Source: a virus. From it: a DNA stretch of 64,000 nt. Made by a program: the position numbers and the translations under genes. Below are positions 1 through 64,000 of this stretch, one piece after another; position 1 is the stretch's first letter; every line of letters starts with the position of its first letter. The notes under the pieces are model-generated. The model was given only the letters and a program-made list of their open reading frames with translations. It ran no database searches and was not told the origin of the DNA. Location: IMG/VR virus record IMGVR_UViG_3300025141_000026; one strand, given 5' to 3'.

Positions 1-2394
1 TTCAGCACCAGTCCTATCAGTGGGATCTACATCGCTAGCTAATATAGTGGAGCCTTCCGCAAACACACTTTTCTTATTAACGTCAATCTGTGGTTTTGGC
101 TCCGTTGGCTGACGAAGGGGACCTGTGCCTGTGCCGGGGAGTGATTCAGAATATTTTGCGATATCAGAATAATCCGTACCATCAAAGTTCATCTCTGAAA
201 TGATTTCGGGTGTTTTATACTCATAATTCATTCCAAATGATAAAACAATTGCAGTTATATCATATTGATATTGTATTCCATAGCTAACTTGAGTATCAAT
301 AAACTTTATAACATCTGTTTCACTTGAGTTTAAGAAGTAGTATTCTTGTATTAGGTCGCCAACAGTTCCGTCTTCTCCAACTTGTCTTTTTCCCACCTCA
401 TACATTATGGTCTCTGTATAATTGCTGTCGCCAGACATCATAGCAGCAAAAGATCGGTGGTGTTGTTTTTCTAATTTTTTTATTTTTCCATATAAAATAG
501 CAGACAACATCACTCTCTGCATCTCATTGGATGGGCTAGAAAGTAAAAATTCTTCGTTTTCGTCTTTTGCAACAAAGATTGAATTTTCACTAAACATATT
601 TTTTAAATCAGAACTATTGAAAGTGCTTTTTACATAGTCAATTTGCTCTTGAGTCAGTCCAAAATTGCTAACAGATCCAGCTTTCCCATCTCCTATCAAG
701 TTGCCAAAGTCTACAGAGGCTAAAAACGCAATCATACTAGTTGTGTCTACAAGTGTGTTAGTGTCTATCTGCAATTCGGAGGTGGTTTTTTTATCTCCTT
801 CAAAATTAGAAAAACTTGTTTTCTTTTCTACAATGGTAAAAGGGATTTTTTCCCTCATGACATTTGAATTGTTATCAAAAAGAGATTGGTCTGAAAACCT
901 TTTGCTGTTATTTATTGAGTAGTACCTCATAAAATGATTGGACAAGGCAGTTTGCCTCAGTGTGTCGCCAACAACATTAGTAACACCAGTGCTAAATTCT
1001 AATTCATTATACATTGGGAACATAAATTTTTGATCATTATAATTCTGTAATATATCGGTGTCTTGCATAGGATAGAATACTAAGTTTTGCTTTTTACCTA
1101 CACTCTGATTCAGTATGTTCAATTTATTTGGAAATTGTTTTATCTCATTAGTCAAATTGCTAGACCAATAATTGAAATATTGCCCCGAAGCTGCTGGTGC
1201 TTCTTTAAGATTATTGTTTTCTAGTATATTGTTTTCGTTTATCTTCAAAGCGTCGTAACTAAATTCGCTAACTATACCGTCCAAAGTTATTATTCTTTCG
1301 TACCTCAAGAAGTCAGGATGTTCGTCTGTTACGTTCTTTGACGCAAACGAAGCAATAAAAACATACATATTCGGCAGCAAGTTTTCTGGGACATTGTGAT
1401 CCATTATTGCATCTTCGTATGATTTTATGTAAAAGTTGTACTCCGAACTTACAGAGAAAAAAGGTGTTTTTATACCTAAATTCATCTGTGATAATTCGCT
1501 CTGATCTTCTACAATTGGTGTATAAGAATCTACAACGTGATCAATGTATTGTTGGTTTGGATTTAGCCACGGGGAGCATATTTCTTGAGGTCCAAAAGTG
1601 TTCGATATACTTGGATCATTTGCACTCAATTCAGCAAAATCTAACAGGGCTGCACAGGGTCCTTTGGATACCTCAGAGCCCACTGGTGGGGGGAGAATTG
1701 ACAACTTTCTTTTCCACCAATCTTGTATCAACATCAAAATTTGTTCTGATTGTGTTTCTATAACTTTCTCGATGTAAATATCTACTGATTCCTGTAAATT
1801 TAGGTTGCTGCCCTGTACGCCGTGTTCCTTTATTGTGGCGTTTGTCATGCTCAGTATGTCTTCGTTACTCATCGCTCCAAAAGTTTGTTTTATTTCGTCT
1901 TTAGATACATTAAAAACCCCTTGAGCAAAAGTTCCATACAACCAGTTTGAGTCTGGTGTTATATACATTGTCTGCTCATATTCCCCCCACACTTTGTTGT
2001 TTAATAATTTTGGTTGTTCATAGTAAACCGAGTATGGGATTTGTGCTCTTGCGGGGTCGGCACCGGGGATATCTTTTCCCTTTACCTTTCCTATATCGTT
2101 ACTCAAGAAGACAATATTTGATTTATCATCTGTAAAAGTCCAGTATTTCCCGCCTATGTCTCTAAGTGTATCTGCAACATCGCCACCAGCCCCTCCCCAG
2201 AATGTTCCATAATCAAAATTTAATCTATTTTGAGATGTCCCATTTTCAGAAAAACTTGTGCCAATAATGAGTTTTTTTTCATTTGTTATCCCCAACGGTA
2301 TAAAAGAGAAAGTCTCTGGGACTTCTACAGCACCAGTCTTTAGGTCTTTGGGGTTTATAAGTATTTTGGGCGGTTTTGGTATCTGTAGTGTCAT
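1..2394 (-). CDS. Large putative virion structural protein, partial (runs off the left edge, >798 aa)
   Basis: Absent from the ORF track, presumably because no stop lies in the window. ATG at 2394 (MTLQIPKPPKILINPK...) follows an AAGGAAG SD-like site. The frame is open in the segments I translated. It contains the FN3-like strand FIDTQVSYGIQYQYDITA near 250-300. Confidence 0.7.
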   Translation of the reverse strand, partial: MTLQIPKPPKILINPKDLKTGAVEVPETFSFIPLGITNEKKLIIGTSFSENGTSQNRLNFDYGTFWGGAGGDVADTLRDIGGKYWTFTDDKSNIVFLSNDIGKVKGKDIPGADPARAQIPYSVYYEQPKLLNNKVWGEYEQTMYITPDSNWLYGTFAQGVFNVSKDEIKQTFGAMSNEDILSMTNATIKEHGVQGSNLNLQESVDIYIEKVIETQSEQILMLIQDWWKRKLSILPPPVGSEVSKGPCAALLDFAELSANDPSISNTFGPQEICSPWLNPNQQYIDHVVDSYTPIVEDQSELSQMNLGIKTPFFSVSSEYNFYIKSYEDAIMDHNVPENLLPNMYVFIASFASKNVTDEHPDFLRYERIITLDGIVSEFSYDALKINENNILENNNLKEAPAASGQYFNYWSSNLTNEIKQFPNKLNILNQSVGKKQNLVFYPMQDTDILQNYNDQKFMFPMYNELEFSTGVTNVVGDTLRQTALSNHFMRYYSINNSKRFSDQSLFDNNSNVMREKIPFTIVEKKTSFSNFEGDKKTTSELQIDTNTLVDTTSMIAFLASVDFGNLIGDGKAGSVSNFGLTQEQIDYVKSTFNSSDLKNMFSENSIFVAKDENEEFLLSSPSNEMQRVMLSAILYGKIKKLEKQHHRSFAAMMSGDSNYTETIMYEVGKRQVGEDGTVGDLIQEYYFLNSSETDVIKFIDTQVSYGIQYQYDITAIVLSFGMNYEYKTPEIISEMNFDGTDYSDIAKYSESLPGTGTGPLRQPTEPKPQIDVNKKSVFAEGSTILASDVDPTDRTGAE

Positions 2395-2422
2395 GGATCT
2401 AGATGCTTCCTTTATTCTCTAA

Positions 2423-5400
2423 TTAGATTTTCTCCATATTAATGGCTTCTTCTTGGTAATCATCTGCGGGTGGACCACCTGCGGGTCCACCTAAAATTCC
2501 TTGAAGATTCATCCCTCCAAACGGACCTGCAACGGGATTATCAGGGTTGAGGGCACTATTGCCGTCTGTAATTATAGAATTTTTCTCTGCTTGTATTTTT
2601 TCCTCTTCGGTCGGTTCTGTAATTGGAGGCAAGCTATTTGCGTAATCCGCTGGGTTGTCATCTTCGGTTATTACCGGTGGCGGTGTTGAGACCGGAGATG
2701 ACTGGGTGAAGCTCCCGTCATAAGAGGAAGGTTCGAGTATAAAAAACTCATCGAACACAGGCATTTCCAAACACTCCATTGGAACAATCCCATGCTCTGG
2801 CTTTGAATACGTCCTAAGTCTACAAAACATTTTTTTACCTATGGAAGATGTATATGTCTCGGCATCTAGGGTCTTCCATATTGGACTATTAATTTGAGGC
2901 ACATCAGGCGGAGTATCGATTACCATGGCAACAGAAAATTCCATCGGAGTTGAAGGGGGGGGAGTAGCCCTTTCAAATCCTGCTAAGTATTCTACCCTTT
3001 TTATATTGCGATAGTTAAACCCAAAAACTGCTTTATAGTACGGATCTGTTGCCGGATTGCCATCTAAATTTCCCCACTTGCTTCTCACTCTAGCATCTGG
3101 GTTGTTTTGAAGTATCAACGCTTTTATTGGATTTGGTAACTCTCTAAGCCTTTGCCTCATCTTGGCAACATTCATTATGCCATCTTGCTGCAATAAATCT
3201 TTTTTTACTTTTCCAATTATGTTTGGGACTGGTCTAGTGTTTGATGATTGAAGGGTTACATTAAAATATCTAAAATCAAAGTTTGTCTCTTTAGAGTTCG
3301 TCTCTTGTGATGGTTTTTTAGTAGACGCTAAACCTCCACACTGACTAGAATAACCATATATAAAGCTCAAGAAAGTCGATACTTCTGCGCCGCCTTTATA
3401 TGATATGCTTAAAGGATTGTCCTGCACCTCACTCAGTTTTATATTGTTATTTTCTAGTGGGTCAGTATCATCTATTTCTTTTCCTAAATAAAGTGACATA
3501 AAAAGACCTGAATTATCAATTGTTGTATCTTGGGAATTGGCTAATACATTATCCATCACTGCTACACAGTTTTTATTAGTTAATATTTGTTGTGCATGGT
3601 ATTTCATCTTATCTGCCGCTTGAGATAATAACGTCTTGGTGTTTTGATTTACAGACGTATCATAAGGTGGAAGAATAGAGGTGTTGTTGTAGTTCATTAT
3701 CTTTGTAGCCATATAACTATACCCCTTCTTATCGTAAAATGGTTGTGCGACAGGAGAGCCTTGGAATGGTGTTGAATCTTGCAAAAGAGAGTATTGAGGG
3801 GGCGTCTTCCCAGTAACATCTTCTGTGTCTCCTCCTGAAGAGACTCCGATGTTGATGGCAGAAGGAGATAAGTAAGAGAACAAACTATCGTATATAGTCC
3901 CCGGCACAACCGACTCTCCTGTGTCTGTGTCCACCATGTCAAAAGACGATGGGTTTTCTACTTTGAAATATTTTAACATCTCTTGCCTCAGTCTTTCATT
4001 GAATGCCTGTCCGGGGATTGTCAACAATCCCCTGCCGGATGATGTAAATGATTTGCCGGTTGGTGTTAGGAAGTCATATCCATATTTTTTTGGAACTTCC
4101 GTGTCAAAAATATCATCAATCCAATATTGAATTTTTATAATTCTTTTATCGGGTCTGCTTGACAGCACATTATCTGCCGACACCGCCAATTTTGTAGAGC
4201 CAGCCGCAATTTGACTAATTGCTGAAGAGTTCAAAGAAGTTCCTACCACTTGTGCTAATTTTGCTGCCGCGTTTAACAATAAATTCAGCAAAGTCTCAAT
4301 CCCTCTTGGTGTCCCAGTTAGAGGTCGTGTCATTAGTATCAATCTTTCTTTAGTGGACTCGCTGTCAAACGTTGTTGAATCTAGCTTGTATTCGTTTATA
4401 ACATTTGTAAGTCTGTTACTAGCATACTCCCACGGTTTGAATTCCTGACCGGAATACTTTTGGTTTAGTGTGTCATTGAATTTTCCTGTGCGCGTATTAT
4501 AATAGATATTTGGCGTTGTCGCCAATGTGTAATAAATGGATAGTGCTTTGTAAGCCTCGATCAATTTTATAACACTGTTGATTATATAGATGCTTGATCG
4601 ATCTAATATTTCCATTTCTATTCCATATTGATACTTACCATCTGTAAAGTTTTTGATTTGAAAATCATCGGCTGCAAAATATCTAAACCCAAGAGTGCCT
4701 ACATCAGACCCCATGTCTGGTGCTGTGATGTTTACTTCTTGTATACTGTTTGTATTTGCTGTGGGGTTTGAGCTAAAATCTCCTGCCATTCCGTTTTGTA
4801 AAATCTTTTCAGATCCCATGCTTATTGTGGAGATTACCTCTTCGGCATCAATGTGTGGCTCCCCCAAGTAGCCAGTTTTGAAAGGTATCTCTTTAGCGTT
4901 ATATGTCCCCAATCTATTTGATCGTGGAACAACATCAACTCTCTTTCTTTTTATGGACATATTCAATACTTGTGCAAACAACCTGTGTGACATTAGGCTA
5001 AAAACGTTTGTTGTTTTGGGCAATATGCCACCATATAAAGTAAGGTCTCTAACCAGCGAATAATAATCAACCCCGAACATAAATCTAGCATTTCCATCAA
5101 AATCTCTAGAAACATAATTTTTTGTAAAATAAGGTGGCGATTTATAAGCGTCAGTCTTGTCTCTCGTTACTTTATGTGCATTAGCTAAAGAGAATTCGTT
5201 GCTTTGTAAAAAAGATAAATTAAATTTTATTTTTTGTATTTCTTCAGAAATTCTAAAATCTTGTATTTTATTGTTAGAAACTGCTTTTTTCACCAACTCT
5301 TGTGCGGTTGCTGCGTCTGGTTCTGTGTAGAACAGGTTGTTTACTTTATAGACTTGACCGGTCCATATTTCTGAAGTTGATTTCAGCATATAAATGAAGT

Positions 5401-6310
5401 TTGTGCTCGCTATTTTGCCATTGCGAAATATATCTTGTACGGCTCGTTTTCCCACTGTGGGGCTGTTCAATTTTAGAAACGAAAGGTCTAGCCCAAACGT
5501 GTCTTCCATATTTTGCAAGTTTAGAGAACATGCAGCCACAACAGACAAATTATTTGGTGTATCTGTTGAATATTGATAAGTCTTACTAAACCGATAATTT
5601 TTTATCTTTTTTCCACTGTCGTCCACTTCTAGTTCCGCAGATAGGGCAGATTGTTGTAGGACGCCTTTTAGTGTCATTTTTTCACTTGTTATCGTATTTT
5701 TTTCAACGAAAGATAAGACTTGGCTAGAAACACTTGTGGCGTTTGCTCCCGACTTATATTGAAGACCCGAATATGGTGTTTGGAAAGATTCTTCTTTTAG
5801 ACCCATTCCAATTAGTTTTTGCTTCTCTTCCTCTGTTAGAAGCCCTTGTTGTATTAGAGGTATGATAGCAAACATTAGATTGAATTTCAAAATACTTTTG
5901 TTATTTTCTGTATCTATATTTGATCCTACTGATAGGATTTTAGACGCCAAGGTATCTTCTAATAAAACAAAATATGTATTAGTGTAGTTTTGCAGATCTC
6001 CATCGTTGGACCAAGTGGATAAAAGCTCCCCTATTGATCCATCAATACCATCTTTTATCACATAATCAACAGTTATTTTTAAAGATTTGTCTGTGGGGAT
6101 TGGATAACTAAATTCTTCGTAGTATTCCTCTATTCCAGTTTGAATCCCTTCAGAAATACTTGTTGGAGCTTTTCTATTTGTGTGTGCAAGAATACGATCT
6201 TTTTTATCTGCGCGGAAAACGGATCTCCCGTTCTCTAAAGTTACTTTGTTAATGTATATCGATGGTACAATATTACCAAAAATACTCTTGTCGTTACTTA
6301 ATACTGCCAC
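2423..6310 (-). CDS. Large hypothetical virion structural protein (1295 aa)
   Basis: Long ORF with GTG start, tightly packed in the baseplate operon; Pro/acidic C-terminal tail; no recognisable catalytic motif. Confidence 0.6.
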   Translation of the reverse strand: MAVLSNDKSIFGNIVPSIYINKVTLENGRSVFRADKKDRILAHTNRKAPTSISEGIQTGIEEYYEEFSYPIPTDKSLKITVDYVIKDGIDGSIGELLSTWSNDGDLQNYTNTYFVLLEDTLASKILSVGSNIDTENNKSILKFNLMFAIIPLIQQGLLTEEEKQKLIGMGLKEESFQTPYSGLQYKSGANATSVSSQVLSFVEKNTITSEKMTLKGVLQQSALSAELEVDDSGKKIKNYRFSKTYQYSTDTPNNLSVVAACSLNLQNMEDTFGLDLSFLKLNSPTVGKRAVQDIFRNGKIASTNFIYMLKSTSEIWTGQVYKVNNLFYTEPDAATAQELVKKAVSNNKIQDFRISEEIQKIKFNLSFLQSNEFSLANAHKVTRDKTDAYKSPPYFTKNYVSRDFDGNARFMFGVDYYSLVRDLTLYGGILPKTTNVFSLMSHRLFAQVLNMSIKRKRVDVVPRSNRLGTYNAKEIPFKTGYLGEPHIDAEEVISTISMGSEKILQNGMAGDFSSNPTANTNSIQEVNITAPDMGSDVGTLGFRYFAADDFQIKNFTDGKYQYGIEMEILDRSSIYIINSVIKLIEAYKALSIYYTLATTPNIYYNTRTGKFNDTLNQKYSGQEFKPWEYASNRLTNVINEYKLDSTTFDSESTKERLILMTRPLTGTPRGIETLLNLLLNAAAKLAQVVGTSLNSSAISQIAAGSTKLAVSADNVLSSRPDKRIIKIQYWIDDIFDTEVPKKYGYDFLTPTGKSFTSSGRGLLTIPGQAFNERLRQEMLKYFKVENPSSFDMVDTDTGESVVPGTIYDSLFSYLSPSAINIGVSSGGDTEDVTGKTPPQYSLLQDSTPFQGSPVAQPFYDKKGYSYMATKIMNYNNTSILPPYDTSVNQNTKTLLSQAADKMKYHAQQILTNKNCVAVMDNVLANSQDTTIDNSGLFMSLYLGKEIDDTDPLENNNIKLSEVQDNPLSISYKGGAEVSTFLSFIYGYSSQCGGLASTKKPSQETNSKETNFDFRYFNVTLQSSNTRPVPNIIGKVKKDLLQQDGIMNVAKMRQRLRELPNPIKALILQNNPDARVRSKWGNLDGNPATDPYYKAVFGFNYRNIKRVEYLAGFERATPPPSTPMEFSVAMVIDTPPDVPQINSPIWKTLDAETYTSSIGKKMFCRLRTYSKPEHGIVPMECLEMPVFDEFFILEPSSYDGSFTQSSPVSTPPPVITEDDNPADYANSLPPITEPTEEEKIQAEKNSIITDGNSALNPDNPVAGPFGGMNLQGILGGPAGGPPADDYQEEAINMEKI

Positions 6311-6313
6311 TTT

Positions 6314-7426
6314 CTAGCACTCCTCGATTTCTTCTTCTGTTACTCCACTATCATAAACATCTTCCAGACTACTTTCTACAGTTCTTCTGATTACATCTAG
6401 GTCTGGGCATTCGTACATGTCATCATAAATATTACCGTCTTTTCTTTCGTCCTGTATGACTGGGCAAATATCTTGTTCTGCTATTTCAAAATCAGCATTT
6501 ATATCAAAGAAATATTTTATAAAAGAAGTATCTCCCGTTATATTTGGCATCTTGAGTTTTGGTTCTCCAGTTAGGGAATTTGATAATACCTTTTTAGGGA
6601 AATACATAGGAGCCAAAATATCTTTTTTCCTGCTAGTGATGTCAAGAGAATCAGTCATTTCGTACACTTCAATTTCAAAATTATCATTTTTGAAGTCTAC
6701 ATTCAATTCTTCAAGCTTTATTAAAAGTTGTTTTTGAGCAACTTTTATGCTAGTCCCATCCGGAAAGTCCAACACATCAACAACATAATCACTTTGTATA
6801 TTTCTCAACCTTTCCTCTCGGGAGGCTGCTTTTCTTTTTTCTGTTTGTGCTTGTCTAAAAGCTTTTGTTTCTTCCTCTGACTGTATTGAAATAATGTATT
6901 CTAAATCTATATCTACTTGTGGTATTTTTTTAGGTACCGCATCGGCAGAGCTAGTTAGCAATGAAGTTGACCCACTTATTTCACCCTTGTACATCATCAG
7001 TTTCCATGCTGGGATAAAATCGCTACTCAAAGAAGAATTTGCTATACAATTATATGAGGAAAAATTTCTATCATTTTTTACTTCAAATTCTTTTATGCTT
7101 GGAGATTTTTTGCCAACAAACACAGCGTTCCCCTCATTGATGAACTCCCCTGATCTTATCAACATGTTGTTTCTTTGTATTTCTGTTTCTATACCGGCAA
7201 ACACGTATTGTGTTTTAGTTCTTGGCATTTCTTTGATTCTAACCTCTATTTCGTTTTGTTTGCTTCCGGTCTCGTTTGTCATTCCGGCGAACTGATTGTC
7301 GTAAATAATATCATCATCATAAAAAGCATAGTAGTAAGGTTCAAATTCTCCTTTGGAGAGTAGTTGTTTGCCATATTGCGTAAGTTCTATTTCTAGCACA
7401 TCTTCTTTTTTGTTAAAAAATGTCAT
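6314..7426 (-). CDS. Putative baseplate/tail-fibre-attachment protein (370 aa)
   Basis: N-terminal LTQYGKQLLSKGEF..YYAFYDDDIIYD resembles the LT..G..L...G...Y.A..D motif of myophage tail-collar/fibre-attachment domains; operon context. Confidence 0.5.
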   Translation of the reverse strand: MTFFNKKEDVLEIELTQYGKQLLSKGEFEPYYYAFYDDDIIYDNQFAGMTNETGSKQNEIEVRIKEMPRTKTQYVFAGIETEIQRNNMLIRSGEFINEGNAVFVGKKSPSIKEFEVKNDRNFSSYNCIANSSLSSDFIPAWKLMMYKGEISGSTSLLTSSADAVPKKIPQVDIDLEYIISIQSEEETKAFRQAQTEKRKAASREERLRNIQSDYVVDVLDFPDGTSIKVAQKQLLIKLEELNVDFKNDNFEIEVYEMTDSLDITSRKKDILAPMYFPKKVLSNSLTGEPKLKMPNITGDTSFIKYFFDINADFEIAEQDICPVIQDERKDGNIYDDMYECPDLDVIRRTVESSLEDVYDSGVTEEEIEEC

Positions 7427-7437
7427 TTCTACTCTCC

Positions 7438-10400
7438 CTATAATATTGGTTCATTGCCAATATCATTTATTTTATTTTCAACTTCTTTGTCCGTTTGTCC
7501 CCTGTCTATATCCCCTGTATTGAGAAAGACTTTCTTCACATCCGCTGGTGAAAAGGATTGGTCTTTGGCTAAATCGGGATCCTTTTTCTTAGGTGGATCA
7601 TTTATTTCTGGTGCTGGATCGACAGTTATATCTGGTGGTGTTATGGGGACATTGCCTCCGATTTGTACGCCAGCATCGATCTTTGCTAATTCCACCAAAC
7701 TAAAGAAGTCATATGGCCAATTATAGCTATAAGTTGTCTCCTCCAATGCCCCATCAACAAATTTGTCCATGCCCAATGTTTTACTTATAGCATTATTATA
7801 ACTATATTTTGCTCTCTGTTTTACCTTGAAGATCATCCATCTGACCTCTTTTGTGATTGACTTTCCTAGCAATAACTCATTGTTTGTAAGAAAGTGAGTT
7901 ATCTTTGAAGTTTGTTTTTCGGCTTTTACAGATATCTTTGGCATAACTCCCTGCCATATATCAGCCAAGTCCTGCTTATCTAAAGTGTGGCTAAACTCAA
8001 ATATATACATTTGAAATGGGGTTAGATTTTCGTTATTGATAAAGTCAAGAGACGGCGGGAAGACGTACTTCTGCATTCTTTCTATTTGATCAATAATAGA
8101 GTGACCCGGAGTATAAACCGCAGGATCTAATGGATCTCTCTTGCCTAAGATGGCATCTACAACATGGCGACCTTTTGTTTTTGCAACGACTAAATCTTCA
8201 GCAGGAACTAATGGATAGAATATTTTTTTATCCCCATTCACAGTAAAAGGTATCGCCACAACTGCTTCAAATATTTCTTTCTCTCCAGTTATCTCCCCAA
8301 TACGTTTCGCCTCAGTATTGGGGAACAAAACTTGCCTCAATGAACCGATCTGTGCTTCTGTAGTTGGTGATAAACCCAAGGCAGAAAGAGGGTTGCCCCC
8401 ATTGAATGGAGGGGCAAACGTAGGAAATGGATCTGTTAAGTCGTAATATATACCCTCTCCAGAAGAAGGAAATTCTCCGTATCCTCTCCACATCCCACGA
8501 GTATGAAGGTTTGCGTCTGCAAATGTTGTTCCAGTGTTCCCACTGAAATTCATGACAGGACACTCGAACTTGGGAGATATCACCCATTTTGATTCTTCCT
8601 GTCCAACTTGTGTGGTGGTTGGTCTTCCAAGAGCGTCAAATGCAAAGACGGGCTTTCCAACCACATTGAAAAGATTCATTGATGAATTTATTTGCATTTG
8701 GTATCTTGTTGCAAGAGAGAACTGATCTGTATTGGAGCCGCCTTCTCCCGGTCCATTTTTGGTGGGATCAAGAATTCCGAATGTCAAGTAATTGCTCTGA
8801 TCTAATTCATAATTATTGAAAAATGTTGATCCACTAGTTGCTATATAGCCAACAATCTCACTAAGAGTAAACGAAGAATTCTTTCCGCCCACATCTAATG
8901 ATTCGTTTGGTGCTAATTCTGTAAATTCATGTGGAGAAAATTTACATCTAACTGTAGACTTGCCATAAAAATATGGTGGAGTATAGGCAGCATTGGCTGG
9001 GTCACAACGAAAAGCATTGTTCATTCCAAAGGTCAGTGTCGATCTGTCAGCCATTCTTTGTAAGAGCGGTGGACCATAATGAATTCCTCTTGCTGATGCG
9101 GTGTTTCCTTGTGAACTAGTATTATTTAACCTGTGTGGTCCTTCATACATAACCATATCTGGTGTTTTATAAAGTTCGATATCCATATAATAATTGACAC
9201 CAGATAGAAAACTAGCCATTGAGGTTGATTCTATGTTTGAAAACTTGCCCTCTTCCAAAAAGAAATTTGGCACTTCAGCTAAAAAGTTGTTCATTGCTAA
9301 TGTGTAGTTGTCTTTGTTGTTGCCGTTCCAAACAGCATAAGCTCCACTAATTCGTGGGGCACCAGTGTACAATCTGGCGTCTAGGTAGTTTATTCTTTCG
9401 GGCTTGTCACTAACTGTGGTCAATTTGTTTTTTGATGCTAAATAATTTTGAGGATATAATAACGCTTCAAATGGTATTCTAAATGAGCCAGTATCCGTTT
9501 GGACAACATCTCCGCCCCCGGCACCACCAAAGTTATCGATATTTGTAGATCCAGTAAATGTCATCCAGTCAACAGCAATACCTGATTTGACTGTGTTATA
9601 CAGAATACCCGGATTGAAAAAAGGTTGCATAAACGCACTCACTCTTTCAGTGTTTGGATTAGAAGAGAAAATTTCACTTCCTTCTAGAAACGGAGCAAAT
9701 GATTGTGACATTAGGCTTCCTAGCTGAACTGTCCTATTCATTGGATAAAAGCCGTTGTATGGCAATAATTTCTTAATTCCACTGCACTTTACGGTTATCT
9801 TGGTTTGCTTGGCGACCCCATCATGTTGTTCTCGAATAACGTCAAAGTGTTTGATAAAATCACTGTGTGTGTAGATATCAAAGAAATCGGCATCAAATGG
9901 GTCGGTTTCAGATTCCGCAGATTGGGATAAGTGCCCACCCTCAAGTGTCAAGTATTTATTATTTTTAGACGTAGCACCAAAGAAAGTACCCTTATCTAGA
10001 TAGTAGTCCATGTGTTGAGATATTCTAAATTCTGGGAGGACCGTGTGGTCTTGCCCAAACAACCTAATATCAGATGCATATTCTTCATAAGAATCGAACC
10101 ATGGCTTCTTACCTGACAGTCTTCCTGTGTCCCAATTTGGAATAAACTCTGAGTAGAATTCTCCATCAGACCCTCCTTCTGCCGCAGATGACGACATGAA
10201 AGCGTGATACTCGTAAGTGAAGGAGGCTGTTGGGGACAATAATGCGGTTCTATCTATTTGGTATTGCAACATTGATGTGCTAAAGCTATCTACAGAAAGT
10301 GCACCATGATTCGTCCCTGTGAGTTGTGAGTAATCAATTGTTGCCCCTGTCATTCTATCTCCAACATCAAGGGGGTGAACACTAAAAGCAGTGGCGAATT

Positions 10401-20266: not shown

Positions 20267-20674
20267 TTATAATTTTAGGTTCCTTGTGGCTTTTAGTGGA
20301 ACTATAGTATATACGATCCTCATACCAACAAAATTAGGGTCTGAATTTTTACCGGGGTTTTCTAGAAACCCATCTGGCGTCTCAACGTTGGCACTAGAGA
20401 ATACTATGTCGTCTATACGCACGAAGGGCATGTATTTTTCAACTTGTTGATTTATTTTTGCTCTTATTTCTGAGTAAGTTACAGGGTCATTTTGCTCAAA
20501 TAAGAATCGACTAATACCAACACCAAATGTTGGATCCATCACTCTCTCTCCGGGCATTGTCAAAAGTAAATTTTTCAAATTTTGTTCAACTAAGTCTGGA
20601 AAGTTTTTTACTAGTTTTATTCCGTCAAATTCATCAAGAACTATAGGTAATTTTGGAGTCAGTCCGTTAGCCAT
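20267..20674 (-). CDS. Baseplate wedge / sheath-initiator protein (gp25/GPW family)
   Basis: QNLKNLLLT.PGERVMDPTFG.GI...LFEQ and YMPFVRI, the classic gp25 signature; GAGGA SD. Confidence 0.9.
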   Translation of the reverse strand: MANGLTPKLPIVLDEFDGIKLVKNFPDLVEQNLKNLLLTMPGERVMDPTFGVGISRFLFEQNDPVTYSEIRAKINQQVEKYMPFVRIDDIVFSSANVETPDGFLENPGKNSDPNFVGMRIVYTIVPLKATRNLKL

Positions 20675-20711
20675 GTTTATTTTCCTCAGATATAAATATT
20701 ATTCATTTTGA

Positions 20712-23700
20712 TTATTTATCGTCACAAGACGAATCATCAATTGTTTTTCCTTCTTCTTCTTGTTTCTTTTTTTTCTTTTTTACCTCTCCGGGTAGTAGAG
20801 GTAAGCTATATGCTACCATTCCTGTTGGTGTCATAGGTGGACCCCATCCAATAAAAGGTGGGAATGGTAGTGGGAAGTTCACGGGGTATAGTGCTGGTAC
20901 TGATAACCATGTCATACCATCAATTGTGAGCCCAAAATCGTCTAATATCGACATTAGTTTATAATGAGGGTCTGTTTGTCTAGCATACGCTTTTACCAAT
21001 ATCAGTGCTGCTTTGGCTGCTATTTTTGCTGCTATTGCACTGCCGCTTGGACCCTTTGAGGTCATCGAATTATTCTGATCTGCCATTATTCCCGCGTTCC
21101 CACCAGATTCTTCTATTTGCTTATCTTGCTTTGACCACCACGGGTCGCCCGGAATCATATTGAAGAAGTTTGATCTAATCAATTCTTTAGTTTGATCATA
21201 TGATTTTTCAAGATTGGGGTAATTTTTTGTAGACGCAATAGTGTTGTGAATAAACAATAACGTTATAATTCTTTTTAATGGAATATCATATTCAAATAAA
21301 AGTCTATATTTTGCAGAATCTTTCAATTTTTTTCTCAAGAACTGAAATGCCAAATCGTTTACAGTTGTTGATCTGAGACCGATGGAAAGAGATTGCAACG
21401 TTACTTTCCCTCCACTAGAGGTTGAAATTGCATCAAAAAATCCAATATCGTTTTCTACAGTTACTAATGGAATTGGGAACAATTCTACAGAATTAGCTTG
21501 AATTGCTACGCCATCAGGCTTGTCTTCATCAAACACTTCAATATTTCCAATTATTTCGGTTATTTTGTAAGCTTTTTCTTTTCTAGCCTTTTGATCTACA
21601 ATACCCCCCTTGGCGTTCGGTCTAGATGCGATTATGGAAGAGTTGTAAACTTCGCTAAATGAGTAGGCTTCGTCAAGAGGTCTTGGAATTGACGAAGATT
21701 CATTGAGAGTTTCTTGCACTAAATCATCATCGAAAAGTATATTTCTCCACGAATCGGATCCGCCGACATCCATCATACCAGTTAAAAACTCATCATTTAG
21801 ATTATCACTAACCTTGGCTTTATCTCGTGGTGCGGGGGGTATATATACGAGCCTAATTCCATATTTGAAGTTTTTTACGAATTTGCTAAAATCAACTTTA
21901 GTCAAATCTAAGCTTGATTCTTCAATTATACTATCTATCTTTTGTACGAGGGAGCTTATATTGACTGCGCCGGAAGTATAAGAAAAAGACTCTGGTGGTG
22001 GCTCCTCTCCGTTGAATACAATTGACTCGTTTATTGTGGCATCCGCATCTAAATTGTCTCTGCCTCCGACTCTATTGAACCAAGCTTCGCCAAAAGCTTT
22101 TTCCTCTTCATTCAAAAATTCGTTACCTTCTATAATCAAATCCGAGTCTTCTACTCTAACATACTTTTCTAAAATAAACCCTCCAGAGTTTTTGAATAAT
22201 GGGTCAACTGGACTTAAGAATTTGAACTTATTTTTGAATTCCGCTACACTTATTGAACCTACAGCTTCACCCTGCTCATTAGTTGTAACAGGCATGGTTT
22301 TTTGAAATCTATTTTGGCTTTTATGATAAGCTACATCTATTTCTGGGACAACGTTGTCTAAGAAAATATCATTTATCTCATCCATTGGTGGATTTATTTT
22401 TTTGTCTATCAGCGGTGCAATAATTTTTAGTTGTTCTTTTATGGTATATTTCATGTAAGTTATTGGACTGGTGCTGCTCTCAAACATGAGATCAGTCTCA
22501 CTGGTGTTAGAGAGAGGGTCTATTAGCTTTTCTCCATCCTCTTCTCTCTTCTTGAGATATTTTTCATTTTGAGACAACATCTCTTTATAATATTCTTGAT
22601 CCTGTTTTTGAAGGTCGTGAATCACAAACTCTAAGATAAATTGTACCAACGCATCATCTTTTATACTTTTTTCAAAACTGTACTTGCTAAATAAGAAAAT
22701 TGTGTCGCAAACCAATTGAATGATTATCAGCCTAATGGATGCTTTTATTAAATTTACTAAATTTGTTTCTTCTATTGCTCCGGGCTTTGAACTGTTATCA
22801 TTATCATCACAAGTGTTGTTATATTGTTGTTTTGCTGATTCCTTCAAATTTTCAAGCGCTAATAGGTTGTCACAAAGATCTTTTTGAATTTGAATACTTT
22901 CACCGAGTTCTAAAGTTGCAAAATTCTCAACATTGAAAAGCTTTGACTGTGTTAGTTGAGATCCGAACATGTTGACTAAAGCAGCAAAATACGACGGTCT
23001 TTTTTGTCTAAAAAAGTTAAAAAACTGTTGCCCTGAAAGTGATCCAAAGTCTACGGTAAGACTGTCGCTAACAGATTCCCATTCATCTTTGATAATGTTC
23101 GCAAAAACTTGGTCTCTTTCGGTATAATTTGCAAAATAAACGAAACCCTCCATTAGTTCCGTTAGGGCTGGGTCTATGTCTTTTGAGCCATCTATTGTAA
23201 TATCAGGCGAGCTTCCAAGTATATCTTTCAAAGTAGATAGAGTAGAGTCGCTTCTGCCTGTAGTGCTTCTGCCTGTATTCTTATTTTCCCCAAAAGATCT
23301 TTCAGTTGAAGTAGATGTTTCTTTTTCACCAAAGAATTTTTGCGCCGACGATACGATATTTCCATCAATAAAGAATTTTACTTCTGAAGGGGCGTCATCA
23401 CACGAGTTCTGTGTTTCGATGACTTGAGGTTCCGATGAGCCAGCTTGTTCATTAAAAATTCTTTTTGTTGTCGAATCTGCCTCCTCTTGGAAAAGACTCA
23501 AATCAGTGTTTGTTGTTCGTGCGTCTACGTTTATAAGCCCCTTTGCTGTTTTTTGAGGCAAAGCTATTGTCCAAGTATCTTGAACCACGCTGGATTCTCC
23601 TTCAGATCGCTTTTTAGAAAAATAATAAAAAGGATACTGTTCGGTTTGGAGAGTTGTCCCCGGAAGGGGGTTCTCTGAAGCGCTTCCACTATCTTTATCG

Positions 23701-26700
23701 AAACTGTCAAGAGAGCTTTCAACTAGACCTTTTGCATCATTTATATCAGACTGTATGCCTTTCATATTGCTGCTTATTGAGTCAAAATCAACTGAAAATG
23801 GCGAAGAGGGGTTGCTTTCTATAAAGTTCAATTTGTTTTTTAAAGATCCGGACACTTTTTGAAGATCGTTCAATAGCCTTTGTGCCTTTTCCAATTCTGC
23901 AAATGATTTTGATTTTACAGGTCTCGTTCCAGTAGGGATTATTTTTAGTCCTTTGTTTTTCTCTAACAAGCCCTCCTGCTCATAAATAAAGCTAGTTTTT
24001 CTACTCAATAATTTTTTTACCTTTGGAGCAATTTGCACATCGAGTCTTCTAAATGGAACTGCGATTTGATCGAACTGAGCTTGTTGCTCGCCTTCGAGTT
24101 CTCCCAGCAAGCCCGATTCAAAATCTGCATCAAAACTATTAATCTTTAGTTGTTGTTTTAGAACTTCATACTGGTCCTCATCTACAGTTGGATTTCTAAA
24201 CTTTTGTTCTGAATAAGTTTCCATTATTGAATTTGCCTCTTCAGAAAAGTTCATTTTGATTGGGTCAAATATAGCTTTGATTACCTTATTATTGAGGTAA
24301 TCGATTGTGGGATGATTTTTATTTATAAAACCGCTGATGGGTATGGATAAGCCTGTTGGATTAGAATTGACAGAAGATCCACAATTATCTATTGGATTTG
24401 GTAACTTGCCCTTTAGGACATCTGTACCAGCAGCAAGACTTAAAAGTTCTGCTAATTTTTCTCTGTTTATTCTGTCCTCTTCATTTAGTTGTGTACTTAT
24501 GCATTCATCATCTAATTTATCTTCCAAAGCAGTTTGTCGAGCGTTTCTTGATGCTGAAGTACCGGGGGAAAAATTATCTCCGAGAAGCATATCTTTTTCT
24601 TCTTCGCATAATAATCCACTGACATTTGGAAGTATGTCAGTTAGTGCAGTTCTAACATTGTCTAAAAGGTCCGGATTTGCTAATTTTCCTAAATCTCTAA
24701 ATAATTGTTGGGTTGAAGAGTTGGTATTTATGGCTCTAAACATTACAGGAGATATGTCTTTGATCTTTCTATCAACAGCATCCAAAGTTTCAGTTTTAGG
24801 AATTCCCTCTAATAGATCAACAGCTTCTAAGGGGGTTATTATTTCTGAAACTTGTGCGATGACCTCTTTTGGTGGATTTTTATCCATTTCAGCCTTCGGT
24901 ATACCTATCGATTGAAACAGCCCATTAGCTCCGTCTTGAATAAGATTGTTTATATCTTCTCCGCCATAAATAATTGGTACTCCGTCAGTTCCATTCAAGC
25001 CAACATCAGTGGAGGTAGAGAAAATTTCATCGTACACTACTTGTAACAATTCGCATGTGATTTCAATAAGAATTTCTGCCAATGTTTGATTTAAACCATC
25101 ATTTAGTTCTTGAGTGATGCCCTTCATTGTGTCATCTATTTTTTGAAGAGAAAAGTTTGGCAATGTTGGTGGCTTGGGAAGCTTAACTGCGGGTATATTT
25201 ATAGACAAGCTTCCCGGTGATGGTATGTCTAAACCATCTACAGAGCCTACAGAACTGATTGAATCAAAGATTTCCGGTATTGATATTTTTACTGCACTAA
25301 GTAAATCTTCAGGAGCAGTTAGCATTTTTATGAGGTCTGTTCTCTGTGAACTACATTCTGTTAAAGTGTTCTTGCTCGATGGATATTTTTGTGGGTTGTT
25401 TTGTGATAAGCAATTTGCATCCTCAACTGGTAATGTCGAATATTTTGGATCATCTATTTTTTCTGTGCACTGCTTGCTTGTAGGTTTCTGCAAATTTAAA
25501 TTGCCAAAATATTCAACCAATTTATCAATATGATCGTCTGAAAAGCCTTCCAGTCCACCTATTTCTATCTCTCCTTTCAAAAAGTTTTCTGCTAATTTTA
25601 TTTTACCTATTGTTATTGAGGGTAGCGAATTGAATAATTTGCCCAGTTTCATTTCTCCCAGAGCAGGAGAGTCAATAGAAGCTAGAGCAAATGATGATTG
25701 CATATCTCCGAAAGACATGTTTTTCATTAGAGAGATTGAACCCAAAGATGCTAATTTTTGAATATCTATCTTATCAAACACTAAATTGAATAATTCTTCT
25801 AATCCATCCCCATTACTTGGGAGATTGCACAAAATATCTGTAATTGCTGGTAGTGCTGCTGTAAAAGAGTCTCCAATAAAGTCCTTCTCTTTTGATCTAG
25901 TCGAAGCTAACTCTAATTTTAATTCTGGTGAGCCCAGTTCTATATCTTGTGATAATTTGCCAGAGGATGTCAGGACATCCTTTTCATCAAGTTTATCTGC
26001 CATTCTGTTAGCAGCGTTTTTTATTTGCCCAAGAGGTGCGGGGCTTGATAATATCACCTTTGGTCTAGGGTAGGTGTATTCTGACGCAAGAGTAGTCCAT
26101 CCGTTATTTTGTGAAGTGTTGGGTTCCCCCATTTCTATTATTTCATCTAGATATGACAAGTATGCTATTGTTCTAGAAAATTTTATAGGGCTAGATGATG
26201 TAAACTTATCAAAAAACTTCTTCACCCTTATCGGTCTTCCTGCTGAAGAATACTCAACATAGAGCACCGAGTAGTTGTCAGGAATGATGCCTATTTCTAT
26301 CTCGTCTTCGGAATCCCTGCCGTATCTAATTCCGTTCTCTTCAATAAATTTTTGTAAAACAATTGGAAATAATCGAAGTCTTTTTATCTCTTCTTCTAAG
26401 TCTAAAAATTCAATTACACCAGTGAATTTTTCAACTTGCATTTGGTGAGCAGACATAACGTCTGTAGCTTTTTTTATCTTGTGAGATAAATTACAAGTTA
26501 TGAAAGAGATGGTTTGAGTTGCATGATCTTTAGGAGCCTCAATTCTAGATTGCAGTGCATCAAAATATTTTGCTGGTATTCTTACAATCATTCTCAACTT
26601 TGATTCTGGTCTTGTGCCTAAATACCAGTTTGGTTGCTTGCCCTTGTAAAAAGGAAGCTTACTGTAAGCAAATTGAAAAATATCACTTGTCAAATAATCT

Positions 26701-28661
26701 AAGCTTTGTGATAAATTGTCATCATTTCTAAATAAGGGTTCTTTATTGTGAGAGCGCATCAAAACTTCAATTCCGCGCCTAATTGCAACTGGTTCTAAAT
26801 CCTGTACTTTTGTAGAGCACTTTTCACTTCCCAAAGAATCTATCTTTTGCCCACTTTCTGGATCTATTGGTTCTACAACTACCGAATAAGCTTTGAAGTA
26901 GTTGTCAAAAAATACTGTTTCATCCTTAAACTTTGACCAATTTACGGGCTTTTTTGCTGATTCATAATCAATATACACTCTCTTCAGAGAGGGCAACTCA
27001 CTGGGGAGTTTTGTGAGGAGACAAGATCGCACAAATAATGGAGCTTTAGACTTATAAAATTTAGTATCTGGGTCAACGAATTCGACCCGATGGTATTTCC
27101 CTTTTCCCAAAACGATATACTCATCTGTGACTTTTATGGTTGCGCCGGGAGTAAGTGTTGCAGCAATCACTTTTTGGCTGGAGCTTGGTCTTTTTGCTAT
27201 TATTATTTTGTTATTTTTTAGATACTTGGAATAAAATTTCTTCTCTTCAAAGTCACCATTTTTTACCTTATCTATTGCTAAGTTATTTATGTAATGTGTT
27301 GCTCCGGGGAATACGTTTCCAATTTGAAAAGGTTCCTGCTCTTCAGAGTCTGTCAAATCAATTTTTAGATTCTTGACTATTTGATCTTTTTTTGTAAATT
27401 CAAATGCCGCTTTGTCAGCGTCAAAATTACCCTCATCAAGATCTACAATATCTCCAAGAGGCTTATCTATTGCATGACCGGGAATAACAAGTTTTGGCAG
27501 CGACTCTACTGTCCCCCCGGTGTCCTTATCAAGTGTAAAAACTTTTTTTATAAATTCGTTATATTCGGTTAGAGCTTTGCCAAAACTGTGCTCTACTAAG
27601 CCACGAGGTTCGAGAAACTTGTCAATAAATGATTCAGCGTGTATTTTTATTTCACTCTTGTAGACTGGTGCCGACAAACTTGCGTCTTGGTAATTATCTT
27701 GTTGAAATGATATAGATGAATCTTTATCCCATAACGCAGACCATTCCATTACCCAATGTGGCTTATCATACGGGTCATTGAGTGGGTCATACAGTCCTGA
27801 AACGACTGATGTCCCAAGGTTGTTGGCATAGTATTCCACTTGAGTGTCCGGACTTTCTGGTGAACTTGGATCATATTTTGTACCATAGGAGGGGTGCTCT
27901 TCTGGTCTCAAAATGCTTCGGTCTGGGTCTCCCTGTCTTGTGTCTTCCGGAAATGACTGTATATTAAACTCTTCTCCTATTGCATCTTTTACAGAGTCTA
28001 TCCATTTTTTTGGTGGCTCTGTAATATAAGATGGAACATCTTTATAAACATATCCCTTTGATAGCATGTAAATATAAAATTCTTCACTAGCGTACATGGA
28101 CATGACAGCGTTGACTAGTGATTTTTTAGCTGCTGTTGTTGTTGGGTTTGCATCAGGAGATACATCTGAGCCATACACCTCGGAAGCTTGAATCGCTTGG
28201 TCTGGATCATCCGGGTCACTTCCTAACCAATTGGCGGTTCCGAAAGAGGCATACAATTCACCCCATCCTTTAGACGTGCATACAAAAACTGGGTCTATGT
28301 CTTGGCTTACATTGAATCCTGTTCCTTGGTCATTTATTGAAACCAATTTTTCAGTTATTACTACTTGTTTTGCTTCAGATGTATCTACATTACCAAATGC
28401 ATCAGTAATAATACCTTCCATAGAAGTCGATATTTTTACTGGTGGTTCAGCTTTCCCGGAATTGTTAAATGCAAATGAGGAATTATATTCTTGTCCATCG
28501 TTTGTTACAAAACTTTGTAAAGCATAGTTGCTACCACCTAAATAATTTTCAGGAGCTATTTTTTCAAAATATTCTCTAGGAACTCCATACCAAGTAGATT
28601 TAGGATTTCCGGGTATGAAGCCGCCACTGCTTTTGTATATATCGCCTGTATTTTTAGCCAT
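20712..28661 (-). CDS. Giant hypothetical virion protein (2649 aa), possible SH3b-like domain
   Basis: Long, largely helical, acidic ORF between the spike and gp25 genes. KRPSSSQKVIAATLTPGATIKV...KYHRVEF resembles bacterial SH3. Hydrophobic Pro-rich C-terminus. Confidence 0.55.
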   Translation of the reverse strand: MAKNTGDIYKSSGGFIPGNPKSTWYGVPREYFEKIAPENYLGGSNYALQSFVTNDGQEYNSSFAFNNSGKAEPPVKISTSMEGIITDAFGNVDTSEAKQVVITEKLVSINDQGTGFNVSQDIDPVFVCTSKGWGELYASFGTANWLGSDPDDPDQAIQASEVYGSDVSPDANPTTTAAKKSLVNAVMSMYASEEFYIYMLSKGYVYKDVPSYITEPPKKWIDSVKDAIGEEFNIQSFPEDTRQGDPDRSILRPEEHPSYGTKYDPSSPESPDTQVEYYANNLGTSVVSGLYDPLNDPYDKPHWVMEWSALWDKDSSISFQQDNYQDASLSAPVYKSEIKIHAESFIDKFLEPRGLVEHSFGKALTEYNEFIKKVFTLDKDTGGTVESLPKLVIPGHAIDKPLGDIVDLDEGNFDADKAAFEFTKKDQIVKNLKIDLTDSEEQEPFQIGNVFPGATHYINNLAIDKVKNGDFEEKKFYSKYLKNNKIIIAKRPSSSQKVIAATLTPGATIKVTDEYIVLGKGKYHRVEFVDPDTKFYKSKAPLFVRSCLLTKLPSELPSLKRVYIDYESAKKPVNWSKFKDETVFFDNYFKAYSVVVEPIDPESGQKIDSLGSEKCSTKVQDLEPVAIRRGIEVLMRSHNKEPLFRNDDNLSQSLDYLTSDIFQFAYSKLPFYKGKQPNWYLGTRPESKLRMIVRIPAKYFDALQSRIEAPKDHATQTISFITCNLSHKIKKATDVMSAHQMQVEKFTGVIEFLDLEEEIKRLRLFPIVLQKFIEENGIRYGRDSEDEIEIGIIPDNYSVLYVEYSSAGRPIRVKKFFDKFTSSSPIKFSRTIAYLSYLDEIIEMGEPNTSQNNGWTTLASEYTYPRPKVILSSPAPLGQIKNAANRMADKLDEKDVLTSSGKLSQDIELGSPELKLELASTRSKEKDFIGDSFTAALPAITDILCNLPSNGDGLEELFNLVFDKIDIQKLASLGSISLMKNMSFGDMQSSFALASIDSPALGEMKLGKLFNSLPSITIGKIKLAENFLKGEIEIGGLEGFSDDHIDKLVEYFGNLNLQKPTSKQCTEKIDDPKYSTLPVEDANCLSQNNPQKYPSSKNTLTECSSQRTDLIKMLTAPEDLLSAVKISIPEIFDSISSVGSVDGLDIPSPGSLSINIPAVKLPKPPTLPNFSLQKIDDTMKGITQELNDGLNQTLAEILIEITCELLQVVYDEIFSTSTDVGLNGTDGVPIIYGGEDINNLIQDGANGLFQSIGIPKAEMDKNPPKEVIAQVSEIITPLEAVDLLEGIPKTETLDAVDRKIKDISPVMFRAINTNSSTQQLFRDLGKLANPDLLDNVRTALTDILPNVSGLLCEEEKDMLLGDNFSPGTSASRNARQTALEDKLDDECISTQLNEEDRINREKLAELLSLAAGTDVLKGKLPNPIDNCGSSVNSNPTGLSIPISGFINKNHPTIDYLNNKVIKAIFDPIKMNFSEEANSIMETYSEQKFRNPTVDEDQYEVLKQQLKINSFDADFESGLLGELEGEQQAQFDQIAVPFRRLDVQIAPKVKKLLSRKTSFIYEQEGLLEKNKGLKIIPTGTRPVKSKSFAELEKAQRLLNDLQKVSGSLKNKLNFIESNPSSPFSVDFDSISSNMKGIQSDINDAKGLVESSLDSFDKDSGSASENPLPGTTLQTEQYPFYYFSKKRSEGESSVVQDTWTIALPQKTAKGLINVDARTTNTDLSLFQEEADSTTKRIFNEQAGSSEPQVIETQNSCDDAPSEVKFFIDGNIVSSAQKFFGEKETSTSTERSFGENKNTGRSTTGRSDSTLSTLKDILGSSPDITIDGSKDIDPALTELMEGFVYFANYTERDQVFANIIKDEWESVSDSLTVDFGSLSGQQFFNFFRQKRPSYFAALVNMFGSQLTQSKLFNVENFATLELGESIQIQKDLCDNLLALENLKESAKQQYNNTCDDNDNSSKPGAIEETNLVNLIKASIRLIIIQLVCDTIFLFSKYSFEKSIKDDALVQFILEFVIHDLQKQDQEYYKEMLSQNEKYLKKREEDGEKLIDPLSNTSETDLMFESSTSPITYMKYTIKEQLKIIAPLIDKKINPPMDEINDIFLDNVVPEIDVAYHKSQNRFQKTMPVTTNEQGEAVGSISVAEFKNKFKFLSPVDPLFKNSGGFILEKYVRVEDSDLIIEGNEFLNEEEKAFGEAWFNRVGGRDNLDADATINESIVFNGEEPPPESFSYTSGAVNISSLVQKIDSIIEESSLDLTKVDFSKFVKNFKYGIRLVYIPPAPRDKAKVSDNLNDEFLTGMMDVGGSDSWRNILFDDDLVQETLNESSSIPRPLDEAYSFSEVYNSSIIASRPNAKGGIVDQKARKEKAYKITEIIGNIEVFDEDKPDGVAIQANSVELFPIPLVTVENDIGFFDAISTSSGGKVTLQSLSIGLRSTTVNDLAFQFLRKKLKDSAKYRLLFEYDIPLKRIITLLFIHNTIASTKNYPNLEKSYDQTKELIRSNFFNMIPGDPWWSKQDKQIEESGGNAGIMADQNNSMTSKGPSGSAIAAKIAAKAALILVKAYARQTDPHYKLMSILDDFGLTIDGMTWLSVPALYPVNFPLPFPPFIGWGPPMTPTGMVAYSLPLLPGEVKKKKKKQEEEGKTIDDSSCDDK

Positions 28662-28674
28662 TATATTCCTTTAC

Positions 28675-29607
28675 CTAATTTACACTATTGAACCTGCTGT
28701 TAATGTATTTACCACCAGATTTACTTAAGTAGGTTTGTTTAAACAATCCTAAATTGATTTTTTGCTTGAGAAGTGACGCTTTTGTTTTTTGTAGGTGGCT
28801 TATCATTGTTCTTATCCCTTTTGACATCAAGACTGTTGAAGGTGTTGTTGGGGCGGCAAAATACGGAGATGTGTGGAAATGCGATGTAATTGCCTCGTTG
28901 AATTCAAATTGCGCCATCAGTAGCGTATCAACAACACCAGTTAAATTATCAAGGTGGTCTACCAATTCTCCCAATCCTTCAACGAGGTTTTCACCTTTCA
29001 CTAAGGACTGTAAGTCTGAATCATCGTTTCCTGCTATCAAATCAATGCCAAGAACACTTTTTATTTCTCCACCTTGAGAGTTTTTTTTGTCCGTTGTTGT
29101 TACAAGCTTTATACTTTCTCTACCAACTATTCTAACGTTGTCTGCCTTTATTCCGATTCCAGATCTACTTTTTGTATTTCCAACTTTTCCCGCTGCCAGA
29201 TCAAAATATTTATCAATATCCGTTTTTTGACTTATGTATATTCTTGCAGCATCCTTTTTGAAGCTGGGATTTATAAAGAGGCTTTCTCCATCGGCGTCAA
29301 ACGCTTCAACTTCGCTACCCATCCTTCCTGCAACAATATCAATGGAGGCGCATTGCGTGTCGCCTTTCCCGCCGTAGCCGCTCATTCTACTAGCATTTCT
29401 GTCACGCCCTAAAACAATCCAAGAGTTGTTTTCATTTGTCATTACATTTTCAGATGGAGTTGACAAAAAATTAGGAATTGGTTCATATAATTTATCTCCT
29501 GCAACCCCTTTAGCCGCAGCTTTAGCTATCTCGTTTTGTTTTCCTAAAAAGTCTTGAACTTTTTTGTTCGCGCCCTTGAATAATACTGCTTTCTTAAAAT
29601 TTGACAT
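28675..29607 (-). CDS. Baseplate central spike (gp5 C-terminal / gpV-like)
   Basis: Beta-strand repeats (IVLGRDR, ARIYISQKTD, IGIKADNVRIVGRESIKLV), VKGENL and an HFH (HxH) metal-binding tip motif; adjacent to the OB-fold hub gene. Confidence 0.6.
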   Translation of the reverse strand: MSNFKKAVLFKGANKKVQDFLGKQNEIAKAAAKGVAGDKLYEPIPNFLSTPSENVMTNENNSWIVLGRDRNASRMSGYGGKGDTQCASIDIVAGRMGSEVEAFDADGESLFINPSFKKDAARIYISQKTDIDKYFDLAAGKVGNTKSRSGIGIKADNVRIVGRESIKLVTTTDKKNSQGGEIKSVLGIDLIAGNDDSDLQSLVKGENLVEGLGELVDHLDNLTGVVDTLLMAQFEFNEAITSHFHTSPYFAAPTTPSTVLMSKGIRTMISHLQKTKASLLKQKINLGLFKQTYLSKSGGKYINSRFNSVN

Positions 29608-29622
29608 TATAAAAACCCCTCT

Positions 29623-32235
29623 TTAGTGAAAATCTAATATTTTTTCACCTGTTCTGTGCTCGATGTATCTAGACATAAAATACCTACCGTCGATTTTAGC
29701 CACATAATCTCGATGAGAGACTAGTCCCCCACCCGGATCTCCTTTCAATTTTCCATACTTCGTCTCTTTTGATGGATATTGTAATGCTAGAGATGGCATA
29801 TGTTGAAACAGTGCGTCAATAAGTCTATTCGCAGACTGGATCATGTGTTCCGGTGGTCTTGCAAAGTTATAAATCTTCCCATAATTCTTCATCTTGCCCA
29901 TCCACCAATGTGGTTCACTTTCAGTAAAGCCTTGACCTAGTTGATGCTCTTGATGATGTTTATTCTCAGGTTTCCAATAATACATTGTTATTGTTTCTAT
30001 TCCAACGCTTTTTGAATTTAAGTCTGGACCATGTGAAGTTATGGATATCATTGGGTCTGCATGTTGATAAATATAGCCATCATAATCTATGGTAAAGTGA
30101 ACTCCCAGACCAATAGGTTTTCCATAATTTTTAGATTCCTTATCTTTGTTTTTCTTCGTTCTTAGAACATGGACACACGATTCATATGTGCTAGTGACTG
30201 AATTATGTATAACGACGTAAGACGGATCGACCTTTCTCTTATACGTCTTAAATTGTGCATCACCTCTAATTCCTCCGCCGGGGAATGGGTATTCAACACC
30301 ATTGAAAACAATTACATCTGCTTTTCCGCCGTTGAAGGGTTCAAGTGGATAATTTACTGCCTTGCCCACTCCGCCTCCGCCGCCTGTAAAAGCTCCACCC
30401 CCTCCAGTCCCTCCACCAGTTACTCCGCCTACCGGACCAATACAAGCTTGTGATGGAACCGCAGGTGAAGTCGGAGTGGGTGGAGGTTCCGGCTTGGAGT
30501 TTTGCACTTCTTCAAGAAATTTTTCTAGAGCTTCTTGGGCTTTTTCAGATGCATTTTCACCCTCTGGGAGTGACACGTTTTGTTGACTCTCCTCTAAGCC
30601 GAGGGCGATATCCAAAGGAATAGCGTCAGTTGTAATCCCTTCATATATTTGATAGTAGCTGTCTATGTATGGTCTAAGTAATGTGTCGAAATATGCTTGA
30701 TATCCTGCGCCGCCGTTCCCCGGAAAATAATGAACATCGTTCTCTCCAGCTTTCAATAGTTTTGATTGTTCCATTGTTGAAACATAATTTTTGCCTAATC
30801 CATAAGCAGCGAAACTCGCAAATTGAACAGTATCAAACCATTCCCTATCTTCTTGTCTACTCTCCTTGCCTCCATATGGTAAACCAAAAATAATTATATT
30901 TATACCTTTGTGTTTCAAGCTTAGTAAGGTAGCACAAAATTTGATAAATTGCTCTCCCGTGCTATTTTCTTCTTGGTCTGAAAGCAGTTTCTCTAATCCA
31001 TATCTTTTTGCTTCCTCTGGCCAAGTTGAATCGGGTGTTGTGCCGGGAGGTTGTGATAAAGATCCTGTTATAGTTGCATTGATATATTGTGCAATGCCAG
31101 CCCCAGAGCCAGCATAAATTGAAGGATATTTTTTTCTAGCGCCAAAAGATTTATTACCACCAATGGATCCTATAATGACAGTATCACCATACTTGTAATC
31201 ATAAGAATCTATAGCTTTTCCTAAATTCTTTCCTTTCACTAAATCTTCGGGGGTATCTGTATATCCCATTCTGTATGCGCCGCCATACCAAGCATTGAAA
31301 AAGAATGGAAAACCAGAAAAATAGTCTACCATGGGGTCTTGCTGTCCCTGCGTATTAGAGTCGCCAAAAACATACACACTGCCGAATGGAGTGGCTGCAC
31401 TCTCTTCCGTCTGTGCTCCTGTTCCAAATTGAGAGTCTGGGTCTGACATGCCTAAAGATTGTCCTTCCATTCCAAAAATAAATTCGGGAGGTCTTGCAAT
31501 AACAAGCTCTGTAGACTCTTCAATTGGAGATTCTTCTTCGGTGGTTGGGCTATTTGGGTCTAGCGCATAAGTTGGGAGCCCCGTTGAAGGATCAATGGTG
31601 CCTGTTGTTGGCATAGTTGCTTCTTGGGGGGTAGGCTGTGGGGCTGGTACTGGGGGGATAGGGGTTGAAGCCCCACAGTTTCCGAACATACCTGCACCGG
31701 AGGCTGCACCTGCTGCACCGGGACCACCAGTTGTTTTTAGAAGTGGTCCAAGATAGATTGGGTCCGAATAAGTATTTTTATTACCAAAATCTACATTAAC
31801 TATGTCTCCCGGCTTGGGTTCCTCAATTTGAGTATCTTGTGCTATAAAAGTAGGGTATAGATCAATAATTGGCTGATGGGGACCGTTGGCGCTTCCAACT
31901 TGATCAGGAACAGGTAAAGCCGCATGGATCTCTGGTATTCTTGCTTTTATTTTTACTATTTGTGGAGGATCACCAAAGAAAGAAGCAAAAGTGTTAGCTA
32001 ACCAGCTTCCAGCTTCGGCAGATTGTTTATCTGTCTCCACCCTGAGAACTATTGCTTTGTAGGGTCCGGTATTTTGTAACGAATCACTTACGAATTGATG
32101 ACTCGCAGCGTTTGCCAGAGCATCCATAAACTCGGTGCCGCTGTCCATACGCTCACGGCGACCGCCAATAGGCTGGCTTACATCATTTAGTGTGTTAAAC
32201 GGTATTTTAGTTGGGTCAATGTTTTCGTCTGCCAT
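29623..32235 (-). CDS. Baseplate hub / tail lysin: gp5-like OB-fold + SGNH hydrolase + N-acetylmuramoyl-L-alanine amidase (Amidase_2)
   Basis: N-terminal KAIVLRV...VKIKARIPE...P.PGDIVNVDF (gp5 OB-fold-like). Central VFGDSN...IGGN...DVHY (SGNH). C-terminal VVIHNS...VHFTID.DG.IYQ...HG...NSKSVGIE...SHRD (Amidase_2). Pro/Gly linkers between domains. Confidence 0.7.
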   Translation of the reverse strand: MADENIDPTKIPFNTLNDVSQPIGGRRERMDSGTEFMDALANAASHQFVSDSLQNTGPYKAIVLRVETDKQSAEAGSWLANTFASFFGDPPQIVKIKARIPEIHAALPVPDQVGSANGPHQPIIDLYPTFIAQDTQIEEPKPGDIVNVDFGNKNTYSDPIYLGPLLKTTGGPGAAGAASGAGMFGNCGASTPIPPVPAPQPTPQEATMPTTGTIDPSTGLPTYALDPNSPTTEEESPIEESTELVIARPPEFIFGMEGQSLGMSDPDSQFGTGAQTEESAATPFGSVYVFGDSNTQGQQDPMVDYFSGFPFFFNAWYGGAYRMGYTDTPEDLVKGKNLGKAIDSYDYKYGDTVIIGSIGGNKSFGARKKYPSIYAGSGAGIAQYINATITGSLSQPPGTTPDSTWPEEAKRYGLEKLLSDQEENSTGEQFIKFCATLLSLKHKGINIIIFGLPYGGKESRQEDREWFDTVQFASFAAYGLGKNYVSTMEQSKLLKAGENDVHYFPGNGGAGYQAYFDTLLRPYIDSYYQIYEGITTDAIPLDIALGLEESQQNVSLPEGENASEKAQEALEKFLEEVQNSKPEPPPTPTSPAVPSQACIGPVGGVTGGGTGGGGAFTGGGGGVGKAVNYPLEPFNGGKADVIVFNGVEYPFPGGGIRGDAQFKTYKRKVDPSYVVIHNSVTSTYESCVHVLRTKKNKDKESKNYGKPIGLGVHFTIDYDGYIYQHADPMISITSHGPDLNSKSVGIETITMYYWKPENKHHQEHQLGQGFTESEPHWWMGKMKNYGKIYNFARPPEHMIQSANRLIDALFQHMPSLALQYPSKETKYGKLKGDPGGGLVSHRDYVAKIDGRYFMSRYIEHRTGEKILDFH

Positions 32236-32236
32236 C

Positions 32237-32533
32237 TCATGAAGCCTCCTTTATTATGTCAAAAAGCTCCTTTTTATCGTTTTCTGTCAAATTAGCATCT
32301 TCGCTTTTCTTTTTCTGCATAAGAGATGCAATCTTGACTAGCTGCTCATTTGACCTCTGAAGGGTTTCAACATATTTGGCTGCAATGGCACCTACATCTT
32401 TGTGATTTTCTTTTGTTTTTTTTATTAGCTCGATAACATCAAGTAGTAGCATTTTTGTTACTGCTCGATCATTATTTATATTTTCAATCGCTTCAAGTAA
32501 ATATTGGTCTAAATTTTCCAGATCTTTCTTCAT
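32237..32533 (-). CDS. Hypothetical helical protein (98 aa)
   Basis: Tightly packed ORF preceded by the CTATTTA motif. Confidence 0.6.
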   Translation of the reverse strand: MKKDLENLDQYLLEAIENINNDRAVTKMLLLDVIELIKKTKENHKDVGAIAAKYVETLQRSNEQLVKIASLMQKKKSEDANLTENDKKELFDIIKEAS

Positions 32534-32562
32534 ACCTATAAATAGCGTATGTGCTTATTTTT

Positions 32563-33252
32563 TTATATCTTTCCATCATTCCATGTTTTTTTGAAAACAT
32601 GGTATCTAGAACGTAATTTATTGAGGTTGTTTACAACTTGTTTGGTGTTTAGACCGGTGAGTTCACGGAGGTAAAGGTAGACTGCTTTTTTGTTGAAAAT
32701 CTCTATCTCATTAGACTTTTCTAAGAGAACCCTAACAGCCATCAAAACTTTTTCCTCATTTGGTTTGAGTTCTTCCTGTTCCCAAGTTTCTATTTCTTTC
32801 CAAAGGTAATGCCAAAATTCTGCATCTTCTCTTCTAGTTTCGTATGGATTTCTAGCTGAGAGATGCTCTTGTTCTAAATCTTTTGTAATATCGTCATAAT
32901 TTATTTCACGTCTCGTCTTCTGTGAATTCTTTTTTACACGGTGGATGAACCAGTTTTTTGTGATAACGCTGAAATAAGAAAAAGCTTTTGACCCTTTATT
33001 TGGATCGTATTTGTCTAAAATTGTTGTGAGCCAGATTTTACACTCGTCTTTAAGGACTTCTATATTTGGGAGGGTGGTAAATTTATAAGTATATATAATC
33101 TTATCTACCAACTCGCTGAAGGCTGGTTCTATCAAATCTATATAAAGGTCTGTTCTTATTTTTAGATCTTCGGTTGATGCATATTTTACAACTGCTTCTT
33201 CGTGGATCTTCGTGAAATAATAATTTTTATTCCGCTTCTTCTTTTTCTCCAT
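32563..33252 (-). CDS. Phage late sigma factor (T4 gp55-like)
   Basis: YYFT at the N-terminus and LDKYDPNKGSKAFSYFSVITKNWFIHRVKK, matching the gp55/sigma region-2 pattern FD..K...AF.YF..I..N.F. Confidence 0.7.
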   Translation of the reverse strand: MEKKKKRNKNYYFTKIHEEAVVKYASTEDLKIRTDLYIDLIEPAFSELVDKIIYTYKFTTLPNIEVLKDECKIWLTTILDKYDPNKGSKAFSYFSVITKNWFIHRVKKNSQKTRREINYDDITKDLEQEHLSARNPYETRREDAEFWHYLWKEIETWEQEELKPNEEKVLMAVRVLLEKSNEIEIFNKKAVYLYLRELTGLNTKQVVNNLNKLRSRYHVFKKTWNDGKI

Positions 33253-33535
33253 CTTGTGGCTCGTCTTCCATTAATGTGTATATGTCTTCAAACTTTTTAA
33301 GATCTTCAACTAAATCTTTTGAATGTTGAATTAGGCTTCTTAGAGTTTCATCCCCATAGAATGTGTCTAGTTGGTGTAGGCTGCTTACGTGCTCACTGAA
33401 ATTTCTTAGTGAGTGCATGAGCCATGCAAAGTTTTCAGATGCAAAAAGAAGTCTTTTTAGTGTTTGTCTTATGTACCAAAAAAGCAACGCATTCAGCGAT
33501 AAACTTAAAACCAATCCGAGAGTTATCCAAATCAT
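33227..33535 (-). CDS. Small membrane-anchored protein (102 aa)
   Basis: N-terminal hydrophobic helix IWITLGLVLSLSLNALLFWYI followed by coiled coil. Confidence 0.6.
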   Translation of the reverse strand: MIWITLGLVLSLSLNALLFWYIRQTLKRLLFASENFAWLMHSLRNFSEHVSSLHQLDTFYGDETLRSLIQHSKDLVEDLKKFEDIYTLMEDEPQDGEKEEAE

Positions 33536-33798
33536 TGTTTATATTCTATACCCTTTAGTTTCTCTTGTTCAGTTTTGAGTTCTGATTTAGAGGTTTCAAT
33601 ATGGTCCTTTACAACATCTCCAACCTTTTTGTCACCATTTCTCATTTTTGAGCTAGTGGTTATAAAAGTTGTGCTTGGAACTCTAACTAGAGAACCTGTA
33701 GCTTCGCAAAGAACGCAATTCTCTAATTTGATACTCATTGAATGAGTTTCTTCAAAAGCTTCTTCACACCCATTACACCTATAAGTGTATCTAGGCAT
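33532..33798 (-). CDS. FmdB-family zinc-ribbon protein
   Basis: MPRYTYRCNGCEEAFE...CVLC is the MP.Y.Y.C..C....E...C..C signature; start revised to ATG 33798. Confidence 0.8.
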   Translation of the reverse strand: MPRYTYRCNGCEEAFEETHSMSIKLENCVLCEATGSLVRVPSTTFITTSSKMRNGDKKVGDVVKDHIETSKSELKTEQEKLKGIEYKQ

Positions 33799-34003
33799 CT
33801 TCTGTTGCTTCCTCATCTTCTGTGGGTGTCACTTTAACTAAGGGTGGGTTCATAACAACAAGACCAACTTCAGACAGTCTAAATTTGAATCCTTTTAGCA
33901 CGGGCACAATATCAGTTTGATCCATTAGGCTTTTTTGCAAAGCCATCATAACTGCTCCAACTGCTTGATCATCCATGAACATATTTTTATCTTCGTTACT
34001 CAT
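33791..34003 (-). CDS. Hypothetical protein (70 aa)
   Basis: Overlaps both neighbours in a translationally coupled arrangement. Confidence 0.55.
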   Translation of the reverse strand: MSNEDKNMFMDDQAVGAVMMALQKSLMDQTDIVPVLKGFKFRLSEVGLVVMNPPLVKVTPTEDEEATEDA

Positions 34004-34985
34004 TTATTTTTACTCCAAAATTATAAATTTCTTTTTCTAATTTATTCCAATCGCCATCGAACTTGACAGATTTATCGTCAATATAACAAAGTGCTCTAGG
34101 CTTTTCGGCTGTGACTTTGCTAACATATTCACTCAGATTGTGCTTTTTGAGCCACTCCCATACTAATACTGTACCGGTTTTTCCGCTAACCAAACCTCGA
34201 TCTGATTTTGCTTTACAAGTGTGCACAATTACAGTGTATTTTGCAGATAACTTTCTTAAGAACTCTTCCGCTCCTTGAATTGGGTCATCGTAAATAGTAC
34301 CATCAAAATATCCTTTTGAGTTTTTATGTATAACTCCATCAAAATCAACCCCCACGTTGATTTTCTCATCCGGATAGCTGTGTTCTCTTATTTTTCCACC
34401 CTTCCAATTCAACTTTTCTAAATCTTCTGGTGAATTGGAGCCAATAGGTGGGCAAATGTTTCCAGAACCATGTGTTAGTTCATATTGAAGAAGGAGAGAT
34501 AAGCACTCGGCAGTATGATAATAGTTTACCCCCAAAATGACTTGTGTAAGACCCTTTATTTCCACGTCGATAGGCTTTGCCGTAATTAGGCATGCCTCCA
34601 TTCCGTTATCAATCGCCCATTGAAGCGCCTTAATCACATCCTTTGATTTCCCAGATGATGATATTCCGTATACAAGAGATTTTGACATTTGAGTCTTTGT
34701 TCTAGTCGAAATTCTTGACTGGAGCCATGCGACCATCCATTGATCGAAATTTGTATCATTAATATAAGATGTTGCTACAATACAACTGCCCGGACACATT
34801 GCGTTTTTTGTTCCGTTAGAGAGTCTGGTCATATCAACGGCGGTATGGTCAGCAACACCCATGTTGCCGCCATGCCCTAGAACATAGATGTCCTGACATT
34901 TGTTGTACTTTTCTTGCAGTTCTTCCCACTCTTTTGAGTGAACCACGTTTGTAAATAATTCTCCGATATTTTCAAAATCTAACAT
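33996..34985 (-). CDS. SIS-domain sugar-phosphate isomerase (GmhA-like) fused to a HAD phosphatase
   Basis: IYVLGHGGNMGVADH and GISSSGKSKDVIKAL (SIS/GmhA); C-terminal GVDFDGVIH...YIDDK (HAD motifs I and IV). Confidence 0.75.
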   Translation of the reverse strand: MLDFENIGELFTNVVHSKEWEELQEKYNKCQDIYVLGHGGNMGVADHTAVDMTRLSNGTKNAMCPGSCIVATSYINDTNFDQWMVAWLQSRISTRTKTQMSKSLVYGISSSGKSKDVIKALQWAIDNGMEACLITAKPIDVEIKGLTQVILGVNYYHTAECLSLLLQYELTHGSGNICPPIGSNSPEDLEKLNWKGGKIREHSYPDEKINVGVDFDGVIHKNSKGYFDGTIYDDPIQGAEEFLRKLSAKYTVIVHTCKAKSDRGLVSGKTGTVLVWEWLKKHNLSEYVSKVTAEKPRALCYIDDKSVKFDGDWNKLEKEIYNFGVKINE

Positions 34986-35656
34986 TTAATAACCTCCCTG
35001 TGGTATTCAATAATCGACACTGTATCCATTCCTAAGCATTTTATACCGTAACTTTCATAACCTTTTATATTAGTTCTCACGTCATTGGGTACATGTATTG
35101 CTCTTTTTTCTTCTGGTATAATATCATTAAATTTTTCTATTTGTAAACAAAAATCGTCATTGTCAAAATTACCCGGATCGCCAACGCTCATACTAAGATC
35201 ATACGGACCAATTAGATAAAAGTCAAACCCAAATGAAGAAATTTTCTCTATGTTATTGACACCCTCTTTTGTCTCTATCTGGGGTATGATAATTGGGTTG
35301 TCTTTTATAAGCTGCTCACATCCCCACATGTTTTGTCTTACTAAACCCAATCCTCGCTTTCCCTTCGGAGCATAAAAGCAGTAATCAATTATTTTTTCAC
35401 ACTGTTTTGCAGTTTCAATTGTTGAAAATATAATACCATCAACACCCGAGTCTAAACAATACCTTATTGATTTTTTGTCTACATCTGTAAGCCTTACAAA
35501 GCAACGCTTATTTTTAGATTTTATAATTTGTATGCAAGAAAAAAGCACTTGATTATCATACCAGCCATGCTCAGTATCTAAAACAACCCCTTCAGAGCTT
35601 ATGCACAATATCTCACTTACAAGAGGAGATGGTATTTGTTGCCAAGATAAAATCAT
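34979..35656 (-). CDS. HpcH/HpaI class II pyruvate aldolase
   Basis: VLDTEHG, FVR, LDSG.DG, P.GKRG, QIET.EGV.NI..I, IGPYDLS.S. Confidence 0.85.
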   Translation of the reverse strand: MILSWQQIPSPLVSEILCISSEGVVLDTEHGWYDNQVLFSCIQIIKSKNKRCFVRLTDVDKKSIRYCLDSGVDGIIFSTIETAKQCEKIIDYCFYAPKGKRGLGLVRQNMWGCEQLIKDNPIIIPQIETKEGVNNIEKISSFGFDFYLIGPYDLSMSVGDPGNFDNDDFCLQIEKFNDIIPEEKRAIHVPNDVRTNIKGYESYGIKCLGMDTVSIIEYHREVIKC

Positions 35657-35667
35657 TTCTTATACCG

Positions 35668-36480
35668 CTATGACAAAGGCTTTAGTAAATAGTATGATAA
35701 CTGCGGTCCTCGATGAACCTCTATTTCGTCATATGAATAGTTTACACTAACTTTTTCCATTGATTGTTTTATATCCTCCAAAGTCACTCCTCCATTGTCG
35801 GGGTGAGAATGAATTTCTAAAAAGATCGCTGGTTGGTGCTTTTCTAAAAATTTATTTGCTCCATTCAACACGAGACATTCAGCACCCTCAACATCGATTT
35901 TTATTACATCAACTTTAGTATGTCTATCTGTAAAATCGTTAAGAGAAACGGCTTGATATTTTACATCATAGTGCTCCCTATTTGGTCTATCTGCCTTGTG
36001 AATTCTGCTGCTGCCTGCTCCTCCACCAGTATGTATACACGAATAGTGTCTCAAGGTTTCTGTTTCGCTACTTCCATCCGTTACTAATTTTTGAATTAAT
36101 TCAATAGAGCATTTTCTTTCATTTTTGTCTTTCACTAGTGGGCTAATATTCTCTAGGAACACTTCAAAACGCTCCTCTTCTGGCTCAAAAGCTATGATAT
36201 GAAAATTGTCAAAATACTTTGTAATTGGGTAAGTATAACACCCTTCTGCTGCTCCAATGTCAAAAAAAACTATGTTATTTTGAGATTCAGCTTTTTTTTG
36301 CACATATTTTACAAATATGTGGTACATCTTCTCGGGCATCAGATCCCAGTCCATCCATTGTGCGCTTGCAGATCTATTTTCTTCTTTTTTTAGCTTTATC
36401 TGTTCTTCAAGGAAGCCCCACTTACTACTTTCTCTATCAAATTTACTTTTTTCTATTTTTATTACGCCCAAATTCATCAT
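35668..36480 (-). CDS. FkbM-family methyltransferase
   Basis: FFDIGAAEG, IIAFEP, IKIDVEGAE..VL.GA, IFLEIH. Confidence 0.85.
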   Translation of the reverse strand: MMNLGVIKIEKSKFDRESSKWGFLEEQIKLKKEENRSASAQWMDWDLMPEKMYHIFVKYVQKKAESQNNIVFFDIGAAEGCYTYPITKYFDNFHIIAFEPEEERFEVFLENISPLVKDKNERKCSIELIQKLVTDGSSETETLRHYSCIHTGGGAGSSRIHKADRPNREHYDVKYQAVSLNDFTDRHTKVDVIKIDVEGAECLVLNGANKFLEKHQPAIFLEIHSHPDNGGVTLEDIKQSMEKVSVNYSYDEIEVHRGPQLSYYLLKPLS

Positions 36481-36493
36481 AAATTAATCCTTT

Positions 36494-36562
36494 TTATTTT
36501 TTTGTACTGTTCCACGATTCACTTACCAGTGCCGAAGGTATTTGTTGCCACGACAATATCAT
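36494..36562 (-). pseudogene. 22-codon remnant duplicating the N-terminus of the HpcH aldolase
   Basis: MILSWQQIPSALVSESWNSTKK* versus aldolase MILSWQQIPSPLVSEILC; its ATG overlaps the upstream gene's TGA (ATGA). Confidence 0.85.
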
Positions 36563-37341
36563 GCGTGAGTCCATTCTGTTCGGGGTTTACCATAACTTTT
36601 ATTTATATAAGTTATGACAGAGTGATCCGGTGCTGGGAGGTCATACGTGACATGATATATGTTGAAATACTTTTCTAAGTGTTTCTTCATTTGTTCTTTT
36701 TTATCCGCACCTAAAGTGCCATGCATTTCGAGTGCCAAGCATCCAACTCGACTCAAGTCCTTATCTAGAAGAAGATCGTACTCCGCTCCTTCAATATCTA
36801 CTTTCAAATAGTCAATATAATCTGTGTCGAAGAATTCATAAAGACCTTCTAAAGAAATTGTAAAAACTTTATGATAGATTTCAGCTTCTTCAACCCAATT
36901 CTCATTTTGAACTTCTAACATCTCTTTGACTGTTACTGGGCTTACAGATTGATTATTGGACTCATGTTTGTAAATTTTTATAATTTCTCCACTTTCTTTT
37001 GCTGCTGCTAAATTAAAACAAGCAACATTTGTGGCTCTATTCATGCGAACAACTTCATAGAGAACTTTTCTTTGTGTTACTAGAAAATTTTGATAACTAG
37101 CGTCAATGGCGTACATGTTCTTAAATTTATCACAATGATCTAAAGTAAAAAATCCCACATTGCAACCCAGATCTATACAAACATTTTTTTCTATCTCGCT
37201 TGGAATTATATACTCATCATAAAATTTTTCCTGATCTAGTACATTAGAGTTGAAATTAAACTTCATTACGTTTTTCCATGCAAGTTTTCCAAGTTTGCCT
37301 GCTTGATTTGGTGCAATTTTACCGTATTTTCCTTTTATCAT
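36559..37341 (-). CDS. FkbM-family methyltransferase
   Basis: CIDLGCNVGFF, YLKVDIEGAEY; likely start ATG 37341 (AAGGAAC SD). Confidence 0.8.
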   Translation of the reverse strand: MIKGKYGKIAPNQAGKLGKLAWKNVMKFNFNSNVLDQEKFYDEYIIPSEIEKNVCIDLGCNVGFFTLDHCDKFKNMYAIDASYQNFLVTQRKVLYEVVRMNRATNVACFNLAAAKESGEIIKIYKHESNNQSVSPVTVKEMLEVQNENWVEEAEIYHKVFTISLEGLYEFFDTDYIDYLKVDIEGAEYDLLLDKDLSRVGCLALEMHGTLGADKKEQMKKHLEKYFNIYHVTYDLPAPDHSVITYINKSYGKPRTEWTHA

Positions 37342-37352
37342 AATTTGTTCCT

Positions 37353-38054
37353 TTATTTTTTTATAACATACGCTGATGGGCATATAAAATTCATACTTTT
37401 TATTTCTACTTCTTTATCTAAAAAGAACTTATCAACCCCTTTTGATTCCGACCACTCGTGAAATGCGTATTCATCAAAAACAACAACGCCTCCTTTTGAT
37501 ACCCTATCCCACATGGCGCATAGCACATCGTAAGTTGGTTCTGCAACATCTAAATCTAGATATAGAAGGGATATTTTCATTCCCGGTCGAGAAGAGACGT
37601 ATTCATGTGAAGTTTCAGAAACATTCCCTTTTACCAGATCATATTCATGATTTTGAAATCCAGACTCAGAAATCAAGTTTTTCAAATATTCGCAAAAAGA
37701 ATCACTGTGAGAGAATCCTCTATCCTTGAAGAGAACTTCCATAGCCTCTTGATCCTGATCGGATAAGCTTTCTAGTAAAGAATTAGTATCAAAAAAATCA
37801 AAACCAATAACCTTTTTACCAGAGTTGGGAGCGAGATATTTCTTTATTTTTAGAAATGTCATTATACCAGTCCCCTTAAAAACTCCACATTCAACGATGT
37901 CTCCGGGGATATCTTTTACTTTATCAAACAGTAAAGACCGAGCCAATAACTTGCCAAAAACTTTCGTATCTGAACTTAGTATAAAACTGTTGAAGCTGTC
38001 GTATAAGTCCTGACTTTGACTTATAATTTCCAAATTCTTTAATTCAACTGCCAT
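37353..38054 (-). CDS. TylF/MycF/NovP-family sugar O-methyltransferase
   Basis: PGDIVECGVFKG, IGFDFF, LLYLDLD..EPT, GGVVVFDEY. Confidence 0.85.
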   Translation of the reverse strand: MAVELKNLEIISQSQDLYDSFNSFILSSDTKVFGKLLARSLLFDKVKDIPGDIVECGVFKGTGIMTFLKIKKYLAPNSGKKVIGFDFFDTNSLLESLSDQDQEAMEVLFKDRGFSHSDSFCEYLKNLISESGFQNHEYDLVKGNVSETSHEYVSSRPGMKISLLYLDLDVAEPTYDVLCAMWDRVSKGGVVVFDEYAFHEWSESKGVDKFFLDKEVEIKSMNFICPSAYVIKK

Positions 38055-38487
38055 ATTTCTTCCTGTATTCTTCTATTATATCTGAGCAAACCCCTAGACA
38101 TTCGATTTCGATTTTGAACTCACGTCTTTCTGGCATGACGCAGATTGAATTCTTTACTAAATCTTTGCCCGGATACGCCCATATAACCCCTCGACTGGTC
38201 AAAGTATAGTCGTCCTCTTGGTGCCAAAAGCAATGAGCGCCAAGTTTCAATAACTGTTCAAGCGCCTGTAAGTTTTTTGCGTGACACCAAAGCTTATCAT
38301 TGGTTAGAAAATCACTTTTCACTAAATGTTGAGGTTCGTCATGACCTAAAAACCATTGGTTGCTATGATACCACACATCTATTTCGACATCAAATCCTTT
38401 TTTCAAAGCTTTCTCAATATAGGATGGGGTGTTTTCAAGCAATGGTTTTTTGCCATCAATATTACCCCTATGAGATATAAGGATCAC
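38044..38487 (-). CDS. PLC/GDPD-like phosphodiesterase
   Basis: ISHRGN, EN, GFDVEIDV, LGHD, WCHAKN. Confidence 0.75.
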   Translation of the reverse strand: MILISHRGNIDGKKPLLENTPSYIEKALKKGFDVEIDVWYHSNQWFLGHDEPQHLVKSDFLTNDKLWCHAKNLQALEQLLKLGAHCFWHQEDDYTLTSRGVIWAYPGKDLVKNSICVMPERREFKIEIECLGVCSDIIEEYRKKYGS

Positions 38488-39851
38488 TTGTGGTTCTCCA
38501 AGAAATTTCTCAGATCTTCAGGCGTTCCAATCCCCCACATTCCATCAAAGTGAAAAGTTTTTATTTTTTTACCATCTGTTATAGCCTCGTTGAAAACCGG
38601 ACAGACATAAAACTCATTATTTACTCTAGTATTATTTTCAATCATTTGTTCTGCATATTTTACATAATCAGAACCTTTTTTCCAATAATAAATGCCGGTG
38701 GTCGCAATATCACTAATTGGCTTTTTTTCAGCTACCTCAGTCACATATCCATCTGAGTCTAGCTTGGCAAAGCTCCACTTGGGATGAGTCGCTGTAAAAG
38801 TTAACATTCCCCCGTCGATCTCATCAGCCTCCATGGAATACATAAATTCATTACTATCCCAGTCCAAAAATTGATCAGAATTCGCATATAATAGGGGCTC
38901 ATCATTGTCGATGAATTCTTTAGCTAATAGTGTGGTGCATGCTGCGCCTTCAGTCATTCCATCAACTTGAACGACTTCACAATCTGGTGATATCAAATTC
39001 AAAAGGTGTTTCAGATTGTACTGCTCATAATGCTCTTTTTGAACCACAAAAATGTGTTTTGCATCTATGTTTAGGTTTTCCACAACAACCTGTATCATTG
39101 GCTTTCCATTTACCTCAATCAAAGGTTTTGGGAATGTGTATCCAGCTTGTTGAAATCTAGATCCTGCTCCAGCCATCGGTATAAGAACGTTCATTTTTCC
39201 TCCTTGCCACTTTGGTTTTGTATTGTTTTGTTTATTTATTCTTTTTATATGGTTGATTATTTTGTCGTATTGTACATCTTCACAATTTTTCACAGCATGT
39301 AAATGTGCACCGCTATTAATAGCTGCTGTTCTACCATGGTGAGAATCTTCTACGACTAACGTCTCATGGGGGTCTACATTAGCTCTTAGCATGCATTTTA
39401 GATATATCTCTGAGCTTGGTTTTGGTCTCTGCACATCTTGGTTTGAATACAAGAAATCAATATGTTCAAAAAAGCCTTTTCTTAAGAGTTGAAGTTTTGC
39501 AGTTTCCCTAATTGAATTTGTAGCACATGCTATCATCAAACCTTGAGATTTTATTTTTTTCAGTATTTTACAAACTCTCTCATCTCTAGAAAAATTATCA
39601 ATTATCTCGATTGTCTTTTTTTGTTTAGTCTTCCATATGATATTGTGCAAACTTTTGTCTAAACCTTTTCTTTCAGACAATAAATTCAGTTTTTTTGTGG
39701 TAGAAAGACCATCAAAAATTGATAAGTGTTCTTTTTTATTTATTACATACTTCTCATCAACATCTGCCAAGGCTGCGTTGAGAGCTTCATAGTGGATTTC
39801 TCTAGCGTTTACTAAAACTCCATCTAAATCAAAAACAACAAATTTAATCAT
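38484..39851 (-). CDS. HAD phosphatase fused to a sugar-phosphate nucleotidyltransferase
   Basis: FDLDGVL...PKP..EIY...VEDS (HAD) followed by IPMAGAGSRF...PKPLIEV...NSDQ...EKKPIS...GIGTPEDL (NTP transferase). Confidence 0.85.
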   Translation of the reverse strand: MIKFVVFDLDGVLVNAREIHYEALNAALADVDEKYVINKKEHLSIFDGLSTTKKLNLLSERKGLDKSLHNIIWKTKQKKTIEIIDNFSRDERVCKILKKIKSQGLMIACATNSIRETAKLQLLRKGFFEHIDFLYSNQDVQRPKPSSEIYLKCMLRANVDPHETLVVEDSHHGRTAAINSGAHLHAVKNCEDVQYDKIINHIKRINKQNNTKPKWQGGKMNVLIPMAGAGSRFQQAGYTFPKPLIEVNGKPMIQVVVENLNIDAKHIFVVQKEHYEQYNLKHLLNLISPDCEVVQVDGMTEGAACTTLLAKEFIDNDEPLLYANSDQFLDWDSNEFMYSMEADEIDGGMLTFTATHPKWSFAKLDSDGYVTEVAEKKPISDIATTGIYYWKKGSDYVKYAEQMIENNTRVNNEFYVCPVFNEAITDGKKIKTFHFDGMWGIGTPEDLRNFLENHK

Positions 39852-40773
39852 CTCTAAAACGCTCCTCTTTATTTATTGGGTGCTGGTCAATATCTCCCTG
39901 TTTGCCTAAATCTAGCCAAATATCGCCCTCATTCCAACCAATATAATTTTTATCTTTTAGTTGTATGTCTTTTTCAAAATAATAGTATTGAACAAAATTC
40001 GGCACCTTTGGAGGAGACGGGGGACTATCAATAAAATCTTTAGACCATTTAGTCAGCCACCCAACATAAGAGGGTTGAGTTTTCCATGTATCTTTCCACT
40101 TCCAATAAAAAATTTGCGTGGTGTGATACCATGCCTCATCCCAAAGTGGGTTAGATTTTATTTCTAACCAGTCACTATTTCCTCCTTGATATTCTGGAGT
40201 GTCTAGCGGCATAGCGTCTGCTTCATTTAGCAACCTTCCATGAACTACATCGTTGATCAGAGAATGTTCTTTATTGTAAATAAGTGCTCTAATATAGTAG
40301 TCGGCTTCTTTGTTTCCGGGGGTCAAAAACCTTTCATCCCACATGCCAATCTTTTTCACCGCATCAGGTCGATAGCTAACAATGTTATCACCCAAGCGAC
40401 CTGTTACAAAAGTGTACTTTTGGTGCATCTTTAGTAAATTTGTAGCCCAGTTTGAATCCAAAACAATATCGTTTTGCATAGTAACCACAATTTTACTATC
40501 AGGGTTATTTAAATCGACAAAACCATGAACTAAAGCTTGATTCCAATTTCTTGCCAAGTTACCGGTGTCCCAATCGGGGCGGGCGTTGTTGTGTATAACG
40601 TTCACCCTGTCCTTGAAGCGATCCTCTATAGAAAACTCTGAGTGGTTGTTGATTATATTTACTTCAGTGTTTTGTATAGATGGAAAATCAGTCTTATTGA
40701 AGAGAGTGTCTAGAGTTTTATTCAGGATTTCTGTTCTCCTGTATGTGACAATATATATTTTTATATTTTTCAT
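39844..40773 (-). CDS. GT-A fold glycosyltransferase (GT2-like)
   Basis: IYIVTYRR, IINN, QNDIV, KKIGMWDERF...EADY. Confidence 0.65.
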   Translation of the reverse strand: MKNIKIYIVTYRRTEILNKTLDTLFNKTDFPSIQNTEVNIINNHSEFSIEDRFKDRVNVIHNNARPDWDTGNLARNWNQALVHGFVDLNNPDSKIVVTMQNDIVLDSNWATNLLKMHQKYTFVTGRLGDNIVSYRPDAVKKIGMWDERFLTPGNKEADYYIRALIYNKEHSLINDVVHGRLLNEADAMPLDTPEYQGGNSDWLEIKSNPLWDEAWYHTTQIFYWKWKDTWKTQPSYVGWLTKWSKDFIDSPPSPPKVPNFVQYYYFEKDIQLKDKNYIGWNEGDIWLDLGKQGDIDQHPINKEERFRDD

Positions 40774-41417
40774 TCTCTATCGACCTCCTTCAAAACCGCC
40801 TCCCAGTCACTTTCTGTATCTATGTCCATATTATACGGTTTAGAAATTGAGTAAAAATATGGATTTTGACCAATTCTACTAGACGTTGATAATACCACAG
40901 AGGGTTTAAATATGTAAAATGCAGAATTTTCTTCGTAAACAACGGGTAAATCTTGAGTCTGCTCTAATCTTAGAGGGTTGTGGTTGATTGGGCAAAAGCC
41001 ATATTTTTCTTTTCTCCAAAATCTAGAATTATAAGTATTACAAGATACAACTGAATCGTGTTCAGTCATATATTTGTATGCGTCCTTTATAATATCTGCG
41101 TTCAAAAAAGGACTAGTGACATGCACCTGAGCGATTGGGTCATGTACGTTATATCTTGTAATAAAATTTAGGATTAGATCACAAACCGATATGGAATCGC
41201 CTACGAGAGCTTCATCTCTCATAAAGACATTGACATTAGAAAGACGTGAATCGCTGTTGATGCTTTTATATATTTCATCACTATCAGTGTCCACATGCAC
41301 TTCCAGATCTCCATATTTCAAGAGCGAGTGCTTGTACAGAGGCTCGCCTTTGAATGTTCTAAAATTCTTTTGAGGGACGCGCTGGGAGTTTTGTTTTATA
41401 GGTACGAATATTTTCAT
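40770..41417 (-). CDS. CMP-sialic acid/Kdo synthetase-like cytidylyltransferase (NeuA family)
   Basis: PIKQNSQRVPQKN, VDTDS, TSPF, TQDL..VYEENS, DIDTESD. Confidence 0.85.
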   Translation of the reverse strand: MKIFVPIKQNSQRVPQKNFRTFKGEPLYKHSLLKYGDLEVHVDTDSDEIYKSINSDSRLSNVNVFMRDEALVGDSISVCDLILNFITRYNVHDPIAQVHVTSPFLNADIIKDAYKYMTEHDSVVSCNTYNSRFWRKEKYGFCPINHNPLRLEQTQDLPVVYEENSAFYIFKPSVVLSTSSRIGQNPYFYSISKPYNMDIDTESDWEAVLKEVDRE

Positions 41418-42598
41418 TCTATTTCTTGCAAAGCTTCCCTGATCATGTTACAACCTATAATTGCATCTTCTTCACTCAAAGCAAGATTTGGTCTTAGGCG
41501 TATTGAATTTGCTCCGGTGGAGTTACAAATCATACCCTTGTCATAAAGAATTCTCATCAACCTGTCTCTTGTTTCAGTATTCTTCAGGTCAAATCCTATT
41601 ATCAAACCTTTAGATCTAAAATTATCAATCCCAGAAACATCAGATAGCAAATTCCTTATTTGCTCTCCTCTTTTATTCACATTATCCAATACAGAGCCTT
41701 CTTGAAACTCTTGAATGATGTATTTGCACCGTATCATATCAAGCGTATCCGAATTCCAAGTCACTTCTAGTCGGGGCACATCTTCTTTGCTAAAAATATC
41801 ACTAAATTTTTTAGTTACCATCAACCCAGACACCTGCGTCTTTTTACCAAAGACAACTATATCTGGGGTTATTCCGAGATGCTCGAAATACCACAATTTT
41901 CCTGTAGCTCCAAAGCCTACCTGAATTTCATCGAATACCATTGGCACATCATATTTGTCACACAAATTTCTGAGCTTAGAAAAGAACTCCTTGTCGTGAT
42001 GGATATCACCCGCTGTACACTGTATTGGCTCGACAACAATGCACGTTACAGGATTATCTTCACTGCTCATATTCTTTTCAACTTCTTCTAAGTCATAGTT
42101 GCATTTTGTTGAAAAAAGTTCTGGTATTCCTTTTAGTCTCTTGAGGGAAGTGGAGAATCTGCCCGTTATAAAACCTCCGTAGCTGTTGACACCGTGGAAG
42201 CTATTGTTGAAAGATAAGACATTAAGATTTTTATAATTTTTATAATGTAGGCTTATTTTTATTGCCGCTTCAACTGCTAGTGCTCCTGTAGAGCAATAAT
42301 GAAAGTTGGAAAATGTATTGTCTAAAGAGCAATAGGAGCTAAATTGCTTATCGAATTCTTCTGTTTCATCAGAAACAAATTCACAATTAGTAACTTTCAC
42401 ATGTGAGCATCTAATAATTTCATCTTGAAACTGTTTGGTTTTGAAAACTTCATGATTATAGCCAAGGGGTAAAGATGCATACATGCCAAAGAAATCTAAA
42501 TATTTTCTATTAGAATTCTTATCATACAAGTATGCTCCGGAGCTTTTATCAAAATCAATTTTTATGTTGAAAATGCTACCCCTAGCTATATTATTCAT
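41414..42598 (-). CDS. Class III PLP aminotransferase (L-lysine epsilon-aminotransferase-like)
   Basis: YLDFFGMYASLPLGYNH, TGALAVEAA.K, SFHG, VEPIQ, FDEIQVG.GATG, DIVVFGKKTQV; likely start ATG 42598. Confidence 0.85.
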   Translation of the reverse strand: MNNIARGSIFNIKIDFDKSSGAYLYDKNSNRKYLDFFGMYASLPLGYNHEVFKTKQFQDEIIRCSHVKVTNCEFVSDETEEFDKQFSSYCSLDNTFSNFHYCSTGALAVEAAIKISLHYKNYKNLNVLSFNNSFHGVNSYGGFITGRFSTSLKRLKGIPELFSTKCNYDLEEVEKNMSSEDNPVTCIVVEPIQCTAGDIHHDKEFFSKLRNLCDKYDVPMVFDEIQVGFGATGKLWYFEHLGITPDIVVFGKKTQVSGLMVTKKFSDIFSKEDVPRLEVTWNSDTLDMIRCKYIIQEFQEGSVLDNVNKRGEQIRNLLSDVSGIDNFRSKGLIIGFDLKNTETRDRLMRILYDKGMICNSTGANSIRLRPNLALSEEDAIIGCNMIREALQEIE

Positions 42599-43730
42599 TG
42601 TAATGGTCTCCTTCCGGATATGTATGTTCAACATCGTCGCGACTCACAGCCAAGCGTATAGACTGCTCTTTGCCATGTCCAGTGATTTTATGCACAACAC
42701 CCTTTGGTATAAAAACAAAATCGCCTTCTTTTACAACAGATGTTTCTCCATCTATTTCCCACTCCCACTCACCCTTTATGATATACCACCACTCATTCCA
42801 ATCCGGGTGATAATGTCTCCTATTTCCTTCTCCGGGCATTTGAGCAATCAAGGTAGCACTGTTATTTTCTGTATTTATCGCCCTATAACACCAACTAGAA
42901 TTTGGATCATTAGATCCAATAATGTCTTCTATGTTTACAATCATTTGATTGGCTAAATTGTAGCTAGAAGATTTTACTCCATCTTTTGACAAAATCTCTG
43001 GTACGTCAACTTCTGTATGCTCTTGACCATAATATCGCTTTGCAAAACTTCTATTTTTAGATAAGCTTCGAGCAACTGTTTCAGCTAACTGGAATTCTTC
43101 TTCGTTGTCAATATCGACAGTGGAATATCCTTTAAGTGTGAAAAAGTCTATTTTGCCGTCGCCGCCATGATAGGCAGCACCATATTTTTCAATATTTTCT
43201 AGATAGTTGTCTTTTCTCCACCCCATCAAAGAGCATCCGTAGGCTTTGATTGGAGTAAGAGTTTGTGATGGAGGCGTTTGCTTTTTTTGAAAAAAGTTGA
43301 TAGGTGCGCCGTCATACATTGCCTCTATTTGTACATCAATCATAGATATGAGTGTGTCCAACCCATTATAAACAAATTGTTTTACAAATTGCTGTATTTC
43401 TTCTGTCGAGATAAACGGGGACGTTGGCAATATTTGTATCACAATGTCGCAATCAACATTATTGAAGAAATCCTGTGTAAATTCATCATTGCTGGCTGTA
43501 TCAGATGCAAATTCATCTGGTCTTTTATAAAAGTTTACATCTGATTCTAGCGCTATCTCCTTTATAATGTCCGACTCTGAATTGACCCATATTTCATCAA
43601 AGCACCCCGCTTCTTTCGCAGCGTCGATGGCATATTGAATTAGCGGCTTACCATTCAAAAGGCGTATATTTTTTTTTGGGATTCTTTTGCTACCCATTCG
43701 TGCGGGTATCATTGCTACTATTTTTGACAA
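42591..43730 (-). CDS. NeuA-like CMP-sugar synthetase fused to a C-terminal cupin
   Basis: IPARMGSKRIPKKN...PTSPF...DIDNEEEF, followed by the cupin HYHPDWNEWWYI..GE...GD..FIP.G..H. Confidence 0.85.
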   Translation of the reverse strand: MSKIVAMIPARMGSKRIPKKNIRLLNGKPLIQYAIDAAKEAGCFDEIWVNSESDIIKEIALESDVNFYKRPDEFASDTASNDEFTQDFFNNVDCDIVIQILPTSPFISTEEIQQFVKQFVYNGLDTLISMIDVQIEAMYDGAPINFFQKKQTPPSQTLTPIKAYGCSLMGWRKDNYLENIEKYGAAYHGGDGKIDFFTLKGYSTVDIDNEEEFQLAETVARSLSKNRSFAKRYYGQEHTEVDVPEILSKDGVKSSSYNLANQMIVNIEDIIGSNDPNSSWCYRAINTENNSATLIAQMPGEGNRRHYHPDWNEWWYIIKGEWEWEIDGETSVVKEGDFVFIPKGVVHKITGHGKEQSIRLAVSRDDVEHTYPEGDHYNE

Positions 43731-43744
43731 TTTTATGACCTCTT

Positions 43745-45655
43745 TTATTGTGTGGTGTGCAGGATTTTTGGCAATTTCTTAAACTTATCTATTCTCTTGT
43801 GCAAATCAATATCATATAACCCCTCTTTCACGTCGGGATCCATTATAAACCTGTTGTCGCTTTCTAAGACATTTATGCAATGCATCATTTGCGACATTTG
43901 GTCATGTAATAGTTTGTCAGGTCCTAAATAAGATCCGTCATTTCCTTGTGCGTTGATGTATGCAGGATTATACTTGTCTTTTATATCTTTGACAACACCA
44001 AAATTATAAAAATTAACACCAAATACAGCCAACTCTTTCAAAGGGCAACTTAGTAACATATTCAGCGCACCGTACCCTGAATTGAAATTGCCACTGTAAT
44101 AAGTATACATGTTTTTGCCAACTTTTTCAACGTGTGGTTTCGCATAAACTTCCCAGTATAAAGCCCACCTTTCCCACGTCCCATCTTCATTTTGCAAGTG
44201 AGCTAAAGGTACATTATATTCTTTTAGATAATCGTTGTATTCTTTGACAACAGAATGCCAATCGCCGCTCCCCGGATAGGGATATTCTCGCGCAACTGTG
44301 TCATTGCAAATAATGAACTTTGGTCTGCTCTCTACAGGAGTTTTTTCTAAAAAATTTGCCACCTTGGGGCTATAGCTAGAATTTAAACAACTCTGAACAA
44401 TATCTGTTCGGCTACCAAAATCACTAGTGTCCCATATCTCTGGCTGTACTCTCACAACAACATCATAGCTATCTATTAGACTTCCTTTACCTTTCCCAGA
44501 TAGACACGGTGCTGGTCCTACAAAGGCGACTCTTTTTCCTCTAAGATATTCTTGTAAATCTTTATTGGTTTGTGCATTCTTTATAAATAAAGAATCATTA
44601 TTTTCCATTGTCTGATAAATATCAACACATTCATTCGCACTTATGTTTCTATATTCTTTTAGTTCATCATTTATGTTTTTTACTATGTTTATCCACGGGT
44701 CTTCTTTAGTCTTTAGAGTTTCAAAAGTGACATCTCTACGCAATATATTTTCGACCCTATTCCTGAACTCTGGGTGTAAAACCATAAATTGCTTTTCGAT
44801 ATCAAACTCTTTATTTGAAAAGAATTCATGTTCTAGATTAAAAACATTCTCTATCTTTTCTTTGTTGAAGTAGTTTACATCAGGTGGGGAAGAAGCTGGT
44901 GTAACGTCTTTGTCTCTAAAGATGTTTACAAAGGCTTTTTTTATAAGCAAGCTGTCATCATATTCTTGAGGCAACGATGCAAACATACTCAGCACTTTCT
45001 GCTTTTTGAAAGAAGGTCTTATCCACTTCCACATTTCGTCCATTTTATACTTGCTATATGCACCGTCTTTATTATACTCAGACTCCTCATTGCTAAACCC
45101 ATTATCATATATAATCTTATGACTACATATAACGTTTTTCATGAAGGGAAGCTCTTGAATATTAAACATGTGGCATGAGTCAACATCAACAGAAAAATTT
45201 GTGCAAAGAGGAAAAAACCATCGTAGTAATGTGTGGTGGACAACCTTTAGTCCAAAGTGTGTAAACGGAATGCAAGAGTAATCTTTGCTCTCATAGTATT
45301 TCTTGTCGGAAGCATATGGTGTTTGAAGATTCTTGCCGGGATAGTAAGTCAATACCGCTGGGTTGTGTTCGAGATCTTCGATTATTTGCTCTTTGACCCC
45401 TAAACTTCTTTGTGGTCGCAAAATATAGTCATAATCTATGAATGCGTAATAATCATATTTCTTGGGAACGAGTTCACACAACGTGTCTCTTGTTTGCGCC
45501 CACTTAGTGTTAGGGCAAAATTTTAGAGCATCTTCGTGTTCAGCATCATGAGTGACAAAATAAAAATCACAGTCCTCTTTATCCCTAAAGTAGTTCACAT
45601 GATCTTGATTCGGAATTTCAGGCGTTACTTGTAAAACACAAAGCCTCTTTCTCAT
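43745..45655 (-). CDS. Two-domain glycosyltransferase: N-terminal GT-A-like (DYD) plus C-terminal GT29 sialyltransferase-like domain
   Basis: RVAFVGPAP.L.G...G..IDSYDVVVR....DFGSRTD (sialylmotif L-like), NSGYGAL.MLL....ELAVFG.NFY (motif S-like), HD...Q (VS-like). N-terminal YYAFIDYDY. Likely start ATG 45655. Confidence 0.7.
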   Translation of the reverse strand: MRKRLCVLQVTPEIPNQDHVNYFRDKEDCDFYFVTHDAEHEDALKFCPNTKWAQTRDTLCELVPKKYDYYAFIDYDYILRPQRSLGVKEQIIEDLEHNPAVLTYYPGKNLQTPYASDKKYYESKDYSCIPFTHFGLKVVHHTLLRWFFPLCTNFSVDVDSCHMFNIQELPFMKNVICSHKIIYDNGFSNEESEYNKDGAYSKYKMDEMWKWIRPSFKKQKVLSMFASLPQEYDDSLLIKKAFVNIFRDKDVTPASSPPDVNYFNKEKIENVFNLEHEFFSNKEFDIEKQFMVLHPEFRNRVENILRRDVTFETLKTKEDPWINIVKNINDELKEYRNISANECVDIYQTMENNDSLFIKNAQTNKDLQEYLRGKRVAFVGPAPCLSGKGKGSLIDSYDVVVRVQPEIWDTSDFGSRTDIVQSCLNSSYSPKVANFLEKTPVESRPKFIICNDTVAREYPYPGSGDWHSVVKEYNDYLKEYNVPLAHLQNEDGTWERWALYWEVYAKPHVEKVGKNMYTYYSGNFNSGYGALNMLLSCPLKELAVFGVNFYNFGVVKDIKDKYNPAYINAQGNDGSYLGPDKLLHDQMSQMMHCINVLESDNRFIMDPDVKEGLYDIDLHKRIDKFKKLPKILHTTQ

Positions 45656-46620
45656 AGCTCTTTTTGCCACCTTTCTATCATTTCTTCCAACATTGATTCA
45701 AAAGTATACTCAGGCTCCCATCCCAATATCTCTCTTGATTTGCTAGAATCTCCTTTCAAATATTTCAATTCTTCAGGTCTCATAAATTTTGGATTTTGAA
45801 CAATGTAATCTTCGTAATTCATTCCAAGTTTTGAAAAGACAATTTCGCACAATTCTCTAACCGAGTGTGTTTTGCCCGTAGAAACTATAAACTCATCGGC
45901 TTTATCATGGTTGATGATCATATGCATAGCTCTAACATAATCTTTAGAATGTCCCCAATCCCTATAGGAATCCATATTACCAAGTTCTAACTTATCTTGC
46001 AAGCCTTTTTTGATTGCAACTGCTCCTTTCACAACCTTGTTTGTTACAAAGTTTGATCCCCTTCGCGGAGATTCATGATTAAATAAGATACCATTGCATG
46101 CATGCAAACCATAGGCAGACCTGTAATGACGAACGAGGTTGAATCCCATAACTTTTGCACAGCCATATGGACTAACTGGAGTCATTGGTGTTGTGAGTCT
46201 TTGAACTCCATCATCATCAACAGAATTCCCAAACATCTCAGAGGAACTAGCTTGATAAAATTTTGATTCCGGACATGTGGTTCTAAAAACCTCTAACATA
46301 TTCAGGACACCAAGAGCATTTGTTTGTATGGTGAATGAAGGCATATCAAAACTAATTCTAACATGGCTCATCGCGCCTAAATTATATATTTCGTCAGGCA
46401 TGACATTAGATACAACTCTATGCAAAGAAGGGAAATCTAAAAGATCTCCATAGTGGCAATTTATTTCACCTTCAATTTTTTGCAGTCTGGCGTCTTGGTT
46501 CTCTGCGACGGAGTGCCTTCTAACCAATCCATGCACTTCGTATCCTTTAGACAATAACAATTCAGTTAGGTAACTTCCGTCTTGTCCAGAAATACCTGTA
46601 ATCAAAGCTTTTTTCTTCAT
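45652..46620 (-). CDS. gmd: GDP-mannose 4,6-dehydratase
   Basis: ALITGISGQDGSYL, YNLGAMSHV, YQASSSEMFG, SPYGCAK, LFNHESPRRG.NFVT.K, RDWGH. Confidence 0.95.
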   Translation of the reverse strand: MKKKALITGISGQDGSYLTELLLSKGYEVHGLVRRHSVAENQDARLQKIEGEINCHYGDLLDFPSLHRVVSNVMPDEIYNLGAMSHVRISFDMPSFTIQTNALGVLNMLEVFRTTCPESKFYQASSSEMFGNSVDDDGVQRLTTPMTPVSPYGCAKVMGFNLVRHYRSAYGLHACNGILFNHESPRRGSNFVTNKVVKGAVAIKKGLQDKLELGNMDSYRDWGHSKDYVRAMHMIINHDKADEFIVSTGKTHSVRELCEIVFSKLGMNYEDYIVQNPKFMRPEELKYLKGDSSKSREILGWEPEYTFESMLEEMIERWQKEL

Positions 46621-47219
46621 TTTTGTTCCTTGAAAATTTTCATTTGCGTTAAGTCAGCCCACTCATTTATATTCCATACTCTTGCTGGCTGTTTAATAGC
46701 TTGGGGCAATTTTTGTAATCCCATCTCTGCTGTCTCTGGGGTCATGTAGTAATGGTACCCTACCATATCTATATCTTGTTTCACCCATGGAACCTCGTTT
46801 GGTTCCCTACCATCATAACTCATTTTTCTCAAAATTTTAGATACTTTTTCATCATCAGTCAAGATAATTCCACCACGCCCCAAGCTTAAGTGTTTTTTGA
46901 ATTGAAAGCTTACACACATGAACGTATTTTTTATATAGCTGTTTTTTTGCCATAATACCGCAGCATCAATTATATTAGTCTCTCCAATATAATAGAAGTT
47001 TTGCCAACTCTCATCTTTCCACTTTAGATCAATATTGAGTTTATTAGCCAGCATTGGGATTGATAAATAAGTTCTCTTCGGCACAGTTATAGATTTTACT
47101 TTTTGCTGTCTCAGGCAAAGCTCTATACCGTGTGTGCAACAGTCTACAGCTACTGCGTGAGGAGAGCCAAAAAAAGACGCTATTTGATTTTCAAACTCTC
47201 TAACTTTTTCAAAACTCAT
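46617..47219 (-). CDS. Short DegT/DnrJ/EryC1/StrS sugar aminotransferase (~200 aa)
   Basis: FE..IA.FFG..HAVAVDCCT.G, IIDAA, SFQFKKHL..G.GG.ILTDD, GYHYYM; likely start ATG 47219. Confidence 0.8.
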   Translation of the reverse strand: MSFEKVREFENQIASFFGSPHAVAVDCCTHGIELCLRQQKVKSITVPKRTYLSIPMLANKLNIDLKWKDESWQNFYYIGETNIIDAAVLWQKNSYIKNTFMCVSFQFKKHLSLGRGGIILTDDEKVSKILRKMSYDGREPNEVPWVKQDIDMVGYHYYMTPETAEMGLQKLPQAIKQPARVWNINEWADLTQMKIFKEQK

Positions 47220-47755
47220 TTTACACACTCCACATTTAAGCTAATCAAAGTTCCATTCTCTTTATCCATATGTGGCAAATATGCTTGGGAGTGATCATCA
47301 TGTATGTGATGCTCCGTATCTCTCCAATCATATTCCTTTATGCTAGTAAAGCCTATGCTTATTAGTAACTCTTTGAGGGTTGAAAAATCATACGTTGTTT
47401 TGTGGAATATTTTTTTATCACTCATTTTCATTTTGCCATACAATGGTCCAAGAAAGTTGTTCAGTGGATAATCGCCATTGCAATAAAGTTTTGCAATAAT
47501 CTCAAAATTTGGCACTGCTAATCTTAGAATGCCGCCGGTTTTCAGGACTCTTTTCCACTCAGATAAAACCGCAACGACCTCTTCTCTGTCAAAATATTCT
47601 ATAACATGAGATGCGTAAATAAGGTCAACGATATTATCTTCAAGTTGTTCTAGGCTTTGAATATCACTGTAATCTAAGTGTGGATAATCTCCTCCATCAA
47701 TATGAGTCCAATCTGAGCCGAAATCTCTCCAGCCGCATCCCATATTTATTTTCAT
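47216..47755 (-). CDS. Class I SAM-dependent methyltransferase
   Basis: KINMGCG, DLIYASHVIEY, W.RVLK.GG.LRLAVP. Confidence 0.85.
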   Translation of the reverse strand: MKINMGCGWRDFGSDWTHIDGGDYPHLDYSDIQSLEQLEDNIVDLIYASHVIEYFDREEVVAVLSEWKRVLKTGGILRLAVPNFEIIAKLYCNGDYPLNNFLGPLYGKMKMSDKKIFHKTTYDFSTLKELLISIGFTSIKEYDWRDTEHHIHDDHSQAYLPHMDKENGTLISLNVECVK

Positions 47756-47759
47756 ATTA

Positions 47760-48182
47760 TCACTCTATAAATTCCTTATCTAATTTTTGACCCAAGTATG
47801 GTCCAGTTTTGAATTCATACACTTGGGTGTTGTCTTCTAAAACTTCATAATTGTGACCACCAAAAAGCGTTATTGAACAGTCTCCTTGCTCTATTATATC
47901 CTCATGTATAATGCTGTCATCTAGATCATAATATATGACTTTTACTGATCCTCTAATAACCACCCAAGATTCTTGGGCAATAGTTTTGTCATTGAAGTCT
48001 TTATATATGTGTTTGTGAGGGGCAAATGTTTTCCCCTCGTCCATTTTTAATACAGCTAATTGTAAAAAGTTATCATCTTCAATGACGTCAAGTCTAGATG
48101 TTTCATCAAATAAGCTTTTTTTTATAATTTTATGAAGCAGCTTATTTTTTTCTATTTTAGAATAGATGTTTACAACACTCAT
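47760..48182 (-). CDS. Cupin-fold sugar isomerase/epimerase (WbuC-like)
   Basis: PHKH...QESWVVIRG...GGHNY...EFKTGPY. Confidence 0.7.
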   Translation of the reverse strand: MSVVNIYSKIEKNKLLHKIIKKSLFDETSRLDVIEDDNFLQLAVLKMDEGKTFAPHKHIYKDFNDKTIAQESWVVIRGSVKVIYYDLDDSIIHEDIIEQGDCSITLFGGHNYEVLEDNTQVYEFKTGPYLGQKLDKEFIE

Positions 48183-48877
48183 TACAGGTCCAAAGCCTCT
48201 TTCAACCCCTTTCTTCTAAAACATCTGAGGGTCGTGGTTGGGCTGCAATTTACAACCTCTACATTGGCATGGGCGGCACGGTAAGCGAACGCATTCCATG
48301 TTGGTAAGTGGAAATCTAAACCTCTTGGAACATTATATTCATCGCCAGCTTGCTGATAGTCGTCAAACCAATAATTTGGATTTTTATCCGGAGTTTCCTT
48401 GATCTTCAGCCCAACACCATCTTTTTCACAGCCGTCAATAAATTCAACGTAATTGCAGTCAACTCCAAGTAAAATAATTTTATTATAACCCATACAAATT
48501 GAAACAGAGCTTGCATTTGCTCCGGAGTTTCCATTGTCATGGAATGACAAAAAATCTTCAGGACTTTGATTTATTTTGTTTGTAGATCCAAATGGTTGCA
48601 TATTTATATGTTGAAATTTTTCATGTGGACCAAAATAATCTCTTATATAAAAGCATTTTTTTATTGGGCTATTATCTATTAAGTTTTGAAAACTTTCCTT
48701 GTGGTTATCGGTAACACGATAGTCAAAGCATCCATGATATGTTGACCACCAATTCATTCTCTCATATGCTCTATATGCCGAGTTTAGTCCGAAAGTATCC
48801 ACTCCTTTCAGCATATCAAAATCTACATCTTTTAGAGATGGACCATTTCCCATGACAACTATTGTTTTATTTTTCAT
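48182..48877 (-). CDS. Maf/MptE-like (DUF115) putative nonulosonate transferase
   Basis: IVVMGNGPSL, FGLN, GNSGANA...MGYNKIILLGVD, VVNCS. Confidence 0.7.
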   Translation of the reverse strand: MKNKTIVVMGNGPSLKDVDFDMLKGVDTFGLNSAYRAYERMNWWSTYHGCFDYRVTDNHKESFQNLIDNSPIKKCFYIRDYFGPHEKFQHINMQPFGSTNKINQSPEDFLSFHDNGNSGANASSVSICMGYNKIILLGVDCNYVEFIDGCEKDGVGLKIKETPDKNPNYWFDDYQQAGDEYNVPRGLDFHLPTWNAFAYRAAHANVEVVNCSPTTTLRCFRRKGLKEALDL

Positions 48878-49718
48878 AATAATCCCAAAATCTTTGCGAA
48901 GTCTCTTTTACATATTTCAAACAAGACTCATTTGTTTTGTACCATTCCTCTTGTGCATGTTGGACGTTCTCGTTGACAATGACATCCCCCCCCAACAGTT
49001 TAGCTTCTATTGTTATTCTGGGGCATGTATCGCCTCCGGATGGTAAGAAAATCAATCCCTTTGATGTAGATAACTTAATCAACAGTTCATGATAGGGGAG
49101 ATTTTTTACCAACTCATAATTCATATTGTTCTTTTCAGCAAAATCAATAGTGCTTTTGGTATTCTTGATCCAAGAGTCTGAATCTAATATGATGAATTTA
49201 TCATTCTTTTCGTTATGAGAAAGTGTCTCTATGAATCTAATATCCGTACTGGCAAAGATTGAACTAAGGACTTCACTCTTTTTCTTTGATAAAAATTTCA
49301 TGTTATCAAAAAAGATTTCTCTTTGTTTGGCACTCATAAACCATATTTTTTCTGCGTATGCATAAAGCGCAATGTTTGATTTTATTTCACAGTCGCACTC
49401 TTTTTGTTCGGCTGCGAAATGTTTTTCCATTGACCTATATTTACAAAACTTATAATCATACTCAATAATAGAATATGAATTGTTTTTGCACATGTGAACT
49501 TTTTCTAATTCACCCAAGTTTGCAAAATTACAAACTACAAAATGGCAATCTTTGTTTTGATCTAAGACACTTTCAGTAACATCATGAGAATGAACTAGGG
49601 CACATGATATATTGTTTTCTACCGCTTTACCAACAAGTGCGCCTGTAGATAGTTCAGCACCCCCTGTATAATCTTCAAGAAACATATCTGCTATAAAAAT
49701 ATATTTCTTTTTGCTCAT
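48867..49718 (-). CDS. Compact GT-B-like glycosyltransferase
   Basis: GGAELS near the N-terminus; DTCPRITIEAKLLG resembles the GT-B donor-binding motif. Confidence 0.6.
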   Translation of the reverse strand: MSKKKYIFIADMFLEDYTGGAELSTGALVGKAVENNISCALVHSHDVTESVLDQNKDCHFVVCNFANLGELEKVHMCKNNSYSIIEYDYKFCKYRSMEKHFAAEQKECDCEIKSNIALYAYAEKIWFMSAKQREIFFDNMKFLSKKKSEVLSSIFASTDIRFIETLSHNEKNDKFIILDSDSWIKNTKSTIDFAEKNNMNYELVKNLPYHELLIKLSTSKGLIFLPSGGDTCPRITIEAKLLGGDVIVNENVQHAQEEWYKTNESCLKYVKETSQRFWDYYEK

Positions 49719-50986
49719 ATGATCCCTTCCAACAAAGCATCTAACTGCTCTTCAGCTTCCTCAAATTCTTTAAAAGGCACCACGGCATTAGCAAACTTAT
49801 CATACATCTTAGAAGCTTCAAAATCTTTTAGAATCCACTGCTGTAGCTTTTCGGCTTGTTTCTTTTTGTGAGTATATTTGGTTCTCATTTCTCTCAACTT
49901 CATTTTGTAAGAGCCTTGATCCGAATAACACCACATTGAATCAGCTTGAAGTACACCATCCCAAACAGCTTCAGGAGGGATTGGGGCAAGCTTGTAATCA
50001 ACTTTCGTAAACATTGCTTTCATTTTCTCTTTTTTAGATTTTTTATCTTTGACAGGCATATAAAGAAAATCTAAATGTCCACTCCAGTCGGGAGCAATAA
50101 TTGGTAACCCGTGATAAGCTGCTTCAAAAAGAGGTAGACCATATCCTTCACCGTGTGTCAGAGAGACGTATGCTTTGATTTTTGGATGAGCATAAAGATC
50201 AGCCATTTCTTGATCAGTAAAAGAACCATGTAGAAGATAAACTTTACATTTTCTATCCTTGTATTGAGACAGCATATTCTTGAGCTTTAAAGTTGTTCCA
50301 ATTCTATCATTTACAGAATCATTGTGCCAATTTAGTTTAGCAACAAGACCAACTTCTTGATCATGAAATTCTTCAACGAACCACTTAATAGTGTTGTCAA
50401 TATTCTTTCTGGGACCCCATTGAGATGAGACTAAGAAGTTGAAATCTGTTTCTAGTTCAAGATCTAAGCTATCCGGGTTTCCGATGGCTCTTACTGGGTA
50501 GTTTACCACCTCTATTGGTGCCTGACATCTAAAGTTATCGACTGTTTTCCCAGTGTTTTTATCTTGAGCGGTATAGCTTGTGCTCTCATAGACTTCCTTT
50601 GCATGATTGGATACAACAACAATCTTATCCATTATCATACTTTTCTCAATCCACTGTGGCGCTACTTTTGTTGTTTCAATCCCAGCAGTGTATCCGATAT
50701 TTACAGGGGCTAATTTTTCCCACTCATTTGGAATCGTAACTTGCAAAGACATGTCAAACTGACCGCCTTGATTGAGATAGATGGCTGTTGCTTTAATTCT
50801 CTCATCGATCCACTCCCTTTCTTCGCTCTCCTCCCACACCCATCCAGTTTTACCCCAAGTAGTGGGAATGATGAAAATATCTAGATATTTTTCATAGCTG
50901 CGTAGAGATCTAACAGCAAATCTCGTTTGTTCACCGTATCCGCTTCTAGACAATATAGGTCCTTTTACTAAAATCTTTTTTTTCAT
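49715..50986 (-). CDS. GT4-family glycosyltransferase
   Basis: SGYG, RKN, GEGYGLPLFEA...GLPII; likely start ATG 50986. Confidence 0.85.
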   Translation of the reverse strand: MKKKILVKGPILSRSGYGEQTRFAVRSLRSYEKYLDIFIIPTTWGKTGWVWEESEEREWIDERIKATAIYLNQGGQFDMSLQVTIPNEWEKLAPVNIGYTAGIETTKVAPQWIEKSMIMDKIVVVSNHAKEVYESTSYTAQDKNTGKTVDNFRCQAPIEVVNYPVRAIGNPDSLDLELETDFNFLVSSQWGPRKNIDNTIKWFVEEFHDQEVGLVAKLNWHNDSVNDRIGTTLKLKNMLSQYKDRKCKVYLLHGSFTDQEMADLYAHPKIKAYVSLTHGEGYGLPLFEAAYHGLPIIAPDWSGHLDFLYMPVKDKKSKKEKMKAMFTKVDYKLAPIPPEAVWDGVLQADSMWCYSDQGSYKMKLREMRTKYTHKKKQAEKLQQWILKDFEASKMYDKFANAVVPFKEFEEAEEQLDALLEGII

Positions 50987-50987
50987 T

Positions 50988-52256
50988 TTATACCTCAATT
51001 AACTCCCATGCTTTGTAGCCCTTTCTTGTATCCCAAGATCCGTGCTGTTCAATAATTCTATCAAAAGTTTCTTCCCACTCTTTAGCATATTTTTCTGGGC
51101 TATAGTTCTTTAGCACATGCTCTCTTCCTGCTTTACCAAGCTCTTTTCTTTCCTCTTTTGACATATTGTACATTTTCTTGAGGGCATCAACCACAACTTC
51201 CTGTGAGAGTCTGTCCTCATATATAAAAGGGATCTCCTGAGAACCGATAATTGCTTTTGAAGTTGGTTCCAGTCCGATCCCGAACCAATCTTCTCCATCT
51301 GTTACTTGCTCTTGAAGACCACCTGTCATAGTGACAATAATAGGTGTCTCACATGCAAGAGATTCCAAAGTGGCAAGACCAAATCCCTCTGCATCTGATA
51401 CACTGATCGTGCAGTCAGAGATATTGTACATTATTGTCAATTCTTCGGGTGCAATTTTTTGCCTTGAAAGGTAAACTTGTCCCTGATCTAGACCCAAGTG
51501 GTGAATAATATACTCAAGATCTTGCCCGTGCACATCTTTAGGATCTGTGTGCATCAATAGTGTTGCCTTATCATGCCCCACTTCATCTAGAAACGCCTTG
51601 AACCAGTAGATAAGAGAGCCACTTTGTTTACGTCTCGCATTTCTATTGTTCCAAAAGAATACAACTCTATCTTTCATATTATCTAAAGACGAAAAGCCTG
51701 CTTTTTTACGCTCCTCTATTTGGGCGTCATCCAATTTATGAAATATTTCTGTATCCACTGTGTGCGGCAGATAACAAACATCTTTATGATCTGGTACCAC
51801 TTCATCAACAGCTTGCTTTGTCACTTTAGAAATACAGGCAATTGTATCTGTTGAGTCATACCATGGTTTATTATACGTGGGGGCTGGGAAATTATCCCAA
51901 ACATGATAATACACCATTGGGACCAGTGGTCTAATTTCATCTTCCATTTGCCACAGCCATCCCCAGAATCTTGGGTCTGTCATAAACCAAACCATGGATG
52001 GTTTTTCATTTCTAATAACAGATCTAATCATATCGGGAGTACCATATCCATCAATAGGCTGGATTAGCCAGTCATCACCCCATTGCTCTGTCTTTACAAG
52101 ACGATAGTCTTCATGTTTGATTGCTCCACCCAGACAGAAAAATCTATATTTTCCAGTCTTTAGCATCGCTTCAATCATATATTTTGTTTGTATTCCGACT
52201 CCGGAAGGGCTTAGGGGGTGATCGCTAAGAACTAGGATCGTTTTTTTATCGCTCAC
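50988..52256 (-). CDS. GT4-family glycosyltransferase
   Basis: SGVG, RNARRKQ, MYN.SD, EGFGLATLESLACETPII...GGL.EQV; likely start GTG 52256 (GAGGT SD). Confidence 0.85.
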   Translation of the reverse strand: MSDKKTILVLSDHPLSPSGVGIQTKYMIEAMLKTGKYRFFCLGGAIKHEDYRLVKTEQWGDDWLIQPIDGYGTPDMIRSVIRNEKPSMVWFMTDPRFWGWLWQMEDEIRPLVPMVYYHVWDNFPAPTYNKPWYDSTDTIACISKVTKQAVDEVVPDHKDVCYLPHTVDTEIFHKLDDAQIEERKKAGFSSLDNMKDRVVFFWNNRNARRKQSGSLIYWFKAFLDEVGHDKATLLMHTDPKDVHGQDLEYIIHHLGLDQGQVYLSRQKIAPEELTIMYNISDCTISVSDAEGFGLATLESLACETPIIVTMTGGLQEQVTDGEDWFGIGLEPTSKAIIGSQEIPFIYEDRLSQEVVVDALKKMYNMSKEERKELGKAGREHVLKNYSPEKYAKEWEETFDRIIEQHGSWDTRKGYKAWELIEV

Positions 52257-52263
52257 GTTTACC

Positions 52264-53040
52264 TCATGTACAGTGTTCTGTCCCATAAAACTCACAGTAT
52301 TTACAGGATAAGCGGTTTTTTACAAAAACCTTTCTTCCGATATTATGTATTGCTTTATATAATATGTTAAGAGCATTTTCGGTTTTTATATTCCCGCTTG
52401 TGACTCTAAATATCTCAACTCTATTTTTTTTCACTGTTCTTTTCAGTAAAGCAAAATGAGTCTCGATCATCTTAGGGTCAATGCCATGCTTTTTGGCAAA
52501 AAAGTGTTTGTAGAAAGTCAATTGATAGGTGATTTGTGGGTCTGCTCTCTTCTTTGCATTCCAGCCCCAAGTGCATGTTTTCCAATCAATAATATGATAT
52601 TTATTGTCACTAGTCTTGATCACAAGGTCGATATAACCTTTGAACTTATAATCACCCTCGACATCTTCAATATCTTCATAAATCTTTTCCTCAGTTGAGA
52701 AAACTTCGTATTCTTCAAAATAATCTTCAACTGCTGGCATTATCTCTGGGATTATATCCTTCCCTTGGATATACATGTCTCTTGTCATTTCTTTGTCGAA
52801 TGAAATGTCTTTATCTTTTAAGGATTTGATTTGATCAAAGAAATTTGACTCGAATAACTTTACGGCTTCGCTTTCAACTTTAGGATCCAAAAGCATGCTC
52901 TCACACACATCGTGAAGTGCTGTTCCAAAGGCTGTATAATGATTCCCTTGAAAGCCGTCAATTTTATCGATATAAGTTAGTTTATGCTTGTGGGGGCATG
53001 TCCACCAGTTTTTCAACTCAGAATACGAAATGTGTGTCAT
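52264..53040 (-). CDS. PD-(D/E)XK nuclease, Cas4/RecB-like, with a 4-Cys motif
   Basis: ISYS.L...CP, GT..H, KGYIDL, IIDWKT, QL..Y, CKYC......C. Confidence 0.85.
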   Translation of the reverse strand: MTHISYSELKNWWTCPHKHKLTYIDKIDGFQGNHYTAFGTALHDVCESMLLDPKVESEAVKLFESNFFDQIKSLKDKDISFDKEMTRDMYIQGKDIIPEIMPAVEDYFEEYEVFSTEEKIYEDIEDVEGDYKFKGYIDLVIKTSDNKYHIIDWKTCTWGWNAKKRADPQITYQLTFYKHFFAKKHGIDPKMIETHFALLKRTVKKNRVEIFRVTSGNIKTENALNILYKAIHNIGRKVFVKNRLSCKYCEFYGTEHCT

Positions 53041-53041
53041 T

Positions 53042-53725
53042 TTATGCCTTGTCTAATAAGTTTTCTATCTTATTATACAACACAGGGGACATGATTTGCA
53101 AGTAATTATAATCTTTTTTTATGTGAAAGTTCTCGAAACCATTTGCGAAATACTCTCGAAGGGAAGTTGCAGCGTAAGGAGAATAGAAAAGACCTTGGGT
53201 AATTCCTCTTAGATTCAAGTATCCAATGTCTTGAGACAAAAATTCATCAAATTCCCTAGAAAAATCTGGATTTAGAAAATCTCTTATTTTTACATCATAA
53301 CCTTCGGCATCTAAAAGGTAGTATAGCTTCTTTCTTTTTCCTAAAAATTCTCGCTCAAGACGACCGTCGCCGTAAATGTCCATACCATGATTCTCTTCAA
53401 CGTGGTGAGCTATTTCATGAACAATATCATCAATCATATCGTCTTCGTCGTCCTGAAAATTAGAGATGTAGAGAGATCCGTTGTCATAAAAAGCATTTAT
53501 GCCTCTATCTCTAAATTGTTCAAAATCGCCAACGTAAATTGAGTCTAAGCCATGTACAAAATATTTTGGTACAGTTTGACCAACTTTTGTAATGACACTA
53601 GATAGGCTTATGCCATTGTTTAAAAGTTTATCTTTTACATACACTGGTATATCATTGTGGAGAGTTATATTTCCTTCCTCGTGAATTATTTTTTTATTTT
53701 TTAGATATTCTTTAATCTTGGTCAT
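53042..53725 (-). CDS. Zincin-like metallopeptidase
   Basis: VHEIAHH (HExxH) with downstream YA..S..EYFA.GF. Confidence 0.7.
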   Translation of the reverse strand: MTKIKEYLKNKKIIHEEGNITLHNDIPVYVKDKLLNNGISLSSVITKVGQTVPKYFVHGLDSIYVGDFEQFRDRGINAFYDNGSLYISNFQDDEDDMIDDIVHEIAHHVEENHGMDIYGDGRLEREFLGKRKKLYYLLDAEGYDVKIRDFLNPDFSREFDEFLSQDIGYLNLRGITQGLFYSPYAATSLREYFANGFENFHIKKDYNYLQIMSPVLYNKIENLLDKA

Positions 53726-54017
53726 TTTCTTGTTTTTTTATCTCTTCCATAGCTTTATTGCCCTCTTCGATATCAAACAATGCCTGATTGTAGCCTCTGA
53801 TGAAATTTTCTTCTGCTAAAGGTAAAACAAACTCCGGAAATTCTTCGCTAAAAGTATCCAAAACCAATTGTAAAGTTACTTCATCGCTTTCTGGGTTCTT
53901 TTTTGTTCCGACATAATTCACAATCAAATCTTTTAATTGTGAATCTGTTTGTACTTCATTTGTCAAATCTTCATTTTTTTCAACATCATGTTCTGTATCG
54001 TCAAATGTTATTTTCAT
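53712..54017 (-). CDS. Hypothetical acidic protein (101 aa)
   Basis: Coupled ORF with GGAG SD. Confidence 0.55.
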   Translation of the reverse strand: MKITFDDTEHDVEKNEDLTNEVQTDSQLKDLIVNYVGTKKNPESDEVTLQLVLDTFSEEFPEFVLPLAEENFIRGYNQALFDIEEGNKAMEEIKKQENDQD

Positions 54018-54018
54018 A

Positions 54019-54453
54019 TCAACTCCTTTCTTTTATTTTTTTTACTAAATCGCTAGAACTTTGAATTTTGCCACCACCGACGCTCCAAACTAAGGAAACT
54101 CCAAGTTTGTTTGCAACATCGTTTTCAGGAATATTGCTTGTGTTTCTATCACCACCATTGGCAAAAGCGATACTAGCAGTTGGGTTTTCTTCCCTAACTT
54201 TTCTAAGTAGGTCGCAGGCTGAATTATCAGAGTCATCGAAAGAGACTGCTTTTGTTACACCCTTGATTGATTCAACCATTTCAGCCCTTTCAGACCATGA
54301 CATAAAGGCATATCCTTTTTTTCTTTCTAACCAATTATCAGAATTTACTCCAACAACAACTTCTGCGCCCAGCTTAGAGGCAGCGATGACCATTCTGGCA
54401 TGCCCAATGTGGATTGGGTCAAAGCCTCCACTCAAAACTACTATATCAAACAT
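54019..54453 (-). CDS. HIGH-motif cytidylyl/adenylyltransferase (TagD/RfaE-II-like)
   Basis: SGGFDPIHIGH, VGVNSD.W..RKKG, NGGDR, KIQSSS. Confidence 0.85.
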   Translation of the reverse strand: MFDIVVLSGGFDPIHIGHARMVIAASKLGAEVVVGVNSDNWLERKKGYAFMSWSERAEMVESIKGVTKAVSFDDSDNSACDLLRKVREENPTASIAFANGGDRNTSNIPENDVANKLGVSLVWSVGGGKIQSSSDLVKKIKERS

Positions 54454-55549
54454 TTCCTAACTCCTCGTAGTATTTTTGCATATCTCTCATTCTTTGTAAA
54501 GACGGATAGAAATATGATCTATCTCTCTCGCATCCAAAAAAAGCTCTGTTTGTTTTCATGCATGCAATCGTTGTAGAGCCCGATCCATTAAAAACATCAA
54601 GAACAACATCACCTTCGTTAGAATTTGCCTTGATAACACGTTCCAAGAGAGAGACTGGTTTCTGCGTAGGATGCCAGCCTGCATATTCTTTACTTGTTGT
54701 ATGGTTGTTCTTTTTCCAAACATCAGTTGGTATCTTGCCTTTCTCAAACTTAGTGTTCTTTGCTTGCAATTCTTCAAGTTTTGGCTCCCACTGATCGGAT
54801 TGCAGTTTGTCAAAACTGTATGTTTTCCAAGACTTTTCGTCACCTTTAGTCCAGTATTTCAGACATTCCTCATAATCTTTCTTGTACTCTTCGCTAATAG
54901 TTTTAGAGTTAAAACCTTCTTTCCACAAGTTTTCATACTCCTCACAAAGTTTAGAATATTTTTCATTATCTACTTTTTCATCCAGAATCATCCGCTTTTT
55001 TAGCAAATTCATTTTGCGCTGAAGAGCCATGTTGGTCTTGACGGCTCGCTCTTCTAAAATGTCATCCGCATTAAAAAGAAAATCTTTACCTTTTGAATAC
55101 ATAATGAGATCTTCGTGCTTTCGAGCAAAGTTCTTCTTTGTTCGCCCACCCCAATCATAATGCCAAATGATCCAGTTTTGGTAGTGTGCACCTTCAATGT
55201 TGTTCAGTACATCCAATTTGTAGCGAAGAAATGTATCATGCTTGGTGGTCCCCCAAACATAAAGGCAACGTCCGGGCTTTAGCACACGAAATGACTCTTT
55301 AGTCCATTCCATGCACCAATCAAGATATTCTTGCTCAGTTTTCCATTGATTATCCCAGTCATCTTTTATAATCTCAAAATAGGGAGGGTCTAAAATAGCT
55401 AAATCTACAGACTCATCGGGCAGCGACTTCAGAAACTCCAAGCAGTCTTTCATTTCATATTTCATGCCTTGTAAAGTGCTTAGATAATCTTCTAACTCTT
55501 TTGCTTCTTTATCTTCAATGTGAAAATCTTCTTTACCGGGATTTATCAT
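54446..55549 (-). CDS. DNA adenine/N4-cytosine methyltransferase (beta class) with a large insertion
   Basis: DPPY...HE...HPTQKP..LL...I...SN.GD.VLD.FNGSGST; an ~90-aa charged insert precedes PTDVW. Confidence 0.9.
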   Translation of the reverse strand: MINPGKEDFHIEDKEAKELEDYLSTLQGMKYEMKDCLEFLKSLPDESVDLAILDPPYFEIIKDDWDNQWKTEQEYLDWCMEWTKESFRVLKPGRCLYVWGTTKHDTFLRYKLDVLNNIEGAHYQNWIIWHYDWGGRTKKNFARKHEDLIMYSKGKDFLFNADDILEERAVKTNMALQRKMNLLKKRMILDEKVDNEKYSKLCEEYENLWKEGFNSKTISEEYKKDYEECLKYWTKGDEKSWKTYSFDKLQSDQWEPKLEELQAKNTKFEKGKIPTDVWKKNNHTTSKEYAGWHPTQKPVSLLERVIKANSNEGDVVLDVFNGSGSTTIACMKTNRAFFGCERDRSYFYPSLQRMRDMQKYYEELGNV

Positions 55550-55571
55550 ATTTTCCTTTTGCTAAAGTTAG

Positions 55572-55654
55572 TATCGGGAGGGGGACTTGAACCCCCACGC
55601 TCAAAGAGCAACAGATTTTAAGTCTGTCGTGTCTACCTATTCCACCACCCCGAC
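55572..55654 (-). tRNA. tRNA-Leu(TAA)
   Basis: GTCGGGGTGGTGGAATAGGTAGACACG-ACAGA-CTTAAAA-TCTGT, long variable arm, GGTTCAAGTCC; ends ACTA (no encoded CCA). Confidence 0.95.
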
Positions 55655-55669
55655 AAAAAGGGCAAATAA

Positions 55670-55698
55670 ATAATACACTCTATTATATCATATGTCAA
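55670..55698 (-). promoter_or_regulatory. Sigma70-type promoter for tRNA-Leu and downstream genes
   Basis: TTGACA-N17-TATTAT, ending 15 nt upstream of the tRNA. Confidence 0.8.
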
Positions 55699-55704
55699 CT
55701 ATTT

Positions 55705-55971
55705 TTACATGCCAATCACTAAGTTTCCTTCCCCAGACCAGTAAACTCTCAATTTACCATCCAAAAAATCATTCATTGAATCAAGATAAAATGATACATC
55801 GCCAGCGCTATACTCACCTGTGTCTACTTTGTTCAAGACCCAGTGTAAAACACTGTTTATTATAAAAGCTTTTTGTGCATGACAGGTATTATCGATGCTG
55901 TGAAGAGCACCACTTTCTTTTAGATAAGTCAAAATGACTTTTTTATTATGTTCTATTCTTTTTTTGCTCAT
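55705..55971 (-). CDS. Hypothetical protein (88 aa)
   Basis: ORF fills the gap between the terminator and the tRNA promoter. Confidence 0.5.
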   Translation of the reverse strand: MSKKRIEHNKKVILTYLKESGALHSIDNTCHAQKAFIINSVLHWVLNKVDTGEYSAGDVSFYLDSMNDFLDGKLRVYWSGEGNLVIGM

Positions 55972-55977
55972 GTATTA

Positions 55978-56008
55978 AATATAAAGAGGGGGGACAAATC
56001 CCCCCTCT
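55978..56008 (-). terminator. Rho-independent terminator after the tail-fibre gene
   Basis: Perfect 10-bp stem AGAGGGGGGA-TTTG-TCCCCCCTCT followed by TTATATTT on the minus strand, ~25 nt after the stop. Confidence 0.8.
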
Positions 56009-56031
56009 CGGTTTCGTAAATTTAGTTTTTA

Positions 56032-58881
56032 TTACTTCTTGAGGTTCGTGATAACCTTTTTCAAGTCGTCGATCTGAACTTGTTGAGCCTTTACAGCCTC
56101 AACGAGAACCGAAGTAAGTCTTGAATAGTCAACTCCCTGTACTCCATCCGCAGCAGTGTGAACTGCGTTTGGAAGAACAGATTGAACGTCTTGAGCGATG
56201 AAACCGAAGTCTCTTTCACCGGAATCTTTCCAAGTGAACTCAACACCCTCAAGGGACATAACAGTATCAAGGGCAGTGTTGCTCATAGAAGCAACGTCAC
56301 TCTTAAGGCTTTCGTCCGAGTAGGTAACGAATGCAGCAGCGCGAACTTTATTAATGTTATCAGATCCGTTAGCAACATCAAGTGCGTACTCAGTGGTAGC
56401 ATCTCCACCAAGAGTCAGCAAAGTAGCGCTAGATCCATCAACAAAGTAAAGAACGTGGTTACCAGCATCGTAAGACATGTGCTCATTGGCAGCGCCACCG
56501 AAGGCTTTGAAGTTTACACCAGCACCGTCAGCACCAATAGTAAGTGCTCCGTCTGCGCTGATTGCACCAGCAGAAGAAATGGTAACTCCTGATGAGCCAT
56601 ATCCGCCACCAACGGTAGCAGCAGCAGCAAGTGCAACATTTTGGTCAACATCCATAGAGATAGTAGATTCGCCTTCAGAGTTGGCAATTACGTTACCGCC
56701 AACCTTGATTGGACCACCGAAAGCAACTACGTCGTCTGACTGGGAACCGAACTGAACGTTTCCACCGAAGTCAACGTTGAAGTTCAACTTAGTAGCCACG
56801 ATAGCAGCATTAGAAGCAACAGAAGCGTTGACAACTGCATCAGCAGCCAACTCGTCAGCACCAACAGCGTCATCAGCAAGCATGCTGTTCTCAACTGCCT
56901 GAGCAGCAATAGTCAAAGCACCACCGTCAGCGATAGTAGCGTCACCGGAAACTTGTCCGTAGTAGTGATCGCGAAGACTATCAAGTCCAACTTTCTTCAA
57001 TGTTCCACCGTCAGAGATCATCAACTCGTCAGCAGAAGCGATATCTGCGTGAGCCAATTCTGTTTGACCAGAAATAACATTGTCGTTAAGCATTGAACCT
57101 TCAACGGCGTCAGCAGCAATAGTCAAAGCACCAGTATTAGACAAAGTTGCGTCACCGCTAAGTGCGACCTCTTCGTAAGAAGTTCCATCAGCAACAAGAA
57201 GCTTTCCGCTAGTAACATCTGGCATCTTGAGCATATCAATATTAGCAGAACCATCAAGATAAAGATCTTTGAACTCAGCACCAGAAGCACCAAGGTCAAC
57301 ATCGTTATCAGTTTCTGGGCGGAATACACCGTCAGCGAGGCGAACCTCAGTTGTTCCACCAATGTTGAAGTCAAGTGCACTGTTTGCATGATCCCAAAGG
57401 ACGGAAGCATGACCGTCAGAGCTAGCACCACCACCAATCTTAAGACCACCATCTGCGGAGTTCGCAGAGGAAGCAGAAAGAGCAGCAACAATCAACTTGT
57501 CAGCAATTTCAAGAGTTGTTTCTGTTTGAGAAACACTGTTGAGTGTTACGACATCGAGGTTTGTGATCAGTGCGTTAGAAGCAGTAAGGAATGTTACCGC
57601 AGAGTTAGAACCAATACTTACACCATCAATAGCACCACTGTCAATGTTAACATTTGTGATAGCTTGGTTGTTTGCATCAAGAGCAGCACCGAGTGCATCA
57701 GCCTGAAGACTGTCAATGTAAGCAACACCATCGATGTAAAGGTCTTTCCACTCTTTGGAGCTAGAACCAAGGTCAGCACCATTGTCATTCAAAGGTAAAA
57801 CATTCCCTTGAGCAGTCACTGTGGATGCAAAGGATGCAGCACCAGAACCAGATACAGTTGTGAACTGACCAGCGGCTTGCGATGCGGCACCAATTGTAGT
57901 TCCGTCAATAGCACCGCTATTGATGTCTACATTTGTGATAGCTTGGTTGTTTGCATCAAGTGCAGCACCCAATTGATCAGCCTGAAGACTGTCAACATAA
58001 GCAACCCCATCAATGTAAAGGTCTTTCCATTCAGCACTAGAAGAACCAAGATCCATACCACCATCTGCAAGTGGTAGAACATTAGCACCAAAAGTTGCTA
58101 CTCCACCAACTGCGAGTGTGGATGATCCAGAAACGGTTGTGAAAGAAGCAGCAGCTTGTGAAGCAGCACCAATTACAACACCATCCATAGCACCAGAGTT
58201 GATGTCTACGTTTGTGATTGCTTGATTATTAGCATCAAGAGCAGCGCCAAGTTGGTCAGCCTGAAGGCTATCAATGTAAGCAACGCCATCAATGTAAAGA
58301 TCTTTGAATTCCTTAGTGGAAGATCCGAGATCAACAGAACCATCTGCAAGTGGTAAAAGACTAGCACCAAAAGTTGCTACTCCACCAACTGCAAGTGTGG
58401 ACGAGCCAGACATGGTTGTTGCAGTCATTCCGTTAGAGAATGCAGCAACAGCAGATCCAAGCAAGTTACCACGGGTAATCTTCTGATTTGTTCCGTTTGC
58501 ACCATCATCAATGATGAGAAGATCGGCATCAACAACAGCAGTTGTAGCTGAAGACATTCCATCAATGTCAAGATTGATAGTAACGGTGTCGTCAGTCATT
58601 ACAGTTGCAAGACCCTCGCCACCTGCAAAGGTGATATCTTCCGAGTCCAAGTTAATTGTTTGGTCTGCACCGCTGTCGCCAGCGACTGTAAGTGTACCAC
58701 CACCGGCAATGTCGAATGGAGACGAGACGCCTTCATTTTGTAAGTAAAGTTTCGCAGATCCGCCTGAGCCCGAAGCGAAAAGGTAGATACCTCCTCCCGG
58801 CGCATCGGCTGGATCACCAGAACCAGAAACGTTCTGCAAGGATACATATTTTCCGTAATCGGAAATACTAAAATTAGCCAT
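56032..58881 (-). CDS. Tail fibre/spike protein with internal repeats and a C-terminal Peptidase_S74 intramolecular chaperone
   Basis: SDESLKSDV...L.GV.F.WK...GFIAQDV..VLP..V...GVDY..L..VLVEAVK plus coiled coil; Ala/Gly/Ser/Asp-rich repeats; strong AGGAGG SD. Confidence 0.85.
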   Translation of the reverse strand: MANFSISDYGKYVSLQNVSGSGDPADAPGGGIYLFASGSGGSAKLYLQNEGVSSPFDIAGGGTLTVAGDSGADQTINLDSEDITFAGGEGLATVMTDDTVTINLDIDGMSSATTAVVDADLLIIDDGANGTNQKITRGNLLGSAVAAFSNGMTATTMSGSSTLAVGGVATFGASLLPLADGSVDLGSSTKEFKDLYIDGVAYIDSLQADQLGAALDANNQAITNVDINSGAMDGVVIGAASQAAASFTTVSGSSTLAVGGVATFGANVLPLADGGMDLGSSSAEWKDLYIDGVAYVDSLQADQLGAALDANNQAITNVDINSGAIDGTTIGAASQAAGQFTTVSGSGAASFASTVTAQGNVLPLNDNGADLGSSSKEWKDLYIDGVAYIDSLQADALGAALDANNQAITNVNIDSGAIDGVSIGSNSAVTFLTASNALITNLDVVTLNSVSQTETTLEIADKLIVAALSASSANSADGGLKIGGGASSDGHASVLWDHANSALDFNIGGTTEVRLADGVFRPETDNDVDLGASGAEFKDLYLDGSANIDMLKMPDVTSGKLLVADGTSYEEVALSGDATLSNTGALTIAADAVEGSMLNDNVISGQTELAHADIASADELMISDGGTLKKVGLDSLRDHYYGQVSGDATIADGGALTIAAQAVENSMLADDAVGADELAADAVVNASVASNAAIVATKLNFNVDFGGNVQFGSQSDDVVAFGGPIKVGGNVIANSEGESTISMDVDQNVALAAAATVGGGYGSSGVTISSAGAISADGALTIGADGAGVNFKAFGGAANEHMSYDAGNHVLYFVDGSSATLLTLGGDATTEYALDVANGSDNINKVRAAAFVTYSDESLKSDVASMSNTALDTVMSLEGVEFTWKDSGERDFGFIAQDVQSVLPNAVHTAADGVQGVDYSRLTSVLVEAVKAQQVQIDDLKKVITNLKK
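57590..58410 (-). repeat. Three tandem ~279-bp (93-aa) repeats within the fibre gene
   Basis: LP..DG..DLGSS..E(F/W)KDLYIDGVAY.DSLQAD.LGAALDANNQAITNV.I.SGA.DG occurs three times; matching DNA anchors are 279 nt apart (58361 vs 58082; 58020 vs 57741). Confidence 0.9.
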
Positions 58882-59055
58882 AATATTTTCCTCCTATATA
58901 AAGTTATAGCTGAGAAAACATTTTCAACAGTTGTGAATTATATTTTTATACTTTTTAGATTTCGTTTGCCCGTTACAACATGGACATAGATAAGTTTGAT
59001 TTTGTTTGTCGTTAGAAAACACGCTCTGTTGCACAGTTTTCTCGACTGTAATTAG
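58882..59055 (-). promoter_or_regulatory. Candidate late promoter (CTAATTA) and structured 5' leader of the fibre gene
   Basis: CTAATTACA at 59047-59055, followed by ~165 non-coding nt containing inverted repeats. Confidence 0.45.
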
Positions 59056-59091
59056 TTTGCAGTAAGCGTTTTAGAATAAAATTTATTGTTT

Positions 59092-59316
59092 TTATTGGGA
59101 AGGATCTTGGGGAGGATTGAAATTGATGTTTCTTTTCAAGCACTCAAGGCATTCTTCAGCCTCAGAAAGTTTTTTTGTCCACTTGATCAATTCTTCTAAT
59201 ATGTTTGAATGATCGGCAACTGCTTGTGGACTCCCCATGTACAAGCCAATAAGTGCCAGTGCCTCCTCTCTCTGTGCTTGAAAATGTGATACTAAAGCTT
59301 TATACATTTGACTCAT
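59092..59316 (-). CDS. Hypothetical helical protein (74 aa)
   Basis: ORF with GGAG SD, overlapping the upstream gene. Confidence 0.6.
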   Translation of the reverse strand: MSQMYKALVSHFQAQREEALALIGLYMGSPQAVADHSNILEELIKWTKKLSEAEECLECLKRNINFNPPQDPSQ

Positions 59317-59545
59317 TTTTTTCTCCTGTTACTTTTTTCATCCACTCAACTTTGAAAAATTCTATTTTTTCCAGCTTTTGGACAAATATAAAATACCCTT
59401 CTTTATCATCATAGTGTGACATGCCTTTTGCGATTATAACTCCATACGAAAAATAAGGATAAGCTAGATAGTGTGCCTTGTGAATTCTAGTTCCAAAAAG
59501 CCTTACCTTTACTAGTTCCCCTATTTCATACTCATCACTTGACAA
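59300..59545 (-). CDS. Hypothetical small beta-barrel protein (81 aa)
   Basis: YEIGELVKV pattern; TTG start with GAGGT SD. Confidence 0.5.
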   Translation of the reverse strand: MSSDEYEIGELVKVRLFGTRIHKAHYLAYPYFSYGVIIAKGMSHYDDKEGYFIFVQKLEKIEFFKVEWMKKVTGEKNESNV

Positions 59546-59571
59546 TTCATGTTACCTCTACTATAAATAGG

Positions 59572-59646
59572 TGGCTGCGGAGGTAGGACTCGAACCTACA
59601 ACCTTGAAGTTAACAGCTTCCTGCACTACCTTTGTGCTACTCCGCA
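59572..59646 (-). tRNA. tRNA-Asn(GTT)
   Basis: TGCGGAGTAGCACAAAGGTAGTGCA-GGAAG-CTGTTAA-CTTCA...GGTTCGAGTCC...CTCCGCAGCCA. Confidence 0.9.
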
Positions 59647-59909
59647 CTATTTTTTAGTTTTGTTAGGGTTTGGATGGTTTGACTAACATCAATAGAAGTT
59701 ATTTGATCTGCTCGGTAATACTCGGGTTCATATTCTCGGTTAGATGTATTTTTTATGTGCTCCACCGCTTTTTGATAACGCTCATCGTCAACAAAGTCAA
59801 CAATAAAATAAGACCAATCATCTCCTTTTGGATTTTTTAGAACTTTTTTAATTTTACCGTATCTCTGTAATCCGTGGTGCTCATTACTAACAAAATCTCC
59901 AACTCTCAT
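59637..59909 (-). CDS. Hypothetical protein (90 aa)
   Basis: MRVGDFV small-barrel-like start; GGAGGA SD; its stop codon lies inside tRNA-Asn. Confidence 0.55.
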   Translation of the reverse strand: MRVGDFVSNEHHGLQRYGKIKKVLKNPKGDDWSYFIVDFVDDERYQKAVEHIKNTSNREYEPEYYRADQITSIDVSQTIQTLTKLKNSAE

Positions 59910-60625
59910 TTATCCTCCAATGCTAAACGCATCTCTTCAATTTCACCTAAAACTCTTTTTGACATAATTTTTATTACTTGGCGTTGCTTGCCAGAATAAT
60001 CATTGTAAGTTTTGGTTTCCTCTTCTTCTTTCATAACAAAAGGACGACCCCCAATCCTTGACATAAACTCGCCTGTCTCTCCGCCCATAAATTGACCAAT
60101 AGTTTCCTTCTGATCTAATCCGGGGTATATGCCTCTGTTAGTGCCGTGAATAAACGCCTCACCCCCTTTTGGTACTAGTATAACAGAATCCTGACAGTAT
60201 CTTTTACCTAAATCGATAATCTCGTCAAAAAATTGGGGGTCGTTCTTCAAATTTACAACAAAATAGCTATTTTCTTTTACTTCTCTTGGGATCTTATCAG
60301 GATCGAGTGAACGAAAGTTCTCAATATACGAACCTTGCACATTCTTTATTCCGTATCCTCGACCTAATAGATAAGCTGAAAGATCTTTGTTGTTTCTTCT
60401 ATTCGTTTTTGCTCTTTTGCCTTGGACGGCTCGTGTTCTTTTCTTACCACCCTTTTCATCCAAAGGTTCTTCGGGTGGTGTAAAAACACACATAGATTTG
60501 TCATTTATATCACCACGGAAGGCGGTAATAAAGGCTGTATCGTAATCAAGCATATCTTGTCTAATCTTTGCTAGACCAGCCTCGTTTATGAGAAACACTT
60601 GCCAATTTTTATGATAATCACTCAT
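59906..60625 (-). CDS. Conserved phage hypothetical protein (possibly DUF3293-like)
   Basis: ITAFR...N..NN..L...L...GYG...V.G.Y.E...E.S.FV.N...LG..Y.QDSV pattern. Confidence 0.5.
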   Translation of the reverse strand: MSDYHKNWQVFLINEAGLAKIRQDMLDYDTAFITAFRGDINDKSMCVFTPPEEPLDEKGGKKRTRAVQGKRAKTNRRNNKDLSAYLLGRGYGIKNVQGSYIENFRSLDPDKIPREVKENSYFVVNLKNDPQFFDEIIDLGKRYCQDSVILVPKGGEAFIHGTNRGIYPGLDQKETIGQFMGGETGEFMSRIGGRPFVMKEEEETKTYNDYSGKQRQVIKIMSKRVLGEIEEMRLALEDK

Positions 60626-60655
60626 GCAAATAAATAGTCCATAAATACAATTTAG

Positions 60656-60729
60656 TACGCCAAGCAGGATTCGAACCTGCGACCTACGGCTTAGAAGGCC
60701 GTTGCTCTATCCATCTGAGCTATTGGCGC
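60656..60729 (-). tRNA. tRNA-Arg(TCT)
   Basis: GCGCCAATAGCTCAGATGGATAGAGCA-ACGGC-CTTCTAA-GCCGT...GGTTCGAATCC...TTGGCGTA; ends ACTA. Confidence 0.95.
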
Positions 60730-60732
60730 ATT

Positions 60733-60809
60733 TGGTGGACCCCCTCGGACTCGAACCGAGGACCTAACCGTTATGAGCGGTGTGCTCTAACCAACTGAGC
60801 TAGAGGTCC
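60733..60809 (-). tRNA. tRNA with CAT anticodon, probably Ile2 (lysidine-modified, reads ATA)
   Basis: GGACCTCTAGCTCAGTTGGTTAGAGC...ACCG-CTCATAA-CGGT...GGTCCACCA. Paired G1-C72 and the absence of a GGG/CCC anticodon stem rule out initiator Met; the acceptor stem resembles bacterial Ile2. Confidence 0.85.
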
Positions 60810-60821
60810 ATGTTGTTTGCT

Positions 60822-60850
60822 ATAATATAATAATGATTTTTGTTTGTCAA
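60822..60850 (-). promoter_or_regulatory. Sigma70-type promoter for the tRNA-CAT/tRNA-Arg pair
   Basis: TTGACA-N17-TATTAT, ending 12 nt upstream of the tRNA; same hexamers as the tRNA-Leu promoter. Confidence 0.8.
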
Positions 60851-60856
60851 GTAAAG

Positions 60857-62167
60857 TTATAAAACTTTGGCTGCAAGGGTTGCAACCTTTGATCTCTCAC
60901 CCTTTTGTAGAATGATGTGACCTGCTAGCTCATAATCTTTGAATTTTTCAACAGCATGAGTCAGTCCATTAGATGTTTCGTCTGTATATACATTATCGAT
61001 TTGTTCAATATCACCAGTTAATACAATCTTTGTACCTTCTCCAACTCTCGTAACGATAGTCTTTAGTTCATGTATTGTGAGATTCTGAGCCTCATCAATA
61101 ATAATAAAAGCATTTGCTATTGATCTACCACGAATATATGTTAGGGCTTCGACCTCAATTGTACCATTGTCCATATACATTTGTAGTGTTTCCTTATCAT
61201 TGCCCATCAAAAACCTGAGATTGTCTTCGATGGGAGCCAGCCATGGGTTCATCTTCTCTTCCATTGTTCCCGGCAAATATCCAATGTCTTTACCCATGGG
61301 TTGAATAGGTCTAGAAACAATTACCCTTTTATAGATATTGTCACCTTCCATTGTTTGTTCTAAAGCAGCAGCAATTGCACAAAGAGTTTTACCAGATCCA
61401 GCTTTACCAACCAGCGTTATAATATCAATCTCTGGGTTCATAAGAAGATCTAAAGCGAATGCTTGTTCTTTGTTTTTTGCTTGCACACCCCAAATTCCAT
61501 CTTTTTTCTGCGGTATTCTTTGAAGAGGTGTAGAATAATTCACAAATCTGGCTAAAGCTGTCTTTTTTTCATTTGAATTGGACACTAACATAACAAATTG
61601 ATTTGGATAAAGTTTGATTTCATCTTTTTCTAATATAATATCTTCTCTAGAATAAAATTGGTCGATTACTTGTTCATCAACTAGGTGAGAAGTTGTACCA
61701 GTATAGACATAGCTCATGTCTTTTACCACTTGACCTTCAATGTAATCTTCTGAGAGTAGTCCGATAGAGTCGCACTTAACTCTCATGTTGATATCTCTGG
61801 ATACAACAATTACTTTTCTTTTTTTATGAAGTGTTCTTTCTGTAAGAGCAGTAGCAATGATTTGATTATCGGGTGTATTTGCGTCATATTCTTTAGGCAA
61901 TACAGCGGGATCATATCCCTTTACTTGAATAATACCTTTACCTTTGGCGATACGCACACCTTTATGAAGACTGCCCTTCTCTCTATAAGAATCTAGCATT
62001 CTTATGGTTTTTCTGGCGTTGATACCAGCACCGTCTTGTCTTTTCTTATTGTGGTCGATTTCTTCTAACACTTTGAGGGGAACAACTATATCATTGTTTT
62101 CAAAGGAAGTTAGGCAGTCTGCATCGGTGAGGCAAACACTAGTGTCCAGAACATATACTTTTTTCAT
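60857..62167 (-). CDS. phoH: PIN-PhoH (PhoH2/YlaK-like) protein
   Basis: N-terminal PIN VYVLDTSV...VLEEID...PDNQI...VSRDINMR; PhoH GKAGSGKT, IGYLPG...EKM.PW, RGRS, IIDEAQN, GD..QID. Confidence 0.92.
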   Translation of the reverse strand: MKKVYVLDTSVCLTDADCLTSFENNDIVVPLKVLEEIDHNKKRQDGAGINARKTIRMLDSYREKGSLHKGVRIAKGKGIIQVKGYDPAVLPKEYDANTPDNQIIATALTERTLHKKRKVIVVSRDINMRVKCDSIGLLSEDYIEGQVVKDMSYVYTGTTSHLVDEQVIDQFYSREDIILEKDEIKLYPNQFVMLVSNSNEKKTALARFVNYSTPLQRIPQKKDGIWGVQAKNKEQAFALDLLMNPEIDIITLVGKAGSGKTLCAIAAALEQTMEGDNIYKRVIVSRPIQPMGKDIGYLPGTMEEKMNPWLAPIEDNLRFLMGNDKETLQMYMDNGTIEVEALTYIRGRSIANAFIIIDEAQNLTIHELKTIVTRVGEGTKIVLTGDIEQIDNVYTDETSNGLTHAVEKFKDYELAGHIILQKGERSKVATLAAKVL

Positions 62168-62193
62168 TCACGACTCTCTGTTTCAAAGTTGGA

Positions 62194-62463
62194 CTATTTT
62201 ATAAGCTCAAGTTGAGTATTTTTTACTGTCCAGAAATAGCAAGGAACTGTTTTAGTTCTCACATCTTCATTAGTAAATATGTGGATATCGAAATTGTTTT
62301 CTGTATAAGAGGTCTTTACATTTTCATTTTTTTCAGGTACCCTCTCTAAAGCATCTACAATGATGTCTTTTTTAATAGTAATTTTTTCTTTAACACAACC
62401 AGATACCAAGGTAAAAGATAGCAACATGAATAACACTGTCAGTAAAATATATTGTTTAAACAT
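62194..62463 (-). CDS. Putative lipoprotein (89 aa)
   Basis: Signal peptide ending in the lipobox LVSG-C. Confidence 0.6.
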   Translation of the reverse strand: MFKQYILLTVLFMLLSFTLVSGCVKEKITIKKDIIVDALERVPEKNENVKTSYTENNFDIHIFTNEDVRTKTVPCYFWTVKNTQLELIK

Positions 62464-62539
62464 TTGTAATATAACTCCTAATTCACTCTATAAGTAGATC
62501 ATTATTTTAGATAAGTCTAGTTATTACTGAGGATAAAAG

Positions 62540-63370
62540 ATGAAAAACACACTGCTAGGGCTTTTTTTATTTCTGCTTTGTATAATCTCAGTATCATGCA
62601 CTAGTCTAAATCAAAATAGCCAAAAAGATATTCTATATAGAGACTCGTTTATAAAATTAGAAAAAACACTTGTTGTTTCTTTGTGTAAAGATGGAAAATG
62701 CAATCCTTTCACAGAATTGGGTTCTACAGCTTCAGGGGCTGTAATTAGAAATCAATTTGATGGCTCTTATGTATTAACTGCTGCTCACGTCTGTGATGAC
62801 TCAGGTATTCAAAATCATATTGATGGGTTTTTCAAATCAGAAGCCCCAGAACTAATCAAGGACGTAAAGAAGGAGCTAATCTTTATAGGCAAGACATTGG
62901 ATGGCAAAAAATATAATATAAATATTATTGCTCAGGATGCAGAGAATGATATTTGCATTGTTTGGGTGAAAGACTTATATAAGAAAGCACTAAATGTATC
63001 GCCTCAAAGACCAGAAATTGGTGACAAAGTATATAATATGGCTGCACCTCTTGGTATCTATCATCCCGGTATGATTCCATTACAAGAAGGGTTATATAAT
63101 GGTCAAAAAAAGAACGCCGACATCTATTCTATACCAGCGATAGGGGGGAGTTCCGGTTCTCCAATAGTCAACCATAAAGGTGAGCTAGTCGGGATGATTC
63201 ACTCAGTTTATAGAAACTTCAATCACGTTTCTTTATCACCGACTTATGATGATCTAACTCAATTTATTTATAGCAAAACAACCAAACATGTTGGAGATCA
63301 TATGGTTGATGTATTAATGAAGCAACTAATCAAGAAAAAAGAAATTTCAATTCCCACCGATAAAGAGTGA
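62540..63370 (+). CDS. Trypsin-like serine protease, probable lipoprotein
   Basis: Signal peptide with SVS-C; VLTAAHVC (His), NDI (Asp), GGSSGSP (Ser). The only supported plus-strand gene; GAGGA SD. Confidence 0.85.
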   Translation: MKNTLLGLFLFLLCIISVSCTSLNQNSQKDILYRDSFIKLEKTLVVSLCKDGKCNPFTELGSTASGAVIRNQFDGSYVLTAAHVCDDSGIQNHIDGFFKSEAPELIKDVKKELIFIGKTLDGKKYNINIIAQDAENDICIVWVKDLYKKALNVSPQRPEIGDKVYNMAAPLGIYHPGMIPLQEGLYNGQKKNADIYSIPAIGGSSGSPIVNHKGELVGMIHSVYRNFNHVSLSPTYDDLTQFIYSKTTKHVGDHMVDVLMKQLIKKKEISIPTDKE

Positions 63371-63372
63371 CA

Positions 63373-63834
63373 TTATTGTTTTAGCTTATCTAATTCACTG
63401 TTTGCGTGTTTGATTATAGATTTTTGAGCGGATTGTAGTTTATTGTTGTCAATACTCTTTACAGTGTCTCCCAAATTGAAAACGGTCTCGATTCCAAGAT
63501 ATTCACAAACTCGCATTTCAACTTCCGGCAAAGAACGACTTGTGGCAGATCCCCCGTTTCCAAAATATGTTGGTCTAACCTCAAATAAGGCATAAACTAC
63601 ATCCCCATCAGAGTCATCAAAAGAAATTACTTGAGATACATATTCACATTCTTCTAATAGACTCTTTCTGGTTTCAAAATCAAACAAAAGGTAGCCTTTG
63701 TTTTCCTTGACCCAATTATCGCTGTTTAGGGCTACAATTACTTTTCCATATTTGCTAGCCTCTCTAAGAAGTAGCAAGTGACCGAAATGAAGGGGGTTGA
63801 AAGCGCCACTTACAAGAATTGTTTTTTCATTCAT
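63373..63834 (-). CDS. Second HIGH-motif cytidylyltransferase-like protein
   Basis: SGAFNPLHFGH, VALNSD.W...KG, FGNGG. Confidence 0.75.
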   Translation of the reverse strand: MNEKTILVSGAFNPLHFGHLLLLREASKYGKVIVALNSDNWVKENKGYLLFDFETRKSLLEECEYVSQVISFDDSDGDVVYALFEVRPTYFGNGGSATSRSLPEVEMRVCEYLGIETVFNLGDTVKSIDNNKLQSAQKSIIKHANSELDKLKQ

Positions 63835-64000
63835 GGTGTAACAATATCGTCAACAAGACCATACTTTAAGCAGGTTTTAGCATCCCACCATAAATCTCGT
63901 TTTAGAATTTGAGCAATTTTTGATTTTGGAAGTTTTGTGTTCTCTTCATATATTCCAATAATCTTTTTCATCAAAAGCTCATTGTTTTTCATATCGTCTT
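63831..64000 (-). CDS. ClpP-family protease, C-terminal fragment (runs off the right edge)
   Basis: Translates ...IIGIYEENTKLPKSKIAQILKRDLWWDAKTCLKYGLVDDIVTP*, matching the ClpP D.W..A..A..YGL.D.I motif; not in the ORF track. Confidence 0.75.
   Translation of the reverse strand, partial: DDMKNNELLMKKIIGIYEENTKLPKSKIAQILKRDLWWDAKTCLKYGLVDDIVTP

Follow-up and report, generated by a model that had tools for sequence, protein, structure and literature searches.

A conserved gene set of an uncultured marine phage, most likely for making, CMP-activating and transferring a sialic-acid-like or Kdo-like acidic sugar

How might a phage make a ulosonic acid without the synthase that normally builds it? 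To our knowledge, the described ulosonate pathways all use a PEP-dependent synthase (NeuB or KdsA). We analysed a window of 64,000 nucleotides from an uncultured marine phage (IMG/VR record IMGVR_UViG_3300025141_000026). In this window a first-pass annotation had marked positions 33996-48877 as a co-oriented candidate sugar cluster in which an HpcH aldolase would take the place of NeuB or KdsA. All the genes it listed are present there on the minus strand. The glycan island extends further, to 52295, and its genes mostly overlap by a few bases:

33996-34985, minus: fusion of a SIS (GmhA-like ketose/aldose phosphate isomerase) domain and a capless HAD phosphatase, 329 aa
34979-35656, minus: HpcH/HpaI class II metal-dependent pyruvate aldolase, the proposed ulosonate-forming enzyme (Pfam 57 bits)
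35668-36480, minus: FkbM-family methyltransferase (Pfam E 3e-17), a lineage-specific insertion with homologues in only 7 of 54 loci
36518-36562, minus: remnant duplicate of the N-terminal end of the aldolase (14 of 15 residues match), left behind by the FkbM insertion
36559-37383, minus: second FkbM-family methyltransferase (Pfam E 3e-11)
37353-38054, minus: TylF-like sugar O-methyltransferase (Pfam E 8e-12), in 22 loci
38044-38487, minus: miniature GDPD-like protein, 147 aa, motifs HRG..EN..ExD..HD (profile against PDB 7e0v, E 7e-4)
38484-39851, minus: fusion of a HAD (beta-phosphoglucomutase-like) domain and a sugar-1-phosphate nucleotidyltransferase (Pfam HAD_2 E 1e-26, NTP_transferase E 2e-15)
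39844-40773, minus: GT2-like glycosyltransferase, a weak match (Pfam E 3e-3), 65-97% identity across 22 loci
40770-41417, minus: NeuA/PseF-like CMP-ulosonate synthetase (CTP_transf_3), cassette member (Pfam E 2e-11; PseF E 1e-18)
41414-42634, minus: class III (omega-type) aminotransferase, lysine-epsilon-aminotransferase-like (E 3e-62)
42591-43730, minus: second CMP-ulosonate synthetase fused to a PMI-like cupin (CTP_transf_3 E 4e-26, Cupin_2 E 6e-16)
43745-45670, minus: bifunctional glycosyltransferase, 641 aa, with an N-terminal GT-A (TarP/RmlT-like) domain and a C-terminal GT29-fold sialyltransferase-like domain
45652-46620, minus: GDP-mannose 4,6-dehydratase (Gmd) of a separate NDP-6-deoxyhexose branch (Pfam E 2e-113)
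46617-47228, minus: short DegT-like protein, 203 aa (Pfam E 7e-19), of conserved length (196-220 aa across homologues from 12 loci)
47216-47755, minus: class I SAM methyltransferase
47760-48182, minus: conserved 140-aa protein of unknown function, without a Pfam match, homologues in 8 loci
48182-48877, minus: GT42 (CstII)-like / MptE-like candidate CMP-ulosonate transferase
48867-49718, minus: conserved 283-aa protein of unknown function, equivalent to the N-terminal portion of longer proteins (533-639 aa) encoded in other loci
49715-52295, minus: two GT4-type glycosyltransferases (49715-50998 and 50988-52295), which close the island

Not all of these genes belong to one pathway. The GDPD-like gene always lies 3' of the NTP-transferase in related loci and is thus part of a separate NTP-transferase module; in the related locus L024 the HAD-NTP-transferase is represented by two separate genes. 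Together with the Gmd and DegT-like genes, these form at least one separate NDP-sugar module outside the ulosonate route. The several methyltransferases and the aminotransferase are lineage-specific extras. Two small PF01467 nucleotidyltransferases are also found near the island.

Which enzyme could build the ulosonate skeleton? Of the enzymes encoded within the window, only the aldolase is of a C-C bond-forming kind. It falls in HpcH/HpaI (PF03328), scoring 57 bits where the cut-off is 25 (E 2e-15). In an alignment with GarL (1dxe), its residues H30, R55, E128 and D153 fall on the EH, VR, QIE and GPxDL motifs. These four positions, the catalytic His and Arg and the metal-binding Glu and Asp, do not vary among 24 homologues. 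The closest NCBIfam matches are GarL, HpaI and RhmA, with scores far under all equivalog cut-offs (about 75 bits against 369-407). The phage enzyme shares fold, family, catalytic residues and metal ligands with GarL, HpaI and RhmA/YfaU, but lies in a glycan-building island, whereas their genes belong to operons for aromatic or sugar-acid degradation. Judged from sequence and context, its role, including the direction of the reaction, would be to condense pyruvate into a ulosonate. We found no published description of such an aldolase-based route in the literature searched.

The aldolase stop codon overlaps the start of the SIS-HAD gene, and in 30 of 35 related loci SIS-HAD is the next gene downstream of the aldolase. 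The AlphaFold2 model of the fusion (pLDDT 82) has GmhA as its best Foldseek matches (E about 1e-6), and the N-terminal SIS domain aligns better with Pseudomonas aeruginosa GmhA (VIA-align Z 20.4) than with KdsD (Z 16.2). NCBIfam gmhA is also its nearest family (E 4e-6), at 26.9 bits against an equivalog cut-off of 209; only the fold and the GxGGx and SSSGxS loops are common to the domain and GmhA. There are no CBS domains in the fusion, which sets it apart from the KdsD type (SIS plus two CBS). The HAD domain (residues 204-329) is marginal by Pfam (E 0.07), but aligns with HAD hydrolases at Z 9-10 and has the motifs that define the superfamily (D214xD216G, T256, K295 and D303-D304), invariant in 26 homologues. 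The GmhA-like fold and these motifs bear out the proposed isomerase-phosphatase fusion.

As first annotated, two NeuA-type synthetases are encoded, one of them fused to a cupin (CTP_transf_3 E 2e-11 and 4e-26). The closest solved structures to the 40770-41417 product are CMP-Neu5Ac synthetases. In NCBIfam, PseF ranks above KdsB for the CMP-transferases, every score lying below its cut-off. In at least 10 loci the cupin is encoded on its own, by a 140-aa gene that precedes an SDR and a CMP-transferase gene. The class III aminotransferase, closest in structure to L-lysine epsilon-aminotransferase, is present as claimed (E 3e-62), but no more than 4 of the 54 related loci have a homologue, which makes it a lineage-specific decoration.

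Two proteins are candidates for the transfer step. In the bifunctional glycosyltransferase (AlphaFold2 pLDDT 85), residues about 370-641 (43748-44563) score 26.4 bits against the GT29 Pfam cut-off of 23, and Foldseek retrieves the sialyltransferases ST8SiaIII, ST6Gal1 and ST6GalNAc2 (E 2e-5 to 5e-5, target TM 0.38-0.46), in agreement with the GT29 domain first placed at about 43745-44560. By eye, this domain carries conserved stretches that may resemble the L and S sialyl motifs, and a conserved His near residue 589 as a candidate for the catalytic His of motif VS. The GT29-like half exists as a standalone gene of about 245 aa in minimal cassettes, and one such homologue (L030:8605-9345) scores 44 bits against GT29. 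The 48182-48877 protein had been called Maf/DUF115-like; however, its match to the Maf/MptE-like family (PF01973) is below cut-off (27 bits against 34.6), and Campylobacter CstII-type GT42 enzymes match better. A profile of its homologues matches the GT42 sialyltransferases CstII and CstI (CstII 2drj, E 4e-8), and the protein carries GNGPSL and SG..GY..L.G.D motifs.

Does this gene set recur? A core cassette of GT29-like transferase, NeuA-like CMP-transferase, HpcH aldolase and SIS-HAD, in that order, is found in dozens of marine viral contigs, and in many loci this minimal cassette stands without any further neighbours in common. There, a CTP_transf_3 gene of the 40770-41417 type lies directly upstream of the aldolase. 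A CMP-transferase accompanies the aldolase in 40 of 46 loci, the remaining six being cut off upstream. Co-occurrence with a sialyltransferase-like gene was also found: 38 of the 40 related viral aldolase and CMP-transferase loci with enough upstream sequence have a GT29- or GT42-like gene. An HpcH aldolase gene is followed directly by a CTP_transf_3 gene in four Pelagibacteraceae genomes, and the same pair occurs in a fifth, cut at the contig end; the isomerases and phosphatases around this pair are unrelated (NagB-like, standalone SIS, IMPase). In the viral locus L109, which has no adjacent HpcH aldolase, a class I pyruvate aldolase of the DHDPS/NanA family lies directly upstream of the CMP-transferase and SIS-HAD.

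The absence of NeuB and KdsA from the window was upheld: Pfam scans of its ORFs detected neither NeuB (PF03102) nor KdsA (PF00793), and phage NeuB and KdsA sequences searched by tblastn against its six frames gave a best E of 1.4. Among aldolase-bearing relatives, neither synthase was found in nine searched whole with family models, four of them 100% complete, nor by tblastn with the phage sequences in a tenth (G214). Conversely, 5 of 15 aldolase-less records with SIS-HAD and CMP-transferase contain NeuB (3) or KdsA (2), including the only complete record and one that is 80% complete; the other ten, all at most 34% complete, are fragments in which no synthase of any kind was found. The complete NeuB-bearing phage has an island without amino-sugar precursor genes, in which SIS-HAD is the only visible precursor supply. 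This distribution fits displacement of the synthase by the aldolase. The displacement is not strict, because the aldolase is missing from about half of the SIS-HAD/CMP-transferase loci (37 of 78 SIS-HAD loci have none within 5 kb) and three loci (L041, L075 and L107) hold it together with NeuB and/or KdsA. For this phage itself, a neuB or kdsA elsewhere in the genome would be excluded only by proxy, through its relatives.

How does the island compare with known systems? In the Kdn pathway of Bacteroides thetaiotaomicron and animals, a NeuB-family Kdn-9-phosphate synthase is followed by a HAD-type Kdn-9-phosphate phosphatase and a CMP-Kdn synthetase. The phage set resembles it in the sugar phosphate, C3 condensation, HAD phosphatase, NeuA-type activation and sialyltransferase-type transfer, with no need for amino-sugar precursor enzymes, but differs in having an HpcH class II pyruvate aldolase for the NeuB-family synthase and a fused isomerase and phosphatase. 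The CMP-Kdo pathway (KdsD, KdsA, KdsC, KdsB) has the same order of SIS isomerase, condensation, HAD phosphatase and cytidylyltransferase. A marine phage is a carrier in this case too, canonical kdsA and kdsB having been reported in cyanophage S-SCSM2R (PMC12801897). Unlike that pathway, the window has no KdsA, its SIS domain is nearer GmhA than KdsD and has no CBS domains, its CMP-transferases score higher with PseF/NeuA than with KdsB, and its transferases are GT29/GT42-like rather than WaaA, KpsS or KpsC. N-acetylneuraminate lyase (NanA, DHDPS family) also condenses pyruvate with an aldose, reversibly, to a 3-deoxy-2-ulosonic acid, and a gene of its family holds the equivalent position in L109; however, NanA is catabolic in vivo and an unrelated Schiff-base class I aldolase, whereas the window enzyme is metal-dependent. 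In archaea, aromatic amino acids are made with an aldolase-type ADH synthase in place of DAHP synthase, which sets a precedent for a PEP-dependent 3-deoxy-ulosonate phosphate synthase giving way to an aldolase, although pathway, enzyme class and organisms all differ.

What, then, does the island make? We consider it probable that it encodes a cytoplasmic route to a CMP-activated 3-deoxy-2-ulosonic acid, with the HpcH aldolase replacing the NeuB/KdsA step. Alternatively, the ulosonate or its phosphate could come from a PEP-dependent synthase encoded by the host or in a part of the phage genome outside the window, and the phage would use SIS-HAD and the CMP-transferases only to strengthen the steps on either side, namely isomerisation of the precursor, removal of the phosphate and activation. 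The aldolase would then have another job, such as salvage, cleavage or remodelling of keto-deoxy acids or supply of a different pyruvate-derived substituent. The loci without a nearby aldolase and those in which it coexists with NeuB or KdsA speak for this reading, as do the catabolic roles of characterised HpcH enzymes, including its closest matches. Gram-negative bacteria have KdsA, and such a host would supply Kdo-8-phosphate itself; this, and the presence of two CMP-transferases for one candidate synthase, count against an aldolase route. Yet the aldolase and SIS-HAD are translationally coupled, the minimal cassette places the aldolase gene between those for the CMP-transferase and SIS-HAD, NeuB/KdsA are missing from complete phage genomes with the aldolase but present in aldolase-less ones, and a catabolic enzyme has no obvious role inside a glycan-building island. 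We regard a synthase-fed pathway as unlikely, if the most serious competitor.

The structural proximity of the SIS domain to GmhA (Z 20.4) and the existence of bacterial GmhA-GmhB-like fusions hint at a heptose connection; the nearest cellular look-alikes are bacterial SIS_2-HAD fusions named heptose bisphosphate phosphatase (score 0.78, a lead only). SIS-HAD could then be a GmhA-GmhB-type nucleotide-heptose pair feeding the HAD-NTP-transferase and the Gmd-like dehydratase to give GDP-(6-deoxy)heptose, its adjacency to aldolase and CMP-transferase being incidental. The island does have an NTP-transferase and Gmd, with the PF01467 genes close by, but SIS-HAD is tied to CTP_transf_3 in essentially all 80 loci, including minimal cassettes without NTP-transferase or Gmd, the HAD-NTP-transferase occurs without SIS-HAD in L016, L017 and L019, a heptose kinase is absent, and the gmhA score (27 bits) is far from its cut-off of 209. 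This makes a heptose product improbable. We give slightly less credence still to a CMP-activated compound other than a glycosidically transferred ulosonic acid, for example a reduced 2-hydroxy acid or a hydroxypyruvate-derived non-deoxy acid. In L024, L055 and several Pelagibacteraceae loci a D-2-hydroxyacid dehydrogenase does adjoin the aldolase, but the window has no such gene, and 2-ulosonic acids are the only such substrates known for CTP_transf_3, GT29 and GT42 enzymes. The aldolase route first proposed is partly supported, by its enzyme families, their co-occurrence and the missing synthase in aldolase-bearing relatives, with incomplete displacement and a GT42-like protein in place of Maf as amendments.

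For the aldolase route, we propose the following scheme. The SIS domain would turn a ketose phosphate into an aldose phosphate, and the aldolase would join pyruvate to this phosphate, or to the same aldose freed of its phosphate, yielding a 2-keto-3-deoxy acid and substituting for the PEP-dependent NeuB/KdsA condensation. The fused HAD domain may remove the phosphate, the NeuA-like enzyme or enzymes would form the CMP-sugar, and the GT29-fold domain and the GT42-like protein would transfer it. CTP use and dephosphorylation could pull the reversible aldol step forward. In this lineage, the aminotransferase, cupin and methyltransferases may decorate the sugar. The simplest product to assume would be a Kdn-type nonulosonate derived from mannose-6-phosphate, because both activation and transfer rely on enzymes of sialic-acid type and there are no amino-sugar precursor genes; the sugar would lie in the C8 to C10 range, a C8 or C10 acid being an alternative. 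Because no membrane segment is predicted in any of the 21 island proteins and the island has no flippase, polymerase or initiating transferase, the acceptor is more likely soluble, for example virion proteins, than an undecaprenyl-linked O-antigen.

In the window's glycan island (33996-52295, minus strand), the first-pass annotation had proposed, for 33996-48877, a sialic-acid-like pathway in which an HpcH-type aldolase replaces NeuB or KdsA, the usual PEP-dependent synthases, and every item of the observation behind this proposal holds. The 329-aa isomerase-phosphatase fusion (SIS-HAD, 33996-34985; AlphaFold2 pLDDT 82) has GmhA as the best structural match of its SIS domain (Foldseek E ~1e-6; VIA-align Z 20.4, rmsd 2.7 over 173 residues, with KdsD at Z 16.2), and its C-terminus (residues 204-329) has a HAD fold (VIA-align Z 9-10) with motifs I-IV invariant among 26 SIS-HAD homologues. 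The neighboring aldolase (34979-35656) falls in the HpcH_HpaI family with 57 bits against Pfam; aligned with GarL, it keeps the His, Arg and Glu/Asp metal ligands, which are invariant in 24 homologues. The two NeuA/PseF-like CTP_transf_3 proteins (hereafter CMP-transferases, 40770-41417 and 42591-43730), the cupin fusion of the second and the class III aminotransferase are all clear assignments. As had been claimed, neither NeuB nor KdsA was found among all scanned ORFs or when the entire window was searched in six frames.

GT29 is regarded as a mainly eukaryotic family. The GT29 assignment was confirmed: the predicted structure of the 641-aa protein (pLDDT 85) combines an N-terminal TarP/RmlT-like GT-A domain with a C-terminal GT29 fold that matches ST8SiaIII and ST6Gal1 and conserves L- and S-motif-like stretches. 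The 231-aa protein described as Maf-like lies below the MptE-like cut-off. It is sialyltransferase-like, but of another type: a profile of its homologues matches Campylobacter CstII/CstI (E 4e-8), and by sequence it is a second sialyltransferase-like enzyme, of the GT42 type.

Is this gene set a conserved unit? We fetched 54 related IMG/VR loci; the CMP-transferase and sialyltransferase-like genes were counted with family HMMs built for this analysis, setting aside L046-L053, a remote group of aldolases (31-39% identity) with none of the cassette genes. The aldolase family is close-knit (56-93% identity), and at least 769 members come from marine metagenomes, many lying on contigs of 150-200 kb. 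SIS-HAD lies directly downstream of the aldolase in 30 of the 35 loci that have it, and the CMP-transferase is present in 40 of the 46 loci of the aldolase clade, the remaining 6 being truncated upstream. The expected co-occurrence of aldolase, CMP-transferase and sugar transferase was recovered, with a GT29- or GT42-like gene in 38 of the 40 loci that carry a CMP-transferase. Many loci share with the window solely, and in this order, a standalone GT29-like protein of ~245 aa (Pfam GT29 E 2e-11 in locus L030), the CMP-transferase, the aldolase and SIS-HAD. In locus L001, the same GT-A domain is joined to an MptE-like domain in place of the GT29 domain found in the window; therefore, the transferase types are interchangeable partners. 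An apparent fused form of the aldolase, a single 412-aa protein, matched in its first 141 residues only and lacked the SIS-HAD part, and we attributed it to gene calling (broken or chimeric) rather than to a fusion. In related phage islands, the GT29-like gene is also adjoined by a DUF579 IRX15/GXM-type methyltransferase (L030:7311-8630 region, E 3e-29) and by a Nucleotid_trans (GT77-like) gene, families known mainly from plant cell-wall synthesis.

We then compared the occurrence of the aldolase with that of NeuB and KdsA. Neither synthase occurs in nine aldolase-bearing records searched whole (G001-G005, G224, G225, G227 and G228), of which four (G001, G003, G004 and G225) have a CheckV completeness of 100% and G002 is the closest relative of the window (island proteins 81-99% identical). 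IMG/VR contains 246 relatives of the SIS-HAD fusion, whose clusters in the ESM Atlas are viral. Nearly all of the best 80 of these loci have a CMP-transferase adjacent to SIS-HAD or in its vicinity; of 78, 37 have the aldolase immediately upstream of SIS-HAD, and another 37 have no aldolase within 5 kb. Sixteen of the latter were searched whole; one (G214) carries an aldolase 7 kb from SIS-HAD, leaving 15 aldolase-less records. NeuB was present in three of these: G210, which is complete and has terminal repeats, the 80%-complete G209, and G226; the last two may be the same phage. KdsA was present in two (G212, G215). The other ten, fragments at most 34% complete, contained no synthase. Thus, on small numbers, NeuB or KdsA occurs in 0 of 10 aldolase-bearing versus 5 of 15 aldolase-less records. 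The NeuB-containing island of G210 has no amino-sugar precursor genes, and SIS-HAD is the sole visible precursor supply there; this gene set follows the logic of a Kdn-type pathway. In some aldolase-less loci, SIS-HAD is followed by a 222-aa gene, which we considered as a hidden synthase and rejected: its N-terminus is GT-A glycosyltransferase-like, and it has no Pfam match.

In a further locus, which lacks the HpcH aldolase, a class I pyruvate aldolase of the DHDPS/NanA family (L109:3347-4315, E 1e-21) sits directly upstream of the CMP-transferase and SIS-HAD; no second case was seen among the fetched loci. Together with the cellular gene pairs described next, the distribution reads as displacement of the cassette's condensing enzyme by non-orthologous ones. 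This displacement is not strict, because the aldolase coexists with NeuB and/or KdsA in L041, L075 and L107. L041 and L107 each have three CMP-transferases, and L107 also has three candidate synthases.

The pairing of aldolase and activating enzyme extends to cellular genomes. An HpcH aldolase is directly followed by a CTP_transf_3 gene in four Pelagibacteraceae genomes (L056:7067-11136 and L065-L067), and a fifth locus, cut at the contig end (L060:1-2902), has the same pair. These aldolases are 33-41% identical to the L056 enzyme and 29-41% identical to the phage enzyme. The genes near the pair encode unrelated isomerases (NagB-like or standalone SIS), an IMPase-type phosphatase and dehydrogenases (2-hydroxyacid or GFO/MocA); two of the genomes have NeuB elsewhere. 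A D-isomer-specific 2-hydroxyacid dehydrogenase also directly follows the aldolase in a phage (L024:10668-11687) and in an Altiarchaeales-binned contig (L055:4864-5800), a pairing that recurs in Pelagibacteraceae; it might serve to supply the donor or to reduce the product.

What could the cassette make? From the observed gene content, catalytic residues, folds, synteny and complementary distribution, a route can be drawn in which the SIS domain would isomerise a ketose phosphate, the aldolase would add pyruvate to an aldose or aldose phosphate, and the HAD domain would strip the phosphate before or after the aldolase step. The NeuA-like enzyme would then activate the acid with CTP for transfer by the GT29/GT42-type enzymes. 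The product could be a C8, C9 or C10 acid; we favour a C9 acid resembling Kdn, since both activation and transfer would fall to enzymes of the sialic-acid type and there are no amino-sugar genes. The core of the first-pass interpretation, a predicted route, is supported by every computational test available, with the qualifications made here.

Other island genes lie outside this core. The aminotransferase (4 of 54 loci) and FkbM genes (4-7 loci) are lineage-specific decorations. The cupin of the window is a separate 140-aa gene in at least ten loci, followed by an SDR and then a CMP-transferase, an order that suggests tailoring by an oxidise/isomerise-then-reduce or -aminate step. Independently of SIS-HAD, a HAD(beta-PGM-like)-NTP-transferase, a 147-aa GDPD-like protein and a GT2-like gene travel together, joined in L001 and L146 by a RuBisCO-like protein. 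Gmd, a short conserved DegT-like protein and a methyltransferase likely form a GDP-6-deoxyhexose branch. The island is thus built of separate modules, making at least two activated sugars and carrying about six glycosyltransferase domains.

The RuBisCO-like proteins, in glycan islands of related complete phages, match RuBisCO_large (L001:8352-9536, E 1e-34; L146:7354-8538, E 3e-33), and the L001 gene lies between the NTP-transferase and GDPD-like genes, which are adjacent in the window. The 147-aa protein (38044-38487), which always follows the NTP-transferase gene, bears the HRG..EN..ExD..HD signature of glycerophosphodiester phosphodiesterases but is only about half as long as a GDPD barrel. 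The DegT/DnrJ-like protein (46617-47228) has only 203 aa and aligns to approximately the central part of the Pfam model; since 12 loci keep a length of 196-220 aa, it is no recent pseudogene. A 15-codon copy of the aldolase N-terminus (36518-36562, 14 of 15 residues identical), located upstream of the FkbM gene at 35668-36480, looks like a scar left where a cassette inserted between the TylF-like and aldolase genes.

The window comes from a large myovirus-type phage. All of its genes between ~1 and 62 kb are encoded on the minus strand, and the island is flanked by structural genes:

18424-20250, minus strand, gp6-like baseplate wedge protein
20267-20674, minus strand, gp25
56032-58881, minus strand, tail fibre

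The flanks also encode a PhoH2-type protein, a DNA methyltransferase, an S-adenosylmethionine-lyase-family protein (59906-60625, E 2e-8), a PD-(D/E)XK nuclease directly at the upstream edge of the island (52264-53040, E 1e-16) and, outside the island, two small PF01467 cytidylyltransferase-like proteins of the TagD/RfaE domain II type (54019-54453 and 63373-63834). No cultured phage is close: against cultured phages, the island gave no megablast match and the CMP-transferase no tblastn match, and the aldolase had matches in no more than two Staphylococcus phage records (28% identity). Searching IMG/VR for exact words of the window gave no hits. We dropped a pelagimyophage label: the window's baseplate and gp55-like proteins are closest (~30% identical) to those of two other phages, Flavobacterium phage immuto and Microcystis phage Mel-JY01. 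Near-identical DNA is found in marine and viral-fraction metagenomes from several studies, long-read marine viromes included; therefore, the window sequence is real and circulating. Among the public runs listed for it, none was of RNA.

Hydrophobic segments of the transmembrane type are missing from all 21 island proteins, and the island has no flippase, polymerase or initiating transferase. We therefore favour a soluble acceptor, which may be, for example, virion proteins of the surrounding structural module.

To our knowledge, the described routes to Kdo and sialic-acid-like sugars all begin from PEP through a KdsA- or NeuB-family synthase, and the KdsA and NeuB genes serve as pathway markers in genome surveys. 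The window's proposed route follows the working of the Kdn and Kdo pathways, yet it lacks their defining feature, a NeuB- or KdsA-family synthase. In the literature searched, we found no description of HpcH-type aldolases tied to ulosonic acids or CMP activation, and none of the proposed route. A 2025 paper describes, as a first, canonical kdsA and kdsB carried by a cyanophage (PMC12801897), and a pelagimyophage study mentions glycosyltransferase and LPS genes in host-recognition clusters in general terms only (PMC7029224).

We tentatively propose, as a composite reading that is possible but rather doubtful in its entirety, that these phages, and Pelagibacteraceae with a different gene order, rely on a route independent of PEP, with a class II pyruvate aldolase as committed synthase of a Kdn/Kdo-like sugar that is CMP-activated, that NeuB, KdsA, HpcH and NanA-type enzymes are interchangeable modules of the cassette, and that phage virion proteins are glycosylated in the cytoplasm by GT29/GT42-type transferases. 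The four-gene cassette is small enough for direct reconstitution and, if the proposal is true, would provide a simple PEP-free enzyme set for CMP-ulosonates. Marker-based surveys would then miss a whole class of acidic-sugar producers, among viruses and very abundant marine bacteria, and large marine phages would carry complete, self-sufficient acidic-sugar glycosylation systems, GT29-fold transferases included.
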